From contig DITN01000094.1 in the NCBI GenBank assembly GCA_002422865.1, forward strand, positions 12,661-76,660: DNA of 64,000 nucleotides, read 5' to 3'. This DNA is from Bacteroidetes bacterium UBA6183. Its GTDB lineage: Bacteria; Bacteroidota; Bacteroidia; UKL13-3. Under the pieces are notes generated by a model. The model was not told where the DNA came from. It saw nothing but the letters and a program-made list of their open reading frames with translations, and did not search any database. Positions 1 through 64,000 of the stretch are shown here, one piece after another; within the stretch, counting starts at the first letter, position 1, and every line of letters begins with the position of its first letter. The translations under genes were made by a program, and so were the position numbers.

Positions 1-3000
1 GTTTGAATATAACGGCTGCTGTCGTGGCCTTCAATTGTTCCGGTTATTCCTGCCAACGTTAAATTAAAGTTGTTTAGTATAACCTTACCATTGGTAATGC
101 GCATGGTATCTTGAATGGTTACGTGACCGCCTAATTCAACCGATTGCGGGTTTCTAAATTCCAGTTTATGGTATGTGTTTCCTGGTATTACTTGACGCAA
201 GTTACCCATAAATCCAATCCAACCTTGCATGTGATTAATGGTTCCATATAACGTTAAACTGCCATAAATATTTAAACGTGCATTTGGGTGATTTAATAGC
301 AAGGTTGCACCGTTTTGAATATTGAGGTTGCGCACATTTACAGCCTGTGTTAATGCTGGCATATTTAATGCGTTTGATAAAATGGTAACTTGGCTGTTTG
401 AGTCAGGAATAATCGGGCAACTCCAATTGGCCGTATTGGTCCATACATTACTAGCAGTGCCAAGCCATACTCCGGGTTGCGTAATACTAACGCGTATCTC
501 GTTCGAGAAAACTTGTCCGCATCCACCACTTACCCTTACTTTATATAATCCAGTATCATTTGGAGTGAGTGCAGGAATAGTATATCCATTACTTTGTGCA
601 CCGGTTAACGGTAAATTATTTTTAAACCACTGATAAGTAAGTGTTCCTTGTCCTGTTGCTGTAATACTTAAATTTACGGTATTGCCTGAGCAGGTAGCTA
701 TGTTTTGTGGTTGTATTGTAATTTGAGTTGTTTGGTTGCTGTTAATAGTAATAACTGAACTTGTTGCGCTCCCACAGTTATTGGTTACAGCTACTGAGTA
801 ATTACCAACCTGTTTAGCATAAACAAAAGAGGTATCACTGCTTATTACATTTCCATTTAATCTCCATAAGTATGTTGTATTTGGAACTGCTGTAATACTA
901 AGAAAAACACTGTCACCGGGGCAAATATTAGCCGAGGAGGAATTAATAGCCGGAGTGGCAGGTGGTGTTCCCGTAATACTTACATTAATCTGATTTGCAG
1001 CAGCAACTGTTCCGCAGCTGTTAGTGAGTTGTATGGAATAATTTCCCGCTTGGTTGGCCACCAATACATTTGAATTTGCACCAATATTCACCGTGTCACG
1101 TTTCCATTGGTACGTAACATCACTTTGACTTGGAATGCTTAGTTGTACGTTGGCATTGCTACATATTTGGGTTGAACCATTTGCCGTAATAGTAGGAATT
1201 GATGGAGTAGAAGTTGAATTAATCGTTACCGATGAGGTGGAAGTAATGGTATCACAAATTGCAAAGAGTTTTACTTTGTATATACCGGGTGAAGTTGCTG
1301 TGTATATTGAAGAATTGCCTCCTATAGCGGTATCATTTCTTAACCACTGATAAGTAACACCTGGTTGGGACGCTATACTAAGTTGAGTACTTCCAATACC
1401 AAAACAAAAGTTGGTACTTCCATTTACATTTATGCTTGTTGGTTGTGTAGGTAAGCGATTTATGGTAATTGCATTGGGCGAAGATGCTCCATTTGCAATT
1501 GGATTGGATGTAGTAACTCTTATTCTATAGTTGGTTCCAGGTAATGTATTTGACGGAATGGTTGCTAAGATACTTCCTGTGCTATCCGTTGAATTGAATG
1601 TTCCAATATTCACGGGATTACCAAAATTTCCGGCCGAGTCACTGAGTTGGACAGTATATACATTTCCGGCTGCAACCGGATTGTTTCTTACAAAAGGAAC
1701 TTGTAAGCTGCTTCCTTGACAAATTGGAGAATTTAACCAGCCGACATCAACTGCGCTGCCTGTAAAGCATGATAAGTTAAACGAAAATCCGGCTTGAGTA
1801 CTTGCAGAAGTATTGCTGCTTCTTAACCTGAATGTTAGTGAACTGCCTGTTGATTGTAAGGCTACCGGAGGTAAATTTCCATTGTTGTATGTACCAATTA
1901 ACGGTGCATTTATTGAAGCTCCGTCATATACATCTAAAAAATGACCTCCATTAAATTGGTTAATGTTAAACATTGTTCTTACAGCTCTAATACGTTGACC
2001 GCTGTATGAAGTGAAGGTTTGTATAAAAGTACCATAAGGATAATTGCCATTTCCTCCTGGATCAGTAAATACCCCATTACAAGTAAATCGTTCACCACTG
2101 CTCATCACATAACTTACTGCTGTGTTTGAATTGTTCACACAACTTACATAAGCTTGCCAACCTCTTGCATTAAGCGTTCCGTTGGAAGTAAATTTAAATG
2201 TTAGGTGTGTTCCACTGGAGGTTAACGTCTCCAATATCGAACCTGAAACATACACACCTAATAAAGGAGCAGTGGTATTGTTACCATCATAAATGCGTAA
2301 CGTATCGCCAGTATTAAATTGTGTAACCAAGCTATTAAAAGTAATACGTAATGGTAATCCGCTAGCTGATTGTAGGGTTAAGGTTTGATTCAGGTTGTCA
2401 GCGTAATTTGATGTGGCACCGCCATTATCATAAAATACAGCATCACATACTTGCATTACAGTGTCACTCATATTAATCACTTGAAAAATAGGTGTGGTGC
2501 AAGTAAGTGTTGCAGTAAATCCAGTTCGAGTTGAAGCATTGGTGTTGTTGGAGTTAAACTCAACAGTTAAAAATCTTCCTGTTGATTCAACAGTACTGTT
2601 AGGAGGGAAGTTCCATTCGTTGTACGAACCAATGATGGGGAAAGTGGCATCCGGTCCATCGTATACAGTAACCCAATGTCCGCCATTATTTCCGTTTACA
2701 TTTAACTCAGTAAAGTTGAGACGAATTCTATTTCCATTGTATGAAGCAAACGTTTGTCTCCAAAATCCATAACCGTAATTTCCTGTACCGCCTGGGTCAC
2801 GGATAATGGCATCGCAAGTATAACGCACCCCACTACTCAGTGCAAAGTTTTGTTGGGTAGGATTGGTGTTTACACAACTTACATTGGCTTGCCAACCTCT
2901 GCCATTGCTTGTTGCATTTGATTTGAAAACAAAGGTCAGACAAGTGCCATTAGACAACAATGGTTCAAAAGTAGAACCTTGGATATACACTGCAATTAAT

Positions 3001-6000
3001 TGAGCCGTTGTATTTGAACCATCGTATACCCAAAGTGTATCGCCCGTTCCTAATTGTGTTGTTATGTTGTTAAATACAAACTGTAGTTTTTGGTTATTGT
3101 CCGAACACAATGTTTGGGTGATGTTTCTGTTATCAGAATAGTTTGCAGAGGCACCACCATTATCATAAAATATAGCATCACATACTTGCATTACAGTATC
3201 ACTCATATTAATTACTTGTAAAACAGGTGTTGTACAAGTAAGTGTTGCAGTAAATCCAGTTCGAGTTGAAGCATTGGTGTTGTTGGAGTTAAATTCAACA
3301 GTTAAAAATCTTCCAGTCGATTCAACAGTACTGTTAGGAGGGAAGTTCCATTCGTTGTATGAACCGATGATGGGGAAAGTGGCATCCGGTCCATCGTATA
3401 CAGTAACCCAGTGTCCGCCATTATTTCCATTTACATTTAACTCAGTAAAGTTGAGACGAATTCTATTTCCATTGTATGAAGCAAACGTTTGTCTCCAAAA
3501 TCCATAACCGTAATTGCCTGTACCGCCTGGGTCACGGATAATGGCATCGCAAGTATAACGTACCCCACTACTTAGTGCAAAGGATTGTTGAGCAGGATTT
3601 GTGTTTACACAAGTTACATTGGCTTGCCAACCTCTGCCATTGCTTGTTGCATTTGATTTGAAAACAAAGGTTAAACAAGTGCTGCTTGATAATAAAGTTT
3701 CAATAGTAGAACCTTGAATGTACACACCAATTAATTGAGCCGTTGTATTTGAACCATCGTATACCCAAAGTGTATCGCCCGTTCCTAATTGTGTTGTTAT
3801 GTTGTTAAATACAAACTGTAGTTTTTGGTTATTGTCCGAACACAATGTTTGGGTGATGTTTCTGTTATCAGAATAGTTTGCAGAGGCACCACCATTATCA
3901 TAAAATATAGCATCACATACTTGCATTACAGTGTCACTCATATTAATTACTTGTAAAACAGGTGTTGTACAAGTAAGTGTTGCAGTAAATCCAGTTCGAG
4001 TTGAAGCATTGGTATTGTTGGAGTTAAATTCAATGGTTAAAAATCGTCCGGTCGATTCAACCATACTATTAGGAGGGAAGTTCCATTCGTTGTACGAACC
4101 AATGATGGGGAAAGTGGCATCCGGTCCATCGTATACAGTAATCCAATGTCCGCCATTATTTCCATTTACATTTAACTCAGTAAAGTTGAGACGAATTCTA
4201 TTTCCATTGTATGAAGCAAACGTTTGTCTCCAAAATCCATAACCGTAATTGCCCGTTCCACCCGGATCGCGAATAATGGCATCACACGAGTAACGCACGC
4301 CACTGCTTAGTGCAAAAGTATCTTTACTAAAATGAGAGGGCACACACGAAACATTTGCCTGCCAGCCCTTATTATTGGTGGTTGCATTACTGGTAAATTT
4401 AAAAGTTAGCGTACTGTCTTTACTTTTTATAGGTTCAAAATTGCTACCATTTATTAAAACCGAAATCAGTTGAGCGGTAGTATCAACGCCATCATAAACA
4501 AATAAAGTATCACCACTGCTAAGCTGCGATTCGTTTGGGTTAAAAGTAAAACGTAGTTTGCCATTGGTAGCAACAAAACTTTGTACCTGATTCAGGTTAT
4601 TTGCATAGTTACTTGAAGAACCTCCTTGATCATACCATAGCGCACTGCAAGTTTGTTGGATATTATCATCCATTACAATAACTGGTAAAACAGGAGTGGT
4701 ACAAGTTAAATTACCGCTAAAGCCACTTTGTAATGATGCGTTGGTATTGTTTGAGTTAAATACAAAAGTTAGATACTCACCTGTGCTTTCAACTATGGCA
4801 GGAATAAAATTAAAATTGTTGTAAGAGCCGATTAATGGAGAAGCCGTTGTTGGTCCGTCATATATACTTAACCAATGCCCACCATTATTTCCATTTACAT
4901 TAAATTGGGTGTATGTAAACCTTAATCGAGTTCCTTCATTTGCTCTAAAGGTTTGTTGCCAATACCCATAACCGTAGTTACCGGTTCCACCTGGATCTAA
5001 TAATACGCCATTACAAATTTGATGCATTCCGGAACGCAAAGCGGTATTTTCTGCAATAGTCGGGTTTGTCATACAAGTAAAACTTGCATTCCAGCCAGTA
5101 CCAACGTTTGCACCATCGCTTTTAAACCAAAATGTAAGCATTGAATCTTTACTCCAGATGATGTCTGGTGCTGCATTTTGAATGTAGTAAGCAATAAGAA
5201 ATGATGAAGTATCAGCTCCGTCAAATACAAATAAGGTATCGCCTTGAGCCAAACCGAATGAGCTAAAATTAAATTGTAATCGTTGATTATTACCACTATA
5301 AAAGGTGTGAATAATAGATTGGTTTGAACTGTAGTTTTGACTTGGGCCTTCTGCATCATAAAACCCACCATTACATGCTGTGGTAATGGTATTTGTCATA
5401 GGGTATGATGGATAAATTGTGGTTGTATCTGCCCGATTGGTATAACATCCTGAGGCATTTAATACGCTATACAAAATAATGTGCTCGCCTTCATCTGCTA
5501 AAACCGGATTAAAGGTTGAGCCCGTCATACCATTACCAAAAAAAGTACCGCCTGTTGGTGTTGCACTTAAAGCAACTGGTGTGCTACCTGTATTTAAAAC
5601 TGGGGGAAGTGAATTAAAAGAAATGGTTGGTTGAACTGCAAGGTTGTTAATAGTTATTAGCTTTGTGGTAACAATACTATCGCATAATCCTTGTTTAATA
5701 ATAAGTTGATAGTTTCCAGAATTTGCATTACTTACATTGGCTATTAACGGTTGACGTATAGAAGAGGAAAATCCATTTGGTCCACTCCATTGATAGGTTG
5801 CACCCGGTAATATTGGTGCATTTAGTTGCAGTATATTCCCGGCACATGGAATAGGATTGTGTATAATTAATCCATCATTTGCAAGGGCTTGAATTTCATT
5901 AATCGTGAGTGCACGGTTAAACAGCATAAAATCATCAAATGAGGCATTAGCGAAAGCGTCAGCTGCCCAATTACTTCTACCTATCCAGCAATTTAGGCGG

Positions 6001-7510
6001 TTTAAAAATTTAGGAATCCCTGAGTTTGCGGTGGCTGCCAATATTCCGTCAAGGTATATTTTAATTGTAGTACCATCAAATTGAACGAGATAATGATTCC
6101 ATTGGTTTAACTTTAAACCAGGTGCATTAGTAAGAGCAAACCCTGTACTTAAATTACCAAAATATGTTTCGGCTTGTTGTCGGTTTGCAGTACCTTGAAA
6201 CAAGGTAGCAGTAACATTATCACTCGCACTGCCATTACCAAAATCAAATAACCTTGCCCAATTGGTAATACTATTTGGTTTTACCCAGCAACTCACTGTA
6301 AAAGGTCCGTTAAACCAAACTCCTGATGGAGCGGCTGCAAATGCACTTACCCCATTTAATTGCAAAGCACCAACTGGATTGCCAAATCTATCGGCACCAT
6401 AACTTGCACCACCACTAAGTGTGGCATGAAATCCATTGCCCGATGAGTCACCGGAATTTGTGTCAAATGGGTACCAAAGTAAACGATTTCGTTTTAAGGT
6501 TGTCCACCCATCACCCGGATTGTTTATGGTGTATGTTTGTATACTGGTATTGCCAACTAATTGCGGAAAACTTGAAACAATTCTTATTTTATAATAAGTA
6601 CCCGTTGATACAAAAGCGGGTATGGTTATTTGAATGGTATCGTTGGTAACACTTAACTTTGTTCCTAATGTGTAGGGTTGAGAAAAATTGCCATTTTCGT
6701 CACTTAATTGTGCTGTGTATATATTGCCGCTTTGTAATCCTGTTCCAAAAATCATTAAAGGCAATGCATAGCTTTTGCCTGCACATAACTCAGTAATGTT
6801 TAAATTAAGAGGAAGTAAGGTAATTGGTGAGGAGGCACTAAGTATTTCAATTTCTTGGGTATTTAACACTTGGCTGTATAACCTTAACTCATCAATAAAA
6901 CCTCTAAAAAATGAGTTATTTGATTGATTAACTACGTTACCTCCAATTCGGGTGTTGGTGGTATTTGTTCCAATAACATGGTTTCCGTTTATGGTGTTCA
7001 TTAATATACCATTCAGGTATATGCGCATTTGCGTTGAAGTGGTAGTTATAGCTAAGTGTTGCCAAGTACTGAGGGTGGAAGACAAACTAATGTTGGTGGT
7101 ACCCGAAGTTGGATGAAATATACTTAATCGATTAGGGTTGGTGTAAAAACCAATTTCAAATAAGTTATCCTGACCAAAAATGCTCATGCCATTTAACAAA
7201 CTTGTGATGTTAAACCACATACTTACGGTTAGTTGTGTTCTGCCACTTAATAAAGGAGAACCAAAATCTAATAGGCCTTGCTCGTGTTCTCCATTAAAGA
7301 ACATAGCATGGTTTTGTATTCCTTGTCTGTTTATGCCAGAGTAAACGCCATTTAGTGTGGAGGTAGCGTTATTATTTTGTCCACTTACATCGCTTGCATT
7401 TCCGTTTAGCGGCAAATAAGCAATAATACTGTCGTTAAGGTTTACCTGAGCATTTATAGGCTTAATACCAAGTAATACTAAAAGAACTGCGGTAATAATT
7501 TTAAGTTTCA
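1..7510 (-). CDS. Giant secreted adhesin-like protein, partial (N-terminal >2500 aa in window): signal peptide, LamG/concanavalin-like domain, ~5 tandem CUB-like ~245-aa repeat units, then Ig-like repeat units; probable T9SS substrate (C-terminus outside window)
   Basis: ATG at 7510 (minus strand) followed by signal peptide MKLKIITAVLLVLLGIKPINAQ. No minus-strand stop-bounded ORF is listed for 1-7510, consistent with an edge-touching ORF omitted from the track. By-eye translation shows LamG-like 'YLPLNGNASDVSG', recurring 'RDPGGTGNYGYGFWRQTF...VYDGPD...GF.A.LTC' CUB-like units, and downstream 'YQW..N...G...Y.A...G.Y' Ig-like units. Confidence 0.7.
1740..5400 (-). repeat. Intragenic tandem coding repeats, period ~736-744 bp (~245 aa), ~5 copies; the three central copies (~2461-3196, 3197-3940, 3941-4680) are near-identical
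   Basis: The string 'gt(g/a)tcactcatattaat...caagtaagtgttgcagtaaatccagttcgagttgaagcattggt' recurs at 2461, 3197 and 3941. The plus-strand ORFs 2494-2772, 3274-3507 and 3931-4242 are near-identical antisense shadows of the same repeats. Confidence 0.8.
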
Positions 7511-7527
7511 TAAAAAAGTTAGAAACT

Positions 7528-7535
7528 TCAAATAT
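7528..7535 (-). promoter_or_regulatory. Candidate Bacteroidetes -7 promoter element (TATATTTG, TAnnTTTG consensus) ~17 nt upstream of the adhesin ATG
   Basis: Minus-sense 'ttttaTATATTTGaagtttctaacttttttATG'. The motif matches the established Bacteroidetes sigmaA -7 consensus, but no -33 TTTG is evident. Confidence 0.25.
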
Positions 7536-7654
7536 AAAAGAAACATGAATTTTAGTAAGTACTTATTAATGCTATCATTAATTTTTTATGTTTGGAAATT
7601 AGTATTGGAGCATATTCTATAAACAATAAGTTTAAGACAATTTTATAGAAGCAG

Positions 7655-7726
7655 TAGTCTCGACAGGAATCGAACCTGTATCAAATGTTTAGGAAACATC
7701 TATTCTATCCATTGAACTACGAGACC
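7655..7726 (-). tRNA. tRNA-Arg (anticodon CCT), no encoded CCA
   Basis: Minus-sense GGTCTCGTAGTTCAATGGATAGAATAGATGTTTCCTAAACATTTGATACAGGTTCGATTCCTGTCGAGACTA folds as a cloverleaf. Acceptor is 7 bp with G1·U72, D stem GTTC/GAAT, anticodon stem GATGT/ACATT, loop TTCCTAA, T arm ACAGG-TTCGATT-CCTGT. Confidence 0.85.
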
Positions 7727-7728
7727 AT
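7700..7728. repeat. attL core: 29-bp direct repeat (tRNA-Arg positions 1-27 plus 2 nt upstream)
   Basis: Exact match to 32817-32845. The flanking sequences diverge immediately on both sides. Confidence 0.8.
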
Positions 7729-7792
7729 AAACCCTTGCTGGGCTTGGGTCAAATATAATAAAGTTTTATAAAAATGAGTCATTTTTCACCAT

Positions 7793-7817
7793 TTACTGCT
7801 CAATTCACTGCTCAAAA
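7793..7817. repeat. Left arm-type direct repeat TTACTGCTCAATTCACTGCTCAA, a tandem 'ACTGCTCAA' duplet, overlapping the 3' end of int
   Basis: 23/24 identity with 32704-32729. Both copies lie inside the island in the same orientation, 65 and 87 bp from the respective core repeats. Confidence 0.6.
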
Positions 7818-9299
7818 TTTTTCATAAAATTCCCTTGCTGCAAAACGACTTTCATGGTTATAATGTCTTGAATTTAAGTATATTTTGGTTGTCTTTTCTG
7901 AGGCATGGTTCAGTGTACCCTGTATTTGATGTGTAGTAAATCCTGCTTCTCTCATGTGTCTTGCTACTGTATGTCTTGGTGTATGTCCACTTAAATCTTC
8001 TATACCCAATGCTTCTCCAATCCGTTTTATTGCACCATTATGTTTGGCTCTGCACCGCTGAATTTGGTATTCATGTTTCTTATTAAAGTTTTTGTAATTG
8101 TACATCGTTCCTTTAAAGTCTTTTACTTTCAGGTAGGGGAAAATAAACCTTTCTTCTTCTTCACTTAAAATCTCAAAAAATCTGTTTACAACTGCACGCT
8201 GTAGTTTAACCCTTATCTCAGTTATTTTCTCAACTACAAGGTGTGAAAAGTCATCGGTTTTTTCTTTCAGTTGAATCTCCAAATCTATTAAGTCATCCAC
8301 TGTCCACTTTGTAATTGGTTTGTGATATCCTATTTGAACCATATTGGCAATCGTTTTTATCGGCAGCCTTAACTCTGATAAGGTTACACCGCCATTAACT
8401 TGTTTTACCAATTCTGGGTAATAATTCGTTAGCGCGTTAAGCATTTGATAATTTACATCAACTACTGTTGTGTCATCTATTTTTCTGGTAGGTATGAACA
8501 GACTACCGGACTTATACATCTTGTTTGTAAGTAATATTGCATCCTGAAATCGAATACCTGAGCAGTAGTATTGAAAGATAAATACACTTTGGGCCAATTT
8601 CTCTGATTCAGCACCCCGGTTTCCTTTTGGTTTGTAATCAATTAATTCCTGAATTTGAATAGGCTCGGGAACTTTTATCTTTTGTAGTTTTTCAACTCGA
8701 ATATCCGCGGTGAATGGTAGTGTATTGATTGGGTTTTGCGTTCCACTAATCGTGTTCCAACGTTTTACAATAGAGGCAAACAACGACATATACGATCTTA
8801 ATGCTTTATTCGATTTAACCTTACCTGTCTTTCTTGAAACCCTTATTTCTTCTCGTATTTTTTCAATTTCTGAAATATTTCTCAAAGCCTTGAAGGGTAT
8901 ATATTCCGTGCCGTAAAGTTTGATTGCTGCCTCCTTAAAATTGTTGAAGATGATTACGTATTTGTCTGCAGACCCCGTTGCAATGTTCTTATTTTTATGA
9001 TTACGTTTAATTTCCTCTTCAAATAATTTTAGTGCACATTGTTCGTCAGGTAATAATCCACCATGTTTTATTTCTTTTTCAAACGATTCAACTACATGGT
9101 CTATTATGTTGTTTATTGGCTCTGATTCTATGTAATTTTTCTTAACTCTCCCGTTTGTTTTCTCCCAGTATTTGAACGGCACTCTTATTTTGTAACTTTT
9201 CCGTTCTAGCACTTTAGCCCCCTCAAGTTTATAATGACAAAGTACACCTGTCTCCTTATCCTTTTTGTTACTGCGCAAATAAAATTTGATGTGTGCCAT
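7812..9299 (-). CDS. int: Tyrosine site-specific integrase (phage integrase family)
   Basis: 495 aa. The C-terminal catalytic region 'HTPRHTVARHM...HQIQGTLNHASEKTTKIYLN' carries the His-x-x-Arg, second His and nucleophile Tyr pattern. The gene abuts the tRNA and attL. Confidence 0.85.
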   Translation of the reverse strand: MAHIKFYLRSNKKDKETGVLCHYKLEGAKVLERKSYKIRVPFKYWEKTNGRVKKNYIESEPINNIIDHVVESFEKEIKHGGLLPDEQCALKLFEEEIKRNHKNKNIATGSADKYVIIFNNFKEAAIKLYGTEYIPFKALRNISEIEKIREEIRVSRKTGKVKSNKALRSYMSLFASIVKRWNTISGTQNPINTLPFTADIRVEKLQKIKVPEPIQIQELIDYKPKGNRGAESEKLAQSVFIFQYYCSGIRFQDAILLTNKMYKSGSLFIPTRKIDDTTVVDVNYQMLNALTNYYPELVKQVNGGVTLSELRLPIKTIANMVQIGYHKPITKWTVDDLIDLEIQLKEKTDDFSHLVVEKITEIRVKLQRAVVNRFFEILSEEEERFIFPYLKVKDFKGTMYNYKNFNKKHEYQIQRCRAKHNGAIKRIGEALGIEDLSGHTPRHTVARHMREAGFTTHQIQGTLNHASEKTTKIYLNSRHYNHESRFAAREFYEKF

Positions 9300-9301
9300 C
9301 G

Positions 9302-9607
9302 CTAATATACCTTTCTAAGTTTATGGTTTATTCTATTAACCAAAATACTTTCTAATCCTTGGTGTAGCGCTAAGATAAAGCGTTTTCGTCCATCTACAAT
9401 ATAATTTTCTGTATCAATTGTTATAGGTTGCGTGTTGGTGTAATCTATGTTTTCTGAAAACAAAAATTCCAGTTCACTGATTTGTAGTTCCTCTCCATCT
9501 TTTATTTTTATTTCCTCCAATCTAACGCACTCAGGTGTTTGTTCACTTTTAGTGTGTACTTTTAGTTCACTTGTGTGGTTTTGATATGTCTGTCTGAGAA
9601 GATTCAC
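9302..9607 (-). CDS. Small ParB N-terminal-like domain protein immediately upstream of int (possible recombination directionality/accessory factor)
   Basis: 101 aa. 'YIVDGRKRFILALHQGLE' resembles the ParB/Srx 'DGxHR..A' motif also present in the neighbouring MTase N-terminus. Its stop is 3 nt from the int start codon. Confidence 0.45.
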   Translation of the reverse strand: MNLLRQTYQNHTSELKVHTKSEQTPECVRLEEIKIKDGEELQISELEFLFSENIDYTNTQPITIDTENYIVDGRKRFILALHQGLESILVNRINHKLRKVY

Positions 9608-9743
9608 TGGATTATATTTTACCGCTATTTATATACTGGTTTTAAATTTTTAAAATTGTTACTGCACTTGATTTAGGGCAGGGTTTCCTGCATCGTTTTT
9701 TGTTGAATATTTAGGTTTCTTTCTTTTGATTGAAACTACTGCA

Positions 9744-9761
9744 GGGGGATATTTCACCCCC
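9744..9761 (-). terminator. GC hairpin (GGGGG-atatttca-CCCCC) downstream of the ParB-MTase gene
   Basis: Perfect 5-bp G/C stem. The U-run is weak. Confidence 0.35.
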
Positions 9762-9816
9762 TCACAGTTGAATTACTTGAATAGATTCTTACGACAAATA
9801 ATGTACTCCAGAATCA

Positions 9817-11340
9817 CTAGGCTGCAATGTTTAATTCAGTCTGGTTATTTTCCTCGTTAAGGAAATAATTAAACCTTTTTGAAGAAAATTCAATTGATGC
9901 AGGGTCTACATCATATCCAACAACGTTTCTTCCCATTGTTAAACCTATTCCAACTGTACCTGAGCCAACAAAGGCATCAAGTAAAGTATCACCCGGATTT
10001 GAATATGCTTTTATGAATTTTTCGTAGGTTTTAGTACATGCTGGTGCATCGTGTCTAAAATCGGGGTCTATCATTTTGAACTCATTTTTATTAAACGCTG
10101 GTGTTTTTATAACATTAGTAAGATGTTTTACATCATTACCCTTATAATATTTACGCTGTCCGTTTTTCTTTCTTTTTGACTTTTTTAATCCAATTACTTT
10201 GTCTGAATCATCATCTTCATCCTCAACCAAGTTAAATGTCATTTCACCCCCGGGTTTACTCACCACAATTGCCACCTCGTAAGCAGGTTGAAATCTGTTT
10301 TTAAGATCCTGTGGTACTGGGTTTTCCTTGGCTAAAATATTCATATCTACACCAATCCATCCGTCTTCAATCAACGCAGTCATTAACCTTGGACAAATAG
10401 CGTTGTAGCCACCTAAATATGATTCACCAATGATTATCACATTCATACCACCCGGTTTTAGTTTAGTTTTTATTCCACGGTTAAATTTAATCTGATTTTC
10501 TATGTATTCTGAAACAGTTTTTTCTTTACCGTGTTTCATATCATCCTGATTCGGATAATTCCTTTGATTGAAATAGGGTGGGCTTTGAATAGCCATGTCA
10601 ATTGATTCGTCTTCTAAGTCACTGAGGTCAAGTGATGACTTATTGAATAGTTTATACCTAGTTGTTTGAGTGTTGATTAAACCGCCCAAAACCCTCTGTT
10701 TAGCTTGTTCTTTAGAGTGACTTAATTTATACATCTCAAATACTTTGTAAGCACCATGCGGTGAAGTTTCCCCCTTGTCTAATTGATCTATTAAATCCAA
10801 TTTAACCTGTTCGGGTAGATAGGTTTCATCTTCAAAAATTGTCATTATTTTTCTAAGTGTTTTCGAACCGTAATCACAATCTACTTGTATTGTTGCCCAT
10901 TCCATTCTTTCTTTTTTAATACCCTCTGGAAATTCGACTTCATCCCATTCGGTTCTTTTTTTTCCGCGCTGTCTTCCTAACGGATAAAGTATGTGGTTTA
11001 GTTGATTGTAAATTTCAGACCATGTTCTTTTGGTGTTTGTGTTGTTGATAATATGGTCATCTACGATTTCAACGTTTTCGCTTAAATCAATAATCTCACA
11101 GTCCAGTTCGTTGAACTCTTCTGGGTTTTCCTTATTCAATTCCTTTGCAGCAATCAATCTTTTTACACCATCAACAATGAGATAGGCATCATCTCCATTG
11201 TTAACTACTTTGATGCAGTTACGCTGTCCTTTCGTTTTTAAACTGAACTTCATTTTGTTACATAAACGTGGTTCTGACACCTTTTTTACTCCTTGATGAA
11301 CTCCAAGTTGATCAAGAGTGATTCTTTTAATTTTTAACAT
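9817..11340 (-). CDS. ParB-like nuclease domain fused to an N6-adenine/N4-cytosine DNA methyltransferase (beta-class, orphan MTase)
   Basis: 507 aa. The N-terminal 'LIVDGVKRLIAAKEL' is a ParB motif. Motif IV is 'SPPY' (QSPPYFNQ) and the AdoMet motif I 'LLDAFVGSGTVGIG' lies C-terminal to it. Confidence 0.75.
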   Translation of the reverse strand: MLKIKRITLDQLGVHQGVKKVSEPRLCNKMKFSLKTKGQRNCIKVVNNGDDAYLIVDGVKRLIAAKELNKENPEEFNELDCEIIDLSENVEIVDDHIINNTNTKRTWSEIYNQLNHILYPLGRQRGKKRTEWDEVEFPEGIKKERMEWATIQVDCDYGSKTLRKIMTIFEDETYLPEQVKLDLIDQLDKGETSPHGAYKVFEMYKLSHSKEQAKQRVLGGLINTQTTRYKLFNKSSLDLSDLEDESIDMAIQSPPYFNQRNYPNQDDMKHGKEKTVSEYIENQIKFNRGIKTKLKPGGMNVIIIGESYLGGYNAICPRLMTALIEDGWIGVDMNILAKENPVPQDLKNRFQPAYEVAIVVSKPGGEMTFNLVEDEDDDSDKVIGLKKSKRKKNGQRKYYKGNDVKHLTNVIKTPAFNKNEFKMIDPDFRHDAPACTKTYEKFIKAYSNPGDTLLDAFVGSGTVGIGLTMGRNVVGYDVDPASIEFSSKRFNYFLNEENNQTELNIAA

Positions 11341-11620
11341 TTTGTTTTATACCCCTTAAAATTTGGAACAATTAGGGGCGTAGTTGTTCCATGTCCAGTA
11401 TGAAATCACTTCCACTGAACTAATTAATATTTAAAAATTAACTGACTAGGTCTATCTCATAGGTTGAGGATATTATGTTTTATTCTGTTTGGACTTCGTA
11501 TCTTTATACCCCTGTGTTTATCCATAATGTTTATGTTTGTATTTTTTGTGCGCGCAAATCCACTTCCAATACATACATAATGTATAGGTTTGTATTTTTA
11601 TGGCAAAAAAAATTACTTAG

Positions 11621-12160
11621 TTATTGTTTGTTTTTTGTCGGTTTGGATTTGAAACTAAATATCTCCTCAATTAAATTTTCATTTGATTTATCAATTGAAG
11701 AAAAGAAACCCTCTTCTCCTCTTGTTCTTAGTTCTCTTGCAATCTTTTGTTTTACCATTACCATGAATTTATCAGATTTAATATCCATTCCCTCGGTATA
11801 TGGGCAAATGTAAAATCTAAATTCTTTTTTCTTCCCACCTTGCATTGGCCAGAACATTCTTGCATTGACATAAGATCTATCGTTCATTTCACCCGCTGCT
11901 TTCACCACAACTGTATATATGGTTGGGAATATCATTTCCTTAGTTCTAGCATATTCTAAGGTTAATGCTTGAAGTTCTAAAAAAGTGGTTGCATGCTTTT
12001 TCATGAAATTAATAACATCCATTCTACTTTGTTCTAGGATGAATAACTTTTCATCGTATTCTGTAATACCGTTCTTTTCAGATACTATATAATCAGATGG
12101 TTCGATATACTCGTCTACCCACTCTTTTAGATCAAATATTTTTGGATTTTTCCGTTTCAT
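11621..12160 (-). CDS. Hypothetical protein (probable start at MKRKNPKIFD; the ORF extends to 12205)
   Basis: ORF of 194 aa with no recognisable motif. Confidence 0.45.
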   Translation of the reverse strand: MKRKNPKIFDLKEWVDEYIEPSDYIVSEKNGITEYDEKLFILEQSRMDVINFMKKHATTFLELQALTLEYARTKEMIFPTIYTVVVKAAGEMNDRSYVNARMFWPMQGGKKKEFRFYICPYTEGMDIKSDKFMVMVKQKIARELRTRGEEGFFSSIDKSNENLIEEIFSFKSKPTKNKQ

Positions 12161-12639
12161 TACAATCAATTTGATGATGCAAATATATAACTGAAATACA
12201 TACATACAAGATGTATATTGTATTATTTTTAAAATTTTATATATGTATATGTATAACAGCGCATTAAAATTTGATATTGGTTATCTTAACAATCATTTTA
12301 AGCTTTTTATCTCAAAAAAATTAGTCTTTATAAATCATGTTAAACCACATTAGATTCAATTGTTAAAGAAATAGATTCAGTAGCTAAAGGACAACTATGA
12401 AATTTGTAACTAAAGATGTATAAAATTCAAATATTGGTTTACAAATAGTATTAAGGTACTTCTGGTTAATGTAACTTCTATATTCATAAATACAAATTGA
12501 TATTATTAGTTAAGAATTGGATATGATGCTACAGCATATAGTTTATTATATATTAATTTATAATACTTAAAATTTCTTACTAGTGCCAGTATATTATTTT
12601 TTATATTCTAGTGCTAGTATCTAGTTATTATTATAATTC

Positions 12640-12900
12640 TATGTTGGTGAGTTAGAGCGTGTGAGTAGTCCCCCATTTTTTTATCAATGGTTGACACTCA
12701 CATCCCATCCATGTTAGGTTGAGAATCGGACAAGGTTCAGTGAAACCTTGACTTGTCGGCTACTTACGAGTGTTCACTCACCCGGGTAACTACACCTTCC
12801 GACTTTGTGCTGGTGTTAACTTGCGTTACCGTCCCGTGGTAGTTAATAAAATGAATGCCGCCACCGTAGAAATACCCGTCCAACATTCAAGTTACTTTAT
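12640..12900. other. GC-rich, inverted-repeat-rich non-coding segment within a 720-bp AT-rich intergenic region; candidate structured ncRNA or oriT-like site
   Basis: Local GC content rises sharply against ~25% GC flanks. Complementary segments include GGTGAGT/ACTCACC, gagtagtc/ggctacttac, GGACAAGGTT/AACCTTGaCTTGTC and TACCgtcccgtGGTA. There is no ORF of 60 aa or more. Confidence 0.35.
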
Positions 12901-12925
12901 AAATACATGATGAATTATAAAAAGT

Positions 12926-13153
12926 ATGACAAAATATAAGAAAAATATTTCGGATTACAAAGAGCATCTGAATTTTTTGTACGACAACGTAATATTTATT
13001 GGTATGAGAAAAACCAATTACAATAAAAGAATCATGACCCGTGTAACCGAAGATCAATTAGAAATGATTATCAAGGAAACAATTAATGAACAAAAGACCC
13101 AAAGTAAGTTTCTGCGTGAGGCCATAATCGACAAACTAAAAAGTAAGAAATAA
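12926..13153 (+). CDS. Ribbon-helix-helix (CopG/MobC-like) small DNA-binding protein; the true start may be the internal Met (MRKTNYNKRIMTRVTEDQ)
   Basis: 'KRIMTRVTEDQLEMIIKETINEQKTQSKFLREAIIDKL' fits an RHH beta-strand followed by a helix. Its stop overlaps the next start (ATGA at 13153). Confidence 0.5.
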   Translation: MTKYKKNISDYKEHLNFLYDNVIFIGMRKTNYNKRIMTRVTEDQLEMIIKETINEQKTQSKFLREAIIDKLKSKK

Positions 13154-13398
13154 TGGAAAGAGTAAAACTAATAGACAGGATGTACCTTTTTGAAGAGCCA
13201 ATCTTAGTTACACCGGAAGAGGATGAATATGTTACATATATAATGGGAGAAATGAGATTTGATGAACAGAATGAATATTCACTTACAATTGATATTACCC
13301 CGCAACATTTAGCAAACTATATCATCAATCTAAAAAGAAGGAGTCCTTCAATAAGTGGAGTAACTTTAAATGATTTGGAGATAAATAATGAAAAGTAA
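13153..13398 (+). CDS. Small hypothetical protein (81 aa), paralogue of the next ORF
   Basis: Shared pattern 'ID.hY.F..L..hT.EE..Y...IM' and 'hhN.I.N.KR'. Translationally coupled to its neighbours. Confidence 0.5.
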   Translation: MERVKLIDRMYLFEEPILVTPEEDEYVTYIMGEMRFDEQNEYSLTIDITPQHLANYIINLKRRSPSISGVTLNDLEINNEK

Positions 13399-13597
13399 AC
13401 CTAGAATAGATAGTATATATAGGTTTAAAATTCTAACCGATATAACTGCCGAGGAGAAAGCTTATGCAAGAAAAATAATGAATCAATTGAACCACGATAT
13501 GAAATATGTTTACCCAGACGATATTCCTTACACGAGTGATTCTGTTGTTAACATGATAACTAATATCAAACGTATTGCAGATAGATTAGGTATATAA
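13388..13597 (+). CDS. Small hypothetical protein (69 aa), paralogue of the previous ORF
   Basis: Compare 'IDSIYRFKILTDITAEEKAYARKIMNQL' with 'IDRMYLFEEPILVTPEEDEYVTYIMGEM'. The ORF overlaps the previous stop by 11 nt. Confidence 0.5.
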   Translation: MKSKPRIDSIYRFKILTDITAEEKAYARKIMNQLNHDMKYVYPDDIPYTSDSVVNMITNIKRIADRLGI

Positions 13598-13619
13598 TAC
13601 CACTAGGTCATATTCTGAA

Positions 13620-14020
13620 ATTTTTCTGGGATTTTTTTTTTGAGTTTTCACCCCTTTTCTGAACTACCAGAATTTCCAGAAAAATTTTGCTTGAGTATTT
13701 ATCCCCCCTGATTTAACGAGGGTTTTTACTATATATATCCCGGGATACGACAGGGACTCCCTCCCGTGAGGAGTCCCCGGGGAGACCCAAAAATAGTCTG
13801 GAGTAACTGTACTATTCTACCAGTAAATTTACATTAAAGTCAGTCTAGTTAAGTTCATTCCTGAAGTATGATCCTGTATAATCAAGTTTAATTTTTGTCT
13901 GGAACAAGCAACTGGATTTCCCGGATCTCGACTCCTTCAGATCGACACAAATTGTCTGGAGTTTTACCAGAAAATTGTTGCGCTAGGCGATCATAACCAG
14001 ATCCCAAAATAGTCTGGAAA
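13620..14020. promoter_or_regulatory. Repeat-rich non-coding region containing iteron-like GTCTGGA/TCCAGA motifs (6 or more copies, including two copies of CCCAAAA(A)TAGTCTGGA), a perfect GC hairpin GGGACTCC-n9-GGAGTCCC (13753-13777), and a T10 tract (13627-13636)
   Basis: Motif copies lie at 13786-13803, 13897-13903, 13954-13960 and 14003-14017, with inverted copies 'tccagaa' at ~13665-13690. There is also a CCCCGGGG palindrome. Confidence 0.5.
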
Positions 14021-14207
14021 AACTTTCGGTAAAAAGAGGGAAAGTTACTCTCCAACACTAACAGTAGTTTATGTTTCACTTTGTACAAAAGTGAAACATG
14101 ATGCATAAGGCGTTGATTGCATTGCTCTTATTTTTACCTCAAAAAATTCATGTTTTATTTATGTGTTTTTTCATTGCTTTTTGAAACTTTATCTGGAGCA
14201 TAGCACC

Positions 14208-14789
14208 ATGAAAAAGAAAAATACAACAACAACTTATTTGGAATGGGACAAGGTTTCATTTTTAATTAAAAAACTTGAGAAGGAAAAAGATTACAAATTT
14301 ATGCTACTTGTTTCTATTGGATGTTTCTTGGGATTGAGGATTTCAGATATTAAACAATTGAGGTGGGTCGACTTGTATCAAAATGACAACCTTTCAATAA
14401 TAGAAAAGAAAACGGGTAAGACTAGGAAGCTTATCATCAACGATGATCTGAAGAATATTATTAACATTGCACACCAGAATCTGTGTGTTAATCAGGAGGA
14501 ATTAATTTTTCAAAACAGATTTGGCAAAGGTGCAATAAGTACCCAATACATAAACAGAAAATTGAAGGAGATATTCAATAGGTACTCGTTAAGAATCCAA
14601 GCCTCATCACATACACTAAGAAAATCGTTTGGTAGAAAGGTGTATCAGAATCATAATCAATCTGAACATTCACTTGTATTACTGATGAATATCTTCAATC
14701 ATTCAAGTATTCAAATAACCAGACTCTATCTCGGTTTACGTCAAGAAGAAATAAACAATGTATATGAGGGAATTGAACTCTACAATTGA
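14208..14789 (+). CDS. Minimal tyrosine recombinase (catalytic domain only, ~194 aa; the ORF extends upstream to 14163)
   Basis: 'GLRISDIKQLRW' (Arg I), 'HTLRKSFGRKVY' (His-x-x-Arg) and 'HSSIQITRLYL' (His/Tyr). Confidence 0.65.
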   Translation: MKKKNTTTTYLEWDKVSFLIKKLEKEKDYKFMLLVSIGCFLGLRISDIKQLRWVDLYQNDNLSIIEKKTGKTRKLIINDDLKNIINIAHQNLCVNQEELIFQNRFGKGAISTQYINRKLKEIFNRYSLRIQASSHTLRKSFGRKVYQNHNQSEHSLVLLMNIFNHSSIQITRLYLGLRQEEINNVYEGIELYN

Positions 14790-14941
14790 TTTTGTCATAC
14801 ACGTTTCTGTATTATTTCAGAGACTTATAAAGACTGTTTTGTTGGTGGAATACTCCCCAAATACACTTACTTGATGGTGGTAGTGTAAGTTCAAACTAAC
14901 AATTTCATGTCATACAAGAATAACCAACTTACAATAAGGGG

Positions 14942-17900
14942 TTATTCTTCTGCTGCTATCGAATATGAATCTTCGTTGGTTTCGTAAAGTTTACTACTAA
15001 AGTCGTTTGCTAGTAGTTTTGCTTGTTCTATTACTGTTTCTGTGGCCTTAGTTTCTAAATCTGGTGGGTAACCATGTTTGCGTAAAATCCTTTTTACCGC
15101 AATTCTCATTTTGGCTTGAATCGTTTCTCTCACAGTCCAATCAATGTTGGTATTTCTTTTTACTGTATCAACCAACTCACGTGCAATGTGTCGTAAAATT
15201 TCATCACCCAACACTGCAACAGACGAATCATTTACTTCAAGTGCAGTATAAAAAGCATACTCCCTAAAATCCAATCCCATGTCTTCACCTCGTCTGTCGG
15301 CCTCCTTAATATCCTTGGCCAATCGAATCATTTCTTCGATAATTTGAGCGGAAGTAATTAGGTTGTTTTGGTATGATTTCATTGATTTCTCCAACATCTC
15401 AGAGAACTTTTTTGATTGAACTAAGTTTACCTTTTGTCTGGTTTTGATTTCATCGTTTAGAAGTTTTTTTAGTAACTCCAAAGCCAGATTTCTATGGGTC
15501 ATTCCTTTCACCTCAGCTAAAAATTCATCAGAGAGAATGGAAATATCCGGTTTTTTAATTCCGGCAGCATCAAAAATATCAATCACCTCATCGGCAACAA
15601 CAGCATCAGACAAAATCTGTTTGATGGCTGTTTCTATTTCTTCATCTGTTTTTCCTTTACCACTTTGGGTTACTTTTACAATACGTGTTTTGATTGCTTG
15701 AAACAATCCAACAGTCTCTCTTATATCAGTAGTATAAGGGTGAGGTACAGAAATAGCAAAAGCCTTTGTTAATGCTGTTACAGCAGTAACGAATCTATTT
15801 TTACCGTTTTCTAATCCTAAAATATAGTTGGCTCCTTGTATTGGGAAGTATAATTTCTCTTTGGGTGTTTTACCAAAAAACGATTTGTAATCAAATCCTT
15901 TTGGTGCTGTATTATCAAGTGGTTGTTCGTTAAACATATTACACACCACTTCAAATTTACCCATCATTACTTCGGCAGCTTCATCTTGGTCGATAGTTGG
16001 TTTTCCTTTACCACCACTTTCGGTATATAATGATAACGCCTTCTTTAAATCGTTTGCTATACCAATGTAATCTACCACCAAACCACCATCCTTATCTTTA
16101 TAAACCCTATTAACCCTTGCAATGGCTTGCATCAGGTTATGACCTTTCATCGGTTTATCAATGTAAAGTGTGTGCATGGATGGTGCATCAAACCCAGTTA
16201 ACCACATATCTCTTACTATGGCAAGTTTTAATGGGTCTTTAGGGTCTTTTAATCGTTCACCTAGTGCTTTACGTTTAGCCTTGTTTCTAACGTGAGATTG
16301 AAAGTTTAATGGGTCGGATGATGAACCTGTCATTACCACTTTTACTGTACCTTCATTATCATCATTGCTGTGCCACTCCGGTTTTATCTTTATGATTTCA
16401 TTGTAGAGGTCAACACATATTCTACGACTCATGCACACAATCATTGCTTTACCATCCAACACAGCATTACGTGATTCAAAGTGTTGAACAATATCTTTTG
16501 CAATTAATTTAAGTCTGTGTTCATTACCTACAATGGCTTCCAACCTTGCCCATTTAGATTTTAAACTTTGTCTTGAATTTAATTCTTCACCCTCGGTTAA
16601 TTCTTCAAACTCTTCATCAACTCTTGGTTTTTCATCTTCCAATAAGTCAATTTTTGCTAGTCTGTTTTCATAAAATATCCTAACCGTTGCACCATCTTCT
16701 ACCGCTTGCTGTATGTCGTACACATCAATGTAATCACCAAAAACGGCTTGGGTATTCTTATCCGTATTTTCAATGGGTGTTCCGGTAAAACCTATAAAGG
16801 AAGCATTGGGTAAAGCATCCCTCATGTGTTTGGCAAAACCATCCATAAAGTCATACTGACTGCGGTGTGCTTCATCTGCAATAACAACTATGTTTCTTCT
16901 TTCTGATAATAGTTCAAATTGTCCTTTTATGTTTTTAAACTTACCATCTCCAATCTCAATTTTCTCTTGTATTTCGGGTAAGAATTTTTGGATGGTAGTA
17001 AATACAATACCACCCGAACTTACACTAAGTTTCTTTTTAAGGTCGTCTCTGTTTTCTGCTTGTACAGGTGTTTGTCTGAGTATATCCTGACTTAAAGAGA
17101 ACGTATCAAATAACTGGTCATCTAAGTCGTTTCTATCAGTTAAAACAATAAGTGTTGGGTTGTTTAATGCTAGTACCAATTTACCTGCATAAAACACCAT
17201 ACTTAAACTTTTACCACTACCCTGTGTGTGCCAAATTACACCGGCTCTTTGGTCACCATTTTCTGCTGTTGCTCGTTTGGTGGTTTCTACTGCTTTGTTT
17301 ACCGCAAAGTACTGATGGTAACGAGGTACAATTTTGGTTATCTGTTCTTTGTTTAGATGAAATAGAATGTAATGTCTAATTAGGTCGGGTAATACCCTTT
17401 TATTGAGCATACCCTTAACCATTACCTCCATTTGTGGTATGTCTTCATCTGCAACAAATTTTCCATCAATTGATTTCCACGGAACAAAAAATTGTTTAGG
17501 TGCTGTTAAAGAACCATACAGTGCATCCCAACCATCAGACACAATTAATAGTGAGTTATAGGTAAACAGAGATGAAATGGTTTGTTTATAGGTTTGTAGT
17601 TGGTTAAACGCTGAGTTAATGGTTGCGTTTTCATCAACAGCGTTTTTAAGTTCAATTACAACCAACGGAAGTCCATTAACAAACAAAATTAAATCGGGGC
17701 GTTTATTAATGTTGTTTTCAATAATTGTAAATTGATTTACTACCAAAAACTCGTTGTTATCAGGGTTGGAAAAGTCTATTAACCATACCTTGTCACCAAC
17801 AATTCTACCACCTTTTCGGTATTCAATATCTACACCCTCGGTAAGGTATTTGTGGAAGGTGTAATTGTTTTGAAATAAGTTGGGACTATCTGTACGTAAA

Positions 17901-18157
17901 ACCTTCTTCAGCGCTTCTTCCTGTGCTTCTCCGGGGACGGTTGGATTCAGTCTGGAAATGGTATCTCTCAATCTTTGTTTAAGAACCACCTCATCAAACT
18001 CACGTTCTTGTGCAACACCATCTGGTGAAATATCTGCACCGTTAACGTATGAGTATCCAAGGTCTATAAACTCTTGGATAATGATTTGTTCTATATTGTT
18101 TTCAGATAGTATGGCGGCCATGGTTATGGGTTTATATTTCTGATACCTCCAACTCAC
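14942..18157 (-). CDS. hsdR: Type I restriction enzyme R subunit (HsdR); the likely true start is the internal Met at ~18121
   Basis: 1071 aa. Helicase motifs 'HTQGSGKS' (Walker A) and '[10 protein letters not shown]' (DEAH). Confidence 0.9.
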
Positions 18158-19358
18158 CGGAAATGAGTTTTGGTAAAAGGGTGTCTCGGAGTTGTGTTAG
18201 TTGCTGGTTTTGGTTTGTGAAATTATAGATTAACGAGTCTTTCTCTTTTACCAACTCATCAAAACCGTTTGAGGTGGAAAAAGGAGGTATGATTGTTTTA
18301 ATGTTGCCTAAAGTTTCTTTATTTATTGAACCGAAGACAGTACCTTCGTTATCATAAGATTTCAATTCTCCCTGAATAGATAGCATTTTGTAATAAGTGT
18401 ATGAAAACAACTTTCTTGGATGTGAAATTGAACCAAGGCCCCGGCCAATACAACAATCATGTTCAGCCATATTAATATCCCCAACGGGAGCTCTTACACT
18501 AATTAACGTCTCGAACTTCTTAGCAACCTTTTTTGGGTCATTTGTATACATTCGTACTGAAGGATACCTAAAACCAAAGTCCGAACGTCCCTGAAAGAAT
18601 ATCATTCCATCTCCTGTTTCATTGTATGTGTCTCCTTTTGGAGATTGACCCATATTAAGGTTGAATTCATCTTTTAAAGTTCCAACTACCCAATCCTTTG
18701 GAATCTCACCCAACTCACTATCCTTCATTTCACCACCGGAAGATTTGTAGGGTTCACCATTTTCATTAGGAAACTCAAAATCAATAAACCAACGTTTAAA
18801 TAAGGTTTGTGCAAGGTTTTCTAACTCCTGATTGATTTTGTTGTTGAGTTCTATTTTATCATCAAGTGAGGAGAGGATTTCAGCAATGGCGGTTTGGGTT
18901 GGGAGGTCGGGGAGATTGAATTTTAAATTCTTTACAACCGATGCAGATATTTCAGCAAAAGTTGTTCCTGTACCATAGGACTTGATGTACTCCATTTTTG
19001 CTTTTAGCAAATAGTAAACAAAGTTATAATCAGCTTTTTCTGGATTAACTACAATACTTTTAAAACCCTGGTTAGTGCATACTTCATTAGCAGCAATAGC
19101 CAAATATCCTATAGGTGCTCTGGATGTTAATAGGATAGTATTCTTCGGAACCATCCTTGAAGAAGAATTTGATAAACCTTCTATTGTTATGTTTCTCTCA
19201 CCATTTGCAATGTGCCTATTTGTGTAATTGGTCAAGTCTTTTGGTGTTAGCCAAGGAATGTTACCACCGTAAAAATGTGGCACTTTTGTTGAAGGTGTAC
19301 CACCACCAACAACATCAGCAATTTCTTCTATTTTATATTCTTTCCAAATAGCCATCAT
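18132..19358 (-). CDS. hsdS: Type I R-M specificity subunit (HsdS), two target-recognition domains
   Basis: 408 aa. Conserved central '[16 protein letters not shown]' and C-terminal '[14 protein letters not shown]' repeat regions. Confidence 0.85.
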
Positions 19359-19831
19359 GCTTCAGTTTCGTAGTTTAAATAATAATCAACATTAAAATAT
19401 CCGTTCTCAAGTTCAACCACACCGCCTAATGCATATTTATATTGATTATCTTCAGTTTGACTTATAAAGTCTATTATTTTTTTATGGTCATTCTCTCTAT
19501 TTGCTTTATTCCAATAGCCTTTAAATTCAAGCACTAAAATATTTTCTTCATTAGAATTTCTTCTGTGTAACAAAACATCTGGAATAACACCACCGGAAAA
19601 GTTTTTTGTATTCTTAGGCTTACCCAAATTGCGATTGTACTCACAATCTAAATTGTAGCCGCTGAAAGAACTTTTTGATAACAACTCCGCGAAATAAAGC
19701 CCGAAACGAAAAACTACACTTCTTTCATTTACGGCAAACTCTATTAATTCCTGGTCTTGTTGATAAAGGCTTTGTAATGCTTCATCAACTATACCTTTCA
19801 GCTCTTTTATATGTGCAGTTGATAGTTTCAC
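19355..19831 (-). CDS. Hypothetical protein with PD-(D/E)xK (Mrr-cat/restriction-endonuclease-like) motif, embedded in the type I R-M operon
   Basis: 158 aa. 'GGVIPDVLLHRR...(19 aa)...ILVLEFKGYW', preceded by a helix carrying Glu ('AVNERSVVFRFG'). Its stop overlaps the hsdS start (ATGA). Confidence 0.5.
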   Translation of the reverse strand: MKLSTAHIKELKGIVDEALQSLYQQDQELIEFAVNERSVVFRFGLYFAELLSKSSFSGYNLDCEYNRNLGKPKNTKNFSGGVIPDVLLHRRNSNEENILVLEFKGYWNKANRENDHKKIIDFISQTEDNQYKYALGGVVELENGYFNVDYYLNYETEA

Positions 19832-19841
19832 TTATTTGCTC

Positions 19842-21080
19842 TTATTCTTCGTTTAATTCTACAAAAGACACTAGAATGTCTTCAATCTTTGGTTTTTTAT
19901 TACCGGCTTGTTTTGTTTCTCTACGTTCAATAACCACATCATAAGTTTTATCAAAATGAATAAGGTATGACATTTCTAGACGTGCTTTATCCATTTTGCC
20001 TTTTGATGTGTTGTCTTTATCTTCAATATCTTCAAACTCGTAATAACCTGTCTTAACGTTTAAGGCAATAAAGCGACCTGTAATTTTGATGTCTGTTTTT
20101 TCATCATACTCCAATTTTTCAAGCACACTTAAAATCTCATTGGCCTTGTCAAAATTTAAGTCTTTACGGTCAGACACTTTAGTGACAGCGTTTTCGTACC
20201 GAATGTAAAATTTGAGTTTTGATCCAATAATGGTTTGTAGCAAACCTTTGTAACTAGTAATTATCTTTTTATCAATAGACTTGACAAATTCTGCAAGTTG
20301 CTCATATTTTTCAGAGGCACTGATAAAGTTCATCACAAATTGGATAAACATGTCTTCATCTGACGGTACGCCTTCCATTGGAACAGCTGCCGATGCTGGC
20401 TTAAATAATGCACTAAAAGAGCCTCCTGCTTGTGCAAAATAGTTTATCTGTGTACTATGTTTTAGTGCGGCCCTGTCAATATTTGGTTTATTATTCTTGT
20501 CCTTTGGTGCTGTTCTTATTCTTTGCTTAATAAATGCTTTGCCTAAGCCTGATGTAATCTCGTGTAAGCTATTCATTGCAGGGCCGAAAATGTCAATATC
20601 TATTTCATTATACGGAACTTTGGAAGAGTTTTTGAAATAGGTTTGAAGTATGCCTGTATTGTACTTCAAAGAATAATTTGTTAAATCTAAATCATCTGAA
20701 AGAGGGTCAAAAGTGTATTTAGTGTTTCTGTCCGGCAAATAAGATTGAGGTATTTGATCTGGAAATATCATTAAAATATTTTGATAATTCAGGTCAACAT
20801 CAATATCAACTTTATAAACAAAGTTGTCGTTTGGCTCTGTTATGATGTTATAGAATGTCAGCTTTCCGTTCAAATATGCTTGAAGCCTTTCTATCGAAAC
20901 CCTTACTACCAACCAACGATTGAATGTATCATCTACATCTGCCCAAAAAAACAAATAATTTTCGTTGTTGCCCGATCGAAAATGTGACAACAAAGGACCA
21001 TCATAATAAATGAGGTCGCTTACTTTTTGCAAGTCCTTTATGGGAAGCCTTTCCAGTAATATGCCGTTAATTGCTTCCAT
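19842..21080 (-). CDS. Hypothetical protein (412 aa) embedded in the type I R-M operon; no recognisable motifs
   Basis: Long ORF. Its start overlaps the stop of the upstream ORF (21080) and there is a 10-nt gap to the downstream ORF. Confidence 0.55.
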   Translation of the reverse strand: MEAINGILLERLPIKDLQKVSDLIYYDGPLLSHFRSGNNENYLFFWADVDDTFNRWLVVRVSIERLQAYLNGKLTFYNIITEPNDNFVYKVDIDVDLNYQNILMIFPDQIPQSYLPDRNTKYTFDPLSDDLDLTNYSLKYNTGILQTYFKNSSKVPYNEIDIDIFGPAMNSLHEITSGLGKAFIKQRIRTAPKDKNNKPNIDRAALKHSTQINYFAQAGGSFSALFKPASAAVPMEGVPSDEDMFIQFVMNFISASEKYEQLAEFVKSIDKKIITSYKGLLQTIIGSKLKFYIRYENAVTKVSDRKDLNFDKANEILSVLEKLEYDEKTDIKITGRFIALNVKTGYYEFEDIEDKDNTSKGKMDKARLEMSYLIHFDKTYDVVIERRETKQAGNKKPKIEDILVSFVELNEE

Positions 21081-21520
21081 CAGATTAATTTTTCAATTGG
21101 TATGAATTTGTTGGATAGGTTACAACTTTCAAATTCAAACAAGTCAAAGTGAGTGTGTTTGCCTTCTTCTGTAATCAAACCATCATTGCCATCAATTAAG
21201 CCTGTACTTAGTGTTTCACCAACCGCTTTGTAAAATTTAGGGATGTGTTTACTGTGTTCTAAAAAAAATTGTTTTGCACTATCTGGTCTTTTAAAGCAAG
21301 AAAGGCCATACAATGAACATTTTTTTTGATCCTTCTCATTTAATACTCTTTGAGGATTATTTGCACCAGGGGGCTTGTGGTTTTTTATATGATAAGGATC
21401 TTCAAACACAAAACGAAATGTTTGCAGATTATTAGGCACTATTAATTCATCAGGAGGGCAGCAGATACCCATCTGTTGAATTTTTTCAATTTCTCGTTTA
21501 TATTTTAATTTTTCGGTCAT
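21080..21520 (-). CDS. Hypothetical protein (146 aa) embedded in the type I R-M operon
   Basis: Its start overlaps the hsdM stop (ATGA at 21517-21520). It contains an A8 run in the coding sequence (21313-21320). Confidence 0.5.
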
Positions 21521-23025
21521 ATCTCAATCCCCACTTTTTTAAGGTTCTCTTTAATACGTTTCTGTAATTCTACTGATTCAGTAAAATGTAATTTCAGGTT
21601 GGTTGTTATCCCTTGTATTTTTTCCTCAAAGGAAACTCCATCGTCTTCTACATCTTCAGTACCTACATAACGTCCGGGTGTTAAAACAAAATTATTATCT
21701 TCAATATCCTTTAGTGTGGCCGATTTACAAAAACCTTGTATGTCTTCATATCCTCCATCTTTACTTCTCCACTTGTGGTATACTTCAGCAATTTTGCTTA
21801 TGTCATCATCGGTAAAGGCTTTGTTTTTTCTACTCACCAATGTACCAAATTTACGTGCATCAATAAATAGTATTTCGTTCTTACGTTTACGGTATTTACC
21901 ATTGGTTTTATTACGTGCCAAAAACCATAAACAAGCAGGTATTTGGGTATTAAAAAACAACTGTGTAGGTAGTGCAACCATACAATCAACCACACCATCC
22001 AAAATCATGTTTTTCCTAATCTCATTTTCTCCACCAGAGTTTGAGGTCATAGAACCATTGGCCAACACAATACCTGCAACACCACTAGGACTAAGTTTAT
22101 TTAAAACCAATTGTAACCAAGCATAGTTGGCGTTTCCGGCAGGTGGTACACCATATTTCCATAAGTGTGAATCCTGTAATGACTCGGCACCATAATCAGA
22201 AATATTGAAAGGGGGATTCATGATGGCGTAATCCACCTGAATGTCTTTGTGTCTATCGTTGTGTAAGGTATCGCCTAATTCAATTTTGGCATCAATACCC
22301 CTGATGGCTAGGTTCATTTTGGCTAGCTTGTAGGTGGTTGGGTTACTCTCTTGTCCATATACCGCTATATCCCCAATTTTACCTCCGTGAGCTTCCAAAA
22401 ATTTCTCACTTTGAACGAACATACCTCCAGACCCACAGCAGCCGTCATAGATACGGCCATTGTATGGTTCTAACATTTCAACTAGGAGTTTAACAATACT
22501 GTCTGGAGTATAAAATTGTCCGCCACGTTTACCTTCAGCATCAGCAAACATTCCTAAGAAATACTCGTACACTCTTCCCAACAGGTCTTTACTATTCTGA
22601 CCGGGTTCATTGAAACCAATGTTTCCAATTAGGTCAATTAACTCACCCAAACGTTTTTTATCAAGTGCCGGTCGAGCATAATCTTTTGGTAAAACACCTT
22701 TCAAATTGGGATTGTCCTTTTCAATGGCATCCATTGCATCGTCAATATCTTTACCAATGGTAGGGAGTTTGGCTCTTTCGTATTGAAGGTATTCCCAACG
22801 TGCAATGGTGGGTACGAAGAACACATTCTCTGCTAGGTATTCGTCCTTATCTTCCGGGTTTGATAGTGGGTCACTACTTAACTTGGTATGTAGTTCTTTA
22901 AAACTATCTGATATGTATTTCAAGAAAATCAATCCAAGTACTATGTGTTTGTACTCGGCAGCATCCATGTTATTACGTAATTTATCTGCTGTAGCCCAAA
23001 GGGTCTTTTCTAAATCTTTTACCAT
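21517..23025 (-). CDS. hsdM: Type I R-M N6-adenine DNA methyltransferase subunit (HsdM)
   Basis: 502 aa. Motif I '[11 protein letters not shown]' and motif IV 'NPPFN'. Confidence 0.9.
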
Positions 23026-23279
23026 TCTTGTGTTGGTTGTGGCTTGGTTAGTTGAGTATTCGGGTTAATTGGGTTTATACTAAAAATTTAATTCGGTTAA
23101 CACAGAATCAATTTTTTCGGAAAACTAGGTTTTTTAGAGATAAAATACACGTATTATCATCAAAAAAATTGAATCCGGGTTTGGATAAATACATTCACGC
23201 ACACAATCAGAATTTTTACCGATTCATCAAATAATGGTTTAAATTATTTAAGTTTATTTTACTTCCTTTACGAAAATAA

Positions 23280-23720
23280 ATGACACACAAAAAAACAATA
23301 GGATTGAAAATTTACCCGGTATCAACCGAAACGGAGTTGGATTTACAACTCATCGAAGGAGGGGTGTCAGCCGGATTCCCTTCACCTGCTAGTGATTTCT
23401 TAGATCAGGCAATTGACTTGAACAAACACCTTATAAAGAACCCATCAACTACATTTATTGCTGTAACTGATGGTAACTCCATGAAGGATGCAGGGATTAC
23501 GGATAAGGACTTATTGATTATTGACAAATCATTAAGACCAACTAACGGTAAAATTGCGGTATGTATTATTGATGGAGAATTTACGTTAAAACGACTGAAA
23601 GTAACCAGAGAGGGTATTTGGTTAGTTCCGGCTAACAATGAGTTTAAACCGACTAAAATTACCGAATTTAACGATTTTTCGATATGGGGTATAGTTACCT
23701 ATTCTATTCAAAAACACTAA
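23280..23720 (+). CDS. umuD: UmuD-like S24 peptidase (LexA/UmuD family)
   Basis: 146 aa. Ser nucleophile in 'DGNSM' and Lys in 'FTLKRLK'. Confidence 0.8.
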   Translation: MTHKKTIGLKIYPVSTETELDLQLIEGGVSAGFPSPASDFLDQAIDLNKHLIKNPSTTFIAVTDGNSMKDAGITDKDLLIIDKSLRPTNGKIAVCIIDGEFTLKRLKVTREGIWLVPANNEFKPTKITEFNDFSIWGIVTYSIQKH

Positions 23721-23723
23721 ACC

Positions 23724-24986
23724 ATGTTTGCACTAGTTGACTGCAATAATTTCTATGCATCTTGTGAAAGGGTTTTTCAACCAAAACTCAGGAACAAACC
23801 TATTGTTGTTCTATCAAACAATGATGGGTGCGTAATTGCACGAAGTAATGAGGCTAAGAAATTGGGTGTTCCAATGGGTGCAGTAGCGTTCGAATACAAG
23901 GAATTATTTGAAAAGAATAATATTCATGTTTTCTCAAGTAACTACGCGCTTTATGGTGATATGAGTAATAGGGTTATGACTTTGTTATCAGAATTTTCAC
24001 CTGATGTTGAAGTTTACAGTATTGATGAAGCTTTCTTAAAGCTTGAAGGGTTTGAAAAATATTTCGATTTCAACGAGTATGGTAAACAAATGAGGGAAAC
24101 TGTCACCACCGGAACAGGTATACCCATAAGTGTTGGTATTGCACCAACAAAATCATTGGCCAAGGTGGCCAATAAAATTGCCAAGAAATTTCCTGAACGT
24201 ACCGAAAATGTGTATGTGATGGATACTGAGGAAAAACGAATTAAGGCACTGAAATGGTTACCCGTGGAAGATGTATGGGGAGTTGGACGACAGCACAAAA
24301 TTAGACTGGAAAAATTGGGAGTAAAAACTGCTTATGATTTCACCTGTCAAACGGAAGAATGGGTAAAGAAAAACATGAGTGTGGTCGGTTTGAGGTTACA
24401 CAAAGAACTTAATGGTGAATCTTGTCTGGATATTGATATTCCTAGTGACAAGAAGAATATTGCAACAACAAGAAGTTTTGATTCAACCCACGAGGATATA
24501 GAATACCTGAAAGAAAGAGTAGTTACCTACGCCACCATTTGTGCAAAAAAGTTACGAAAACAAGGTTCGTGTGCAAACTCACTGATGGTGTTTGCACATA
24601 CCAATCGTTTCAGAGATGACTTACCTCAATACTCCAAAAGTTGTGTTATTAAACTACCATTCCCAACCAACTCAGATATAGAGATTGCAAGGTTTGCAGT
24701 ACAAGCCCTTGAGAAAATTTATAAGAAGGGTTATCAGTATAAAAAGGCGGGTGTAATTCTGATGGACTTTACCCCGGAGAGTAATATCCAAATTAATATG
24801 TTTGAAAACAGTAACCCAAAACATAAAATTGCAATGGGTGTACTTGATAAAATAAACGATGGTATTGGTAAGGTTACTGTTAAACTAGGTTCTCAGGATA
24901 AAGACCGAACTTGGAAAATGAGACAAGAGAAACTATCACCAAGGTACACCACCAGAATTAATGAACTTATAAAAATCAGATCATAA
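23724..24986 (+). CDS. umuC: Y-family translesion DNA polymerase (UmuC / Pol V catalytic subunit)
   Basis: 420 aa. N-terminal 'MFALVDCNNFYASCERVFQPKL...VVLSNNDGCVIARS' is typical of the UmuC/DinB family. It lies 3 nt after umuD. Confidence 0.85.
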   Translation: MFALVDCNNFYASCERVFQPKLRNKPIVVLSNNDGCVIARSNEAKKLGVPMGAVAFEYKELFEKNNIHVFSSNYALYGDMSNRVMTLLSEFSPDVEVYSIDEAFLKLEGFEKYFDFNEYGKQMRETVTTGTGIPISVGIAPTKSLAKVANKIAKKFPERTENVYVMDTEEKRIKALKWLPVEDVWGVGRQHKIRLEKLGVKTAYDFTCQTEEWVKKNMSVVGLRLHKELNGESCLDIDIPSDKKNIATTRSFDSTHEDIEYLKERVVTYATICAKKLRKQGSCANSLMVFAHTNRFRDDLPQYSKSCVIKLPFPTNSDIEIARFAVQALEKIYKKGYQYKKAGVILMDFTPESNIQINMFENSNPKHKIAMGVLDKINDGIGKVTVKLGSQDKDRTWKMRQEKLSPRYTTRINELIKIRS

Positions 24987-25597
24987 TGTGTTTTCATTCC
25001 AGACAAATTTCTAAACCGGAAACTCTCGAGCAACGTTTCGATGCCAAGTTCACCGAAAGCAACTACGAGGGTAAAGACAGGTTTATTGGTTTTTCATACC
25101 CACAAACCCCAGTAATCACCAATGTAAACGAACATACAATTGATTTATACCATTGGGGGTTGATTCCTTTCTGGGCCAAGGATGACAGTATCAGAAAAAA
25201 CACCTTGAATGCTAGAATTGAAACTCTGAGTGAAAAACCATCATTTAGGAATAGTATAAAAAACCGTTGTTTGATTTTGGTTGATGGATTTTACGAGTGG
25301 CAGTGGAAAGACCCGAAGGGAAAGGAAAAACAACAATACCTTATTACACTTGACAAGGACGAACCTTTTGCGTTTGCAGGTATATACTCAGATTGGGTTA
25401 ATAAGGAAACTGGTGAGGTCATAAAAACCTATTCAATCATCACAACTGAGGCCAATGAGTTAATGGCAGAGATACACAACAATAAAAAACGTATGCCTGT
25501 AATACTTACACCGGAAAACGAAAAGTTGTGGTTACACGGCACCGATGTAAATGAGTTTTTCAAACCTCAAGTTGATTTGAAGGCGTATGCGATTTAG
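24986..25597 (+). CDS. SOS response-associated peptidase (SRAP/YedK/HMCES family; abasic-site DNA-protein crosslink enzyme)
   Basis: 203 aa. It begins 'MC' (catalytic Cys2), with 'HWGLIPFWAKD' and 'RMPVIL' signature motifs. Its start overlaps the umuC stop. Confidence 0.75.
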   Translation: MCFHSRQISKPETLEQRFDAKFTESNYEGKDRFIGFSYPQTPVITNVNEHTIDLYHWGLIPFWAKDDSIRKNTLNARIETLSEKPSFRNSIKNRCLILVDGFYEWQWKDPKGKEKQQYLITLDKDEPFAFAGIYSDWVNKETGEVIKTYSIITTEANELMAEIHNNKKRMPVILTPENEKLWLHGTDVNEFFKPQVDLKAYAI

Positions 25598-25636
25598 TTT
25601 TAAGGAATTTGAAATTCTTCAACTTAAATTTTAATA

Positions 25637-26395
25637 ATGGAAATACAATTATTCGAAGAAGACAAAAGAAACGATTTTGTCGACTTAACACCTTATCTCA
25701 TACCTGAAACAGTAAAACTTATTGATGAAATCGAGTCAAAAATAGGACGAAAGGTACATCTTAGGAAGGTATATGATCCATTGGAATGTTGGCAGATAAG
25801 AAAGTCAGACCCAATGCATATTGATATGCCTGTTCATCAAGAAGGAGACATAATATCCTTTACACACGAGTTGCTTCATATTTATTTCGATTTTGTGCTT
25901 GGGATGAGGGTAAGTGATTTTCAAGTACTAAACTTTACTAATCCCTATAATGACACATATTCCGATCCGTGGTTACTTTCTGGTAGTTTTATAAGTATGA
26001 TAAACAATCTTCAACATCATAAGATGATACCATACTTTGAATCGTTTAATTTCCCTCGTGAAAGAATCGTTTTAAACTACTCTAATCCAATTGAGGTTTA
26101 TGAATCGTTGGAGCAGTTTATTAGGCGTGATATTAATTATGATATTCCTGTTGAAAGATATCATTACTCACTATTCTGTGCGGATTATTTAATCATGGAA
26201 TATTATGTCCCGAATCCATTGGTAAGGGAGAAACTTAAAACAGAATTTTCTGAAAAAATTGATAAGAAACTAGTTGGATTGAGGAGTCAATTCCAACCTA
26301 TCATTGAAAAGTGGGATAGTGATTATAATAACCTGAAAGAGTTACTATCAGAAATTAATTTTACGGCACACAAGTTTGCCGAAGACTTAAAATGA
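25637..26395 (+). CDS. Hypothetical protein with HExxH motif (possible zinc metallopeptidase, ImmA/IrrE-like?)
   Basis: 252 aa with 'FTHELLHIYFD'. Confidence 0.4.
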   Translation: MEIQLFEEDKRNDFVDLTPYLIPETVKLIDEIESKIGRKVHLRKVYDPLECWQIRKSDPMHIDMPVHQEGDIISFTHELLHIYFDFVLGMRVSDFQVLNFTNPYNDTYSDPWLLSGSFISMINNLQHHKMIPYFESFNFPRERIVLNYSNPIEVYESLEQFIRRDINYDIPVERYHYSLFCADYLIMEYYVPNPLVREKLKTEFSEKIDKKLVGLRSQFQPIIEKWDSDYNNLKELLSEINFTAHKFAEDLK

Positions 26396-26424
26396 ATCAC
26401 TTTAGGTTCTAAATAATTGTTTTC

Positions 26425-26631
26425 CTATAAAGGGTTAATTTCCTTCAAAAACAAACTCCAAACATAACCTCTGGCAACAGCAGTAGTCATGAAATAGGAG
26501 TTAGGTTGTACCAAATCATGAGGGTCGATTGACTTCAGTTTTTCAATATGAATTTTAAACTCGGGTCTAATTACTGTTTCGATTTCTTCAACATATACAG
26601 TGTAGTTATTTACAAACTCTATTGCATCCAT
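26425..26631 (-). CDS. Small hypothetical protein (68 aa)
   Basis: ORF only. Confidence 0.3.
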   Translation of the reverse strand: MDAIEFVNNYTVYVEEIETVIRPEFKIHIEKLKSIDPHDLVQPNSYFMTTAVARGYVWSLFLKEINPL

Positions 26632-26872
26632 TGTGCTAAGATGTTTGATTTAGTTTATACTGCCTAATAGTTTTTTAATCGTTTTAACACGATTTCAGTG
26701 TTTAATTGAAGTCAGAGTTGATTCGGAATTAAAAATCGACTGGAGGTACCCCAGAACGACCCAGAATTGATTTTTGGTTTCGGTAAATTGAAAGAGTAGA
26801 TTCATTATTTCATTACAACTAGATAGAAATAAAAACTAATCGTTATTAACCCTCAGCAATTAGAACTGGATA

Positions 26873-27382
26873 TTAATTTTTGAGTCCTAAAATTCGAAGA
26901 ATTTCATCAAATATCCTTTCACCATCATAGAATAGTTTAGTGCGGTTTTTAACATTATCCTCCATCTTCGGAATCAGTCTCTCATATTCTGATATTAGAA
27001 CTTCAATCTTCACAATTTGTGAGTCAGTAAATTTATTTTGTTGCTTGGAACCAATCTTAATCTCTAAATCTTCGGAAATTTTATTTAGTCTTTCATAGTT
27101 AGTTGTGAATAAGACCCATGAACTAATTTCATTACTGATTTTCTTAGCATTTTCAATGAGTTCATCCCAAAATGGATCTATTGGATGTGGTTTACCTTCG
27201 ATTTCGTCAAGATATGGCTGTAAAGCTCGTTTATGATTGTTTAACACGCGTGTCTTTTGAGCAAGTCCGTTATGCTCATTAATTACTGAATCGTATCTTT
27301 TGTGAAGTACAATTAATTCATCTAGGCCATTAAAAAATTCCTTTAGATCCTCCATTTTATCCTGATTTTTAAAGAAAACCAC
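26873..27382 (-). CDS. Hypothetical protein (169 aa)
   Basis: ORF only, helical-looking. It shares the upstream 20-bp motif with the previous gene. Confidence 0.4.
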   Translation of the reverse strand: MVFFKNQDKMEDLKEFFNGLDELIVLHKRYDSVINEHNGLAQKTRVLNNHKRALQPYLDEIEGKPHPIDPFWDELIENAKKISNEISSWVLFTTNYERLNKISEDLEIKIGSKQQNKFTDSQIVKIEVLISEYERLIPKMEDNVKNRTKLFYDGERIFDEILRILGLKN

Positions 27383-27484
27383 TGCAAATGGAGTGCCAGA
27401 AACCCTAAATTTCTTTATACTTAATACCAGAGCGGTTATTTTATTCGGTTTCGGTAAATTGACAGATTTTGGAATTGCACAAAA

Positions 27485-27505
27485 AAGCCCCCAAAGTGGG
27501 GGCTT
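27485..27505 (-). terminator. Rho-independent terminator (AAGCCCCC-aaagt-GGGGGCTT + T-run on minus sense)
   Basis: Perfect 8-bp stem immediately downstream of the stop of gene 27527-28585. Confidence 0.6.
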
Positions 27506-27526
27506 AGTTTGATTATTTTATACTGG

Positions 27527-28585
27527 TTATTGGAGCAATATTTTCCTTATGTCAACAATATTACCACTGTTGTCTATTAGTTGGAGGAAATATATACCAT
27601 TACCACCCCAAGCAGTAATGTCAATGTTAAACTGCTGTTGGTTGATGTTACTTTGAAATACTTGTTGTCCCAAAGAGTTCATGATCTTAATTGAGTAACC
27701 AGTCATCTTTGATAGATTACCATTGTCAATTGTGATCTTGTCTTTCGTTGGGTTTGGATAAACTTTCAATGTGTTTTCAAATGTAATTGGGTTGTATCCT
27801 GTTCTATTCACATTTATAACCAAGGTGTCAGTTACACTGATTCTATCGACACATAAATTAGCGTTATAAAGTCCTTTTATTTCTGATTCTGTTAATGCAC
27901 GGTTCCAGATTCCGATGTCATCAACTAAACCATTTAAAAATCTGTTCGGAGTTCCCAAACCATTGTCACACCCAAAATATAATGGATTGGTACTATTACA
28001 AACTGTTGAACTAATATTATTTGAGTCTTTTAACACCCCATTTACAAATAATTTAGCACCATTTGAGCTTCTTACTATTGTAAAATGTATCCACTTAAGT
28101 GAATCAATATTACCTCCAATTAAAGAGTTTTGAGGATACATTTGAAAATCACGAGTTACAACAACTAATTCCTTAGAAGAACTGATAAAAACGGCATAAT
28201 CGTCACTGCTATTGTTACAGTTTTTATTCCCATACCATTTAGTTACAACTCCACTTAATAAATTTTGATTATTTGGAAATCTGTTTACATACAACCATCC
28301 TGAAATAGAAAACTCTGTTGGGCTTGATATATTTGGGCTGTTTGATATCGTAATGTATTTGTTTTGACCTGTTTCAACAGAGGTGTTATTTCCAAATCTA
28401 TCAGTCGATAAAACTGAACCATTTAATATCCCATTATTACCATTACCACTAATGTCATTTGCGTTACCATTGAATGGCCACCATCCAACTAATCCATTTG
28501 TTGGTACGTATGATGGAACATTTTGAGAGAAAACAGTGTTGGAGAAAATTGTAATTCCAATTAGTATTGTTATAAAGTATTTCAT
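27527..28585 (-). CDS. Secreted LamG/concanavalin-like lectin-domain protein with T9SS C-terminal sorting domain
   Basis: 352 aa. Signal peptide, 'YVPTNGLVGWWPFNGNANDISGNGNNG' (LamG), and a C-terminal 'KVYPNPTKDKITIDNG...GIYFLQLID...KILLQ' (Por_Secre_tail hallmark YPNP). Confidence 0.8.
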   Translation of the reverse strand: MKYFITILIGITIFSNTVFSQNVPSYVPTNGLVGWWPFNGNANDISGNGNNGILNGSVLSTDRFGNNTSVETGQNKYITISNSPNISSPTEFSISGWLYVNRFPNNQNLLSGVVTKWYGNKNCNNSSDDYAVFISSSKELVVVTRDFQMYPQNSLIGGNIDSLKWIHFTIVRSSNGAKLFVNGVLKDSNNISSTVCNSTNPLYFGCDNGLGTPNRFLNGLVDDIGIWNRALTESEIKGLYNANLCVDRISVTDTLVINVNRTGYNPITFENTLKVYPNPTKDKITIDNGNLSKMTGYSIKIMNSLGQQVFQSNINQQQFNIDITAWGGNGIYFLQLIDNSGNIVDIRKILLQ

Positions 28586-28611
28586 ATCGATGAGTTATTA
28601 TTATTTGACTG

Positions 28612-29649
28612 TTACTGAAGAAGGATTTTTCTAAATTCAACAGTGTTTCCAGTTTTATCCATCAGATGTAAATAGTAAATACCATTACCACCCCAAGCAG
28701 TTATGTCAATATCGAATTGTTGTTGATTGATATTACCTTGAAATACCTGTTGTCCCAATGAGTTCATAATCTTAATTGAATAACCAGTCATCTTTGATAG
28801 ATTACCATTGTCAATTGTAATTTTATCTTTGGTTGGGTTTGGATAAACTTTCAACGTGTTTTCAAATGTAATTGGGTTGTATCCTGTTCGATTTACATTT
28901 ATGATAAGTGTATCAGTTACCGCAATAGATTGAAAACAAAGACTTGCGTTATAAAGTCTTTTTATTTCTGATTCTGTTAATGCACGGTTCCAGATTCCGA
29001 TGTCATCTAACTTTGAGTTAATATGATCAAACATGTTTGTTCCCGCATATCTTGCACCAAAGGTTAGATTTGCTGTATTGTTGATGTTATGGATAACCGA
29101 GGTAGTATCGGTAAAATGTAGATTACCATTGATATAAATTTTAATGATATTTCCTGTTCGAGACAGTACATAACTTTTCCAATTATTTAAAAGATTTGAA
29201 CTTGATCGATAACTATAGTAATCTGACATCAAGTTTTGATTTAGTTCTAAGGATGGTGCATTTCCCCAAGACATTGAGAAAAAGTTTCCATATCCTATAT
29301 CTTTTCTTTTGGAAATCAATGTTCCGCCATTTATAGAGTCTACGTCTTTAACCCAACAAGAAATAGTAAAGTTACTATTTTGAAAATTCCCAACTGTATT
29401 GTTAATGTATATAAAGTTATTTGTTCCATTAAAACTATATGCCGTTGCTGAATTATCAAATCTATCACCAGTCAATGTGGCCCCAATCACCGTACCATTA
29501 TTCCCATTACCACTTTCATCATTAGCATTACCATTAAATGGCCACCAACCCACCAGTCCATTTGTTGGAACGTAGGTAGGAAGATTTTGTGCTTGCGAGT
29601 AGTTTAACCAACCAAACACAAGGATTAATTTTATAATAAATTTGTTCAT
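28612..29649 (-). CDS. Secreted LamG-like protein with T9SS C-terminal domain, paralogue of 27527-28585
   Basis: 345 aa. Same N-terminal LamG motif. The 3' ~330 nt (28660-28990) is ~90-95% identical in nucleotide sequence to 27575-27905. Confidence 0.8.
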   Translation of the reverse strand: MNKFIIKLILVFGWLNYSQAQNLPTYVPTNGLVGWWPFNGNANDESGNGNNGTVIGATLTGDRFDNSATAYSFNGTNNFIYINNTVGNFQNSNFTISCWVKDVDSINGGTLISKRKDIGYGNFFSMSWGNAPSLELNQNLMSDYYSYRSSSNLLNNWKSYVLSRTGNIIKIYINGNLHFTDTTSVIHNINNTANLTFGARYAGTNMFDHINSKLDDIGIWNRALTESEIKRLYNASLCFQSIAVTDTLIINVNRTGYNPITFENTLKVYPNPTKDKITIDNGNLSKMTGYSIKIMNSLGQQVFQGNINQQQFDIDITAWGGNGIYYLHLMDKTGNTVEFRKILLQ

Positions 29650-29692
29650 TTTGTTTTAAGTTTTGATGGACATGTACCGATTAAAATAATAT

Positions 29693-29715
29693 CCCCTATT
29701 TTAATCAAATAGGGG
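29693..29715 (-). terminator. Hairpin CCCCTATTT-taatca-AAATAGGGG downstream of the lipoprotein gene
   Basis: 9-bp perfect stem followed by T-rich sequence in minus sense. Confidence 0.5.
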
Positions 29716-29748
29716 AGACATTGTATTTTGACTATTTATTCTAATTAC

Positions 29749-30258
29749 TTATTTGGATGTAAAACTAAAATCGCCCTTTGCAACAATTGAATTGTTCTTT
29801 TTGACATTGAAAGTTCCAACAATTTCACCGGGTACTGAATACTTTGTAAAGGTTATTTCAGCATAGTCGTATGATAAGTCATTACCATTTATCATTGCAG
29901 AAAATCCAAAATCATCTTGGTTGTTCATCCAATTACCACTTGATGTGTATTTCTTATTGATTTTTACGTTTTTGCCAATCTTATCTGATGGCCAAATATC
30001 AAGTGTTGCGTCATTATTGGTGTCAAAATAAACAAACAACATTGCTCTATTTGTTGATTGAAACGAAAATGTATTGTTAGAGTTTGGGATTGGATCATTT
30101 GTAAATGTTGCTTTTAGTTTAGACCCATTTGTAATTTCTAAATTGAATGTTCCACTATTTGAGGCAGTGGTGGTTTCTTCTTTTTTGCAACCAATGAATA
30201 ACGATCCAATTAACAACAATGTCAATAATTGAACTCTAATCTTTAGAATATTTTTCAT
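29749..30258 (-). CDS. Lipoprotein (169 aa)
   Basis: Signal peptide with lipobox 'LFIGC'. Confidence 0.6.
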   Translation of the reverse strand: MKNILKIRVQLLTLLLIGSLFIGCKKEETTTASNSGTFNLEITNGSKLKATFTNDPIPNSNNTFSFQSTNRAMLFVYFDTNNDATLDIWPSDKIGKNVKINKKYTSSGNWMNNQDDFGFSAMINGNDLSYDYAEITFTKYSVPGEIVGTFNVKKNNSIVAKGDFSFTSK

Positions 30259-30269
30259 TAAAATAAGGA

Positions 30270-30794
30270 TTAAAATTTAAAGAATACTCCTGCATTTACA
30301 CCAAAAGCTGATGTAGACTCCACTTCAGTAAATATGTAATGATATTTAACATTTGCGTTTACTCCGAAGTTGTCTGTAATACTGTAATTAGCCCCTAAAA
30401 TCGATGCCATTCCAAAATTACTTGTTGATAATGATGCACCATCCCCAGAAATTCCAATTCTGTAAATTCCTAAATCGGCACCGAAATACGGACTAAAATC
30501 ATTATCAGTAAAGCTATACTCTATAGAACCAGTTATTGGCATAATAAAAGAGGTTAACTCATCTCCCATAAAGTCATATGTCTTTGAATAATACCCGAAA
30601 TTAACACCAGTCCTAATTTTCTCATTTATGTCATACCTTCCAGACAGACTAAATCCTAAATGGGCATCAGAGCCTTCGGCTGTTGGTTTAAATAGACCCA
30701 AATTTAAACCTGCTGAGATTTGTGCGTTTGAAATGGTCGAGCATAATAGACAGAATACCAAAATGCTTAGTTGATTAATAGTTGTTTTTTTCAT
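30270..30794 (-). CDS. Outer-membrane beta-barrel protein (OmpA-like N-terminal barrel/PF13505-type, 174 aa)
   Basis: Signal peptide, alternating amphipathic beta-strands rich in Gly/aromatic residues, and a C-terminal 'FFKF'. Confidence 0.6.
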   Translation of the reverse strand: MKKTTINQLSILVFCLLCSTISNAQISAGLNLGLFKPTAEGSDAHLGFSLSGRYDINEKIRTGVNFGYYSKTYDFMGDELTSFIMPITGSIEYSFTDNDFSPYFGADLGIYRIGISGDGASLSTSNFGMASILGANYSITDNFGVNANVKYHYIFTEVESTSAFGVNAGVFFKF

Positions 30795-30975
30795 GATTAA
30801 TAAATTTAATGATTGTACCTACTCGTTTGGATTTTCGGTTAACGTCCCCCGTTTATACCTTTGGGTAAGGCCGTTTATTAATGTGGGTTCTGGACTCCAC
30901 AGTAATAGGTTTCGTCATCATTAGATTTTGGGCTTAAAAATTCTTTGCAACATAATTTTGTTATTTTTTAAAATA

Positions 30976-30990
30976 GTACTATGTTAGTAC
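30976..30990. promoter_or_regulatory. Perfect 15-bp palindrome GTACTA-TGT-TAGTAC 24 bp upstream of the XRE regulator start, with additional AGTAC half-sites at 31007-31012
   Basis: Seen directly in the sequence. This is a candidate autoregulatory operator. Confidence 0.4.
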
Positions 30991-31013
30991 CGTAATAATA
31001 CTTACACAGTACC

Positions 31014-31418
31014 ATGAAAATGTTAGAGTTTGAATCAATCTCGGATAGATTAAAGAAAATTCGAATTGAAAAGAATGTAAGTCAAGATTTTCTGGCCAAG
31101 AAAATTGGCATAACACAGAAGGCATATTCAAAAATTGAAAACAATGAGACTAAACTCAATGTTGAGGTACTCCAAAAAATATCAGATATATTAGAAGTTC
31201 CTGTTGAATCATTTTTTAAAGGTTCAAGTTCACCTGTTTTAAATGACTTCAGTAACCGTTCAGGCGGAGACAATGTGGTGTATAAGAATGGATCTGTTGA
31301 AAAGGTAGAGGAGTTGTATGAGAAAATTCTCAAAGCAAAGGATCAGGTGATACAATCCAAAACTGATGAAGTGGAAACCTTAAAGTTGGTAATTAAAAAG
31401 ATAAAAGAGGTAAAGTAA
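31014..31418 (+). CDS. XRE-family (Cro/CI-type) HTH transcriptional regulator
   Basis: 134 aa with 'VSQDFLAKKIGITQKAYSKIENNETKLNVEVLQKISDILEV'. Confidence 0.8.
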   Translation: MKMLEFESISDRLKKIRIEKNVSQDFLAKKIGITQKAYSKIENNETKLNVEVLQKISDILEVPVESFFKGSSSPVLNDFSNRSGGDNVVYKNGSVEKVEELYEKILKAKDQVIQSKTDEVETLKLVIKKIKEVK

Positions 31419-31465
31419 TCTTGATTTCGGTTATTCTACCGATTCTAATAATAGTTTAACTAATT

Positions 31466-32623
31466 TTATACTGCTGCGGATATTGGGAAGTAGTTTCCGG
31501 GTAACTGAAGTGTGAATTTTATTGGTGGTTTAATTTTATCGGGTACTGCACCATAATCAGGTATCAATTCCAATAACCTGTCTTTTATCGTTTCGGGATA
31601 TAAGTCTTGAATTATTATTTCTCTAGGCCTACAAGCCGAGAGTATTTTTCTATCAATTTCTGCGTTGAAAAATGGGAATGAATAACCAACAATAATTAGT
31701 CTTTCGGTATTTTTAATTACATCAAGGATGTTTGTAATCATATTATCAAATCCCGGATATTTTTCATCTTTTTCCCAAGCAAAATTGAAGTATTTGAATA
31801 CATCTGCTCCAGTTAATTTACCTTCAGGGAATAACTCTTCAAATTCAACAAGGTAATCTCCAATTTTAGCACTATCACTCCTTTGTGTATTAGGATTAAT
31901 ATTAATATCATGTGGTGTAACACCATTAGACCCTTCATTCTGAAAAACCCTATCCATAAAAGCATTTCCGTTTAATTTGAACATCGAAAACCTATTTGGA
32001 TCTATTATCTTGTTTTTAGCCTCGTTTAAACTTTTTTGATTTGGATGAATTTGATACTTGTTTTTAATAACATTAATCTTTTCGTTCGTGTAGTTTTGGA
32101 TGGTATGTTCAACCTGTAAGTCATAGTTCCATGTTATTATTTTAATATCATCACGGAGTTTAATCCCATTAACATCGTTTTCGGCAATAGAGGCGATTAG
32201 GTTGTCATATCTTTTATCTATTAAGAGTTGATATTTTGTATTTTTACCTTCAAATCCAACACACTGTTCGAAGAAAAAGTAGGAAACCAATCCTCTTTTA
32301 AGCCTTTTTAAACTTTCATGGTCACCCTTTAAAGAAAACTTTCGTGCCAATGTATCAACTGTTTGATGAATTTCAGATTCAGTATATAAGAACTCTAAAT
32401 CGTCTTTAATAACTCTCAGAGTGTTCTGGTGTTCTCTTATCCTACTATCTAATTTTTGGAGTAATGGAGAATATACGTCAGTGGTAATATAGCTTTCAAT
32501 AAATTGAGATAAATCTTTTATACGGTCTCTCAAACCATCAATAGTAGGAATTGCTTGGATACTTGCACCTGCACCGAGGTAATAAACAGTGTTTTTCATG
32601 TTGGTTATACAATTTTTGTACAA
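31466..32623 (-). CDS. Stand-alone SIR2_2-like (defence-type SIR2) domain protein; the conserved catalytic His appears to be replaced by Asn
   Basis: 385 aa. Ordered motifs 'YYLGAGAS' (GAGxS), 'IITWNYD' (TTNYD), 'FKLNGNAF' (aligning with KxHGx) and 'LIIVGYSFPFFNAEID' (GYSxxD) match the ThsA/SIR2_2 pattern. Alignment was done by eye. Confidence 0.5.
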   Translation of the reverse strand: MYKNCITNMKNTVYYLGAGASIQAIPTIDGLRDRIKDLSQFIESYITTDVYSPLLQKLDSRIREHQNTLRVIKDDLEFLYTESEIHQTVDTLARKFSLKGDHESLKRLKRGLVSYFFFEQCVGFEGKNTKYQLLIDKRYDNLIASIAENDVNGIKLRDDIKIITWNYDLQVEHTIQNYTNEKINVIKNKYQIHPNQKSLNEAKNKIIDPNRFSMFKLNGNAFMDRVFQNEGSNGVTPHDININPNTQRSDSAKIGDYLVEFEELFPEGKLTGADVFKYFNFAWEKDEKYPGFDNMITNILDVIKNTERLIIVGYSFPFFNAEIDRKILSACRPREIIIQDLYPETIKDRLLELIPDYGAVPDKIKPPIKFTLQLPGNYFPISAAV

Positions 32624-32703
32624 TTTATTGGGATAACCCTTACGAAAACAAACAAGATTTGCACACGACTATGTTGTGTTGGGCTTGGATATTGATATTA
32701 CAG

Positions 32704-32729
32704 TTACTGCTCAAATCACTGCTCAATTT
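32704..32729. repeat. Right arm-type direct repeat TTACTGCTCAAATCACTGCTCAA
   Basis: See left copy. It lies between the SIR2-like gene start and attR. Confidence 0.6.
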
Positions 32730-32816
32730 GTGTTTTTTAACACGACTTTTTCCTTGAAGATTATTGATGGTACTGGGTTTCGGGGGATTGGTAGTGGTTG
32801 GTTCTTAAAAGTGAAC

Positions 32817-32845
32817 TATTCTATCCATTGAACTACGAGACCATT
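32817..32845. repeat. attR core: 29-bp direct repeat, a partial copy of the tRNA-Arg 5' end
   Basis: Exact match to 7700-7728. No remainder of the tRNA follows it. Confidence 0.8.
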
Positions 32846-33025
32846 TTCATACAACTCACAATTTGAGTTCATGGGCGAAAATAGTAAACGTAGCTGGTTA
32901 ATAAAATCGTTTTTTCATCTTTTATCATAAATCTAACACAACACAACATAAATGGTTAACTACCCGTGCAATGTACATATATGGTATAAACTGAGTAAAT
33001 ACCTACTTTTGTAAAAATTTAAACC

Positions 33026-33793
33026 TTGGAAAAAACACTGTTGAACATTGGATTTAGAAATGCCGTACTTAACTTAGCCCTGAAAACCATTAAGTTAAGG
33101 TACAAAAATTCGTTTTTGGGTATTTTTTGGAGTATGCTTAATCCGCTGTTGTTTTTACTTATTCTAACAGTGGTTTTTAAAGAAATCAATCATATTGAGA
33201 ACTTTTCGCTATATGCGTTAAGCGGGTTGATATTCTGGAACTTCATCTCGGCATCCATCTTGCAAGTACTCACTTCGTTTATAGATAATGCGTCCATTCT
33301 TAAATCGGTAAATTTACATCCGTTTAGTTTCCCGCTTTCGGCCATGTTTGCAGCAGTTATTAATTTACTGCTTACATTTATACCATTTTTTGTCATCATG
33401 TTCTTCCTCAATTTCCAGTTAAACTACAGCATCATTTTTGTTATTCCGCTTATTGTAGTTACTGCAATATTTGTGTTGGGGTTTGGTATGATGTTGGGTA
33501 CACTAAATGTGTTTTTCAGGGATATACAATTGCTTTGGAATACCATTATTCCGGCTTTTTTCTATTTTACACCCATAGCTTACACACCTGATTTGGTGCC
33601 CGAAAGTACCCGTCACCTGCTTAAACTTAATCCGTTTTATTACTTTGTAGAGTCGTTTCACGATATTTTCTACAGGTTTAAACACCCTGATGGATTTAAT
33701 TTTTTAGTATGCACAGTAATGGCTGTTGTAGCTTTTGCCATTGGGTATACTTTATTTACCAAATACAGAAAGGGGTTTATATCTAACATATGA
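33026..33793 (+). CDS. ABC-2 type polysaccharide/O-antigen export permease (Wzm-like); TTG start
   Basis: 255 aa and multi-TM. Translationally coupled to the ATPase (the overlap is 33790-33793). Confidence 0.7.
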   Translation: MEKTLLNIGFRNAVLNLALKTIKLRYKNSFLGIFWSMLNPLLFLLILTVVFKEINHIENFSLYALSGLIFWNFISASILQVLTSFIDNASILKSVNLHPFSFPLSAMFAAVINLLLTFIPFFVIMFFLNFQLNYSIIFVIPLIVVTAIFVLGFGMMLGTLNVFFRDIQLLWNTIIPAFFYFTPIAYTPDLVPESTRHLLKLNPFYYFVESFHDIFYRFKHPDGFNFLVCTVMAVVAFAIGYTLFTKYRKGFISNI

Positions 33794-34530
33794 TAAGCCA
33801 TAACAACTTTGCAATTAAGCTAACAGATGTAGACGTTTGTTTTTATGTTAGAGAAAACGGTGCAGTATCTTTTAAAGAAGTGCTGTTTAGTTTGGGTAAG
33901 CGCACTTTTTTAGATAAAAAATTTGTATTGCGTAACATTAACCTGGAGGTACAACATGGCGAGAGTATTGCCTTGTTGGGTAAAAATGGTTCAGGTAAAA
34001 GCACTTTGTTAAGGGTGTTATCGGGTATTATAGAACCTGAAAAAGGCAAAGTAGAAGTAAACGGGAGCATTGCTCCTTTATTAAGTTTAGGTGTAGGGTT
34101 AGAATATGAAATGACGGGCCTTGAAAACGTAAAGTTACTTTGTGCTTTAATGGGCATGTCGCAAGCAGAAATAAAAAAATACACCCCCGAAATTATTGAG
34201 TTTTCTGAATTAGGCGAAGCTATTAATTGGCAGGTTAAACGATACAGTACAGGCATGATGACCCGCCTTGCATTTAGCATTGCTATCATGAAACAACCGG
34301 ATATTTTGTTGATTGACGAAGTATTGTCTGTTGGCGATGTAGGATTCCAAAAAAAGTGTTTAAGAAAAGTGGAAGAAATTAAAGCTAAGGGAGCAACCAT
34401 TGTTTTTGTGTCTCACAACTTTAACGAAGTAAAAAGTATGTGCAGCAAAGGTGTGTTGGTAAACAATGGAACCATAGATTTTATTGGTGATATTGAAGAA
34501 GCAGGTGAAAGATATTCAAAATTATTTTAG
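33790..34530 (+). CDS. ABC transporter ATP-binding protein (Wzt-like)
   Basis: Walker A 'GKNGSGKST', signature 'YSTGMMTRLAFS', Walker B 'ILLIDEVLSVGD'. Confidence 0.85.
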   Translation: MISHNNFAIKLTDVDVCFYVRENGAVSFKEVLFSLGKRTFLDKKFVLRNINLEVQHGESIALLGKNGSGKSTLLRVLSGIIEPEKGKVEVNGSIAPLLSLGVGLEYEMTGLENVKLLCALMGMSQAEIKKYTPEIIEFSELGEAINWQVKRYSTGMMTRLAFSIAIMKQPDILLIDEVLSVGDVGFQKKCLRKVEEIKAKGATIVFVSHNFNEVKSMCSKGVLVNNGTIDFIGDIEEAGERYSKLF

Positions 34531-34538
34531 CGCAGCAA

Positions 34539-36491
34539 ATGGGAAAAAAGAACATACTGCCTAAAAACAGCTTACAAAGGGCAGAGTACACAGCCTTACT
34601 AAACACGGTAAAAAACTACGAAGAACGTATCAAAGAAATTGAAGGTAGTTCATACTGGAAAATGTATTTGTTTTTTACCAAAACCAAACTCATTTTAACC
34701 AGCGACAGTTATTTAAAAGATACCCGTTGGCCTTTTATTCAAAGGTTGTTTTTCTTGTTTTCAAAACCGGGCTTAATGCTTGTTTATAAGTTTTTTAAGC
34801 AGCTATTTTCTATTTTATTAGGTGCAGTAAATTATGTGTTGGGTATAAAAAAGGATGATGACGAAAGTGGATATAAGTCTTTTAAACAAAGACGTTTTCC
34901 ACGCGAGGTTGATTTGGAAGCCATGGCACAAAATATTGTTAACTTCAAACAACAACCACATGTGCAAATCTTTGTAAAGGTTGATGATGAGGACTTGTCG
35001 TTTTTGAATCAGTTTTTAAACGCCTTGCAAAGTCAAGTTTATCAGCACTTTTTTGTAAGTTTTATTGTTAATGATGAGTCGGATATGATAAACTACGTAC
35101 TCAATAAAACCATCGAAAACGATTTCAGGTACAACATCATATCCAACCAAAACAAACCCGAGTTGATTTGCGATTACGCTTTATTTACTTCTTTAAATTG
35201 CATTTTAAGAGCCGATTGTTTGTACGAGTTTGTCAATGAAATTAACAAATCGGGCAAACCACAATTTATATATACTGATAATGATTTTTTTGATCCACTG
35301 AGCGTCAACGAAACCATCAACCCATATTTTAAACCAGATTGGAGTCCGCATACCATTTTATCGCGTAACTATATTGGCAATTTATTTTTAGTACATAAAG
35401 ATACATACCACAAAGTTGCTGTTGCACAGTTTGATAATTTTTATGGTTTAATTTTAGGATTTACCCATCGGCAAACAACAGTAAAACACATATCAAAAGT
35501 GTTGTACCACGAGTATAAAGAGGAAGTTACCATTGATAAAATACACCAAAACCACATTACACTAAATCACTTTTTACATCAACATTACCAAGGCGCGTAT
35601 GCCCGTGTGTCTGATGCGTCATTTGGTTGTTTTGAGCCTGTGTTTAAGATGGAAAACCCTCTAGTATCCATTATCATTCCATCAAAAAACAAATCGGATA
35701 TTTTAGATGCTTGTCTGCAATCCATTACCTCTATTTCTAAGTATACCAATTACGAAATCATTATTATTGATAACGGCAGTACGGAGAAAAGTTTTTTCAG
35801 TTCGGTAGCGCAGTGGGAGTATAATTATCCGGGTGTAATTAAAAGTTACCGAATGGATATTCCCTTTAACTATTCGGTATTAAACAACAATGCGGTACAA
35901 CACGCAAAAGGAGAGTACTTGTTGTTTTTAAATAATGACACACAACTTATATCTGAAAATTTAATTGAAGAGTTGGTGAAAATTGCACAGCTCGAAAACG
36001 TTGGAGGAGTTGGCCCTAAGCTATTATACCCAAACAATACCATACAACATGCGGGTATTGTATTATCGCTTGATGAAACAGGAGCACATATTTACTCAGG
36101 TGCACACAAGGATACCGCAGGTTATTTTAATAACGTAAATTGCTTAACCAACTACAGTGCTGTTACTGGTGCTTGTATGATGATTAAACGAAACAAGTTT
36201 ATACAAGTTGGTGGTTTTGACGAGAACCTTGCAGTGGATTGTAACGATTTGGAGTTATGTTGTAAGCTACAGAGTAAGGGTTATTACAATGTGTATGTAC
36301 CATGGGTTAAAATGTACCACCACGAGTGTTTAACACGCGGTAATCCAATTATCAGTAGCCAATCAATGGCCAAACAATCAATGGAGAAACAGTACTTTAA
36401 ACAAAAATGGGATGTGCTTATTAAAAATGACCCCTTTTATAGTAAAAACCTCACCAAGGTTTCTAAGTATTTTGAAATAAACAACGCTTAA
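34539..36491 (+). CDS. Large glycosyltransferase, family 2 domain in the C-terminal half
   Basis: 650 aa with 'VSIIIPSKNK...IIIIDNGS' and 'LFLNNDTQL' (DxD-like). Confidence 0.65.
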   Translation: MGKKNILPKNSLQRAEYTALLNTVKNYEERIKEIEGSSYWKMYLFFTKTKLILTSDSYLKDTRWPFIQRLFFLFSKPGLMLVYKFFKQLFSILLGAVNYVLGIKKDDDESGYKSFKQRRFPREVDLEAMAQNIVNFKQQPHVQIFVKVDDEDLSFLNQFLNALQSQVYQHFFVSFIVNDESDMINYVLNKTIENDFRYNIISNQNKPELICDYALFTSLNCILRADCLYEFVNEINKSGKPQFIYTDNDFFDPLSVNETINPYFKPDWSPHTILSRNYIGNLFLVHKDTYHKVAVAQFDNFYGLILGFTHRQTTVKHISKVLYHEYKEEVTIDKIHQNHITLNHFLHQHYQGAYARVSDASFGCFEPVFKMENPLVSIIIPSKNKSDILDACLQSITSISKYTNYEIIIIDNGSTEKSFFSSVAQWEYNYPGVIKSYRMDIPFNYSVLNNNAVQHAKGEYLLFLNNDTQLISENLIEELVKIAQLENVGGVGPKLLYPNNTIQHAGIVLSLDETGAHIYSGAHKDTAGYFNNVNCLTNYSAVTGACMMIKRNKFIQVGGFDENLAVDCNDLELCCKLQSKGYYNVYVPWVKMYHHECLTRGNPIISSQSMAKQSMEKQYFKQKWDVLIKNDPFYSKNLTKVSKYFEINNA

Positions 36492-36492
36492 T

Positions 36493-38604
36493 ATGGCAGC
36501 GCAAAATATCATATTCAGTTTTATTGTTCCGGTATATAACACCGGTAACTTTATATACGAAACATTAGATTCGATCAACAACCAAGATTTCAATTTGAAT
36601 AAGATAGAAGTGATTGTTGTTAACGATTGCTCTACCGATGATTTTACCAATTCGATTATTAAGCAATTGGCTGAGAGTGGGTCGTATAAAAACCTTCACG
36701 TACAAATCATTCAGAACCCAACCAATAAGTGGCTTGCAGAAACAAGGAACATTGGAGCACGGAAAGCCACTGGTAAATATTTGGTTTGTTTAGACAGTGA
36801 CGATACCATTGAACGTGATTTTTTAAAATTAAGTTTATTAACCTTTGCGGCATATCCAACAGCCTCATGGGTATATCCAAGTGTGCGTAAATTCGGGTAC
36901 AAAAACCAGTCAGATATTGCACCTTTTTACAGTGCAAAAAATTTGTTTCTGCAAAACTATTTGGTAGCGGTATCTCCGGTTAAACGTTCGCTTTGGAACG
37001 AATTAAACGGACAAAGAACACTGCATTTGGCCAATGGTGTTAAGTTATACGAAGACTGGGATTTTTGGCAACGTGCCATTGGTAAAGGCGCTTACGGTGT
37101 TCCAATAAAAAAGGTACTTTTTAATTACCGACAAAACATTCGATCGTTGGTTACGCGCAGTGAGGAGGAAGGAAGTTTATCCAGTTTATTGGCTTACAAA
37201 AAAAATTGGTCGAGTTTATTTGGTATCAAAAAATCTCAGCGCGAGTTTCAGTTGGTTAACTATAACCATACGGTTAACAGGTCATTGATAAATCGCATGT
37301 TTCAAAAAGTGTCGCGGTTAACCATTAAACGCACATTTGCCAATGTAAAACCTAAAGATATACTCTTGTATTTGTTCTGGACATCAAAGTTTATTGAGCA
37401 AAAAATGAATCCGGTGGTGAAATACACCAAAGCACACAAAATGGCCGGTTTTATTGAAGGGTTTAAGTTAGATTTTGACAAAACATTTCCGGTATGTGCT
37501 GCTCCATCAAACCAAGTGCTTGTTACCCATTTTTGGTGGCATGTAGGTGGTGCCGAAAATATTTTGTTGAGTTACATCAAAGAGTTAAAACTTAAAAACC
37601 TAAATGTTACTGATGTTGTAATAAAAGGAGCAGACACATCCGGTGCATTAAAAAATGAATTTGCCAAACATACTGATGGTCAATTTGCTTTAGAGGATGT
37701 TGCACACGGTCCATATCCAATGCTTTTGGCATTGTGGGAGATTATAAAAACCGAAAAACCCAGGGTAATACTTAACATGAGTAACCCGCTTTTGTATATA
37801 CTTAGTCCGCTGATTAAAGAAAAATTTCCCAATACCATTATTTACGATTTGTTGCATTGCGAAGACTATGATGATAATGGCTGGTTTGAGGCCGCTTATC
37901 AATATCAAAACTACATAGATAAACGTATAGTAACCAGTGATTTTTGGAAAGAAGTATTGATAAAAAAATACAACGAAAATGCGACTAAAATAGAGGTAAT
38001 ATACAACATGATTGATTACGATCGTTTTAGCACAAACACTTTTACGCGTAGTCAATTATTAGATAAATACGGCATTGATGGCAATAAAAAAATAATTGGC
38101 TCATTGGGTAGATTACAATGGCAAAAACGTCCGGATATTTTTGTGCGCGTGGCCGAGCTGATGCAAAACAATAAGGATTACCATTTTGTAATGGCAGGTG
38201 ATGGTGATATGTACGCAGGGTTAGCCGACAGGATAAAAAGGCTTACTAACCTCACCTACATTGGTGCCACCAAAAATCCGGAGCAGGTATATCCGATGTT
38301 TGATGTAGCTGTTTTCCCAAGTAAATATGAAGGTTATCCACTTGTGGGCATAGAGTGCGCTTATATAGGATTACCAATTATTGCTGCCAATATTGTTGGT
38401 TTCCGTGAGCAAATTGAAAATGGAAATATTGGTTTGTTGTATGATATTAGAGGTGACGAAGAAGATGCCGAAAGCATAAAACAAATATTGGTAAATAACT
38501 ACGAACACTTAATTACCTTAGGTAAAAACGGGCCTGATTTTGTAAATAAATACCATAACCGAGAAGTAATTAAAGAAGACATAAGAAAAGTGTTTGGCTT
38601 ATAA
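36493..38604 (+). CDS. Bifunctional glycosyltransferase (N-terminal GT2 + C-terminal GT4-like)
   Basis: 703 aa. 'FSFIVPVYNTGNF...VIVVNDCSTDD...LDSDD' (GT2) plus a C-terminal 'EGYPLVGIECAYIGLPIIAANIVGF' (GT1/GT4 motif). Confidence 0.65.
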   Translation: MAAQNIIFSFIVPVYNTGNFIYETLDSINNQDFNLNKIEVIVVNDCSTDDFTNSIIKQLAESGSYKNLHVQIIQNPTNKWLAETRNIGARKATGKYLVCLDSDDTIERDFLKLSLLTFAAYPTASWVYPSVRKFGYKNQSDIAPFYSAKNLFLQNYLVAVSPVKRSLWNELNGQRTLHLANGVKLYEDWDFWQRAIGKGAYGVPIKKVLFNYRQNIRSLVTRSEEEGSLSSLLAYKKNWSSLFGIKKSQREFQLVNYNHTVNRSLINRMFQKVSRLTIKRTFANVKPKDILLYLFWTSKFIEQKMNPVVKYTKAHKMAGFIEGFKLDFDKTFPVCAAPSNQVLVTHFWWHVGGAENILLSYIKELKLKNLNVTDVVIKGADTSGALKNEFAKHTDGQFALEDVAHGPYPMLLALWEIIKTEKPRVILNMSNPLLYILSPLIKEKFPNTIIYDLLHCEDYDDNGWFEAAYQYQNYIDKRIVTSDFWKEVLIKKYNENATKIEVIYNMIDYDRFSTNTFTRSQLLDKYGIDGNKKIIGSLGRLQWQKRPDIFVRVAELMQNNKDYHFVMAGDGDMYAGLADRIKRLTNLTYIGATKNPEQVYPMFDVAVFPSKYEGYPLVGIECAYIGLPIIAANIVGFREQIENGNIGLLYDIRGDEEDAESIKQILVNNYEHLITLGKNGPDFVNKYHNREVIKEDIRKVFGL

Positions 38605-38735
38605 TTAATTACAGCGGCCATTATTCGTTAATTTTCATGGTACAACACAAAAGGGCTTAAAAATAATTAGCCAGTATTTTCTACAACCTTATCATTATAT
38701 ACTATACCCCTCGCACAGATTGGTGTAAAATAAAA

Positions 38736-38761
38736 AATCCTGAACCGTAAAGTTCAGGATT
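38736..38761 (-). terminator. Rho-independent terminator (AATCCTGAAC-cgtaaa-GTTCAGGATT, T-run in minus sense)
   Basis: Perfect 10-bp stem. Confidence 0.55.
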
Positions 38762-38766
38762 TAAAT

Positions 38767-38811
38767 GTGGTGTGGGAGTCCCGAGAACTCTGGAGAACCC
38801 CCGACACAAAG
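38767..38811 (-). pseudogene. Degenerate partial copy of the tRNA-Phe 3' end (T-arm disrupted)
   Basis: 'gtggtgtgggag...acccccgacacaaag' matches the 3' ~35 nt of the adjacent tRNA-Phe with an inserted/divergent T-loop. This indicates tandem duplication of the terminator plus tRNA 3' fragment. Confidence 0.5.
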
Positions 38812-38826
38812 TCGCAAAAAATAAAA

Positions 38827-38850
38827 AACCTCGAACATAAGTTCGAGGTT
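38827..38850 (-). terminator. Rho-independent terminator directly downstream of tRNA-Phe (AACCTCGAAC-ataa-GTTCGAGGTT)
   Basis: Perfect 10-bp stem with T-runs on both strands. Confidence 0.6.
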
Positions 38851-38857
38851 TTGTTTG

Positions 38858-38930
38858 TGGTGTGGGAGGGAATCGAACCCCCGACACAAAGATTTTCAGT
38901 CTTTTGCTCTACCGACTGAGCTACCGCACC
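38858..38930 (-). tRNA. tRNA-Phe (anticodon GAA), no encoded CCA
   Basis: Minus-sense GGTGCGGTAGCTCAGTCGGTAGAGCAAAAGACTGAAAATCTTTGTGTCGGGGGTTCGATTCCCTCCCACACCA. D arm GCTC/GAGC, anticodon stem AAAGA/TCTTT, loop CTGAAAA. There is one C·A mismatch in the acceptor stem. Confidence 0.8.
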
Positions 38931-39064
38931 ATCTTTTGAGGAGTGCAAATGTAAAAATAAAATCTATTTCTGCAAATAATTGTTTCATTTTAAATAAAAA
39001 TTCCCTGCCTGCCTACTCAAAAAAATGTTTTATAATTGTGCACTAAGCACAGCAAAATAACTGT

Positions 39065-40372
39065 ATGATAGCACAAATACTATTTGTAATAATTGCGGCC
39101 GTTGCCACGTATTTTTTTGTTAAAAACCTGAAAACCATCAGAAGAAACATTTTGTTGGGTAAGGATGTAGACTTAAGTGATAACCAACCTGAGCGCTGGA
39201 AAACCATGCTAAAAGTGGCTTTTGGGCAAACAAAAATGGCGGCACGTCCTGTTCCTTTTGTATTACATTTGTTGGTATATGTGGGCTTTGTGCTTATTAA
39301 TATTGAAGTTTTAGAAATACTTATCGATGGTATTTTTGGCACACACCGTGTACTTTCGGTATTGGGTTCGGTGTATAATTTGGCCATTGGCTTTTTCGAA
39401 ATATTGGCCTTTGGTGTATTGGTAGCTTGTGTAATTTTTTTAACGCGCAGGTATGTAGTAAAGTTAGCGCGCTTTCAAAGCCCCGAGTTACAAGGTCAGC
39501 CTAACAAAGATGCCACCACCATTTTAATTGTAGAAATTGTATTAATGGCTGCATTATTAAAAATGAATGCTGCCGACCAAATTTTACAATCTCGCGGTGC
39601 TGATCATTACATCAATGCAGGCTCATTTCCTATTAGCAGCTGGTTGTTTGCTCCCATGTTTAATGGTTTTTCTGATGGTACTTTGGTACTTATGGAACGT
39701 GCCGCTTGGTGGTTTCATATTATAGGCATTTTTGCTTTTATGAATTACCTGCCTTTTAGCAAGCATTTCCACATTATTATGGCTTTCCCTAATACGTTTT
39801 ATTCAAACCTTAAACCTAAGGGTGACTTAAATAATATGGCCAGTGTTACGCAAGAAGTAAAACTAATGTTAGACTCAAGTGCTGCAACTCCAGAGGGATA
39901 TCAACCACCAACAAGTTTTGGTGTTAAGGATGTGCAAGACTTAACATGGAAAAACCTAATGGATGCATACACCTGCACCGAGTGTGGCCGTTGTACCAGC
40001 AGCTGCCCGCAAAATATTACAGGTAAGTTGTTATCGCCACGTAAAATTGTAATGGATGTGCGTGATAGGTTAGAAGAAGTAGGTAAAAATATAGATGCCA
40101 ATAACGGAACTTTTGTTGATGATGGTAAAAACCTGCACAGTTATGTATCCGAAGAAGAGTTGTGGGCTTGTAATACTTGTAATGCTTGTGTAGAGGCATG
40201 TCCGGTAAATATTAATCCAATGGAAATGATTGTAGAAATGCGCAGGTTTAAAGTGATGGAACAATCGTCAGCACCGGGTTCATTAAACAATATGTTTAAT
40301 AACTTAGAAAACAACCAAGCCCCTTGGCAGTTTAGCCCAATGGATAGAGCCAATTGGACTAAAGAAGATTAA
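39065..40372 (+). CDS. Membrane-anchored iron-sulfur protein with two 4Fe-4S ferredoxin-type cluster motifs (HdrD/GlcF-like oxidoreductase subunit)
   Basis: 435 aa. N-terminal TM helices, 'CTECGRCTSSCP' and 'CNTCNACVEACP'. Confidence 0.6.
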   Translation: MIAQILFVIIAAVATYFFVKNLKTIRRNILLGKDVDLSDNQPERWKTMLKVAFGQTKMAARPVPFVLHLLVYVGFVLINIEVLEILIDGIFGTHRVLSVLGSVYNLAIGFFEILAFGVLVACVIFLTRRYVVKLARFQSPELQGQPNKDATTILIVEIVLMAALLKMNAADQILQSRGADHYINAGSFPISSWLFAPMFNGFSDGTLVLMERAAWWFHIIGIFAFMNYLPFSKHFHIIMAFPNTFYSNLKPKGDLNNMASVTQEVKLMLDSSAATPEGYQPPTSFGVKDVQDLTWKNLMDAYTCTECGRCTSSCPQNITGKLLSPRKIVMDVRDRLEEVGKNIDANNGTFVDDGKNLHSYVSEEELWACNTCNACVEACPVNINPMEMIVEMRRFKVMEQSSAPGSLNNMFNNLENNQAPWQFSPMDRANWTKED

Positions 40373-40380
40373 TATACATA

Positions 40381-40408
40381 AACCTACTTCGGTAGGTTTT
40401 TTCTTTTA
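40381..40408 (+). terminator. Rho-independent terminator (AAACCTAC-ttcg-GTAGGTTT + TTTTCTTTT)
   Basis: Perfect 8-bp stem with a UUCG tetraloop and a T-run. Confidence 0.6.
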
Positions 40409-40420
40409 TAAAAGCATAAC

Positions 40421-41488
40421 ATGCCAGTTACGAAAGTTGATGTAAGTACGTTTTTAGAACTAGCCAAAAGCAATCCTGTTTTTGATGTACGCAGTCCGCA
40501 GGAATATGCTTATGCGCATATACCCGGTTCTCTATCATTGCCTATTTTTAATGATGAACAGCGTGCCGAAATTGGAACTACCTACAAACAAATTAGCAGG
40601 CAAGATGCTATAAAAATTGGCTTGAAATATTTTGGTCCACAACTAAATACTTATGTAAGCATAGTTGAAGAGACGCTTAAAAAATATACAAGTAACAACA
40701 ACCAAAAAGTATTGGTGCATTGCTGGCGTGGCGGTATGCGTAGTGGCGCTATGGCTTGGTTGCTTGGTTTTTATGGGTTTGATGTGGTGTTGTTAGAGGG
40801 TGGTTACAAAGCCTACCGTAATGATGTACTACATCGGTTGGGCTTACCCTACCAATTTAATGTATTAGGCGGATATACCGGAAGCGGTAAAACGGAAGTT
40901 TTGTTGGAACTTAAAAAGCAGCATCATGCCGTTATCGATTTAGAAGGTATTGCTTGTCATAAGGGTTCTTCGTTTGGTGCACTGGGCATGAAAGAACAGC
41001 CATCACAAGAGCAGTTCGAAAATAATTTGGCCCAGGAATTAACAGGGTATTTTCACATAGATGAAGCTCAAAATTTTCATCAACCCAAACCTATTTGGAT
41101 TGAAAATGAAAGCCAACGTATTGGTTTAATCAACCTGCCTAAACCATTTTATGAAACCATTTTAGTAGGTAAAGTATTTGTGTTAAATATTCCTTTTGAT
41201 GAACGTTTAAAGTTTATTACCGAGTACTACGGAAAATTTGATAAGGATAAGTTGGTTACCGGCATTATGCGCATACAAAAACGTCTGGGTGGACTGGATA
41301 CCAAAAATGCCATCAACTTTTTGTTAGAAGGTGATGTTACATCATGCTTTAAAATTTTGTTGAGTTATTACGATAAACAATACCAGCAATCTGCTGAAAA
41401 AAATTCAAGGCAAGCAATAATCATTCAATCTGTTGTGGTTCATGCAAAAGCCAATGCTTCATTACTTTTAAACCCCGATGTAAAATAA
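40421..41488 (+). CDS. mnmH: tRNA 2-selenouridine synthase (SelU/MnmH): rhodanese domain + P-loop
   Basis: 355 aa. Rhodanese active site 'HCWRGGMRS' and P-loop 'GGYTGSGKT'. Confidence 0.8.
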   Translation: MPVTKVDVSTFLELAKSNPVFDVRSPQEYAYAHIPGSLSLPIFNDEQRAEIGTTYKQISRQDAIKIGLKYFGPQLNTYVSIVEETLKKYTSNNNQKVLVHCWRGGMRSGAMAWLLGFYGFDVVLLEGGYKAYRNDVLHRLGLPYQFNVLGGYTGSGKTEVLLELKKQHHAVIDLEGIACHKGSSFGALGMKEQPSQEQFENNLAQELTGYFHIDEAQNFHQPKPIWIENESQRIGLINLPKPFYETILVGKVFVLNIPFDERLKFITEYYGKFDKDKLVTGIMRIQKRLGGLDTKNAINFLLEGDVTSCFKILLSYYDKQYQQSAEKNSRQAIIIQSVVVHAKANASLLLNPDVK

Positions 41489-41489
41489 G

Positions 41490-42536
41490 ATGACACCTAT
41501 TAAATTAACTCAATTTGCCAAGGGTGCAGGTTGTGGTTGTAAAATTGCCCCCTCGGTTTTAGAAAGTATTTTATCATCAAGCCGTATCTCTTCACTAGTC
41601 AACACCAATTTAATGGTAGGTAACAGCAGTAACGATGATGCTGCTGTTTACAATTTAGGAAATGGTTCGGCATTAATTGTTACAGCCGATTTTTTTATGC
41701 CTATTGTGGATGATGCATTTACGTTTGGACAGGTAGCTGCTGCAAATGCATTAAGTGATGTATATGCAATGGGCGGTAAACCAATTACTGCAATTGCAAT
41801 ATTGGGTTGGCCTATTGATAAAATTCCGGCAGAAGTTGCTGCTCAAGTAATGGATGGAGCAAGATCAATTTGCGAAAAGGCTGGCATTGTTATTTCTGGT
41901 GGACATACCATTGATGCACCCGAGCCATTTTTTGGTTTATCTGTAAACGGTTTGGCTCAAATTCAACACATCAAACAAAACAATACTGCTCAAGAAGGGG
42001 ATGTAATTTTATTAACTAAACCCATTGGTGTTGGGATATTGGCTACTGCACAAAAGCGTGGCTTAATAACAGATGAGCACCAAGATATTTTAGAGAAGCA
42101 ACTTGCCCGACTAAATGATTTTGGTGAGCTATTGGGTAAAGAAAAAGCAGTGCATGCCATGACTGATGTTACCGGATTTGGCTTGCTTGGTCATTTGGTT
42201 GAAATGAGCGAGGGAAGTGGTTTAACCGCTGAAATCACGTACGCATCAATACCCAAAATACAAGCGGCAATTGATTACGCAAAACAAGGAATTTTACCTG
42301 ATGCGACTTATAGAAACTGGAATGCTTATGGTGATAAAATAAACTTATTACCAAGTGTTGATGCCACCGAAGCTTTTATGCTTTTACCCGATCCGCAAAC
42401 CAACGGAGGTTTATTAATTGCGGTAGATTCGAGTGCAGTTGATGATATCATTAAACTGGCCGAAGCAAATGGTGTGCAAGCTTCACAAATTGGTTTATTT
42501 ACTACCAAGGCTGATAAAACGATTAACGTAATTTAG
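41490..42536 (+). CDS. selD: Selenide, water dikinase (selenophosphate synthetase), Cys-type
   Basis: 348 aa. N-terminal 'GAGCGCKIAP' (Cys at the Sec/Cys position) and an AIR-synthase-like fold. Adjacent to selU. Confidence 0.85.
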   Translation: MTPIKLTQFAKGAGCGCKIAPSVLESILSSSRISSLVNTNLMVGNSSNDDAAVYNLGNGSALIVTADFFMPIVDDAFTFGQVAAANALSDVYAMGGKPITAIAILGWPIDKIPAEVAAQVMDGARSICEKAGIVISGGHTIDAPEPFFGLSVNGLAQIQHIKQNNTAQEGDVILLTKPIGVGILATAQKRGLITDEHQDILEKQLARLNDFGELLGKEKAVHAMTDVTGFGLLGHLVEMSEGSGLTAEITYASIPKIQAAIDYAKQGILPDATYRNWNAYGDKINLLPSVDATEAFMLLPDPQTNGGLLIAVDSSAVDDIIKLAEANGVQASQIGLFTTKADKTINVI

Positions 42537-42540
42537 TTGA

Positions 42541-45500
42541 TTATTTTTTAAGTTGCATTGCCTCGTCTAATGTAACTTTTCGTCCGTTGTAGTAAGCTGA
42601 TATAAATGCATCTTCAAATCCTCTGGCACTTAATTCGGTTAGTGTTTTAATACAATCAGTTTCGTTGATAAACTGACCAGACGTAATTCGTACAAAGTTA
42701 TTACCTATCACCTCAAACATGATATCGTTTATGTTATTAAACGAACTAGGGTTTAATGGTTTCATAAATGCACCAATTTGTACGGTATAAATTAAACCAC
42801 GTGTATTGGCAACGTCAATTTTATTGCGTAAGAAATTATCTAGAACATCATCTGTTATGGCAACAGGCTCTTGTGTTATTGGGTTATTTCTAACTACTGC
42901 AGGTGCTTTAGCCGGCAAAGGCTTACTAACTATAGTTGTTGTAGTATCTAACTTGTTAATATTTGTTCTTGAATTAGTATTGCCGTTATTACTATTAACA
43001 GAACTGCTACTATCGGCATTTTGTGTCTCTCCGTTTGCATTAAACTTCTTAATAGCAACTTTTCTTCTCTTTTCTATAATATTAAACGTAACAAAAATGC
43101 TTTCTACATCCTTGTCTATTTTAACATGTATGTTATTTTCCATCAAACGATACCTTGTACCGAGTACCTTTTCATCAAAAATTATTTTGTAATCGCCATA
43201 TGGTGCATAAAAAATAAACGAACCATCATTTTCTGTTAGTGTATGAACTGTTTTGCCATTTTCTGCAGTTATTTTAATACCACCAATCTCTGGTATAAGT
43301 TCCATTTTTTGTGATAGTAAATCCCTGTCAACAACAACTTTTCCGTATATTTTTACACCTTTTACAAATGGTATTGATATGTATTCGTTATCCAAGTGGT
43401 TGCGTGTTATTAATATGGTATCTGCAATATCGGGGAAGTAGTCTTTTACTTCATCTAAACTAAACGCTGAAAACTCGTATAAACCTCCTGGCATATTTTT
43501 TAACCATGCGTCACCTTTTTCATTGGTTAATACATCCCACCCATTAATTCTTACAACTACATTTTCTAAAAGGTACTCGTCATTGTCTCTTTTTTTATTT
43601 CCGTTTACATCTACAAACGCTTTAATGTTGGCCGAATAATAGTTGCTTTTTGAGAATGGATTCTTAATACCAAAAGCCTTTCTTACGCCAATATTGGCCA
43701 TTATATTTTGAGAAATAACAGCAGATTCCTCAGAGAATATACTTGTTGAACCAGCCGGTACAATTAAAACTCCCGAGTTGTTTGTGCTAGCCAAGTAGTA
43801 GCCAATTTGAAGTCGGAATCGCCAGTCGTTATTGGTATAAAAACTTAGCTCTGGCATGTAGCTAAGTGTTTGGCGTTGATTTAAGTTGTAATAGGTATAA
43901 CTTAAAAACTGCTGTAAGATAAAATGTGAATCACGAAATTGGTACTGATAGTTAATATTGGCATTTACCATTTGTGGTGCAAAAACTATATTATTTGTGC
44001 TAAATCCAGCCGAACCAATATTACCATAAGAGTACCTTAAAAATCCCGATAGTACTTTATAACGCATCATTCCAAACATTTGGAAAAAGAAGTAATTATT
44101 TACTGGAGATAAAAACATTGGTTTTGAGTATCCTGCCATTACAGCTCCTGAGTAGAGTTTATTTTTGTCGTATTCAAAATTACCTACGTTAAAACTTAAA
44201 CCTCTAGAGCGAATTTCGTTGTTGTTAATTTCTGTAATATTGTAAAATCCTGCCATAGAAATAAACCCGCTATTATAAGTGTGGTTAACCGATAATTGGT
44301 TGTTTATGTTCAAATAGCTTGTTCCACCTATAGTACTGGGTGTTTGTGAGAAGTATAATATCCTTTTATTAAAATTACTGTTTAGTTGTAAACCTAATCT
44401 TTTTTGGGTATTATAGGTTGTATTAAACGTACCTATCCACCCATCACCATTATTTAAATAATTAAAGTTTCTTGATATATAGGTTAATGATGTAGTGTTA
44501 TTAAGTTGTTTTCTTTTCAGATATTGACCGGAATAGCTGCCCCTTACTATGTAGCCTGATGTATTAGTACCATTGTTTAATCTGTTATCAGATAGCATCC
44601 CGCCAAAGGTTATAGATTGGCTTTTTAAAAATGATTTACTGGTGTTAATACCCCAGTAATCGGCCACGTATCCCGAAACCGCACTATAATCTGCTCTGGT
44701 ATATGCCGTATTTATAGAAAATGTTTTTACTTTAAAACCATACGAAATTCCGTAACCTTCTCTTTGGTTAAATGATAAAGGAGAAGTGTTAAATAAGCCG
44801 GGGCTTCGTGTATAAAATGCACCAACGCTATGGTTTTTATTAATTCGGTAAAGAGCCCCAGCTCCTCTTCCGGGAACAGGCATAGTTGCGCCAACCTCTG
44901 GTATGCCACTAATATTGCCTAGTGTAACGGTGTATTTACTGTTACTTACACCAACAAAATAATTAGTATAATCAAGGTAGTTTGGAGTGTAATAATTGCT
45001 TGTAAAAAAGGTTTGTAATTGATAGTTTACAATTGTACCATTATCAAAGGTTGTATTGCCACGCATAAATATGTTTGCCAATGGAGCTCCGGTAGCAATG
45101 CTGTTAATGTTCGCTTCAACTGTTAGCGGAAAATAGGAGTAGCCATAAGGCGTAACTTTAATTTCATTACCAAGTTGTACAAAATCTACTTTTTTACTTT
45201 TTTGCAGGGCTTTGTTACCAAGTGTTTTCGATTCTGATGTTTTAACGTAAATGCTGTGTGTTTTGGTTTCGTCTGTAGACATTGGTCGGTACGATTCCGT
45301 ATCAACAAAACGTTGGTTTCTTACACCCTCTGTGGTACTAATGTTGTAAGTAAACGTAGTATCACTACCTACAGGCAATACATAATCTATAAATTTTCCT
45401 TGTACAATTTTACCTAAGCTGTCAGTAACTGATATACTTGTTCGATAGTTGTCTATCGACATAGAAATGGGCTGTTCCTCGTTTCCGCTATTGTATACGG

Positions 45501-46044
45501 TGTAGGTAAGTTTTGTTTTATGCTCTTTATTTTTGAAGTAGATTCTGTTTTTTTGATTCAGGCTAATATCCCAATTACTCAATCTGTTTCTGTAGGCAAA
45601 AAAACTCATCGAACCAATTAGTGGTCCGGCTTCGTCTGTAATGTAAACAGTTAATAAATATTTTGTATTGCCTTTTATTTTTCCATTAGGTATGATGGAT
45701 GCGGGTAGGTATAAAACCTCACCACCTTTTATTTGGTAAACCCGATCTGAAAAAGCGGTACGTTTCCATTCTGGTGGGGCTGATATGTTTATTCTGATGC
45801 TTTTTACTTTGTCCTCCAGGTTATAAAGAATAACCGTTTTTGAAATAATCTCGCCTGGATTTATGGTTACCGTACTATCATCCATAAAAAAGGCAACTGT
45901 TGTGCCTTCGGGGCGTAATATAGGAACTCCATTAACCATAGTATCCAATTGCGCAAAAGCATATTTATTGCACGAAATAAGCAGCGCAACCAACAGTAGC
46001 TTTTGGCAGATATGATGGGTTATAATGGATTTTACAAATTGCAT
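42541..46044 (-). CDS. Large secreted/outer-membrane beta-rich protein (1167 aa) with C-terminal SPOR (peptidoglycan-binding) domain
   Basis: Signal peptide. Beta-strand-rich, Tyr/Asn/Ser/Gly-heavy central region. C-terminal 'GLIYTVQIGAF...FISAYYNGRKVTLDEA' has a SPOR-like pattern. Confidence 0.6.
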   Translation of the reverse strand: MQFVKSIITHHICQKLLLVALLISCNKYAFAQLDTMVNGVPILRPEGTTVAFFMDDSTVTINPGEIISKTVILYNLEDKVKSIRINISAPPEWKRTAFSDRVYQIKGGEVLYLPASIIPNGKIKGNTKYLLTVYITDEAGPLIGSMSFFAYRNRLSNWDISLNQKNRIYFKNKEHKTKLTYTVYNSGNEEQPISMSIDNYRTSISVTDSLGKIVQGKFIDYVLPVGSDTTFTYNISTTEGVRNQRFVDTESYRPMSTDETKTHSIYVKTSESKTLGNKALQKSKKVDFVQLGNEIKVTPYGYSYFPLTVEANINSIATGAPLANIFMRGNTTFDNGTIVNYQLQTFFTSNYYTPNYLDYTNYFVGVSNSKYTVTLGNISGIPEVGATMPVPGRGAGALYRINKNHSVGAFYTRSPGLFNTSPLSFNQREGYGISYGFKVKTFSINTAYTRADYSAVSGYVADYWGINTSKSFLKSQSITFGGMLSDNRLNNGTNTSGYIVRGSYSGQYLKRKQLNNTTSLTYISRNFNYLNNGDGWIGTFNTTYNTQKRLGLQLNSNFNKRILYFSQTPSTIGGTSYLNINNQLSVNHTYNSGFISMAGFYNITEINNNEIRSRGLSFNVGNFEYDKNKLYSGAVMAGYSKPMFLSPVNNYFFFQMFGMMRYKVLSGFLRYSYGNIGSAGFSTNNIVFAPQMVNANINYQYQFRDSHFILQQFLSYTYYNLNQRQTLSYMPELSFYTNNDWRFRLQIGYYLASTNNSGVLIVPAGSTSIFSEESAVISQNIMANIGVRKAFGIKNPFSKSNYYSANIKAFVDVNGNKKRDNDEYLLENVVVRINGWDVLTNEKGDAWLKNMPGGLYEFSAFSLDEVKDYFPDIADTILITRNHLDNEYISIPFVKGVKIYGKVVVDRDLLSQKMELIPEIGGIKITAENGKTVHTLTENDGSFIFYAPYGDYKIIFDEKVLGTRYRLMENNIHVKIDKDVESIFVTFNIIEKRRKVAIKKFNANGETQNADSSSSVNSNNGNTNSRTNINKLDTTTTIVSKPLPAKAPAVVRNNPITQEPVAITDDVLDNFLRNKIDVANTRGLIYTVQIGAFMKPLNPSSFNNINDIMFEVIGNNFVRITSGQFINETDCIKTLTELSARGFEDAFISAYYNGRKVTLDEAMQLKK

Positions 46045-46683
46045 TTAGTTACCCTCAGTAAGGCAAAAACGTACGTTAAGTCTGTAAATACCAGGTTGAA
46101 TGTTTAATGTTGGTTTTAGCTTGTAGTCAATAGCAAAACTGTATTCGCCATAATTGGTTAAATAACTTCCGGGTCTGTTTACATTAATGCCCGAGCATGT
46201 ACCTGCATTATTGCTTGTTCCCGGTGTTTCTACAATATCTAAATTGGTGGCTGTTGAGGAAAGGTTGGCGTAATTGCTTCCGGTTAAACTGGTATTGCAT
46301 TGGTTTCTGAAACGCATTTCCAGTATATCAACCGCAGGAAGTGGAGCTGATGATGAACCGTAAGCATATACTTGTTCCCATTGGGTGGCTGCACCGCCAT
46401 TGTTATCCATGTGCACATTTAATCGCCAACGGCAATCATCAGCCGGTGCAGTATTTTCCTCAATAGCAAGTTTTAATATGTTAACACCAAATAAATTTGA
46501 ACCTACAATAAAGTCACCAAAAGATTGAAAGGTGAAATTAATGGTAGGTTCACCGGTAACAATATATTGCGAACCCGCACCTGTTGGTTTACAGTTTGAG
46601 GTTAACGATAAATTACAGTTTGCCTGAGCATTTACTTTGGACATAACAATAAAAATGGAACAGCAGCATAAAAACCATTTCAT
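46045..46683 (-). CDS. Secreted hypothetical protein (likely start MKWFLCC...; the ORF extends to 46728)
   Basis: Signal peptide 'MKWFLCCCSIFIVMSKVNAQ'. The start of the downstream gene is adjacent (46044/46045). Confidence 0.5.
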   Translation of the reverse strand: MKWFLCCCSIFIVMSKVNAQANCNLSLTSNCKPTGAGSQYIVTGEPTINFTFQSFGDFIVGSNLFGVNILKLAIEENTAPADDCRWRLNVHMDNNGGAATQWEQVYAYGSSSAPLPAVDILEMRFRNQCNTSLTGSNYANLSSTATNLDIVETPGTSNNAGTCSGINVNRPGSYLTNYGEYSFAIDYKLKPTLNIQPGIYRLNVRFCLTEGN

Positions 46684-46761
46684 AGTGGTTGGTATTAATA
46701 GCCCTTGTAAATACATAAAGCCAGGCATGTATTGCCCGGCCTCATGTATTACATTTAAATG

Positions 46762-47628
46762 TTATTGATCTTGAGCTAAAATATATTTTACATACATGGT
46801 GTAAACACCAGGGTTTGCATATACCGCTCCATCAGCTGTAAGACTTGTAGCTCCATCGGCAGCTATGATGTATGGTGCTGTAGCATTAACAGCATTCGCA
46901 GCTAAGTGTGCAGGGAAAGTAACCGGTAAGTTAGGTAAAATGCGGTAATCAAGTACATAACGATAAGCACTTGAGTTAGCATTTTGATTACCAATTAAAT
47001 AACTACCACCTAAGACAGAGCAATTAGCAGCTGTACCTGTACCACCAGCAATATACTTTTCTGATGTTGCTGCAGCATTGGTTGATGTTGGTGCTGTGTA
47101 TGGTGACGCAGGAGAAGGGCAATAAATAGAATTGTTAGCGCCTGTCATTACCGAAGTACCTGGAGTAACTACCGGCTGGAATGGGGTTGAATAATCACTC
47201 GATCCTGCAAATGTAGTGGCACATGTAGCTGCAATAGAAGGATTAGCCGGGAACTGACGAAGTTCTAACGCTGTTAAAGGAAGTTCGTCAACCGATGCTG
47301 GAGTTGGTGTTGCATACTCTACAGGATTATCCCATAAAAAACTACCCTCTTGTCCTTGAGATAAACCGGCAGCCCATAAGTCGAAACTTACAGTTGAGCT
47401 TACTTTAAGCACAGTAGCACCATACTTTACAATACCTGCATAGTACTCGTTAATTTCATCAAATGTAAAATCTAGTTGGTCCGGACCTTCCATTTTTAGT
47501 TGAAGAATAGGTTGTAGATCCATGGTAATGGTCACGTTTTTTTCCTCTTGCAATTGCGCAAAAGCAACGTTACTTGCAACAATGGCTCCCAGAGCCAAAA
47601 TTGTTTTTTTTAGGGGGGTAGTTTTCAT
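46762..47628 (-). CDS. Secreted hypothetical protein (288 aa), Ala/Thr/Ser-rich
   Basis: Signal peptide 'MKTTPLKKTILALGAIVASNVAFAQ'. There is a C6+A8 tract within the first 12 codons. Confidence 0.5.
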   Translation of the reverse strand: MKTTPLKKTILALGAIVASNVAFAQLQEEKNVTITMDLQPILQLKMEGPDQLDFTFDEINEYYAGIVKYGATVLKVSSTVSFDLWAAGLSQGQEGSFLWDNPVEYATPTPASVDELPLTALELRQFPANPSIAATCATTFAGSSDYSTPFQPVVTPGTSVMTGANNSIYCPSPASPYTAPTSTNAAATSEKYIAGGTGTAANCSVLGGSYLIGNQNANSSAYRYVLDYRILPNLPVTFPAHLAANAVNATAPYIIAADGATSLTADGAVYANPGVYTMYVKYILAQDQ

Positions 47629-47648
47629 ATAATCTATAATTTAGATGT

Positions 47649-48551
47649 TTATTTTTTGGGTGGATTAGATGCTATAATTTCAAATTCAATTTCTGCAGCG
47701 TCAAGTGTCTCGTCACTGCCAAAGTCGAGAATTACCGAGCCTATATATTTTCCCGGAGGAAGTTCACCTGGAAGTGGAAAGTCAAAGTTTCTTTCCATTT
47801 TAGGAAAAATGGTAAATTGTTTAGATGAAAGTTTGGTTTTGTATCCGTTATTAATGTTGGTAAGCTCAATGTACATTTTAGAGAACCCTAATCCATCGCC
47901 TACGTTTTTTGCACTTGCATGAATGGTACCTCTGCTTGTAATATTAGCATTTGATTGGTCGTTACTAACATACTTAAGTTTGGTTAACTCTAATTTGTTT
48001 ACCTTTACGTTAGGTGGGTTTTGAAACATATAAACAGCAAAGCCAAATGTTGGAATAATCCCCATAGCCATATTTTTTCCATCAGAGTTCTTAGGGGTGA
48101 TGGCTTGGCGTTCTTTCATCTCATCAATTACAAGCATAGCCCAACCTGCTCTGTAGGCATTGGAAGAGTCTGGCACAGACAACGTAATAGCAACTTTCTT
48201 TGCTTCACCAGGTTTCAACTCAATAAAACTTGGCGAAATGCTTATCCATTTTGACAAGCCGTATTCATGAAAAATATTTGTCGGAAGTTGCTTAACTGAT
48301 CCTCTATCATTCATATCGTAATCAGCAATACTAATTTTAAACTTCTCTATTTTTTTTGTATCGTTTGTTATAGTTACATACTTAACATCACTGTAACCAG
48401 GTATGGTATTAAATTTAACCATGGCTGGCGCTACAGCAACACCCATATCGGTTATCGTGTCTTTAATTATAGGTTTTGAGTTTTCTTGAGCGGTGATATT
48501 TGTGCTAAACAACAACCCTACTATACCCAATATTGTAAATGCTTTTCTCAT
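47649..48551 (-). CDS. Secreted hypothetical protein (300 aa), Ig-like/beta-sandwich-looking
   Basis: Signal peptide 'MRKAFTILGIVGLLFSTNITAQ'. Confidence 0.5.
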   Translation of the reverse strand: MRKAFTILGIVGLLFSTNITAQENSKPIIKDTITDMGVAVAPAMVKFNTIPGYSDVKYVTITNDTKKIEKFKISIADYDMNDRGSVKQLPTNIFHEYGLSKWISISPSFIELKPGEAKKVAITLSVPDSSNAYRAGWAMLVIDEMKERQAITPKNSDGKNMAMGIIPTFGFAVYMFQNPPNVKVNKLELTKLKYVSNDQSNANITSRGTIHASAKNVGDGLGFSKMYIELTNINNGYKTKLSSKQFTIFPKMERNFDFPLPGELPPGKYIGSVILDFGSDETLDAAEIEFEIIASNPPKK

Positions 48552-48670
48552 TCTGTTCCGTTATGTTCAAGCAATTTAACGGTGGCAAGTGAAACAGCAA
48601 TTCCGTATGCATAAAGTGGTGCAAAACGTTTAAATAGTAATACAATTGGTACATGCTTATGTACTAAAAA

Positions 48671-48691
48671 GCCCCCGCTACAGGCGGGGGC
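48671..48691 (-). terminator. Strong rho-independent terminator after the giant adhesin gene (GCCCCCGC-tacag-GCGGGGGC, flanked by AAA/TTT)
   Basis: Perfect 8-bp GC stem 25 nt downstream of the stop at 48716. Confidence 0.7.
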
Positions 48692-48715
48692 TTTAAATAA
48701 AGTGTGAGTATGAGT

Positions 48716-51700
48716 TTAGTTTTTTACCACCTTACGGGTAACAATCCACTCGTTGTTTTTGTCTTTTATTTGAATGATGTAAACACCTTGCTCAACACTT
48801 GTTAAATCTACTTTCTCATTTAACTTGCCAAAGCCTTGTATGTTTTTAGTGCTAATCAGTTTCATATGTGTGTCGTAGATTTTTACTTCAGCACCACCGT
48901 TTAACACTTCAACATCCGACCAGATATTTACATAGTCTCCAGTAGGTATCGGAGCCATAAATACGTAATCACTTACTGTGCTAACAATGGTGTTATCTTC
49001 ACTTAATTGCCTAACTGCCGAGTATGTAAAGGTGTTATCCATATCAATCATTTTTAAGCGATAGTAGTTTACCATACCTTTTACAAATCCGGCATCGGTA
49101 TATTCGTAATTCACTTGTAAGTTGCTGTTTCCTATTGCTTTAACTGTACCTAGCTTTTTAAAGTTAACGTTATCCAAACTATGTTCAATTTCAAACCTAC
49201 TACTGTTTTTCTCTGTTGCAGTAGTCCAGTTTAAAACGGCTTGAGTTTCTTTGTTTAATTTGGCGGTAAACTTACTTACAGTTACCGGTAATACGTTGGT
49301 ATTTTCAATTATAATTCTAAACCTGTTATTACCAAAAGTAGCTGTATTGCTTGTGTTGATGTTGAAACTATAAATGCCATTAAGAACGATAGGTGTTACA
49401 CTATTTAGGTAATTATCTTTTAAGTAATAATTAAACCCTGTTGCTGCAGGTAGTTTATTAAAGGTAAACGTATGTAAACCGTTTGTTCCACCAGTATACA
49501 ACTTAACAGTATCGCTTGCTGTGGTAATTTGTGGCCTTGCATCTAAAGAGTGTGGCACATTATCGCTACCAAAGCTGTAAATATCATTAGCCCCATTGTT
49601 CATTCTACCGATGTCAAATAAGTCATCGTTGTTTGTAGCACTGGCTTTAAATTTAATAATAAACTGATCATAGTTAAACGAATCACTACGCATAGTAATC
49701 AATAACTCATCTGTAGGGTTTCCGGTTTTGAACAAACTGTTGCTTGACGATGTTGATTTAAAAGATTCGTAAAACTGTAATGATGGACTAGTTCCCGTTG
49801 CTTTTATAAAAAATGCTTGCCCCGGAGCTATAATTCCGTTTGTTAGCGTTCCGCTAGAAGAGGCTGCGTTGTAGCTTTTGTAGTTATTACCAACTGGATC
49901 ATAAACATACACTTCAGGACGTATTTTGTTATAGAAAGTTCCGGTAAACCCTGAGTTTCCCGTTCTCCACATGGAACCCCAATCAAATGCTGCTGCATAA
50001 GGGTTACCTAATAAATTCCATCCATCGTCACTTGAGCTACCGGTAGAAGTGAAGGTAATAGGCATTGTAACATATTGCTGGTTTAAAGAACCTGCAACCT
50101 CTAATGTTACGGCATTTTGCGAAGTGTTACTGCCAGTTAACCTGGCTGGGTCGCTTCTGTCTCCACGAACAAATACGCGATAACCTCTACCAACTGTAAA
50201 GGCCATGTTAATATTTGATGGGGCAGTCCAACCTTGATTTAAGTTACCTGTAGTTGCCTCATTGTAATAGTATACACTTGGTGAGTTATTACCTGTTGCA
50301 TCAAAACCATTTGTTGCTCCTCCTGTTCCCGTTATAAAAATATCATCTTTCCAATCGGCTAAAGTTCCACCGCTTATTGGCGCTGCCATAAATCTCCAAC
50401 GTCTCTGACTTGAAGGGATGTAACGCTCTACGGTAACACTTCCTGTTATACTTGCATCAGGTCCCATCTCTGCAACAACAGCTGTGCTACTTGCTGTTGA
50501 AGCTAAGGTAAGATTACCTCCAGTTGCAAATACACCATCATCGCAGGTAAGCATTTCTGTTATTCTCAGTGCTCCTCCTAATGTAACGGTACCCGTGTTA
50601 TTAATTTTTATTCTTGCAGCAGCATTCGAATTAAATAGTCCTGATGGAATTGTTTGGTTGCTATTTCCGAAAAACTCAACCTCACCTGCGGTGTTGTTAA
50701 TGGTACCACTGCCACTTATGCTGCCTCTAATTCTTAGTGTACCTCCGCTTACATTAATTGTTTTGCCGGCACCTATGGTAATACCATTTGCTAAAATGGT
50801 TTTGCCTACACCAACATTCGGGTTATTGCCGCTGGAGATATCTACTACTGTGGAAGCTGTAGGTATAGTACCGCAACTCCAGTTGGCTGCATTACTTGGG
50901 TCGTCATCAATCGTTCCTAACCAGGTACCTGCCGGTGTTATGGTAGCAACAGTTGCTGCCGAAACAGAAGAACTACAAGCATTTTCTATAGCAATCACTG
51001 TATAACTTCCGGCTGTTGTTGCACTGTATGTAGTTCCGGTTGCAACATCAACACCATCTTTTTTCCATTGATAAGTTGTACCTCCACTAGCAGTTAGCAA
51101 TTGGCTTCCACCTGAGCAAAAAGCTACAGAACCACTAGGGCTAATACCTGCAGAAGGAATGCTATTAACAGTAACAACAATTGCAGTAGCAGGACTTGTT
51201 GATGTACATCCCTTATCACTGATAGCAAAAACATCATAGCTACCAGAAGTGGTTACTAATAATGGATTTGAAGTTGAGAAATTTACACCATCTTTTCTCC
51301 ATTGATAAGTATTGCCGCCTGTTGCAGTTAGGCTAACATTACCTCCATTACAGAAATTTGTTGCTCCTCCTGCAGAAGATCCGGCTGTAGGCAATGCGTT
51401 TATGGTTAATGTTGCATTGTTCGAGGTGGTATTTCCGCACGTATTCGTGATTGTAACACTGTAATCAGCCGCATCTGACAAGGTTAAGCTACTTAATACT
51501 AATGAGCTGCTAGTCGCACCTCCAATATCAACACCTCCTTTTTTCCATTGGTAACTTACAGCATCGGTGGCTGTAACAGTAAATGTAATATTGCCTCCAA
51601 CACATCTTTCTGCAGAGGTGGGTTGTGCTGTAATGGCAGGTAATTGATTAACAATAATTTCTTGGTGGTTTGAGTTTGTTTCAGGACAAACACCGTTTTT

Positions 51701-54700
51701 CACAACAGCTCTAAAGCGTGTTGTAGCAGTTAAATTGCCGGGTATTTCTGATGTGGTAACATTTGAAATAGTATTCCAACTGCTAAACGGACTTACTGCA
51801 CTTTCCCAACGAACAACACCGCCTGTTTCTCCACTTAAGGTTAATGTTCCAGGTGCGCTTCCGGTACAAATTGGAGTTGTACCTCCACTTACTGTGCCTC
51901 CAACTGATGCAGGTGTTACTGTAACCGTTGTTGGTGTCGATTCCACTGTATTACATGTTCCGTTTTTAATCACCGCTCTAAATTGAGTTGTTGCGGTTAA
52001 GGCTGATGAAGTATAGCTTGTTGTAGTATTAGTAATATCGTTCCATGCGCTAAATGGAGCTATTGAGCTTTCCCACCTTAATACACTACCGGTGTTTCCA
52101 CTTAAAGTAAGTAAATCTGAAGTAGATCCTTGGCATATAGTTGTACCACCCGATACACTTCCTGCAACAGTAGGTGCATCAACTGTAACAGTTGTAGGTG
52201 TGGCAGAGCTATCAACACAACCATTGTTATCAGTTACTATTACTTTATAGTTTCCTGATGTAGTAACAATTATTGATGAGGTAGTAACAGTGTCAACACC
52301 ATTTTTCTTCCATTGATAAGAAACGCCATTGCTGTTTGATAAGGTAACCGAACCTCCGTCACAAAAAGTTGTTGCACCACTTGCAGAAATTGTTGCATCA
52401 GGCAATGTGTTAATTGTAACTACTTCTGCTGTTGACGGTGCAGAAACGCAACCATTAACATCAGTGGCAATCACATCATAGCTTCCACTAGTTGTTGCCA
52501 AATATGGATTTGTGGTAGAAATATTGGTTGTGTTTCTTCTCCATTGGTATGTAACACCTCCACTTGCGGTTAATGAAACGTTTTGTCCGCTGCAAAAAGT
52601 GGTTGAGCCTCCAGGAGTAATTGATGCAGTTGGAAGTGGATTAATTGTTAAGTGAACAGTATTTGATGTGGTGGTTGGTACACATGCATTTGATACAACC
52701 ACATCGTAATCTGCGTCATCTCCTAAAGTAACACTTGCAATGTTGTATGTGCTGCTGTTTGCACCAACTATATCAACATTGTTTTTACGCCATTGATACC
52801 CTGTAGCTCCAGTTGCTGTTACACTTAGCGTAACTGATGTGCCAACGCAACGGGTTGCTGCATTTGGTTGTGATGTTATAACAGGAGGGTTGGTTACTGT
52901 TACTAACGTTGCAGTAGCGTTTTGCTCATTACAAACACCACTTTTTACAACCGCTCTGAAATAGGTTGAAGTGGTTAATGCACTTGAAACATAGGTATTA
53001 TTAGTATTGACAATAGTTGTTGGAGAACTAAATCCTGCTGAAGTAGAAGACTCCCAACGAATGATATTTCCTGTTTGTCCTGCTAGGGTTAAAGTACTTG
53101 AAGTAAATCCTTCACATATAGTTGTTCCTCCCGTTACGGTTCCTCCTATGGTGCTTGGATCAACGGTTACAGTTGTAGGTGTTGATTCAACAGTATTACA
53201 TGTTCCGTTTTTAATTACCGCTCTAAATTGTGTTGTTGCATTTAAAGCTGATGAAGTATGGGTTGATGTTGTGTTGGTTATATTATTCCAAGTACTAAAA
53301 GGAGCTATTGAGCTTTCCCATCTTAAAACACTGCCTGTATTACCACTTAAAGAAAGTAAATCAGATGTAGACCCTTGGCATATAGTTGTACCACCCGATA
53401 CACTTCCTGCAACAGTAGGTGCATCAACTGTAACAGTTGTGGGTGAAGCAGAGCTATCAACACAACCATTGTTATCAGTTACAATTACTTTATAGTTTCC
53501 TGATGTAGTAACGATTAATGATGATGTGGTAACAGTATCAACATCATTTTTCTTCCATTGGTAAGAAACTCCATTACTGTTTGATAAAGTTACAGAGCCA
53601 CCATCGCAAAATGCTGTAACACCACTAGCAGTAATTGTAGCATCTGGTAACGTATTTACTGTTATTGTCTGAATGTTGGATGTATCAACACAACCAAATC
53701 CATTTTCTGCTACCACTTTATAATCTCCACTTGTATTGGCAGTATATGGATTTAAAGTAGAAATTTGAGTGCCATTTTTAATCCATTTGTATCCAGCAGT
53801 ACTTCCGTTTCCAGTTAAATCAACACTTTGCCCTTGGCAAAAAGTTGTTGCTCCACCGGGTATAAGGCTTGCTGTTGGGAGCACATTAACGGTTAATGTG
53901 GCCGCATTAGAAGGGGCAGAGTTACCACAAACGTTTGTTGCAATTAATGTATAATCAGCTTCATCTCCTCCGAGACCAACTGAACCATCTATTACAGCAG
54001 ATATATTGTACGTATTGGTTATTGCTCCAACAATGTTATTTCCATCTCTTTTCCATTGATACCCGGTAATTGGATTGATAGATGTAGCAGTGCCAGTAAA
54101 TGATACTGCGCTTCCTTCACATATACTTTGTGAACTCGGGTTTACACTAAATGTTGGAACATTATCAACGATAATTTCTGCGTGGCTAGAATTTGCCTCA
54201 GCACAAAGAAGCGTATTTTGAACCACAGCCCTATATCTTGTTGTTTCGGTTAAACCGCTTGCAGAATGACTTGTTGTGGTATTGGCAATGGGTGTCCAAG
54301 CAGTAAATGGTGCCACTGAGCTTTCCCATCTAACCACATTGCCGGTTTTTCCACTTAAAGTCATGGTGCCGGTATTACCTCCACTACATATTGTTGTACT
54401 ACCGCTTACCGTGCCACCCACACTTGGTGGGGTAACTGCAATTTCTTCTTCAAATGAAGTAGCCTCAGGACAAGCACCACTTTGCACAACAGCCCTGAAT
54501 TGGGTGGCTTGTGTAAGTGCCCCCGAGGTATAGGTAGTTCCAGTATGAACAATTGGTGTCCAGGTAGAAAATGGAGCTACTGAACTTTCCCATCTGGTTA
54601 TTGAACCCGTGTGACCTGAGAGGGTTAATAAAGGAGAGTTACTTCCTGAACAAACAGTTGTTGAAGCTCCTGTAACACCACCACCAATAGTTGTTGGTGA

Positions 54701-57700
54701 TACGGTTACCACAGTAGCTACATCTGTTGTATCAGTGCAACCAGCTGAACTTGTAACAGCTACTGTATAATTACCACTTGTACTCGCAATATAACTACTT
54801 GTATTTACTGATATGTCAACACCATTTTTAAACCATTGGAATGAGCCGGTTTCTGCATTACTTAATGTAACCGTGTTGCCTGCACAAATATTGGTTGATC
54901 CACCGGCTGTGATTGCAGGATTTGGAAGAGGGTTAACAGTGATTTGATATACAGCAGAAGTTGCGTTACATCCATTAACATCTGTAACCACCACTTCATA
55001 ATTTCCGGCTAATGTTATTGATAAGTTTCGATTGGTCTCCCCAACTAAATTGCTGCCGTCTTTTTTCCATTGGTAACCTGACCATGAGATTAAGGTTCTT
55101 ATTGTTCCTGATTGTCCAACACAAAAAGTATCATTACCTACAGTTTGTTGAATTGCCGGTGTTGAGACACTATTAACATTAAGTGTTGCGGTTGATGACA
55201 ATACATTGACACAGTTTGCAGCTTGCACTTCTACTGTATAATTTCCTGCATCAAGTAAAGAAACATTTGGTATTGAATATGTGCTGCTTGTTGCACCAAC
55301 AATATCACTACCATTGAGCTTCCATTGGTAACCACTTATTGTTCCAGTTGCGATTACACTAAAGCTGGCAGAAGAGCCAACACATTTCGTGTCAGATGAG
55401 GGTTGTGAGGTTATGTTGATAGGGGCATCAACTACTACTTCTGTATGTGTTGATTGGACATCACCACACACACCGTTACCCACTACTGCCCTAAATCTAG
55501 TAGTTTCTGTTAGTGTGCCCGATGTATATGTTGCGTTTGTATTTGTAATATCAGACCAAGTCGAGAAAGGACTTACAGATGATTGCCATTTAACAATATT
55601 ACCTGTATGTCCACTTAAGCTTAATTGAGCTGATGTGTTTCCTGAGCATATTGTTGAACCTCCTGTTACACTTCCCGCAATTGGTAAAGGATCAACAGTA
55701 ACAGTTGTGGTTGATGAATTGTCGGATAAACATGTTCCGTTTTTAACAACTGCTCTAAATTGGGTATTTTCTGTTAATGCCCCAGATGTGTATGTTGTGT
55801 TTGTATGTGTTATGTCATTCCAAGTAGAGAATGGAGCAATGGCGAATTGCCATTTCTCTACACTACCCGTATTTCCGCTTAAGGTTAATAGTGCTGATGT
55901 GTTGCCTTCGCAAATTGTTGTTCCTCCAGTTACACTTCCTGCAACAGTTGGTTCATCAACAATAACTGTTGTTGGGGTTGATGTAGTAGCTACACAGCCG
56001 TTGCCATCTGTAACTTGTACTTTATAATCTCCTGATGAGTTAATAACAATTGATGATGTGGTTATTGCAGTATCAATGTTGTTCTTTTTCCATTGATAGC
56101 TGCTGCCATTACTGTTTGATAAAGTTACAGTTCCACCCGAGCAGAAATTAGTAGTACCGCTTGTCACTGTAATACTTGCGTCTGGTAATGAGTTTACGGT
56201 AACAACAGTTGCTGCAGATGTTGCAGTGCAGCCATTTCCATCTGTAACCACAACCATGTAGCTACCTGATGTTGTTGCCACATAAGGGTTTGATGTTGAT
56301 TCATCCACACCTCCTTTTTTCCATTGATACGTGTTGCCTAATGGAGCCTCTAAATCAACGCTATTACCAGCACAAAAAGTTGTGGCACCACTTGGTGTTA
56401 TGGTTGCTGTTGGTAAAGCATTTATTGTTAAGGTAGCAGCATTTGATGTAGTGGTTCCGCATGAGTTTGTGACGTCTACCGTGTAGTTTCCTGCATCGGT
56501 TCCGGTAACACTTGCAATACTTAATGTGCTGCCTATTTCTCCTACTAAAGTTGTAACACCTTTTTTCCATTGGTAACCTGAGGCGCCAATTGCGGTAGCG
56601 CTAAATGAAGCACTTGTACCATCACACCTGTCTATAGATACCGGTTGCGAGGTAATGTTTGGAACTGCGTTAACAACAATAATGGCTGCAGAAGAAAAAG
56701 CTTCGTTACAAACGCCACTCTTAACTACTGCTCTAAAATGTGTAGTCTCTGTTAAATTACCTGATGTAAACGTACTAGTCGTAATTGCGGTATCTGTCCA
56801 ACTCGAAAACGGTGAAGTGGCATATTGCCATTTTTCAATATTTCCTGTTTGCCCACTCAATGTTAGCAAACCCGAATTGTTGCCTGAACAAACGGTTGTA
56901 CTTCCGCTAACGCTTCCTCCTACCGAGGCAGGATCAACTGTTACTGTAGTTGAAGTTGAGCTATCTAAAGTACATGCTCCACTTTGCACAATTGCCCTGA
57001 ATTGTGTGGTTGTGGTTAGTGCTGCAGAAGTATATGTTGCAATTGTGTTAGCAATTGTACTCCATGAGGCTCCTCCGTTTGTTGAGCTTTCCCAACGTAA
57101 AATATTTCCCGTATTTCCACTTAATGATAATAAACCTGATGTACTTCCTTCACATATTGTGCCCCCCCCGCTAACTGATCCGGGAACAGTTAGTGGATCA
57201 ACGGTAACAATGGATGGACCAGATGTTGTTGCCGAACATCCATTACCATCTGTAACAGTTACTGTGTAACTGCCAGCGGTGCTTGCAATGTATGAACTAC
57301 TTGTTGCTCCACCTATAGGTGTTCCACTCTCTCGCCAAACATATGATGTACCGTTGTTATTGCTTAAGGTAACACCGCTACCATTACAAAGTGCCAACGA
57401 ACCACCGGCAGTTATGCTTGCATCAGGAAGCGGATTTACTGTTATTGTTACATTATTTGATGTAGCTGATGTACATGTTCCACTTTGCACCACCACTCTG
57501 TAAAGTGTTGTTTGAGTCGGTTCCCCTGGATTGTACGTATCATTGGTGTTTACAATTGGCGTCCAAACTGTACCGTTGGTTGATGATTCCCAACGAACAA
57601 TATTACCTGTGTATCCCGATAATGTTAAAGTAGAGGCAGTTGCACCTGCACAAATGGCTGCTGTTCCTGCTAAAGTGCCTGCTACTGTAGTTGGGTAAAC

Positions 57701-58264
57701 CACTACCACTTCAGTATCCGATGTTATGGTACAGCCCAAGCCAACACTATTGTCAGTTACTTCTACTGAATAATCACCTGAAGCAGATGCTGTATAGTCG
57801 CTATAAGTAGCTCCTGATATGCTAGAACCGTTAAGTTTCCATTGAAAAGTATAGTTCACACTACTATCAACGCTTAACATAACGTTATTACCGTTACAAA
57901 AATTTAGCGCACCCGATAACGTAATTCCAGCTGTGGGTGATATTGAAATAGCTACCCCTGCTGCTGTTTTAGAACAAAAATTTACTGTATCTGTAACCTT
58001 TACCGTATAAAATCCGGCCTGTGTTACAAGTAGTGTGCTGGTGTTTCCACCCACTGCAACACCAAAATTTTTCCACTCATACTTTAGGTCATTGGGGCCA
58101 CCGGTAACATTCGCTGTTAAAGTCGCACTACCACCCGGACAAAATTTTGTGGCGGATGCACCTATGTTAACAGCGGTAGGACATTGCGCGTTTACATGAA
58201 CATTTAATAATGCGAATGCTACAATCAAAAATAAACTAAACCTTTGGGGTATACTATACATCAT
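48716..58264 (-). CDS. Giant SprB-like cell-surface adhesin (3182 aa): >25 Ig-like repeat units followed by a T9SS C-terminal sorting domain
   Basis: Signal peptide. Recurring '..FC.G.SV.L....G.SYQWKKNG..I.GA....Y.A..SG.Y.V.VTD.NGC' units. C-terminal 'GVYIIQIKDKNNEWIVTRKVVKN' is a T9SS CTD pattern. Confidence 0.85.
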   Translation of the reverse strand: MMYSIPQRFSLFLIVAFALLNVHVNAQCPTAVNIGASATKFCPGGSATLTANVTGGPNDLKYEWKNFGVAVGGNTSTLLVTQAGFYTVKVTDTVNFCSKTAAGVAISISPTAGITLSGALNFCNGNNVMLSVDSSVNYTFQWKLNGSSISGATYSDYTASASGDYSVEVTDNSVGLGCTITSDTEVVVVYPTTVAGTLAGTAAICAGATASTLTLSGYTGNIVRWESSTNGTVWTPIVNTNDTYNPGEPTQTTLYRVVVQSGTCTSATSNNVTITVNPLPDASITAGGSLALCNGSGVTLSNNNGTSYVWRESGTPIGGATSSSYIASTAGSYTVTVTDGNGCSATTSGPSIVTVDPLTVPGSVSGGGTICEGSTSGLLSLSGNTGNILRWESSTNGGASWSTIANTIATYTSAALTTTTQFRAIVQSGACTLDSSTSTTVTVDPASVGGSVSGSTTVCSGNNSGLLTLSGQTGNIEKWQYATSPFSSWTDTAITTSTFTSGNLTETTHFRAVVKSGVCNEAFSSAAIIVVNAVPNITSQPVSIDRCDGTSASFSATAIGASGYQWKKGVTTLVGEIGSTLSIASVTGTDAGNYTVDVTNSCGTTTSNAATLTINALPTATITPSGATTFCAGNSVDLEAPLGNTYQWKKGGVDESTSNPYVATTSGSYMVVVTDGNGCTATSAATVVTVNSLPDASITVTSGTTNFCSGGTVTLSNSNGSSYQWKKNNIDTAITTSSIVINSSGDYKVQVTDGNGCVATTSTPTTVIVDEPTVAGSVTGGTTICEGNTSALLTLSGNTGSVEKWQFAIAPFSTWNDITHTNTTYTSGALTENTQFRAVVKNGTCLSDNSSTTTVTVDPLPIAGSVTGGSTICSGNTSAQLSLSGHTGNIVKWQSSVSPFSTWSDITNTNATYTSGTLTETTRFRAVVGNGVCGDVQSTHTEVVVDAPINITSQPSSDTKCVGSSASFSVIATGTISGYQWKLNGSDIVGATSSTYSIPNVSLLDAGNYTVEVQAANCVNVLSSTATLNVNSVSTPAIQQTVGNDTFCVGQSGTIRTLISWSGYQWKKDGSNLVGETNRNLSITLAGNYEVVVTDVNGCNATSAVYQITVNPLPNPAITAGGSTNICAGNTVTLSNAETGSFQWFKNGVDISVNTSSYIASTSGNYTVAVTSSAGCTDTTDVATVVTVSPTTIGGGVTGASTTVCSGSNSPLLTLSGHTGSITRWESSVAPFSTWTPIVHTGTTYTSGALTQATQFRAVVQSGACPEATSFEEEIAVTPPSVGGTVSGSTTICSGGNTGTMTLSGKTGNVVRWESSVAPFTAWTPIANTTTSHSASGLTETTRYRAVVQNTLLCAEANSSHAEIIVDNVPTFSVNPSSQSICEGSAVSFTGTATSINPITGYQWKRDGNNIVGAITNTYNISAVIDGSVGLGGDEADYTLIATNVCGNSAPSNAATLTVNVLPTASLIPGGATTFCQGQSVDLTGNGSTAGYKWIKNGTQISTLNPYTANTSGDYKVVAENGFGCVDTSNIQTITVNTLPDATITASGVTAFCDGGSVTLSNSNGVSYQWKKNDVDTVTTSSLIVTTSGNYKVIVTDNNGCVDSSASPTTVTVDAPTVAGSVSGGTTICQGSTSDLLSLSGNTGSVLRWESSIAPFSTWNNITNTTSTHTSSALNATTQFRAVIKNGTCNTVESTPTTVTVDPSTIGGTVTGGTTICEGFTSSTLTLAGQTGNIIRWESSTSAGFSSPTTIVNTNNTYVSSALTTSTYFRAVVKSGVCNEQNATATLVTVTNPPVITSQPNAATRCVGTSVTLSVTATGATGYQWRKNNVDIVGANSSTYNIASVTLGDDADYDVVVSNACVPTTTSNTVHLTINPLPTASITPGGSTTFCSGQNVSLTASGGVTYQWRRNTTNISTTNPYLATTSGSYDVIATDVNGCVSAPSTAEVVTINTLPDATISASGATTFCDGGSVTLSNSNGVSYQWKKNGVDTVTTSSIIVTTSGNYKVIVTDNNGCVDSSATPTTVTVDAPTVAGSVSGGTTICQGSTSDLLTLSGNTGSVLRWESSIAPFSAWNDITNTTTSYTSSALTATTQFRAVIKNGTCNTVESTPTTVTVTPASVGGTVSGGTTPICTGSAPGTLTLSGETGGVVRWESAVSPFSSWNTISNVTTSEIPGNLTATTRFRAVVKNGVCPETNSNHQEIIVNQLPAITAQPTSAERCVGGNITFTVTATDAVSYQWKKGGVDIGGATSSSLVLSSLTLSDAADYSVTITNTCGNTTSNNATLTINALPTAGSSAGGATNFCNGGNVSLTATGGNTYQWRKDGVNFSTSNPLLVTTSGSYDVFAISDKGCTSTSPATAIVVTVNSIPSAGISPSGSVAFCSGGSQLLTASGGTTYQWKKDGVDVATGTTYSATTAGSYTVIAIENACSSSVSAATVATITPAGTWLGTIDDDPSNAANWSCGTIPTASTVVDISSGNNPNVGVGKTILANGITIGAGKTINVSGGTLRIRGSISGSGTINNTAGEVEFFGNSNQTIPSGLFNSNAAARIKINNTGTVTLGGALRITEMLTCDDGVFATGGNLTLASTASSTAVVAEMGPDASITGSVTVERYIPSSQRRWRFMAAPISGGTLADWKDDIFITGTGGATNGFDATGNNSPSVYYYNEATTGNLNQGWTAPSNINMAFTVGRGYRVFVRGDRSDPARLTGSNTSQNAVTLEVAGSLNQQYVTMPITFTSTGSSSDDGWNLLGNPYAAAFDWGSMWRTGNSGFTGTFYNKIRPEVYVYDPVGNNYKSYNAASSSGTLTNGIIAPGQAFFIKATGTSPSLQFYESFKSTSSSNSLFKTGNPTDELLITMRSDSFNYDQFIIKFKASATNNDDLFDIGRMNNGANDIYSFGSDNVPHSLDARPQITTASDTVKLYTGGTNGLHTFTFNKLPAATGFNYYLKDNYLNSVTPIVLNGIYSFNINTSNTATFGNNRFRIIIENTNVLPVTVSKFTAKLNKETQAVLNWTTATEKNSSRFEIEHSLDNVNFKKLGTVKAIGNSNLQVNYEYTDAGFVKGMVNYYRLKMIDMDNTFTYSAVRQLSEDNTIVSTVSDYVFMAPIPTGDYVNIWSDVEVLNGGAEVKIYDTHMKLISTKNIQGFGKLNEKVDLTSVEQGVYIIQIKDKNNEWIVTRKVVKN
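51900..53670 (-). repeat. Intragenic segmental duplication (~1245-bp period) with >90% nucleotide identity over ~500 nt between ~51900-52420 and ~53150-53670
   Basis: Long identical runs such as 'ggcatatagttgtaccacccgatacacttcctgcaacagtaggtgcatcaactgtaacagttgt' occur in both copies. The plus-strand shadow ORFs 51735-51986 and 53007-53495 share 'VGVDSTVLHVPFLITALN'. Confidence 0.75.
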
Positions 58265-58846
58265 ACAGAAACAATTTGTTGCAAAGTTATTATATTCAAT
58301 ATGTTAATAAAGCCAGATGTGAATTTAGCTAAATTTTAGATTTCTCACTAGTTAATTATTAACCAACTGAATACCAAGTTTTAAAAAGTAAATAACACTT
58401 AAAAACGAGTATGTTTTTGCAAAATAGAACATATTTTATACAAAATAAAACAACTTATTCTGTAAAAACCACCGCTTACACATAAAATTACATTAAGTTT
58501 TGTGTGATATTTACGTGGTAAGTTACACTTTGGATTTAAAAATGAGCATAAATTAAGCCTACAGGAGGTAGCCTCAACCTCATTATCCTTGCTGTTTCAT
58601 ATTCCTTATTATTTGAAATGCAGCAGCACTAAAGTAAAACCTTATTTGTCATTATGTATGCTTATGTTTTACAAGTGTTTACATAATTTAACTTTAAACT
58701 GATCGATACTTTTGTACAAGTTTTAATCAAAAAAGGGAAATTCGTAAAATTATCAAATAACAAATCGCCCTTCTAACATTTGAGGTTTTGTTCCAAAATT
58801 GAAATTATTGGTATTTATGAAGAGCGAGGTAGTATACTTAGCTTTT

Positions 58847-59584
58847 TTATTGCCCCATTCTTTTTAGCAATTCATCACTTTTGTCAGTAGATAACCCCAC
58901 ATTAAAATCGCCCTCCATTAACAACGAACCTCCATCTGATTTAATATATTCTACAACCGATTTAGTATTAACAATATATGATTTATGACACCTGAAAAAC
59001 TGTTCCGTGTTGCTTAATAAATCTTCGTAATACTTAAGCCCTTTACTTGTAGTTATAGTCTGTTTGTTTTTTAAAACGATTTGAGAGTATGCTCCATCTG
59101 CTTTAAAAAATAAAATATCGTTTAAGTCGATAAATTTAACCGAACCAACTGTATGTATTGCAATTTTGCTTGGTATCTGGGTTGTTAGGTTTTGTTTAAG
59201 AGCGTTGTAGTTATCGTTATTTTCATGCTGCTTAAATCGGTTAATGGACTCAGCCAATTCTTTTACATCAACAGGTTTTAATAAATAATCAACGGCCGAT
59301 AAACGAAGGGCATTAATGGCATATTGGTTGTATGCGGTTACAAAAATGATAGAAAATGTTACTTCTTGTTCATCAAAAAAATCGAGTAGTTCAAGGCCGC
59401 TGTGTCCGGGCATCTCTATATCTAAAAATACCAAATCGGGTTTGTGTTTACGAATTGACTTAACTCCGTTTGGTAAATCTTTGCAACTGTCAACAACCTC
59501 AACATCTTTATGGTATTCATATAACATGCCCTCTAATAATGTTCGGGCCATTTTTTCGTCATCTATAATTATTGCTTTATACAT
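58847..59584 (-). CDS. LytTR-family two-component response regulator
   Basis: 245 aa. Receiver domain (an acidic pocket, 'LVFLDIEMPG') plus a C-terminal LytTR DNA-binding domain. Confidence 0.8.
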   Translation of the reverse strand: MYKAIIIDDEKMARTLLEGMLYEYHKDVEVVDSCKDLPNGVKSIRKHKPDLVFLDIEMPGHSGLELLDFFDEQEVTFSIIFVTAYNQYAINALRLSAVDYLLKPVDVKELAESINRFKQHENNDNYNALKQNLTTQIPSKIAIHTVGSVKFIDLNDILFFKADGAYSQIVLKNKQTITTSKGLKYYEDLLSNTEQFFRCHKSYIVNTKSVVEYIKSDGGSLLMEGDFNVGLSTDKSDELLKRMGQ

Positions 59585-59585
59585 G

Positions 59586-62501
59586 TTAGTAGTTTTGGTA
59601 GGGTAAAATAATGGTTACTAATGTTCCTAACGGGCGGTTTTGGCTATCCATTTTATCGGTAATATGTAATGATGCTCCGGTATTTCTTAGTTTGTTCATC
59701 AACTCAATTCTGGTTTGATTGGCCTCGGTTGAAAACGATTCGTGGTTCTGATTTTTTATGGCATTTAATTCTTGTGATCTTTTTCTACCAATACCATTAT
59801 CATCAACCATAATTTTTACTTGGCTAGTGCCATATAATTCAAATGATATGTTTATTGTTTTATTACCCACTTTGTGCAGCAAACCATGTTTTATGGCATT
59901 TTCAACATGTGGTTGAATAAGCATGGGCGGAAGTTTAACCGTTTCGTTCACAAGTTGATCATCTTGTGTAATGGTATATTCCAGCTCACCATCAAAACGC
60001 ATTTTTTCCAGTGAGAGGTAAAGATCTAACGATTTAATTTCTTCATCCAAATTCACCAAATCTTTATCAGACATTTCTAAAATACTGCGTGTTAGTTTCG
60101 AAAACTTATTTAAATAATTTGCTGCACTGGTTTTATCGTTGGTAAAAATATATCCCTGTATGGTGTTAAGTGCGTTATAAAAAAAATGCGGGTTCATTTG
60201 CGATTTAATGGATTTAAGTACCGACTTGTTTAACTCTTTTTCTAAATCGTAATTTAGTTTTAGCAGCACATTTCTTTTTTGGAGTATAGCAACTTGCCAG
60301 CGGTAAAATGAAATTACTATAGTTGCTGTGCAGCCTAAAACTATGGTAACAAACCACCACCGTTTCCACCATGGTTTTAATATAGTAAAGGTAAGTGTCG
60401 AAGACTCTAACACTTTATCGTTTACCATAAATTGTAAGTTATAATTTCCGGCATCAAGCGCTGCAAATTGCAACATACGCGAAGTAATGGGTAACTCAGC
60501 CCAACCACTGTTGTTTAATGAATAGTAAATTTTGTTTTGTGCTGCACCATTGTAATCCAACAGCACATAATTAATGGTAATGTTGTTTTTATCGTAACTA
60601 AGTACTTGGTTATTGAGTGATGTTGTTTTGCCATTAATACTAACATCATCAATTAAAAATTTTGGTACAATAGTATTGGTTTTTTGATGATTTATTGGAA
60701 TACTAATTACCCCATTTTTGGTAAGTAAATACAAGGTTTGGTTATCAAAACTTACATCGTTTAGCTCAGATGTTTTAATGATATAAATGGGTTTCGAAAT
60801 ACTCATTTCCGGACTGTTGGCATCAATCAAAACAATTTTGTTTTCACCAAATAAGCACAACAACGTATCGTTAAATAACTTAACTCCGGAAATGTTTGTG
60901 CAATGAATAGAAGTCAGCGCATTCAGTTTGGTAAATTCCCCCAACCCATTCAATTGATAAAATTCGCCCTTGGTATTTAATGCGTAGACTTTATGTTTTG
61001 TTGTAATAATTTTTTTGGCGAAAAATTTCTCACCACCCATTTTTACTTCAACTTGTTTTACCGGTGTTTGTTTAAATAGGCCAATATTGGTGCCGTAATA
61101 CAAACTGCTTGATGGTTTATGATAAGCAACTGTTTTAGCCCTGAAACCAATGGCTAATCTCTTGTATCCTTCATGCATACCATCTGGTAAAGTATGGAAC
61201 AAACTGTCCCAAGCATCATGAGTTTTGTTCTTCTTACTTTTGTACAATAAACATTGTGCACTCTCTGCAAATGCATATAAGTTATCGTTTATTTTACACA
61301 CTTCTTTAAGCGCATAAACTTGATTAATGGATGCTTGTGGTTTATTCAGATTAACAATGTCCATTCCTAACGAGGATGCAAATATTTTCTGTTCATCCTC
61401 ATCAAGGTATGCATAATAAATTGCAGTAGGCTTAAGTTGAGTAATTTTTTTCGCACGTGAAAGGGCTTTGTTATAGTAAAAAATTTCGCCATGTGTATTA
61501 AATATATAGTGCCCTACACCGGTACTTATTATTTTACTTGGTTCGTGATAAATTGGTGAGTAATTATTGAATATATCCTGTACAAAAATGATACCTTTAG
61601 ATAAAGTACTAATCCAATAGTTTCCTTGAAAGTCTCTGGAAACTGAAGTAATAATTTCGTTCTTAAACCAATGTGAAACCAGGTTGTTCTTTTCGTATAT
61701 TAACAAACCATTATTGCCATATACAGCATGCTTTCCGTTTATGATAGTTGTTCCATTTATACCGATAGGCAAGGGGGTTATCAATTTTGATACCCCATTA
61801 TTAATTTGATAATATATTAAGTGGTTCGCTTCATTATTTTTAACATATACAGCAACATCTTCATTTATGGTAGCAATAAATGGTTGTTTTTCTTTTGATA
61901 AGAAACCGAGCGAAGTAATTTTTCTTATGATAAGATCGTCACTTATTGAATATAACACAAAGTCTTCTATGTAATAATAGGCTCCATTTGTATAGTAACT
62001 GTTTTGTAAATTGATGAATGGCAGTTTGGGTTTGATGGTTTTAATCAACTTTAAAGTTTCTAAATCGAACACATCTATTCCTTTTGTTTGTAGTACAAAA
62101 AGATACTTTTTGCTTATTCCGATAGGGTTGTAATTTAAAGGTTGGTTTTGGTTTAAGTTTTTCAGTGAATCATTTTCTATATAATAACAATAGCCATCAA
62201 AGTTCTGGTACCATATTCTGCCAAATTTATCTTGTTTAATATCACTGCCGGGTACTGATGTTTGTTTGTCGTTATAGTATTTTTTAAATGAGTTACCATC
62301 ATACCGGCATAACCCATCTTCTGTGGCTAACCATGTAAATCCATTGGCATCATGAAAAACCTGATATACTGTATTAGAAGGCAAGCCTTGTTGCTCGGTA
62401 AGCCATATCGGATATGGTTCTTGACCTGTTACACTTAACGATAGGAAAAATAATAAAATGTATAAAGTAAACTTCATGAGCAATGAACAAATATATAGCA
62501 A
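59586..62501 (-). CDS. Sensor histidine kinase with periplasmic Y_Y_Y/beta-propeller sensor region and LytS/YehU-type His_kinase + HATPase domains
   Basis: 971 aa. Signal/TM, a long beta-propeller-like N-terminal region, a TM helix, 'MNPHFFYNALNTIQGYI' (PF06580 signature), and an ATPase 'DDNGIG'. Confidence 0.75.
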   Translation of the reverse strand: MLYICSLLMKFTLYILLFFLSLSVTGQEPYPIWLTEQQGLPSNTVYQVFHDANGFTWLATEDGLCRYDGNSFKKYYNDKQTSVPGSDIKQDKFGRIWYQNFDGYCYYIENDSLKNLNQNQPLNYNPIGISKKYLFVLQTKGIDVFDLETLKLIKTIKPKLPFINLQNSYYTNGAYYYIEDFVLYSISDDLIIRKITSLGFLSKEKQPFIATINEDVAVYVKNNEANHLIYYQINNGVSKLITPLPIGINGTTIINGKHAVYGNNGLLIYEKNNLVSHWFKNEIITSVSRDFQGNYWISTLSKGIIFVQDIFNNYSPIYHEPSKIISTGVGHYIFNTHGEIFYYNKALSRAKKITQLKPTAIYYAYLDEDEQKIFASSLGMDIVNLNKPQASINQVYALKEVCKINDNLYAFAESAQCLLYKSKKNKTHDAWDSLFHTLPDGMHEGYKRLAIGFRAKTVAYHKPSSSLYYGTNIGLFKQTPVKQVEVKMGGEKFFAKKIITTKHKVYALNTKGEFYQLNGLGEFTKLNALTSIHCTNISGVKLFNDTLLCLFGENKIVLIDANSPEMSISKPIYIIKTSELNDVSFDNQTLYLLTKNGVISIPINHQKTNTIVPKFLIDDVSINGKTTSLNNQVLSYDKNNITINYVLLDYNGAAQNKIYYSLNNSGWAELPITSRMLQFAALDAGNYNLQFMVNDKVLESSTLTFTILKPWWKRWWFVTIVLGCTATIVISFYRWQVAILQKRNVLLKLNYDLEKELNKSVLKSIKSQMNPHFFYNALNTIQGYIFTNDKTSAANYLNKFSKLTRSILEMSDKDLVNLDEEIKSLDLYLSLEKMRFDGELEYTITQDDQLVNETVKLPPMLIQPHVENAIKHGLLHKVGNKTINISFELYGTSQVKIMVDDNGIGRKRSQELNAIKNQNHESFSTEANQTRIELMNKLRNTGASLHITDKMDSQNRPLGTLVTIILPYQNY

Positions 62502-62708
62502 CTCTCATGTATTAGTGGTTTAAGTTTATGAAGTAATGTTTTACCTTTATGAAAACAGGTTTTGAGTTAGAATTAATTTCTAAATAGTAATGTATATCGG
62601 TATTACCAACTCATTTCATACTTTCATTTGTCCAAAAGGTTGTTTTATAAATCGAGTAATAATAAAAAAAGCATAGTGTCCAATTTTGAACCATTAATGC
62701 TTTAATTT

Positions 62709-64000
62709 ATGAAAAAAATAGGATTACTTTTAATGGGTGTATTTTATGCCATGGTTAGTTATGCGCAGTTGCCCGTAACCAATTGGCAAAACACTTTTGG
62801 TAACATTTCGGGTAATGCCCGTGTTACTGCAACTGCAACAGATATCAGCGGTAATGTGTATGTCGCAGGTTACTTTTTTGGCAGTGTTGATATGGATTTT
62901 GGTGTTGGGCAAGCCAACATTACTTCATCAGGGCAATACGATGCTTTTGTAGCTAAATATAATGCTTTTGGTGATTTTACTTGGGTAAGAAGAATTGGGG
63001 GTACATTAGGCGAACAAGTAAATGCCATTTTTTTAGATAACAGTGGAGGACTTCATGTAACGGGATTTTTTCAGGGAACTACCTCCATATTCGCGTCAAA
63101 CGGTACTTTTAACTTAACCTCGGTAGGTGGAGCTGATATTTTTATGCTTTATTTTGATGGTGCCGGTACTTTAATTCGTAATTTCAGAATTGGTGGTGTT
63201 GGTGATGAAAGTGGATTAGCCATAAAAGCGGATATTAACTCTAATGTTTATTTAGCCGGAACCATAGGAAGTGCCAACGTAAATTTCAATTTATATGGTG
63301 GTAGTCAATTAATATCATCAAGCGGTGCTTTAGATGGTTTTATTGCCAAGTATGATTTTTCATATGCTGCTCAGTGGGTGCAACGTGTAGGTGGTGGTGG
63401 TGCGGTTGATGATGCCATAAATGATTTAGATGTTGATGCTTCAGGCAATGCATACGTGGTAGGTACGTACAGAGGAGCTGTAACTTTTAGCGGTACTTCC
63501 ATAACCTTGGCCAATTCAGGAAACACAGACGCGTTTATATCAAAGTTAAATGGCTCGGGTACTTTTTTGTGGGCACGAAAAGTGGGTAGTACAGGAGCTG
63601 ATGCAATTAATAATATTAGGTTAAACGGAAAAGGTTCAGCCTATATAGCGGGTCATTTTTCAAATGCATGTAATTTAAACCCCAATGGTACTGCACAAAA
63701 CTTTACCAGTTTAGGCAGTACAGATATTTTTATTGCTAAAGTTGATACCAATTTGGCAACTGCCACTTGGATTAAACCGATGGGCGGAACAGGAAATGAT
63801 TTAATCTATGGATTGGCTATAGATACCAATGATAATGTTTACACTACAGGCCAGTTTGAAAATACAGCAGAGTTTCCTATTGGTACAAGCGGTTCGGCAA
63901 TTACAAGTATTGGTGTTACGGATGGCTTTGTTAGTAAACTAAACGCTCTTGGTAATTATGTTTGGAGTACCCGATTTGGTACTTCTGCAGCAGATTTGGG
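62709..64000 (+). CDS. Secreted SBBP (beta-propeller) repeat protein, partial (N-terminal 430 aa)
   Basis: Signal peptide MKKIGLLLMGVFYAMVSYAQ. Recurring 'DaF[IV]aK...G...W....GG...D.......D..GN.Y.[TA]G' SBBP-like repeats. The gene runs off the window end. Confidence 0.7.
   Translation, partial: MKKIGLLLMGVFYAMVSYAQLPVTNWQNTFGNISGNARVTATATDISGNVYVAGYFFGSVDMDFGVGQANITSSGQYDAFVAKYNAFGDFTWVRRIGGTLGEQVNAIFLDNSGGLHVTGFFQGTTSIFASNGTFNLTSVGGADIFMLYFDGAGTLIRNFRIGGVGDESGLAIKADINSNVYLAGTIGSANVNFNLYGGSQLISSSGALDGFIAKYDFSYAAQWVQRVGGGGAVDDAINDLDVDASGNAYVVGTYRGAVTFSGTSITLANSGNTDAFISKLNGSGTFLWARKVGSTGADAINNIRLNGKGSAYIAGHFSNACNLNPNGTAQNFTSLGSTDIFIAKVDTNLATATWIKPMGGTGNDLIYGLAIDTNDNVYTTGQFENTAEFPIGTSGSAITSIGVTDGFVSKLNALGNYVWSTRFGTSAADL

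Follow-up and report, generated by a model that had tools for sequence, protein, structure and literature searches.

A probable integrative element in the 5′ part of a tRNA-Arg(CCT) gene

Genes and repeats at the locus

The window (the whole stretch of DNA analysed, 64 kb) belongs to a freshwater Bacteroidota genome. It contains two exact copies of the 29-mer CTATTCTATCCATTGAACTACGAGACCAT, at 7700-7728 and 32816-32844, and the 25,087 bp between them (7729-32815) form an island. The features of its two ends are:

7654..7726, minus strand: intact tRNA-Arg(CCT) (ARAGORN; Rfam RF00005 66.9 bits, model positions 1-71/71)
7700..7728: attL core, 29-bp direct repeat (tRNA nt 1-27 and 2 upstream bases)
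7750..7757, minus strand: TATATTTG box, proposed element-supplied tRNA promoter
7794..7815: P′ arm-type repeats TACTGCTCAA-TT-CACTGCTCAA, overlapping the integrase stop codon
7812..9299, minus strand: tyrosine integrase, 495 aa (PF00589 48.3 bits, residues 361-478)
9302..9607, minus strand: 101-aa protein directly upstream of the integrase, syntenic in relatives
32705..32726: P arm-type repeats TACTGCTCAA-AT-CACTGCTCAA, from sequence repeats
32816..32844: attR core, displaced 5′ tRNA fragment (nt 1-27 and 2 upstream bases)
32845..32915, minus strand: native upstream region of the tRNA, split from the tRNA body, with the box CGTTTACTATTTTCGCCCA (sequence comparison)

The window holds no third copy of the 29-mer with up to three mismatches allowed, and none occurred in 100 dinucleotide shuffles. 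The arm motif ACTGCTCAAWTCACTGCTCAA, adjoined each time by a GGGCTTGG box, is confined in the window to 7795-7815 and 32706-32726 (chance expectation 0), in agreement with the initial annotation, which had placed arm-type repeats inside both ends. That annotation gave the 29-bp repeat as exact and its left copy correctly; its right copy (32817-32845) was one base too high. It also rightly set a tyrosine integrase beside the left repeat, although the gene does not begin 84 bp away: it is transcribed towards the tRNA and has its stop codon 83 nt from the repeat. The minus-strand position of the tRNA, with the island on its 5′ side, had been missed.

The integrase residues R250, H439, H443, H465 and Y474 are invariant across 13 homologues; its N-terminus has a weak, sub-threshold Arm-DNA-bind_5 match (E 0.034), and a Phage_int_SAM_5 domain gave no match. 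The reconstructed attP (~227 bp) consists of the P arms, 89 bp, the 29-bp core, 65 bp and the P′ arms over the integrase stop codon. The remaining genes of the island are:

9817..11340, minus strand: ParB-like N-terminus fused to an N6/N4 DNA methyltransferase, 507 aa (PF01555 E 1.5e-27; PADLOC MTase_II)
11621..12205, minus strand: backbone protein, 194 aa, no assigned family, syntenic in relatives
12926..13597, plus strand: three small backbone genes (75, 81, 69 aa), with homologous small genes in relatives
14163..14789, plus strand: small tyrosine recombinase, catalytic domain only, ~193-208 aa (PF00589 E 2.8e-15; phrog_216 E 3.8e-36)
14942..18157, minus strand: hsdR, type I restriction subunit (HSDR_N, SWI2_SNF2, T1RH-like_C)
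18132..19358, minus strand: hsdS, specificity subunit (PF01420 E 1.1e-46, two matched stretches)
19355..19831, minus strand: PD-Lambda-3_A-like gene within the R-M operon (PADLOC PDLC03986, E 1.4e-20)
19842..21520, minus strand: PD-T4-10-like pair within the R-M operon (B homologue 19842-21080, A homologue 21080-21520)
21517..23025, minus strand: hsdM, type I methyltransferase subunit (N6_Mtase E 6e-107, HsdM_N)
23280-23720, plus strand: umuD (Peptidase_S24)
23724-24986, plus strand: umuC (IMS, IMS_C, DUF4113)
24986-25597, plus strand: SRAP peptidase (SRAP)
27527..29649, minus strand: two paralogous LamG-domain proteins with T9SS C-terminal sorting domains (Laminin_G_3 and Por_Secre_tail)
30270..30794, minus strand: small outer-membrane beta-barrel protein (OMP_b-brl E 2e-15)
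31014..31418, plus strand: HTH_3 (Cro/C1-type) regulator (HTH_3 profile)
31466..32599, minus strand: SIR2-like protein, stand-alone, 377 aa (PADLOC SIR2 E 3.3e-7)

Residues 3-111 of the ParB-methyltransferase match phrog_4715 (ParB-like, E 1.4e-5), and its homologues have a weak PF02195 match. The 194-aa backbone protein corresponds to a syntenic gene of 181-198 aa in relatives; profile searches (Pfam, PADLOC and PHROGs among them) gave no family for it. The C-terminus of the 75-aa protein resembles a ribbon-helix-helix domain, and the protein has a weak NikA-like match (E 0.0095, below the Pfam cut-off). Homologues of the small backbone genes occur in L043, L044, L046, L048 and L052, and those of the small recombinase (31-35% identity) in L044, L048 and L049. 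The hsdR gene is 96% identical in nucleotides to that of L078. In the PD-T4-10-like pair, which has a DUF6575 match, PADLOC covers the A homologue at full length (E 2.2e-28) and the B homologue over its N-terminal 133 residues only (E 3.4e-33). The duplicated LamG genes share 83-93% of nucleotides. The SIR2-like protein keeps the GAGxS, WNYD and GYSFP motifs; its AF2 model has a mean pLDDT of 88.9, and the best Foldseek match is 8sub_A, the SIR2 subunit of SIR2-HerA (E 7.5e-6).

Judging by these predicted functions, the cargo combines stacked defence genes (type I R-M with PD-T4-10-like and PD-Lambda-3-like inserts, ParB-methyltransferase, SIR2-like) with damage-tolerance genes (umuDC, SRAP) and surface proteins. 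The initial annotation had listed a type I R-M system with an embedded cassette, a ParB-methyltransferase, a SIR2-like gene, umuDC plus SRAP, a small recombinase and T9SS cargo proteins, and each was recovered by the matches above. It had also reported that a relaxase, a coupling protein and a T4SS are absent; indeed, Pfam, NCBIfam and PHROGs gave no match in the island to these or to phage structural genes, and profile searches (PHROGs included) detected no replication module (primase or helicase).

The empty site and the rebuilt tRNA gene

An empty tRNA-Arg site in a related genome and a GC or k-mer skew across the boundaries had been proposed as checks of the island, and both were found. 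Positions 1-3578 of a closely related MAG (L005) match 4151-7728 of the window at 96%, and its positions 3550-9157 match 32816-38423 at 89%. The overlap of these matches is exactly the 29-bp core, and the flanks are collinear; L005 thus joins both flanks over a single copy of the core and presents a clean empty site, with a tRNA identical to that of the window. This site sets the boundaries and bears out the 25-kb tRNA-Arg integrative island of the initial annotation. As its right flank is just 89% identical, L005 may come from a sister species and not from the same population. The island has a GC content of 0.342 versus 0.373 in the flanks, and a tetranucleotide distance of 0.26-0.35 versus 0.13-0.19 outside. 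The attR junction is the same in two further assemblies (L001 and L002), and the tRNA adjoins the ABC-2 gene in L008 and L009 too. Contig L004 opens with T, the core and the right flank, which would be the 31-mer form of attB, but T precedes the core in the attR of L010 also, so that the contig is ambiguous.

With the tRNA encoded on the minus strand, the repeat represents tRNA nt 1-27 plus the two bases that precede them, and the island sits on the upstream side of the gene. The gene is a hybrid: nt 1-27 belong to the block of element/host identity, and nt 28-73 are host-only. Because the element is upstream of the tRNA, it would have to supply nt 1-27 together with the promoter. The Bacteroidota -7 promoter consensus is TAnnTTTG, which the box at 7750..7757 matches. 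This box, ending 23 nt upstream of the tRNA +1, is probably the promoter supplied by the element; no clear -33 TTTG was found beside it upstream of the tRNA. At the same position, L043 and L010 have TATCTTTG and L078-L080 have TATATTTG. The native box CGTTTACTATTTTCGCCCA is kept upstream of tRNA-Arg in L005, L008, L009 and L011 and at the attR of L010. In the window, the native upstream region and the 5′ tRNA fragment now lie 25 kb off, pointing into the SIR2-like gene directly downstream, and integration would have moved them there. As the native promoter faces this gene, the latter may be expressed only after integration.

We infer from sequence alone that strand exchange would occur at the junction of the D-arm and the anticodon stem, at about tRNA nt 20-27, because identity is lost between nt 27 and 28, and distant relatives have no more than AGAAT (nt 21-25) in common with their target. 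Tyrosine recombinases require identity in the overlap region, and in the window and L010 the sequence after nt 27 is wholly different between attR and the tRNA. These points, together with AGAAT being all that distant relatives share, make it very improbable that the crossover falls in the classical anticodon-loop sublocation with identity stopping short through mismatch tolerance, even though the anticodon stem-loop begins immediately 3′ of the identity block and Islander classes 5′-fragment islands under known subsites (PMC4383910). A D-arm crossover would lie outside the tRNA sublocations listed there (anticodon loop, T loop, T/acceptor junction).

Integrase relatives and the origin of the island

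Members of the ~500-aa integrase family are rare, with 18 relatives at E<1e-10, and the databases searched give the family no functional name. Every relative with downstream sequence has the order integrase, arms, 60-160 bp, tRNA-Arg(CCT) on the same strand; all relatives keep the P′ arm repeats at the corresponding position, and the P arm repeats are 100% conserved in the L010 attR. A gene of 88-101 aa occupies the position of the 101-aa protein in every relative (tblastn identity 38-48%); we consider this protein a candidate directionality factor. Relatives at 34-39% identity have only ~5 bp in common with the target, AGAAT, and leave the host tRNA truncated instead of rebuilding it. A complete tRNA-Arg(CCT) is part of the element in those with the far end or the attP junction in sequence (L044, L052-L054). 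In L044 the host 5′ fragment is at 601-627, the full element-borne tRNA at 784-858 and the host 3′ part at 11599-11649; the attP form is seen in L051-L054, and in L052-L054 the complete tRNA then follows. Three further samples (L078, L079, L080) are ~96% identical in nucleotides across the integrase and attP but differ in cargo; at the junction, GAATAG is continued by AAG in L078 versus ATG in the window. Since the cargo varies among near-identical modules and the host tRNA allele next to them differs at least once, the comparison indicates that the integrase/attP family is currently mobile.

We believe, with a probability of about 0.85, that 7729-32815 is one site-specific integrative element placed by its own ~500-aa tyrosine integrase in the 5′ part of tRNA-Arg(CCT). 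The element type is ordinary; the attachment site, the 5′ end of a tRNA gene, is unusual. With two cores and two arm sets across the 64 kb and no internal ones, the island is a single element by its repeats. It is improbable that the 25 kb arose from at least two tandem elements, or from an element and captured host DNA, with the T9SS/OMP/SIR2 block (26.4-32.8 kb) foreign to the integrase-bearing part. This block does have the lowest GC (0.324), T9SS-type genes also stand beside attR in the L010 mini-element, and near-identical integrase modules come with mosaic cargo; however, no core copy or arm set lies inside the island, the P arm between the SIR2-like gene and the core puts the block within the att sites, and L005 lacks the entire 25 kb. 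Nor is the island likely to be a fixed relic, integrated once and now unable to excise or move, with the repeat as a fossil. Pattern scans of JGI metagenomes and viral contigs gave no attP or repaired attB junction of this exact element, and neighbouring species have decayed scars and an integrase-less mini-element at this site, so decay does occur here. Against this, the copies of the 29-bp repeat match exactly, the integrase ORF with its catalytic residues and both arm sets are intact, and the same module is found with other cargo in the three further samples.

As the integrative element has no transfer machinery, its movement between cells would have to depend on something else. ParB-methyltransferases like that of the island are of a kind found in conjugative leading regions. 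This, the absence of relaxase, T4CP and T4SS genes, the small ribbon-helix-helix protein with its NikA-like match and the AT-rich non-coding stretch of 720 bp at 12206-12925 would suit an integrative mobilisable element with an oriT only, which after excision would be passed on by a conjugative element in the same cell; islands of the oriT-only kind have been reported as common (bioRxiv 10.64898/2026.01.13.699239). We regard such transfer as possible, though doubtful: the island has no recognisable oriT-like structure, the NikA-like match is below the cut-off, no helper element is known, and transformation or vesicle uptake fits the same data equally well.

Comparison with known systems

CTnDOT, NBU1 and NBU2 (IntDOT/NBU-type) are likewise Bacteroidota elements with a tyrosine integrase and arm-type sites. 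NBU1 and NBU2 target tRNA genes, and NBU elements use the 3′ end of these targets. Unlike them, the window island has no mobilisation or transfer genes, and its integrase has the sub-threshold Arm-DNA-bind_5 match and no Phage_int_SAM_5.

A similar arrangement is that of the 5′-fragment minority of the Islander/TIGER tDNA islands (159 islands with a 5′ fragment versus 3,760 with a 3′ fragment in Islander; PMC4383910 Table 1), where an intact tRNA and a displaced fragment in direct orientation flank a tyrosine-integrase island and the gene is restored by the island's own sequence. In contrast to the listed subsites, the identity block here ends at tRNA nt 27, which would put the crossover in the D-arm or its anticodon-stem junction.

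The relatives L044 and L052-L054 resemble actinobacteriophages with tRNA-dependent lysogeny (Guerrero-Bustamante & Hatfull 2024, PMC10865867) in their short core, the host tRNA that is not rebuilt and the complete tRNA of the same isotype beside attP. They differ in being non-phage elements of Bacteroidota that cut the 5′ part of the gene, and integration places their own tRNA ~180 bp downstream of the host promoter. The window element, unlike these phages, rebuilds the tRNA through the 29-bp block and carries none of its own.

With Tycheposons (Hackl et al., bioRxiv 10.1101/2020.12.28.424599) the island shares tRNA-specific insertion in aquatic bacteria, defence or niche cargo, variable islands beside a tRNA gene and the lack of conjugation genes; it differs in the host phylum and in having no detected replication module. 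The 10K island of Riemerella anatipestifer, for which integration and excision have been shown experimentally (PMC6764341), is also a tRNA-Arg-associated tyrosine-integrase island of Bacteroidota; however, it lies downstream of the tRNA with a 53-bp repeat of unrelated sequence, whereas the window island lies upstream.

Limits of the island and the empty site

The island is a genuine integrative element of an ordinary kind, with an attachment site that is unusual and informative. The initial annotation described it as bounded by a 29-bp direct repeat. The repeat is real: the 29-mer CTATTCTATCCATTGAACTACGAGACCAT has two exact copies in the whole window, the left one as described and the right one 1 base lower than described. 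No third copy was found in the window with 3 mismatches allowed, and none in shuffled sequence. The features needed here are as follows.

Features of the island and its attachment region (window coordinates)
7654-7726, minus strand: full-length tRNA-Arg(CCT) (ARAGORN, Rfam)
7700-7728: left copy of the 29-bp core
7750-7757: promoter-like box TATATTTG
7794-7815: left arm repeats
7812-9299, minus strand: integrase, 495 aa
14163-14789: small recombinase
14942-23025: type I restriction-modification (R-M) genes with an embedded cassette
31466-32599: SIR2-like gene
32705-32726: right arm repeats
32816-32842, same strand as the tRNA: exact copy of tRNA nt 1-27
32816-32844: right copy of the core
32845-32915: displaced native upstream region of the tRNA gene

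Considering the position and strand of the tRNA, the left repeat consists of tRNA nt 1-27 and 2 upstream bases. The 5′ fragment is found 25 kb away, on the upstream side of the tRNA; the 25-kb island is therefore upstream of its tRNA, whereas the usual case is downstream. The window shows the Islander signature, i.e., a full tRNA with a cognate 5′ fragment upstream in direct orientation, a tyrosine integrase between them, and an empty site in a relative. The arm repeats are tandem 10-mers TACTGCTCAA-nn-CACTGCTCAA, which occur in the window only at the two listed places; the left pair overlaps the integrase stop codon. With two cores and two arm sets only, this is one element, and a tandem array is ruled out. 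The expected junctions are ...GGTTCTTAAAAGTGAA + core + AAACCCTTGCTGGG... for attP and ...GGAAACAT + core + TTTCATACAAC... for attB.

Orthologous loci were fetched via the ABC-2 permease beside the right repeat, one genome per species, in 13 related freshwater Bacteroidota MAGs. The comparison with an empty site, proposed in the initial annotation, gives a clear result in the closely related MAG L005, where the permease is 99% identical to that of the window. The site is uninterrupted and collinear on both sides: L005 1-3578 corresponds to window 4151-7728 at 96%, and L005 3550-9157 to window 32816-38423 at 89%. What the two alignments have in common is precisely the 29-bp core, present once at L005 3550-3578, and this clean empty site fixes the island as 7729-32815 (25,087 bp). 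The proposed check of composition agrees, since both measures shift at the island limits: GC is 0.342 in the island vs 0.373 in the flanks, and the tetranucleotide distance is 0.26-0.35 inside vs 0.13-0.19 outside. With the right repeat moved by one base, the originally proposed boundaries stand on this empty site and this shift. The attR junction of the window recurs unchanged in two independent assemblies.

The tRNA adjoins the permease gene also in three loci of sister species (L008, L009, L011). The "empty" sites there are not clean: upstream of tRNA-Arg (L008 ~2498-2600, L009 ~2464-2570, L011 ~9660-9760), the stretch from the conserved native box to the intact tRNA contains degenerate pieces of the tRNA 5′ part with GGATAG(A/C)ATAG at their end, and after them 55-60 nt of unrelated sequence. 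In sequence they resemble scars left by earlier integrations on the upstream side, the bodies of which were deleted. At the same site in L010 (3812-6230) there is a 2.4-kb mini-element without an integrase, with a 30-bp repeat at its limits and attL and attR arms homologous to those of the window (the attR arm repeats are 100% conserved). Its cargo is limited to a 439-aa surface protein and a broken gene for a T9SS C-terminal domain, and we regard the mini-element either as a deletion derivative or as non-autonomous. In L007 (1773-6824), a SusC/SusD-like pair (1,085 and 441 aa) lies between tRNA-Arg and the ABC-2 gene; neither an integrase nor att arms were found in this interval, so the spot is variable also for reasons outside this element family.

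Both flanks contain a giant ORF on the minus strand, and both probably encode surface proteins. One begins at 7512 and continues beyond the window start (>2,500 aa), with ~735-bp internal repeats at ~2386-4268; the other (48716-58264, 3,182 aa) explains the anomalous composition at 50-57 kb. In the right flank, tRNA-Phe (38857-38930) and selenium-related genes (39065-42536; SelU-like with rhodanese and AAA_SelU domains, SelD-like with AIRS) are ordinary host genes conserved in related MAGs.

The integrase family and its probable crossover position

The gene beside the left repeat does encode a tyrosine integrase, as annotated initially; however, it is the end of the gene, not its start, that lies 83 nt away, and the gene reads toward the tRNA. 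PF00589 (48 bits) is the only domain above threshold, and the catalytic R/H/R/H/Y motifs are present. PF17293 stays below its cut-off (E 0.034, 15 bits vs 22.6 bits), and PF13102 gave no match in this integrase. The IntDOT-type integrases of Bacteroidota combine the arm-binding PF17293, the SAM-like core-binding PF13102 and the catalytic domain.

Only 18 relatives were found among 5.8 billion proteins at E<1e-10. Most share a backbone with three small genes on one strand and, on the opposite strand, a ~190-aa gene, a ParB-methyltransferase, a ~90-100-aa gene and the integrase; the small recombinase is also found in several. Their cargo varies, with R-M and other defence genes in the majority. 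Wherever the sequence continues past the integrase of a relative, the arm repeats come next and then tRNA-Arg(CCT) sequence on the same strand.

Close relatives are L043 (75% protein identity) and L078-L080 (~96% nucleotide identity), which agree with the window in the promoter-like box and in tRNA nt 1-27. In L078-L080 the cargo differs from that of the window, and the ParB-methyltransferase is replaced by unrelated genes. The integrase-attP module (window 7699-9450) is joined to different backbones and cargo in L078, L079 and L080, and hsdR and hsdS (window 14949-18911) are common to the window and L078 only, at 96%. Judging from these alignments, there is ongoing shuffling of modules between very recent relatives. 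The L078 junction continues as GAATAG|AAG vs GAATAG|ATG in the window; AAG is the tRNA allele of L008, which points to a different host. The differences in allele and cargo are the best available sign of current movement in the family.

In the distant relatives L044, L046, L048 and L049 (34-39% identity), the similarity to tRNA after the integrase begins only at about nt 15-21 (GATAGAATAG), and neither ARAGORN nor Rfam accepted these sequences as tRNA. In L044 the integrated copy is complete, with the host 5′ fragment GGTCTCGTAGTTCAACGGATAGAAT at 601-627 and the matching host 3′ part at 11599-11649; just inside the far end, arm repeats are accompanied by a full tRNA-Arg(CCT) whose acceptor stem differs (784-858). 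L051-L054 have the attP arrangement, i.e., integrase, arms, ...AAGAAT|GTCGGG... and a second arm set, after which a complete tRNA follows in L052-L054; the L051 contig stops just past that set. The identity of distant relatives with the target is limited to about AGAAT (nt 21-25). By these layouts the host gene is left broken, and L044 and L052-L054 bring a spare tRNA. The element-borne tRNAs (L044 784-858; L052 11764-11838) have GGATAAAAT in the D-loop region vs GGATAGAAT in host tRNAs, and thus are without the AGAAT core; their lack of it might keep the element from using its own tRNA as a target.

Tyrosine recombinases exchange strands within a short identical overlap region. In elements of the window type, identity stops at tRNA nt 27/28, which would place the crossover at about nt 20-27, at the junction of the D-arm and the anticodon stem.

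Cargo, element class and origin

The cargo listed initially holds in all items by Pfam, PADLOC, PHROGs and fold evidence. The hsdR, hsdM and hsdS genes all have strong Pfam matches. The embedded cassette, between hsdM and hsdS, contains homologues of A and B, the adjacent components of the PD-T4-10 defence system, and of PD-Lambda-3_A; in PADLOC the PD-T4-10-like A is full-length (E 2.2e-28) and B covers the first 133 of 353 profile positions only (E 3.4e-33). The ParB-MTase is a 507-aa methyltransferase with a ParB-like N-terminus, whose homologues have a weak PF02195 match. UmuD, UmuC and SRAP, a tyrosine-type small recombinase consisting of the catalytic domain only, and two LamG proteins with T9SS sorting domains were all identified; the island also includes a small OMP gene. 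The LamG/T9SS genes (27512-29007) are a recent tandem duplication with ~1.1-kb units at 83-93% nucleotide identity, which breaks short-k assemblies, so that the contig L002 ends there.

SIR2-domain defence proteins have the SIR2 Rossmann fold, NAD-binding motifs and usually a partner or effector domain (HerA, TIR/SLOG, pAgo). The SIR2-like protein of the island has a weak PADLOC match only, and its family keeps the GAGxS, WNYD and GYSFP motifs. A sequence search of PDB gave only noise matches to T4 lysozyme, so a fold search was needed: the best match of the model (pLDDT 88.9) is the SIR2 subunit of SIR2-HerA, followed by ThsA and CobB. No partner gene is adjacent. We infer a defence role for this gene.

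The small recombinase recurs, in one orientation or the other, where the conserved backbone meets the variable R-M cargo (also L044 5088-5708, L048 4304-4873, L049 9821-10390). These proteins have 189-208 aa, the catalytic domain only and 31-35% identity between elements; dimer resolution, inversion or cargo exchange are possible roles. An invertible segment around it was looked for in the window: there is only an inverted repeat (12315-12336/14822-14843, 82% complementary) bracketing the gene, with no support from relatives.

As for the class of the element, relaxase, coupling protein and T4SS genes have no match among the 25 island ORFs in Pfam, NCBIfam and PHROGs, as noted initially, and this rules out an ICE. 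Neither capsid nor terminase was matched in the island by the same libraries. A prophage or a PICI-like phage satellite is rejected, considering that PHROGs matches are limited to the integrase and the methyltransferase, with no packaging or primase/replication module. An integrative mobilisable element (IME) has a relaxase and/or a functional oriT. The island, in which no relaxase was found, may be a hitcher with only an oriT; against this, no oriT was recognisable in it. The 12.2-14.1 kb interval, searched for an oriT or a relaxase remnant, has only small ORFs and short AT-rich repeats, and a NikA-like ribbon-helix-helix match in the island is below threshold. Viral origin is rejected because IMG/VR, scanned by pattern for the attL/attP side of the core, gave no match and the integrase profile gave one marginal match there, the family being essentially absent from it. 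JGI metagenome contigs, scanned for exact matches to the core with the right flank, gave none; this pattern was too strict, since even the closest relative has a few base differences in the flank. The start of the Logan contig L004 (T + core + right flank), considered as an attB 31-mer, is not taken as proof, because a T precedes the core in the L010 attR as well. Contigs in attP form were found only for distant relatives.

Islands linked to tRNA genes are commonplace; this one chiefly confirms, for freshwater Bacteroidota, the joint transport of genes for defence, mutagenesis and surface proteins. The attachment logic, i.e., upstream integration with a presumed D-arm crossover, is the useful part.

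Upstream insertion, tRNA repair and known systems

Insertion on this side would strip the rebuilt tRNA of its native upstream region, where the box CGTTTACTATTTTCGCCCA is conserved across species. The rebuilt tRNA is 23 nt downstream of the box TATATTTG; at the same position there is TATCTTTG in L043 and L010, and TATATTTG in L078-L080. The -7 promoter consensus of Bacteroidota is TAnnTTTG, and TATATTTG fits it. In the window, L043 and L078-L080, the element would donate a promoter together with tRNA nt 1-27. In L044 and L052-L054, the broken host gene would be compensated by a complete replacement tRNA placed where the captured host promoter reads in. The displaced native region with the 5′ fragment would point into the SIR2-like gene; the slot facing the captured promoter would be taken by this gene in the window and by the element's own tRNA in L044-type relatives.

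We give a probability of about 0.4 to the joint reading, which is tentative: a fourth tRNA sublocation (the D-arm, on the 5′ side of tRNA-Arg(CCT)), two interchangeable ways of host survival (a donated promoter with nt 1-27, or a carried replacement tRNA), and the SIR2-like gene of the window in the captured-promoter slot. If it is true, the defence gene is integration-dependent and is driven by a strong tRNA promoter. One integrase family would then have both answers to the cutting of an essential tRNA, to rebuild the gene and swap the promoter or to bring a spare tRNA. It would be a natural test case for the co-evolution of att sites and tRNA repair, for the switching on of cargo by promoter capture after integration, and for a new attB specificity as an integration tool in Bacteroidota, where such tools are few.

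Among known systems, the tRNA-Arg island of Riemerella was rejected as a match: that island is on the downstream side of its tRNA, and the two repeats are unrelated (PMC6764341). The tRNA-dependent lysogeny described for actinobacteriophages (PMC10865867) is similar to L044 and L052 in the short core and the element-borne tRNA; unlike it, the 29-bp block of the window rebuilds the tRNA, and the island has no second tRNA. Islander includes 159 islands with a 5′ tDNA fragment vs 3,760 with a 3′ fragment (PMC4383910), i.e., the upstream configuration is known but uncommon. Its three crossover subsites are the anticodon loop, the T loop and the T/acceptor junction (PMC4383910). The presumed D-arm position of the window family is not among them, and in this limited sense, relative to the Islander listing, the D-arm subsite would be new.

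Follow-up and report, generated by a model that had tools for sequence, protein, structure and literature searches.

A 25.1-kb island of a Bacteroidetes bacterium that very probably entered a tRNA-Arg(CCU) gene on its 5' side and left a hybrid gene

Integration of mobile elements on the 5' side of tRNA genes is already known in principle and is documented in bacteria and archaea. Elements that enter the 5' ends of protein-coding genes restore the 5' end of the gene and supply new upstream signals; SXT reportedly integrates at the 5' end of prfC. A reverse-orientation tRNA-integrating element from a phylum other than Bacteroidota is said to have been described by Zhao & Williams 2002 (J Bacteriol 184:859). 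The preliminary description of the locus studied here called 5' integration unusual. This agrees with PMC6563490, where use of the 5'-distal part of a tRNA gene for recombination is termed "considerably less frequent" than use of the 3' part; that paper cites bacterial and archaeal precedents and names Zhao & Williams 2002 for 5'-distal recombination. [quoted passage not shown] According to the respective reports, plasmid pTN3 rebuilds a tRNA-Leu "separated from its original promoter" (PMC5495485) and dusA islands enter the 5' end of their target gene (PMC4482086). The 10K island of Riemerella anatipestifer, as described in PMC6764341, lies downstream of a tRNA-Arg gene, with a repeat made of the 3' end and downstream DNA. 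[quoted passage not shown]

At the locus studied here, a 25.1-kb island very probably entered a tRNA-Arg(CCU) gene by tyrosine-integrase recombination on the 5' side, leaving a hybrid gene. The arrangement is the mirror image of the usual 3'-end integration. The window, meaning the whole stretch of 64,000 nt that was analysed, contains two tRNA genes called by ARAGORN; the one at 7654-7726, encoded on the minus strand, is tRNA-Arg(cct). The Rfam tRNA model run with Infernal matches 7655-7726 on that strand with 66.9 bits, against a gathering score of 29. The two programs agree on the minus-strand placement with the 5' end toward the island, as had been claimed earlier; a plus-strand call, which would have overturned that claim, was returned by neither. 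A 29-mer, CTATTCTATCCATTGAACTACGAGACCAT, occurs in two exact copies on the same strand, at 7700-7728 and 32816-32844, with 0 mismatches; by comparison with 100 shuffles, none was expected by chance. Read on the minus strand it is AT followed by GGTCTCGTAGTTCAATGGATAGAATAG. Positions 7726 down to 7700 correspond to tRNA positions 1-27, preceded by two upstream bases at 7728-7727, such that the core spans tRNA positions -2 to 27. The preliminary description had given the repeat exactly these limits, and they are right to the base. Within the gene, the left copy (minus strand) extends from the 5' acceptor strand across the D arm and position 26 to the first base of the anticodon stem. On each side of the repeat only 16 of 60 flanking positions match, which is the chance level, and identity ends at both edges. 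The right copy, also on the minus strand, is an orphaned 5' tRNA fragment (-2 to 27) with its native upstream DNA still attached; the DNA around it scores 18.8 bits with the Rfam model, and because this is below the gathering score it is a fragment and not a second tRNA gene. The intact tRNA-Arg(CCU) therefore combines positions 28-73 of host DNA with positions 1-27 that lie inside the common core. A search of the window for a 3' tRNA fragment found none.

The island between the two copies (7729-32815, 25,087 bp) has a G+C content of 34.2%, compared with 38.0% and 37.1% in the flanks. Features of tRNA-gene islands found here are a tyrosine recombinase at the edge, tRNA-derived repeats at the ends and an empty site in a relative. 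The integrase (495 aa, 7812-9299, minus strand) is transcribed toward the tRNA gene and ends 85 nt upstream of it. PF00589 matches its C-terminal part alone (residues 361-478, E 1.2e-12); no Pfam domain was found in the first 360 aa, and NCBIfam gave weak Xer-type matches at most. The protein has R250, K273, H439, R442, H465 and Y474, the catalytic R-K-H-R-H-Y set. All are invariant in a 17-homolog alignment except R442, which is R in 15 sequences and K in two. The integrase family is small. A word search returned 18 homologs, and an integrase profile found 36 proteins at E <= 1e-30 among 1.84 billion representative proteins, only 3 loci in the genome collection and no match in viral contigs.

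The 11-mer TTGAGCAGTRA has 4 copies in the 64 kb, compared with 0.03 expected, and they occur only at the island ends. The copies form two tandem pairs, one just inside each end and all oriented as int: TTGAGCAGTGA/TTGAGCAGTAA at 7793-7815 (minus strand), which begins at the int stop codon, and a second pair at 32704-32726 in the same orientation. Repeats related to this 11-mer come after every homologous int gene examined, and the pairs look like arm-type integrase sites.

The cargo identified with Pfam includes an N6/N4 methyltransferase, a type I restriction-modification locus with a second small recombinase, UmuD/UmuC, SRAP, an HTH regulator and two secreted lectin-like proteins with T9SS sorting domains. 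The small recombinase, a 208-aa tyrosine recombinase (14163-14789, plus strand), adjoins hsdR, hsdS and hsdM (14942-23025, minus strand), and an inverted repeat whose arms, at 18014-18041 and 18939-18966, are 82% complementary extends across hsdS and the end of hsdR. The locus could be a phase-variable specificity system. The genes of the two lectin-like proteins (Laminin_G_3; 27512-29649, minus strand) are tandem paralogs whose DNA is 82-93% identical over several stretches. The right flank holds genes unrelated to the island, namely a tRNA-Phe(GAA) gene (38857-38930, minus strand) and, at 40421-42536 on the plus strand, Rhodanese and AAA_SelU domains typical of tRNA 2-selenouridine synthase together with AIRS and AIRS_C domains typical of selenophosphate synthetase.

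The comparative sequences, all of them metagenome contigs, include the site without the island. Exact-pattern scans of genome and metagenome contigs for the predicted attB gave no match; the true empty site carries SNPs in the flank (TTTTATAC versus TTTCATAC). The empty site was instead reached through homologs of the flanking ABC-2 permease. A 62-kb scaffold, L047, encodes a permease 98% identical to that of the window. Its tRNA-Arg(CCU) is identical to the one in the window and is fused to TTTTATACAACTCACAAATTGAG..., which is the right flank from 32845 with a few SNPs. An independent contig, L048, begins with GGAAACAT, the core and the same native flank, and L004 begins with the core framed by a t on each side, a 31-mer that exists only at the empty site. 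It follows that the island was inserted between the body of the tRNA and the upstream DNA native to it. In L047, and independently in L048, only 29 bp match the island; identity through the whole tRNA, which would have contradicted the preliminary description, was not seen, and the structural interpretation given there is supported.

The native upstream region of the tRNA (32845-33025, minus strand) is contiguous with the intact gene in L047 and L048, apart from a few SNPs. In the window it now lies 25 kb from the tRNA gene and is directed into the island toward an ORF at 31466-32623. No terminator-like site was predicted between this region and the ORF, and one may speculate that the region drives the ORF. 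At 32858-32864 (plus strand) the window has CAATTTG where both empty sites have CAAATTG (L047:4834-4840), a SNP that alters a TTTG-containing motif 17 nt upstream of the tRNA on the tRNA strand. [quoted passage not shown] The window has a gene for a secreted protein of >2500 aa there, which starts at 7511 (minus strand) and runs off the window; in L047 a Band_7 gene and a terminator hairpin occupy this side. The 3' side of tRNA-Arg may be a second variable site.

The joined form of the ends was seen in a sister element. Contig L052 (25.9 kb) carries similar cargo and an integrase in a cluster 75% identical to that of the window. Its order is int, arm repeats, TATCTTTG, ...gggtttATGGTCTCGTAGTTCAATGGATAGAATAG, TTCAATCTTAAGATACC..., arm repeats and far-end genes. 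The segment between TATCTTTG and the far-end sequence is tRNA(-2..27), and no tRNA was called in the contig. L052 is colinear with the attP rebuilt from the window junctions, and its second pair of arm repeats is homologous to the one at the far island end; the two blastn segments overlap exactly on the 29-bp core. Because the path in a k=31 assembly needs junction-spanning reads, an excised circle or a tandem copy existed in the L052 sample. A joined attP was seen in this sister and in L016-L019, in each case as either circles or tandem copies. No viral contig matched when the core was searched together with the near-end junction. All four att states have thus been shown: attL and attR in the window, attB in L047/L048 and attP in sister L052.

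These states make the following course of integration very probable. The attP would carry an exact copy of tRNA positions -2 to 27, with element DNA before it. Recombination would then produce a hybrid gene with upstream DNA from the island, positions 1-27 from the common core and positions 28-73 from the host, and would leave the host upstream region with a dead 27-nt fragment at the far junction. Strand exchange probably occurs at about positions 21-27, in the 3' strand of the D stem, and the tRNA would be transcribed from an island promoter (a TAnnTTTG box at 7750-7757), possibly with help from read-through from int.

The promoter of the rebuilt tRNA deserves separate consideration. The 5' flank of the gene (7729-7811, minus strand), part of an 85-nt spacer from the int stop codon to tRNA +1, is island DNA, as the preliminary description had held: it is absent from the empty site in L047 and L048 and present in the L052 attP. 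Between the window and L005 the spacer shows 90% identity, whereas their integrases share only 75%. A pattern search located the candidate promoter box TATATTTG at 7750-7757 (minus strand), 23 nt upstream of tRNA +1, and the same position is occupied by TATCTTTG in L005, L052 and L053. Both match TAnnTTTG, the consensus of the -7 promoter box of Bacteroidetes. Upstream of the tRNA a -33 element was not clearly recognisable, and a sigma-70-type promoter scan, a model not applicable to Bacteroidota, stayed at background level. An island-supplied tRNA promoter at 7750-7757 is plausible but unproven. The earlier claim that the island must supply a promoter thus holds for the origin of the upstream DNA; the promoter itself is suggested by the conserved box, and read-through is a possible alternative source of transcription.

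Under that alternative the structure is the same, with no dedicated island promoter, and the tRNA is made by read-through from the integrase gene. The int and tRNA genes are co-directional and 85 nt apart, no terminator-like site was found in the spacer between them, and the promoter search yielded a -7-type box alone. However, sister elements have kept the TAnnTTTG box together with the sequence around it, and integrase genes are usually weakly expressed. Transcription by read-through alone is a real possibility, though a fairly unlikely one.

More distant relatives of the integrase narrow the position of the crossover. In L006/L007, L011, L012 and L014 (36-39% identity) and in L009 (32%), int is followed by arm repeats, about 70 nt and ...AAGAATAG, after which a tRNA-Arg(CCU) is represented by its 3' part alone, beginning near position 26. 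The 5' part is absent at this junction in each of these relatives, and ARAGORN called no tRNA there. In L006, a contig of Flavobacteriales bacterium UBA952 and the only case in which both junctions of such a gene-splitting element were seen, the missing positions 1-25 sit 11 kb away at the other element end (features at 601-626 and 11596-11650). The host tRNA is split at about 25/26, and the two halves joined at GAAT give a perfect 73-nt tRNA-Arg(CCU). A joined attP of this type is found in contigs L016-L019, where the junction reads ...AAGAAT(G/A)TCGGGTTCTT..., and the far junction of L006 aligns with it from AGAAT onward. The switch between element and tRNA lies at AGAAT(A) in the attP of L016-L019 and in the attL/attR of L006, L011, L012 and L014. 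A split-type element and the tRNA therefore share only about AGAAT(A), positions 21-26 in the D stem 3' strand. Because distant family members share no more than this with the tRNA, we infer that the crossover in the window lies near positions 21-27, the last ~7 nt of the repeat, if the family works uniformly. The other ~22 nt of the 29-bp repeat would then be repair sequence. The crossover segment proposed in the preliminary description, the 5' acceptor and D arm, is correct as to the 5' part of the gene, and these relatives suggest narrowing it to the last ~7 nt, in the D stem 3' strand. A search for inverted core-type sites at the crossover found AAGAA-N7-TTCTT in the split-type attP and no clear equivalent in the window-type attP.

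The two types of element appear to compensate for the cut tRNA in different ways. In window-type elements (the window, L005/L053 and L052) the gene is rebuilt from the 5' side. In split-type elements the host gene is left broken, and a complete tRNA-Arg(CCU) of different sequence lies just inside the far end. This substitute, at 784-858 in L006 (62.7 bits), is followed by an intrinsic terminator and is also present in L017, L018 and L019. Its D stem is GTTT/AAAT, without the AGAAT core, and on this basis the substitute would itself be no integration target. Once the element has integrated, this gene and the host 5' fragment point the same way, with the gene ~150 nt downstream, and it could thus be transcribed from the host promoter. 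Relatives at 30% identity (L024 and L029) have the classical orientation and adjoin the 3' end of a tRNA-Arg(CCU) gene that is intact; a direct repeat was looked for in L029 without success. Arm repeats of the L024/L029 type occur downstream of the split tRNA 3' end in L012:11660-11760 and L014:11660-11760, where one tRNA gene seems, from these repeats, to be occupied on both sides. In L028, int lies upstream of a complete tRNA, ~250 nt away. There is a somewhat better than even chance that the family uses a fourth tRNA sublocation, the junction of the D stem 3' strand and the anticodon stem with ~5-7 bp shared, and has solved the loss of the promoter in two ways. If so, window-type elements bring the first 27 nt and a promoter, and split-type elements bring a complete substitute tRNA-Arg(CCU).

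A less favored alternative, which we consider improbable, accepts the same structure and holds that the rebuilt tRNA is poorly expressed or silent and is tolerated by the host. tRNA-Arg(UCU) can read AGG, and tRNA-Arg(CCU) is dispensable in E. coli. The outright splitting of the same tRNA by integrase relatives (L006, L009, L011, L012 and L014) suggests that loss of the host copy is survivable. However, the split-type elements seen in full bring a substitute tRNA-Arg(CCU), and the 29 nt are identical among elements whose integrases differ by 25%. Together, the substitute tRNAs and the identical 29 nt point to selection for keeping tRNA function.

It is far less probable that the second 29-mer represents an unrelated duplication of part of the tRNA and that the intervening DNA is no discrete mobile element. 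A 5' fragment without an island does occur: in L049:1841-2000, and likewise in L050 and L051, a second copy of the 5' ~28 nt lies 56 nt upstream of an intact tRNA-Arg(CCU), and in L049 and L050 this is seen with no island between the two. In L049, where the permease of the relative is 87% identical, the 5' copy is followed by a hairpin and a partial T arm. Such a duplicate is a pseudo-tRNA or else a scar that an earlier event on the 5' side left behind. For the window, this reading is contradicted by the integrase, the arm repeats, the empty site and the attP that was observed, which agree with the repeat boundaries to the base. An ordinary 3'-end integration misread through a wrong strand call has nothing in its favor and is refuted: ARAGORN and Infernal agree on the minus strand, and the repeated part of the gene is positions 1-27. 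It retains practically no credence.

Integration on the 5' side by an element of this family has practical consequences. Island finders (Islander-style, Phage_Finder) seek 3' tRNA fragments downstream, and elements such as this one will be systematically missed or misbounded. The two types of element offer a natural comparison of two ways in which mobile elements compensate for separating a tRNA gene from its promoter. For Bacteroidota, in which few site-specific integration tools have been characterised, the family also provides a candidate integrase with a short core and tRNA specificity. In a limited literature search, no description was found of this Bacteroidota integrase family, of a short core in the D stem 3' strand, or of gene-splitting sisters with a substitute tRNA.

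5'-side tRNA-integrating elements are a functional class and not a sequence family. The island belongs with them: what it shares with the tRNA is the 5' part, and it is located upstream of the intact gene. A parallel in position is Klebsiella arg2, where islands also lie upstream of a tRNA-Arg gene and occupancy of both sides recalls L012 and L014. Unlike those islands of Gammaproteobacteria with P4-like integrase domains, the present island is from Bacteroidota, its integrase, from a small and very divergent family, matches PF00589 over the C-terminal ~120 aa only, and its core maps to the D stem 3' strand. Nor does the core coincide with a Williams 2002 sublocation: in the window it ends at position 27, and in the relatives it is AGAAT(A), positions 21-26. 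Thermococcus pTN3 and TKV4, with an SSV-type integrase, differ in being archaeal, in having attP inside int so that int is split on integration, and in targeting tRNA-Leu. Elements of the dusA and SXT type have protein-coding targets and unrelated integrase families. Within Bacteroidota, the Riemerella 10K island shares the order Flavobacteriales, a tyrosine integrase, a tRNA-Arg target and flanking direct repeats with the window island, whose repeat, unlike that of 10K, is the 5' part of the tRNA and which lies upstream of the gene. Unlike integrases of the Bacteroides CTnDOT/NBU type, the window integrase has no recognisable N-terminal arm-binding or SAM-like Pfam domains. Finally, like the element of Zhao & Williams, as far as the citing text describes it, the island recombines with the 5'-distal part of a tRNA gene.

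Follow-up and report, generated by a model that had tools for sequence, protein, structure and literature searches.

In our reading, the type I restriction-modification (R-M) operon analysed here has acquired two defence modules, independent of each other, as cargo between hsdM and hsdS, an interpretation whose probability we put at roughly 70%. The first module, ORF146 with ORF412, would be an abortive-infection pair of the PD-T4-10 family that resembles a toxin-antitoxin system, in which ORF146 corresponds to the antitoxin PD-T4-10A and ORF412 to the toxin PD-T4-10B. The second is ORF158, a putative single-domain PD-(D/E)xK nuclease that is presumably translated in tandem with HsdS. The locus is, on this reading, a variation on known kinds of defence genes and not a new three-gene system. 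A first-pass annotation had singled out the three embedded genes as a candidate for one undescribed module, in which no motif pointed to a known system. Each of the three is matched by a PADLOC profile (PD-T4-10_A, PD-T4-10_B and PD-Lambda-3_A), which overturns the statement about motifs and at the same time upholds the proposal that the cassette consists of defence-type genes. Coordinates are given in Table 1, where the window is the whole 64,000-nucleotide stretch of DNA that was analysed.

Table 1. Genes and domains of the operon, in window coordinates.
Feature	Coordinates	Strand	Length	Description
hsdM	21517-23025	-	502 aa	Type I R-M methyltransferase subunit, leads the operon; Pfam N6_Mtase 6e-107, HsdM_N 6.5e-25
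ORF146	21080-21520	-	146 aa	PD-T4-10A-like; putative antitoxin of the embedded pair
ORF412	19842-21080	-	412 aa	DUF6575 protein; putative toxin/effector of the pair
ORF412 N-terminal DUF6575 domain	20682-21080	-	aa 1-133	Sole segment common to canonical PD-T4-10B
ORF412 C-terminal beta-barrel	19857-20108	-	~aa 325-408	Probable OB-fold
ORF158	19355-19831	-	158 aa	GTG start; solo small PD-(D/E)xK protein (predicted), PD-lambda-3 A-related, translationally coupled to hsdS
hsdS	18132-19358	-	408 aa	Type I R-M specificity subunit; Pfam Methylase_S 1.1e-46, two stretches
hsdR	14942-18157	-	1071 aa (longest ORF)	Pfam HSDR_N, SWI2_SNF2, ResIII, T1R_D3-like, T1RH-like_C

The R-M system is complete as judged by Pfam, with HsdM, an HsdS containing two target-recognition domains, and an HsdR comprising nuclease, SF2 motor and C-terminal domain; on an identical contig (locus L001) a gene caller starts hsdR at 18121, giving a protein of 1059 aa. 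The junctions between the embedded genes are tight. The stop codon of hsdM overlaps the start of ORF146 by 4 nt (ATGA), ORF146 and ORF412 have one A in common within a TGATG (a 1-nt overlap at 21080), ORF412 and ORF158 are separated by a 10-nt gap, and the ORF158 stop overlaps the hsdS start by 4 nt in a second ATGA. The embedding in an intact operon and the three overlaps are thus as first described. Co-transcription with the R-M genes, also proposed at that stage, is apparently correct, to judge from these junctions and from the failure to find any terminator-like site on the minus strand within the operon. Promoter-like matches in the operon equalled the shuffled expectation, in a scan that does not cover Bacteroidota promoters. 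Full-length homologues were found for each embedded gene, showing that these are real genes and not chance ORFs, and all six genes of the operon are under purifying selection; compared with three related loci, dN/dS was 0.10-0.17 for ORF146, 0.05-0.06 for ORF412 and 0.16-0.20 for ORF158. The GC content of the cassette is 33-34% and that of the hsd genes 36-40%, a difference too small to argue from composition for recent import of the cassette. An integrase and other mobile-element genes adjoin the operon.

The three embedded genes are two separate add-ons and not one three-gene unit. The triad was seen only in close relatives of the window (L001-L005 and L018). The first-pass annotation had named its absence as a unit elsewhere as grounds for rejecting the proposal, and outside this narrow clade it was indeed absent from the loci examined. 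Within it, the order hsdM-146-412-158-hsdS-hsdR and the tight spacing are repeated in L002-L005 and L018 despite different flanks, which is what an obligate three-component defence system, new as a unit, would predict. All of these loci are, however, closely related (75-95% identity), and each part is found without the other. The A+B pair lacks ORF158 in L009-L012, L080, L083-L085 and all 80 of the metagenome loci in which the pair was found, while the pair is missing from 55 of the 56 genome loci that have an ORF158 relative (the exception being L018) and from L006-L008. Divergence is also mosaic: ORF146 is 70% and ORF412 92% identical to the L002 counterparts, and against L018 hsdM is 81% identical and the cassette 90-95%, a pattern that points to independent exchange. 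An obligate three-gene system is therefore highly improbable.

The pair itself is coherent across its range. Of the 80 metagenome loci, 75 have an A-like ORF that overlaps or abuts the B-like one, and the same is seen in L009-L017 and L077-L085. It is found at junctions between the M and S genes (L009, L080), between the S and R genes (L083), beside a type III R-M system (L081), in capsule loci (L013-L017) and on an Oscillatoria plasmid, with neighbours that include type III R-M, SLFN_AlbA_2 and KAP NTPase genes. About 70 of the 80 metagenome loci lie outside type I R-M, so functional dependence of the pair on the R-M enzyme is unlikely. In our picture the pair is a mobile cassette for which type I R-M operons are a recurrent but not a required location.

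ORF146 matches the PADLOC PD-T4-10_A profile essentially over its full length (2.2e-28; aa 4-143 against profile positions 11-145 of 148), and hhalign pairs it with the canonical A protein of L077 at 99.4% probability over 133 columns. Scans of Pfam, NCBIfam and PHROGs returned no match for it, and a 45-sequence profile of the family found no sequence match in the PDB. Family-wide conservation is seen at R36, S74 and E129. The first-pass annotation had called this protein Cys/His-rich, a label that fits only in name (146 aa with 5 Cys and 6 His) and does not extend to the family: among 45 diverse members H124 is the only invariant residue of either type and no Cys is invariant, which makes a zinc site unlikely. 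The candidate ligands C20, C21, C68, C75 and C133 are not kept in gut, canonical or cyanobacterial members. A predicted model of ORF146 resembles ADP-ribosyltransferase (ART)-fold proteins, albeit at low confidence, the model having been built from 15 sequences, a small input that probably limited its quality; 15 diverse family members gave no Pfam match at E <= 10, whether to ART, RES or Tpt1 or to any other family. We treat an ART fold for ORF146 as possible, and as a weak lead.

ORF412 matches Pfam DUF6575 (2.8e-11, aa 26-118), its sole match in the scans of Pfam, NCBIfam and PHROGs, and PADLOC PD-T4-10_B (3.4e-33), the latter only through aa 1-133 against profile positions 1-132 of 353; hhalign with canonical B aligns aa 1-127 only. 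The canonical pair of L077, by comparison, matches the A profile at 3e-36 and the B profile at 1.2e-79 over positions 1-348 of 353, whereas relatives of ORF412 reach only positions 1-132, and homology to PD-T4-10B over the full length of the protein is thus not found in ORF412. The shared N-terminal domain is strongly constrained, with D22, G28-P-L-L-S-H33, W46, D48, N54-R-W56, P111, Y114, P116 and Y122 invariant. The last 280 aa form a different module in an AlphaFold2 (AF2) model of pLDDT 86, consisting of a basic helical/beta middle region followed by a five-stranded barrel that can be superposed on SSB or PriB and is probably an OB-fold. Foldseek searches of the PDB gave only non-significant OB-fold matches for ORF412 and none for its N-terminal or middle domains. 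Sequence-profile searches of the PDB, with four alignments in all, yielded no credible match. The OB-fold module possibly binds nucleic acid, although the acidic pI of the OB-like segment (5.1) does not favour this. As the first-pass annotation had noted, there is no P-loop: we found neither a Walker A motif nor a match to an NTPase family.

ORF412 has 88 full-length homologues of 398-416 aa, its family profile is matched by 2718 clusters at 50% identity, and the variant that it represents is widespread (hundreds of 50%-identity clusters); no homologue was found in phage records at E <= 1e-3. In a gut relative the C-terminal region matches the PADLOC candidate PDC-M63B. PD-T4-10-type systems are modular: the A protein and the DUF6575 domain stay constant, and the C-terminal module attached to them comes in at least three different kinds. 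Annotation tools that filter by coverage may miss B proteins of the ORF412 type, because such a protein matches only a third of the profile. By homology, ORF412 is a form of PD-T4-10B in which domains have been swapped, one of two points of novelty that remain at the locus.

ORF158 matches PADLOC PD-Lambda-3_A (1.4e-20) and, weakly, the nuclease domain of Shedu SduA (SduA/DUF4263, 0.0046); no sequence match was found in Pfam, NCBIfam, PHROGs or the PDB. Seven residues are invariant in 24 homologues (E36, D62, D85, H89, R91, E102 and K104), and they include an intact PD-(D/E)xK catalytic motif formed by E36, D85 (within P-D) and E102-F-K104, so that the nuclease-like core recognised at first pass holds up. 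The protein is 35% identical to the A protein of the canonical PD-lambda-3 operon on the E. coli plasmid p22Q34-1, which matches window positions 19475-19831 in tblastn at 1.9e-19. The plasmid's B protein (AbiJ_NTD3 + Ymh/TIGR02391 HEPN) gave a best E of 0.19 against the whole window and its C protein (REase-like + beta-propeller) no match at E <= 10; nor were B or C partners found beside the ORF158 relatives that were examined. On homology grounds ORF158 is a stand-alone form of a component otherwise known solely as part of a three-gene system, which is the second point of novelty. PD-lambda-3A is not known to act alone. The prediction that ORF158 has the alpha-beta-beta-beta-alpha-beta restriction-endonuclease-like fold of the PD-(D/E)xK superfamily is supported by the motif, by the PADLOC match, and by the published HHpred match of PD-lambda-3A to this fold at ~90% probability (PMC9519451).

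Relatives of ORF158 occupy 56 genome loci in many phyla, and phage records contain one unannotated match. Of 54 genome loci, from several phyla, 17 have an hsdS gene beside the ORF158 relative (at position +1 in 13, -1 in 3 and +2 in 1); these counts derive from single-sequence phmmer searches, in which some divergent hsd genes may have been missed. The two genes overlap or abut in the arrangements inspected. The linkage, seen in Bacteroidota, Gastranaerophilales, Elusimicrobia, Bacillota and others, is maintained while the other embedded cassettes change (PIN, HTH-M78, GmrSD_N, RhuM, DUF6119 and AAA_13 genes are found alongside), and in L063 the ORF158 relative sits alone between hsdM and hsdS and overlaps both. 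These observations would suit a functional accessory of type I R-M, that is, an extra nuclease or regulatory subunit acting with HsdS or HsdM2S. We nevertheless consider such an interplay with the R-M enzyme unlikely, since about two thirds of the family lies outside any detected type I R-M system, most type I R-M systems lack an ORF158-like gene, and the homologue studied experimentally acts in a three-gene system that is not R-M (PMC9519451). Many relatives are in non-defence surroundings (amidohydrolase, beta-lactamase, LytTR two-component system, DinB and SbcC genes), so a role for ORF158 outside defence is conceivable as well. The reading that we prefer is of a self-contained nuclease effector that habitually resides beside hsdS. 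The loci also show that the small PD-lambda-3A-like putative nuclease exists independently, with strong hsdS linkage across phyla.

For the mode of action of the pair we rely on the E. coli homologue. PD-T4-10 and PD-lambda-3 were both validated experimentally in E. coli; PD-T4-10 comprises two overlapping ORFs, B is toxic and is neutralised by A, and A is not deletable (PMC9519451). The system is abortive (PMC9519451; PMC13190303). By extension, A would neutralise B in the uninfected cell, and infection would lift this neutralisation such that B arrests or kills the cell ahead of phage release. Toxicity of ORF412 is presumed by analogy with E. coli PD-T4-10B, which shares only 133 of the 412 residues. 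We infer that A acts via the DUF6575 domain, because A co-occurs with every B variant and DUF6575 is the only part that all B proteins have in common; the swappable C-terminal module, here the OB-fold, may be the variable sensor or effector end.

A more elaborate proposal, which we hold tentatively and regard as doubtful on balance, is that PD-T4-10A-type proteins including ORF146 are ART-fold enzymes with R36, S74 and E129 (plus H124) as the active site, which restrain the DUF6575 toxin through catalysis and not through simple binding; ADP-ribosylation of the toxin, or a link between its state and NAD+, would be examples. The pair would then be a type-VII-like toxin-antitoxin system with an ART antidote and DUF6575 as its conserved receiver, and the target of sensing or attack would depend on the interchangeable C-terminal module, in ORF412 an SSB-like OB-fold. 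A separate part of the proposal is that proteins of the ORF158 type may be an unrecognised fourth component of some type I R-M systems. The tentative ART assignment could open up the mechanism of the whole defence family.

The embedded genes could also be selfish addiction or stabilisation elements of a mobile R-M island, of no anti-phage benefit to this host. The pair does behave as a toxin-antitoxin in E. coli, mobile-element genes including the integrase border the operon, and the pair is also carried in capsule loci and on plasmids. We consider this quite improbable, given that the family member from E. coli confers strong protection from T-even phages (PMC9519451) and that recurrent insertion into R-M operons and among defence genes agrees with guilt-by-embedding, a pattern described for defence genes with the HEC/PDC candidates (Payne et al. 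2024, bioRxiv 10.1101/2024.01.29.577857). Two defence cargo modules within an R-M operon thus remain our preferred description.

Of the known systems, PD-T4-10 (Vassallo et al. 2022, from E. coli ECOR65) resembles the first module most fully. Its A protein is ~140 aa and homologous to ORF146 throughout, A lies directly upstream of B and overlaps it, and B opens with a DUF6575 domain carrying the DGPLLS(H/E) and NRW motifs. It differs in that canonical B is ~330-370 aa with a C-terminal part unrelated to that of ORF412, whereas proteins of the ORF412 type are 400-450 aa and have another middle region and an OB-fold end; the pair here, moreover, lies within the type I R-M operon of a low-GC genome that is probably from Bacteroidota. 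PD-lambda-3 (Vassallo et al. 2022, from E. coli ECOR28; also on IncHI1B plasmids beside BREX) shares with the second module an A protein of ~159 aa with a PD-(D/E)xK core that is homologous to ORF158. It is, however, a three-gene system, in which A is joined by B (AbiJ_NTD3 + Ymh/TIGR02391 HEPN) and C (REase-like N-terminus + beta-propeller); the window contains neither partner, and ORF158 is coupled to hsdS with ORF412 and hsdS as its neighbours. In Xre-RES, MbcTA, ParST and DarTG the ART-fold protein is the toxin, unlike PD-T4-10, where A is the antitoxin, and ORF146, the model of which is of low confidence, matches no ART family by sequence profile.

The cassette bears no sequence or fold relation to PrrC and contains neither an ABC ATPase nor an anticodon-nuclease domain. 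In addition, PrrC is found almost nowhere but in type I R-M loci and is controlled by the R-M protein, in contrast to pairs of the ORF146/ORF412 type, which are mostly found outside R-M. What the operon has in common with PrrC/EcoprrI, RloC and the Abi genes of type I R-M loci is its architecture: defence genes are placed between hsd genes and probably co-expressed with them, so that R-M would serve as the first line of defence and an abortive response as the second.

The best-supported reading of this locus is a type I restriction-modification (R-M) operon that carries two cargo modules. All six minus-strand ORFs are at the positions given in the first-pass annotation (ORF listing), and the junctions it described are borne out: ATGA at hsdM/ORF146, TGATG with a single A in common at ORF146/ORF412, and ATGA at ORF158/hsdS. 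ORF158 begins with GTG 10 nt from ORF412, and hsdS and hsdR are separated by ~10 nt with the gene caller's hsdR start, or overlap if the longest ORF is taken. HsdM, HsdS and HsdR have full domain sets (Pfam), and no minus-strand terminator-like hairpin was found within the operon array. Full-length homologues of the three inserts make up 88, 24 and 15 clusters, and the inserts' dN/dS values of 0.05–0.20 against three related loci indicate purifying selection. The operon anatomy is real, and chance is excluded. Divergence among its genes is mosaic: compared with L002, a close relative, protein identity is 70% for ORF146 and 92% for the neighbouring ORF412, and compared with L018 it is 81% for hsdM and 90–95% for the three-gene cassette. 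This fits modules being exchanged independently and suggests recombination between operons. L018 is labelled a Methylophilus MAG, apparently through mis-binning, since the window's contig is low in GC and has T9SS-type neighbours.

The inserts had been proposed to form one undescribed three-gene defence system. That they are defence cargo stands, but they are neither undescribed, since PADLOC defence-system profiles match all three proteins, nor a single unit. Only the window's close relatives (L002–L005 and L018) share the complete triad, and the ORF146-ORF412 pair and ORF158 relatives mostly occur apart. The pair is found without ORF158 between hsdM and hsdS (L009–L012, L080), between hsdS and hsdR in operons that hold a YhcG nuclease at M|S (L083–L085), beside a type III R-M system and a Schlafen-like gene (L081), within capsule-biosynthesis loci of abundant gut bacteria (L013–L017), and on an Oscillatoria plasmid. 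A metagenome survey retrieved 80 loci with the ORF412 family, 75 of which have an ORF146-like ORF directly upstream; the five exceptions are three contig ends and two ORFs with the N-terminal domain only. Type I R-M genes are detectable near nine of the 80, and ORF158 relatives near none. Conversely, among the loci of 56 genomes with ORF158 relatives, the pair is present in a single one (L018).

The pair resembles PD-T4-10, which, like PD-lambda-3, was identified by Vassallo et al. in a functional selection (PMC9519451); we found no literature on PD-T4-10 mechanism or on DUF6575 beyond that screen. PD-T4-10 consists of two overlapping ORFs without recognisable domains, in which B is toxic and A, which neutralises it, is not deletable, and it guards against T-even phages via abortive infection (PMC9519451). 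ORF146 matches PD-T4-10_A over its whole length (2.2e-28, PADLOC) and aligns end to end with canonical PD-T4-10A (hhalign). In a set of 45 diverse family members, R36, P56, L73, S74 and H124 are invariant and R58, D113, G114 and E129 nearly so; a zinc site is unlikely, because none of the protein's cysteines is conserved among them. In a weak AlphaFold model (pLDDT 61, pTM 0.61, built from 15 sequences), predicted strands 32–38, 70–76 and 124–130 hold R36, S74 and E129 respectively, which would correspond to the R-S-E triad arrangement of ART folds. As no sequence-profile method supports an ART assignment for the family, this is a lead, short of a finding.

ORF412 matches PD-T4-10_B (3.4e-33, PADLOC) only through residues 1–133, at profile positions 1–132 of 353. 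The same holds for relatives in L009 (47% identical) and the gut locus L013 (28%), which match only the first ~130 positions, and the profile–profile alignment with canonical B ends at residue 127. The canonical pair on L077, a filamentous-phage-like viral contig, covers the B profile in full (1.2e-79). Within the shared domain, family-invariant residues include D22, GPLLSH33, W46, D48 and NRW56, and Pfam places DUF6575 in this first third, its sole match among the three inserts; an NCBIfam scan of all three gave none. Searching 1.84 billion representatives with the ORF412-family profile returned 2718 clusters, of which 307 reach E <= 1e-30; many are full-length proteins of 400–450 aa, and others join the N-domain to different C-termini (~330–385 and ~457–472 aa). 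By sequence, ORF412 is a domain-swapped relative of PD-T4-10B. Going by the strand/helix pattern, a probable OB-fold barrel would lie at about residues 325–408; the N-terminal and middle domains gave no structural match.

Several relatives of the pair appear in the Table. Residues 176–395 of the L013 protein match PDC-M63B, a candidate-system protein in PADLOC (2e-8), so the non-canonical C-terminal module already figures among defence candidates in its own right; ORF412 itself falls short of this profile. The L077 contig carries a further ORF that is Zot-like by the look of its translation alone; the contig may be a filamentous phage, in which case PD-T4-10 would be carried by phages themselves. 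N-domain-only ORFs occur on viral contigs (IMG/VR) and one metagenome contig (L074, also retrieved as L155; L075; L157). The L074-type ORF is 52% identical to ORF412 residues 1–119 (PD-T4-10_B, 2.9e-33), has no A-like gene upstream, and is followed in L074 by DNA methyltransferase-like and large SbcC/AAA-like ORFs. Such an ORF might be what is left of a larger gene, or else a decoy, carried by phages, of the constant domain of the toxin.

ORF158 matches PD-Lambda-3_A (1.4e-20, PADLOC), and the PD-(D/E)xK-like core noted earlier is upheld by residues invariant in 24 homologues (E36, D62, P84-D85, H89, R91, E102-F-K104), which read as a textbook PD..ExK core. No Pfam family covers its relatives, which occur in 56 species' genomes from Bacteroidota, Bacillota, Alphaproteobacteria, Elusimicrobia, Gastranaerophilales and methanogens. 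In 17 of 54 analysable loci hsdS directly adjoins the relative, overlapping or abutting it in the arrangements inspected; in the remainder there is no conserved partner and neighbours are often non-defence genes. Co-embedded genes vary by locus (GmrSD_N, PIN, HTH-M78, RhuM, DUF6119, AAA_13), and in L063 the relative is the only insert between hsdM and hsdS. That attachment to hsdS across phyla keeps alive the idea that ORF158 is an accessory of type I R-M, which we nevertheless consider unlikely; most probably it is an autonomous small putative nuclease, co-translated with HsdS.

Coordinates of the operon genes and of neighbouring and related features (L-numbers, retrieved loci carrying relatives; L001, identical contig with gene calls)
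Feature	Sequence	Coordinates	Strand	Description
hsdM	window	21517-23025	-	
ORF146	window	21080-21520	-	putative antitoxin, A-like
ORF412	window	19842-21080	-	putative toxin, B-like
ORF158	window	19355-19831	-	putative nuclease
hsdS	window	18132-19358	-	
hsdR	window	14942-18157	-	
umuD-like, umuC/DinB-like, SRAP/YedK-like cluster	window	23280-25597	+	Peptidase_S24, 146 aa; IMS, 420 aa; 203 aa; divergent from hsdM
Phage-integrase-family ORF	window	14163-14789	+	short; directly downstream of hsdR
Orphan N6_N4 DNA methyltransferase	window	~9817-11340	-	507 aa; gene calls of L001
Xre-type HTH gene	L002	4589-4804	+	64-71 aa; abuts hsdM start
Xre-type HTH gene	L004	4611-4805	+	64-71 aa; abuts hsdM start
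YhcG/DUF1016 PD-(D/E)xK gene	L083	3219-4295	+	M|S junction of related type I operon
DUF4268 gene	L004	12913-14022	+	just after hsdR
DUF4268 gene	L083	10459-11385	+	just after hsdR
Canonical PD-T4-10 pair	L077 (also in L078)	5581-6996	+	A (136 aa) and B (331 aa) match PADLOC profiles over their full length; small viral contig
ORF412 relative	L013	7001-8215	+	gut metagenome
N-domain-only ORF	L074	6001-6423	+	DUF6575 only; 140-167 aa with similar ORFs

Around the operon, an SRAP gene also lies beside a related operon in L009, a DinB-like gene adjoins an ORF158 relative in L048, and L004 has an integrase at the equivalent position. Given the integrase ORF by hsdR and the orphan methyltransferase a few kb beyond it, the operon may sit on an integrative element. 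The Xre-type gene of close relatives, possibly a controller protein, is absent from the window copy, where a 254-nt intergenic region precedes hsdM, facing umuD. With the YhcG/DUF1016 and DUF4268 genes of related operons, small nucleases seem to form a class of passengers that recurs in type I R-M.

By analogy, the pair most likely works like E. coli PD-T4-10: A would hold B inactive until infection frees B and is thereby aborted. Since A and DUF6575 are constant and the C-terminal region is variable, we infer that A acts on DUF6575 and that the C-terminal module of B, here including the predicted OB-fold, sets the target or trigger.

Defence genes embedded in type I R-M operons are well documented, as for PrrC and in a "guilt-by-embedding" survey (bioRxiv 10.1101/2024.01.29.577857). 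For a defence island such a find is unremarkable; testable leads lie in how the PD-T4-10 family is built from modules, in the solo putative nuclease linked to hsdS and in the tentative ART-fold antitoxin. T-even phages have modified DNA that evades classical restriction, and as these are the targets of PD-T4-10, the pair would make a sensible second line behind the type I enzyme. EcoprrI/PrrC follows a like logic, although for the pair there is no sign of physical coupling to the R-M enzyme, because most pairs reside outside R-M loci. PD-lambda-3 is an abortive system of three genes, encoding a small PD-(D/E)xK-like A, a B with AbiJ_NTD3 and Ymh HEPN domains, and a beta-propeller C (PMC9519451). 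We recovered a canonical copy from an E. coli IncHI1B plasmid, where it lies beside BREX. ORF158 shares 35% identity with the A protein of this copy, and nothing corresponding to its B or C protein turned up anywhere in the window. Because the pair shows two of three testable hallmarks of PD-T4-10, lacking full-length B homology, and ORF158 one of three for PD-lambda-3, we file the locus, on its sequence, as neither a new system nor a plain member of either, but as a variation on known kinds.

Follow-up and report, generated by a model that had tools for sequence, protein, structure and literature searches.

How does a SIR2 protein handle NAD once the usual catalytic histidine of the fold has become an asparagine and no partner gene accompanies it? 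The question is raised by a gene at the edge of an integrative island in the window, by which we mean the whole 64,000-nucleotide stretch of Bacteroidetes bacterium UBA6183 DNA analysed here. To our knowledge, a catalytic His occupies the position equivalent to N218 of its product in every characterised SIR2 NADase and deacylase, and the characterised defence SIR2 effectors (ThsA, DSR1/2, SIR2-HerA, SIR2-APAZ and KomC) all need an Asn–His pair together with a partner or a sensor domain. We propose, at a probability of roughly 0.45, that its product is a mobile, stand-alone effector that processes NAD+ through a retooled active site, whether as an NADase or as an ADP-ribosyltransferase; both its chemistry and its role in defence are what we infer.

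The gene and the landmarks of its product are as follows, with residues numbered along the window SIR2-like protein.

31466 to 32623, minus strand: mechanical open reading frame of 385 residues, counted from a TTG at 32623
31466 to 32599, minus strand: likely extent of the SIR2-like gene, 377 residues from a likely ATG at M9
31970 to 31972, minus strand: codon of N218, its position reckoned from 32623, where the ORF starts
Residues 14 to 21: YYLGAGAS, within which residues 17 to 21 (GAGAS) belong to the Rossmann core
About residues 28 to 146: helical cap insertion
Residues 162 to 168: IITWNYD, within which residues 164 to 168 (TWNYD) belong to the Rossmann core
Residues 215 to 220: FKLNGN, within which residues 216 to 220 (KLNGN) belong to the Rossmann core, in the place of K-x-H-G in defence SIR2s
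About residues 220 to 290: second insertion
Residues 310 to 324: IIVGYSFPFFNAEID, within which residues 313 to 320 (GYSFPFFN) belong to the Rossmann core

The likely gene is the shorter of the two extents because close homologs begin at M9 (MKNTVYYLGAGAS), among them P0001, a protein of 377 residues with 98% identity to the window protein. The ORF from 31466 to 32599 holds as a real gene and its product as a single-domain SIR2-fold protein, with no fused second domain.

The island that hosts it measures 25.1 kb and is bounded by a perfect 29-nt direct repeat at tRNA-Arg.

7654 to 7726, minus strand: tRNA-Arg(CCT)
7700 to 7728: left att site, a 29-mer overlapping the 5' part of tRNA-Arg(CCT)
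7812 to 9299, minus strand: tyrosine integrase of the island, 495 residues, in synteny with the related element L001
14942 to 23025, minus strand: type I restriction-modification (RM) operon (hsdR, hsdS, hsdM)
19355 to 19831: PD-Lambda-3_A-like gene inside the type I RM operon
19842 to 21080: PD-T4-10_B-like gene inside the type I RM operon
21080 to 21520: PD-T4-10_A-like gene inside the type I RM operon
31014 to 31418, plus strand: XRE/HTH_3 regulator gene, 134 residues
32816 to 32844: right att site, a 29-nt copy of the tRNA-Arg 5' part, identical to the left att site

The SIR2-like gene closes the cargo of the island: the right att site is found 216 bp upstream of its start codon, so that the location at the island edge given in the initial annotation is borne out by the two 29-nt repeats. 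The type I RM operon is defence cargo of the same island and is not adjacent to the SIR2-like gene, from which it is separated by about 8.4 kb and by intervening genes. The XRE gene is convergent with the SIR2-like gene, as had been described, with 47 bp between the two stop codons. We considered it as a partner and rejected it: an XRE gene next to a homolog is kept only in L001, a closely related sister element in which an attP junction is present, and not across the family, and it is therefore no component of a system. Elsewhere in the window, the left 7.6 kb, seemingly gene-free, are taken up by a single giant ORF that continues past the edge of the window, and near the second integrase-like gene no inverted repeats were found that would support a phase-variable hsdS shufflon.

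First, the protein has to be established as a SIR2 protein at all. A SIR2 fold, whose absence the initial annotation had named as fatal to its reading, is predicted by AF2 (pLDDT 90.5, pTM 0.91), with a Rossmann large subdomain, a helical small subdomain and SIR2 proteins as the best matches. Foldseek ranks the SIR2 of E. coli SIR2-HerA first in the PDB (8sub, E 4e-6, prob 1.00) and ThsA next (8btp, 6lhx), with CobB, Sir2A and Sir2Af2 among the other top matches, all at TM-scores of only about 0.4. Among profile models, PADLOC SIR2 model PDLC04084 matches the window protein at E 3.3e-7, and Pfam PF13289 (SIR2_2) matches it at 14.1 bits (E 0.052), below the gathering threshold of 24.5 bits; SIR2_2 matches are likewise sub-threshold in 17 of 54 family members (best E 1.6e-4). 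Sequence searches of the PDB with the single sequence or the full-length family profile returned only noise, namely T4 lysozyme and designed helical proteins, and a core-only profile (HMMER) ranked KomC first, weakly (E about 0.09), and gave no clear placement of the His region. The four motifs on which the likeness to defence-type SIR2 domains had been based, GAGxS, TxNYD, the KxHGx position and GYSF, are all present and in the order claimed, and the fold and motif order agree with that likeness across AF2, Foldseek, the PADLOC HMM and profile–profile alignment. Defence SIR2s share an NAD-binding framework that is intact here, comprising the GAGxS phosphate loop, TxNxD with its invariant Asn (N166), the GYS...N motif, which supplies G-x-S after the fourth core strand, and an acidic residue that ends the following strand.

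Second, the one element that departs from this framework lies after the third core strand, where x-H-G is expected and N218 is found instead. A full-length hhalign comparison of the family with ThsA and KomC anchored TWNYD alone (Prob 2%), and the untrimmed hhalign and HMMER runs taken together anchored only the TWNYD, GAGxS and GYSF motifs; the full-length alignment is poor because two large insertions break it. Once these insertions had been cut by eye from both profiles, 120 columns were collinear with ThsA/KomC (Prob 86.8%, E 4e-6), pairing GAGAS with GAGLS, TWNYD with TTNYD, FKLNGN with YKMHGD and GYSFPFFN with GFSFTDPN, and placing N166 on ThsA N112 and N218 on ThsA H152, in agreement with the replacement of the catalytic His by Asn that had been read from the motifs. 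N218 follows strand 213–216 and comes before the chain enters the small domain for the second time, which is the location of the sirtuin His, and the GYS...N motif follows the next core strand. The hand-trimmed alignment and the fold topology support the assignment of N218 as the putative SIR2 catalytic-His position. Two other histidines were considered and rejected as the catalytic residue. H193 (QIHPN) came from one low-confidence alignment path and is His in just 67 of 236 members (28%), and is therefore not the catalytic residue of the family; H86 is a cap residue with 83% conservation, yet Tyr, Phe or Ser takes its place elsewhere in the family.

Third, the substitution can be weighed against the conservation of the family as a whole. 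N218, N166, D168, W165, Q170 and G219 are invariant in all 236 aligned family proteins, and Asn is encoded at the N218 position in 102 of 104 copies at genome and viral loci, whereas no position of the family alignment holds an invariant His. Asn at the His position is a family-wide state and no local mutation or lesion of the window gene. Some 30 further positions are at least 90% conserved against an overall identity of roughly 30–45%. G17, A18, G19 and S21 are invariant in a 54-sequence alignment; among the 236 proteins they reach at least 95%, the remainder being fragment gaps, and G313, S315 and N320 are 97% conserved. Outside the classical motifs, the family-invariant polar residues are D90, K109, Q120, R138 and D140 in the cap and W283–E284 in the second insertion. 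The alignment points to clear purifying selection, and a dead relic would not be expected to show such a pattern; an Asn held invariant under this selection, along with about 30 other conserved residues, argues for altered chemistry over absent function. The family comprises 734 homologs at E<=1e-3 and 2,933 representative clusters at 50% identity, with lengths of 330–425 residues, no fusions and a taxonomic spread mostly within Bacteroidota. In a pattern scan across 185,579 species genomes, 417 relatives were confirmed, and their distribution is patchy. No description of the family was found in the literature. A phage origin is unlikely, given that there is no PHROG match and no BFVD structural match and that 2.9 million viral contigs yielded only 14 family loci.

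Comparison with known systems sharpens the contrast. The SIR2 of SIR2-HerA (PADLOC GAO_19; 8sub, 8suw, 8uae) is the best structural and the best HMM match, is of similar length (about 400 residues), and has in common with the family a Rossmann core plus helical cap, GAGxS and TxNxD, at a sequence identity of about 15% and a TM-score of about 0.4. However, it relies on a catalytic His (e.g., the essential H287 of SaSir2) where the family has an invariant Asn, and it requires HerA for activation, whereas the family has no conserved neighbour gene in 81 clustered loci. ThsA of Thoeris (6lhx, 8btp), the second-best structural match, shares the collinear motifs GAGxS, TTNYD/TWNYD, K-x-[H/N]-G and G[FY]SF...N, but it has His152, ends in a SLOG sensor domain and is partnered by ThsB; the family has Asn, lacks SLOG, and is without ThsB apart from a ThsB-like neighbour at one of about 100 loci searched (L023), a singular occurrence on which we rejected a link to Thoeris. 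KomC, the Kongming SIR2 NADase (8zsf) and the best PDB sequence match of the family core, is a small SIR2-only protein like the family members, yet it uses catalytic His146 and forms a filament with KomB under dITP control, and the family has no such partner. DSR1 and DSR2 are likewise single-gene SIR2 proteins, but at about 1,000 residues they have, besides a catalytic His (DSR2 H171), a large sensor domain at the C-terminus, whereas family members have about 380 residues and no sensor domain. The stand-alone status that had been claimed from the window, where none of the adjacent genes encodes HerA, SLOG or Macro, extends to the family, in that a conserved partner is absent across 83 related loci. 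The commonest neighbour cluster occurs at no more than 8 of 81 loci, and as many as 122 different Pfam families are represented among 127 further flanking genes. HerA is absent from the top 25 Pfam/PADLOC families of 127 immediate neighbours and from 29 individually annotated neighbours, and HerA, SLOG and Macro were rejected as partners, none having been found.

These features can be joined into a tentative mechanism. Since the usual catalytic His is always Asn, NAD is probably processed in this family by a different chemistry. NAD+ would be bound in the cleft that separates the Rossmann core from the family-specific helical cap, where N166 would help nicotinamide to depart and N218, unable to act as a base, would hydrogen-bond the nicotinamide-ribose hydroxyls (compare Gln137 of SirTM). 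The ADP-ribosyl group could then pass to water, depleting NAD+, or to an acceptor, which would be ADP-ribosylated. The missing catalytic function may come from D90, K109, Q120, R138 and D140 of the cap or from W283–E284 of the second insertion; catalytic roles for E284, D90 and D140 in particular would be pure conjecture. As no sensor partner is encoded, control would have to come from the cap domain or from self-assembly. The protein would thus be an accessory effector of anti-phage defence or abortive infection that acts alone, travels with mobile elements and often settles beside RM genes. A bolder form of the proposal, possible but rather doubtful, is that the family constitutes a new immune or conflict system made of one gene, a SIR2 with switched chemistry in which Asn replaces the general-base His and the cap supplies new invariant acidic residues, so that, instead of simply hydrolysing NAD+, it either modifies a macromolecule of phage or host by ADP-ribosylation or turns NAD into some other product.

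The proposed mechanism has a precedent, in that an amide can stand in for His in an active NAD-cleaving sirtuin: SirTM has Gln137 at the His position and is a robust and specific ADP-ribosyltransferase with no deacylase activity (PMC4518038). SirTM is the sole characterised sirtuin class without a catalytic His (PMC4518038), and it retains the TxNxD Asn (N118), which is essential. The family could therefore be supposed to act in the same way, with the amide positioning the ribose for transfer to a defined phage or host protein or nucleic acid and with no bulk depletion of NAD+, and the large conserved cap (D90, K109, Q120, R138, D140) looks less like a simple lid than like a surface that binds a substrate. 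We nevertheless consider this unlikely. Structurally, the family is nearest to the defence NADases SIR2-HerA and ThsA and not to class M sirtuins, and the Foldseek PDB search gave no sign of fold-level closeness to SirTM, which sits on another branch of the sirtuins. The side chain of Asn lacks one methylene present in that of Gln, and the geometry may differ accordingly. SirTM is encoded in a lipoylation-linked operon with a macrodomain and GcvH-L/LplA2, all absent around the family; in 83 loci no macrodomain eraser or GcvH-L-like target gene adjoins a family gene. Membership of the SirTM class would call for Gln at the His position, its Arg192 partner and an operon with a macrodomain and GcvH-L, and the family, with Asn there and neither a macrodomain nor a GcvH neighbour, falls outside it.

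Alternatively, the SIR2 fold may have lost catalysis, binding NAD+, ADPR or a related nucleotide without cleavage and serving as a sensor, sponge or regulator. Activity is abolished by mutation of the catalytic His in ThsA (H152A; PMC7272460), SaSir2 (H287; PMC11514289) and KomC (H146A; PMC13454610), so that Asn may mean no hydrolysis; an engineered KomC(H146N) is present in the PDB (9xvc), and ligand binding alone can conserve binding motifs. This reading is quite improbable, however, as the invariant N166 and D168 and the many extra polar residues exceed the usual demands of ligand binding, and as the output domain and the conserved partner through which a sensor would act are both absent.

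Genomic context bears on two further explanations, and its association with defence is suggestive, not strong. An RM system or a tyrosine integrase is found within 8 kb at 21 of 83 loci, an RM system at 11 of 83, and neither at about 75%. Housekeeping genes (e.g., aconitase, tRNA synthetases and LptD) make up many of the neighbours and adjoin the family gene at most loci, six Flavobacteriaceae genomes share the order aldo-keto reductase, short-chain dehydrogenase, family gene and Schlafen/AlbA_2-DUF5929 protein, and an alanine dehydrogenase/PNT and a DHODH-like enzyme occur among further neighbours, all of which would suit a Bacteroidota housekeeping or metabolic accessory enzyme, such as an NAD-linked regulator, outside phage defence and only incidentally placed on islands and near RM genes. 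Against this, which we hold to be very unlikely, stand the patchy distribution, carriage on an excisable island, one locus at which two paralogs flank a RES-Xre toxin-antitoxin pair, the nearest relatives by fold and HMM, which are defence SIR2s, and the repeated placement of the gene at the end of RM operons. At 8 of the 76 loci with an upstream neighbour (L002, L003, L009, L028, L030, L041, L065 and L083), an RM gene directly precedes the family gene on the same strand with a gap of 3–46 bp, and the enzymes are of four types (type I, type ISP, type IIG and ResIII). PrrC is an anticodon nuclease within a type I RM locus that is triggered when phage disables restriction. That these adjacencies reflect a comparable guard, restrained by RM proteins and firing once restriction is disabled, is highly improbable, for such a system lies within 8 kb at only a small minority of loci, the RM operon of the window is distant, and the unrelated types of the RM partners speak against any specific protein–protein dependence.

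Finally, the gene stands for a large, previously unnamed and mostly Bacteroidota family. It keeps all of the framework of the known defence SIR2s but the His, does so without a partner, and spans about 2,900 clusters at 50% identity. Because Pfam, NCBIfam and PHROG give it no assignment and its PADLOC match is partial, defence censuses of Bacteroidota miss it. If the switched-chemistry form of the proposal is true, the family would be the second sirtuin class known to function without the His, after SirTM, and the first in defence. If inactive, its members would constitute a widespread NAD- or ADPR-binding pseudo-sirtuin; if active, they would show a second way for the sirtuin fold to achieve catalysis, in a minimal effector, complete in itself, that must fit its trigger inside about 380 residues.

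The SIR2-like gene is clearly a real gene. ORF calling in the window gave a minus-strand frame of 385 aa, 31466..32623, that opens with TTG; the nearest homologs, among them P0001 (377 aa, 98% identity), have their first residue at the internal Met9 (MKNTVYYLGAGAS), and the true gene is therefore most likely 31466..32599. A search of a 5.8-billion-protein collection returned 734 homologs at E<=1e-3, all about 330-425 aa long, annotated as 'hypothetical' throughout and with a precomputed Pfam domain in none, and at the E<=1e-3 level a 54-member profile recovered 2,933 representatives of 50%-identity clusters, still 1,678 at E<=1e-30. The family architecture is a single domain, and identity to the window protein ranges from 29 to 77% across the aligned set. 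Among viral contigs the family is rare (14 loci in 2.9 million).

Family models scanned directly give weak signals. Pfam SIR2_2 matches the protein at 14.1 bits, below its cut-off of 24.5; it is sub-threshold in 17 of 54 members, with the related TPP_enzyme_M fold in 6. NCBIfam and PHROGs scans gave nothing relevant for the family, and the PADLOC 'SIR2' model PDLC04084 covers residues 6-177 (E 3.3e-7). A confident AlphaFold2 model with the 54-sequence alignment as input (pLDDT 90.5, pTM 0.91) is closest, among PDB structures, to the SIR2 subunit of the E. coli SIR2-HerA system (8sub/8suw/8uae; E 4e-6 to 3e-5, prob 1.00), followed by ThsA (8btp, 6lhx) and then by the classical sirtuins CobB, Sir2A, Sir2Af2 and SIRT2. 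BFVD gave no structural match to the family. Two large insertions peculiar to the family, a helical cap (about residues 28-146) and a second excursion (about residues 220-290), keep the TM-scores modest (~0.4). The predicted model and its best PDB matches, all SIR2 proteins, support the SIR2 fold proposed in the initial annotation, whose four quoted motifs are also found in the ORF in the order stated.

The same annotation had placed an Asn at the catalytic His position, and N218 is indeed very probably the His-equivalent position. The family was compared with an aligned reference set of four His-bearing SIR2 NADases, comprising ThsA 6LHX (its sequence matched exactly), ThsA 8wc0 and 7uxt, and KomC 8zsf. 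Full-length profile-profile comparison gave TWNYD~TTNYD as the sole anchor; with insertions cut from both profiles, over ranges picked by eye on both sides, hhalign returned a collinear alignment of 120 columns (Prob 86.8%, E 4.2e-6) that pairs GAGAS with GAGLS, TWNYD with TTNYD (N166 with N112), GYSFPFFN with GFSFTDPN, and FKLNGN with YKMHGD, the last setting N218 against ThsA H152, K216 against K150 and G219 against G153. Extending the alignment with the family profile left untrimmed gave the same pairing at low confidence, and HMMER-based comparisons left the His region unresolved. In the model, N218 lies after strand 213-216, directly before the second excursion into the small domain; sirtuins carry their His after that strand, just before the second excursion. 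One low-confidence alignment path paired QIHPN (H193) with the His motif; however, residue 193 is His in just 67 of 236 members, being Phe, Ile, Tyr or Leu elsewhere, and therefore cannot be the catalytic residue of the family. No His is invariant at any position of the 236-protein alignment, the highest being H86 in the cap (83%).

Conservation across an HMM alignment of these 236 family proteins is absolute at N218, G219, W165, N166, Y167, D168 and Q170 (236/236), stands at 97-100% for D90, A93, K109, Q120, R138, W283, E284, G313, Y314, S315, F316, P317, N320 and D324, and reaches 93-96% for Y14, G17, A18, G19, S21 and D140, the remainder being mostly gaps in fragments. Translation of 102 genome and viral loci yielded 104 copies, of which 102 have Asn at position 218 and one has Arg, the last being a split pseudogene; it is His in none. 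The NAD-binding motifs are conserved. This pattern points to a functional, selected active site rather than decay.

The window contains an island of 25.1 kb delimited by two identical copies of a 29-nt direct repeat (CTATTCTATCCATTGAACTACGAGACCAT), at 7700-7728 and 32816-32844. The left copy overlaps the 5′ part of tRNA-Arg(CCT) (7654-7726, minus strand), and the element therefore appears to be integrated in the 5′ half of the tRNA gene, not at the more usual 3′ end. Its features are as follows.

7812-9299, tyrosine integrase
In the island, N6/N4 methyltransferase
14163-14789, plus strand, second tyrosine-recombinase-like gene, short (208 aa), just past the hsdR end
14942-23025, minus strand, type I RM operon hsdR, hsdS, hsdM
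19355-21520, minus strand, three genes inside this operon, with PADLOC matches
In the island, umuD-like S24 peptidase, UmuC-type polymerase and SRAP gene
27527-29649, minus strand, two tandem paralogous LamG (Laminin_G_3) proteins with T9SS C-terminal sorting domains
In the island, OMP beta-barrel protein
In the island, before the SIR2-like gene, XRE gene

The three genes inside the operon match PD-Lambda-3_A (158 aa, E 1e-20), PD-T4-10_B (412 aa, E 3e-33; also Pfam DUF6575) and PD-T4-10_A (146 aa, E 2e-28); a second defence system is nested inside the type I RM locus. A phase-variable hsdS shufflon near the 14163-14789 gene was considered and rejected, a search for inverted hsdS repeats having found none. 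As island cargo, the tandem LamG genes have no obvious connection with defence; they share DNA segments 82-93% identical, spaced 1,064-1,085 nt apart. Separately, the minus strand of window positions 1-~7560, gene-free in the ORF list, yet holds one ORF of at least 2,520 aa that runs past the window edge, with a signal-peptide-like start, then LamG-like sequence, and internal repeats.

The SIR2-like gene closes the island, with 216 bp between it and the right repeat; outside the island, farther right, lie glycosyltransferase-size ORFs and an ABC-2 exporter. A related sister element is found in L001, the 25.9-kb contig ERR4869811_20216 encoding the homolog P0004 (70% identity), where the window's 29-mer is present once and joins the element's integrase end to its SIR2-like end (4900-6010), flanked on the left by sequence matching the inner attL side of the window and on the right by sequence matching the inner attR side. 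This junction looks like the attP of the sister element, and the contig is probably an excised circle or a circular assembly. Given the att repeats and this junction, the earlier placement of the gene at the edge of the island is right, and the gene travels as mobile cargo. Within the island, near both att sites (~32700-32735 and ~7760-7800, in minus-strand reading), there is a tandem motif, TTGAGCAGTGA(A/T)TTGAGCAGTAA, which in L001 flanks attP on either side (~4910-4940 and ~5210-5240); these may be arm-type integrase or excisionase binding sites.

Among known proteins the family comes closest to the SIR2 of SIR2-HerA and the SIR2 domain of ThsA, with both of which it has the fold and three of four signature motifs in common; it lacks the catalytic His that defines proteins of this type. 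It is also without the HerA of SIR2-HerA, the SLOG/ThsB of ThsA/Thoeris, the sensor domain of DSR, the KomB of Kongming, and any APAZ/Ago partner or fused domain. No description of such a family was found in the full-text literature searched, an absence that is no proof of novelty.

The His of sirtuins is the general base, and in SIR2 NADases its side chain touches the nicotinamide ribose; its mutation abolishes activity in ThsA (PMC7272460), SaSir2 (PMC11514289) and KomC, as H146A (PMC13454610). PDB 9xvc is a structure of KomC(H146N), an engineered SIR2 NADase whose His-to-Asn change is the one that the family carries naturally. Class M sirtuins have an absolutely conserved Gln137 that 'replaces the catalytic histidine' and contacts the ribose 3′-OH, and the enzyme shows robust ADP-ribosyltransferase activity (PMC4518038). 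We favor, at a probability of roughly 45%, a family of NAD+-processing stand-alone effectors with a probable defence role. N218 would then have a positioning role like that of Gln137 and N166 the role of the conserved sirtuin Asn, while bond cleavage would be finished with the family-specific invariant residues E284, D90, D140, R138 and K109, the ADP-ribosyl group passing to water or an acceptor; control would be intrinsic, via the cap domain or assembly. Alternatively, the family might be strictly a transferase like SirTM, which it most resembles in having an amide at the His position, although it falls outside that class; we consider this unlikely. Somewhat less probable again is a non-catalytic binder, then a housekeeping enzyme, which seems doubtful, and a role as RM guard is the least probable reading, a long shot.

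ORFs were called in 80 genome and 8 contig contexts and four genes per side clustered, the genome loci coming mostly from Chitinophagaceae, Flavobacteriaceae, Sphingobacteriia and Cytophagia MAGs and isolates, with a few from Ignavibacteria, Spirochaetia and Campylobacterales. There is no conserved partner for this single-domain protein, no neighbor cluster occurring in more than 8 of 81 loci, and the XRE gene, rejected as a partner, recurs in the sister element only. The largest cluster is Flavobacteriaceae-restricted: six loci (L033, L034, L038, L052, L058 and L085, each at ~6300-10300) share a same-strand order, with 0-37 bp gaps, of aldo-keto reductase (in 4/6), short-chain dehydrogenase (SDR), family gene and Schlafen/AlbA_2-DUF5929 protein, an order that reflects either vertical synteny or an operon specific to the lineage. 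The other 127 immediate neighbors are spread over 122 different Pfam families. In about three quarters of loci ordinary genes alone lie nearby; the gene of the window is carried on a mobile island with defence cargo. Recurrence is seen in the general type of context. Of the 76 loci with a gene upstream, 8 have a co-directional RM enzyme there, at gaps of 3-46 bp:

L002, L003, L009, L028, type I HsdR or HsdS upstream of the family gene
L030, type ISP upstream
L041, L065, MmeI/Eco57I-like type IIG upstream
L083, ResIII upstream

An iterative search found such an RM system within 8 kb in 11/83 loci, a tyrosine integrase in 13/83 and either in 21/83.

Other neighbors of family genes include SMODS-SLATT (L005) and MADS and PDC-S01 components. 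In L007, two family paralogs (3644-4714 and 6001-7149), 1.3 kb apart, lie on either side of a RES toxin / Xre-MbcA-ParS antitoxin pair; toxins with a RES domain are enzymes that target NAD+. In L023 (5594-9158; Chitinophagaceae chromosome OY970398.1), a ThsB-like TIR gene (PADLOC E 1e-60) that adjoins a serine recombinase lies divergent to a family member at 312 bp, with no canonical ThsA among its nearest neighbors; no other ThsB-like neighbor was found among ~100 loci searched, and L023 may be a one-off Thoeris-like pairing.

Taken as a whole, the initial observation stands confirmed and the interpretation drawn from it is supported, and it extends beyond the single gene: Asn is the defining trait of a very large, selected, unannotated family.
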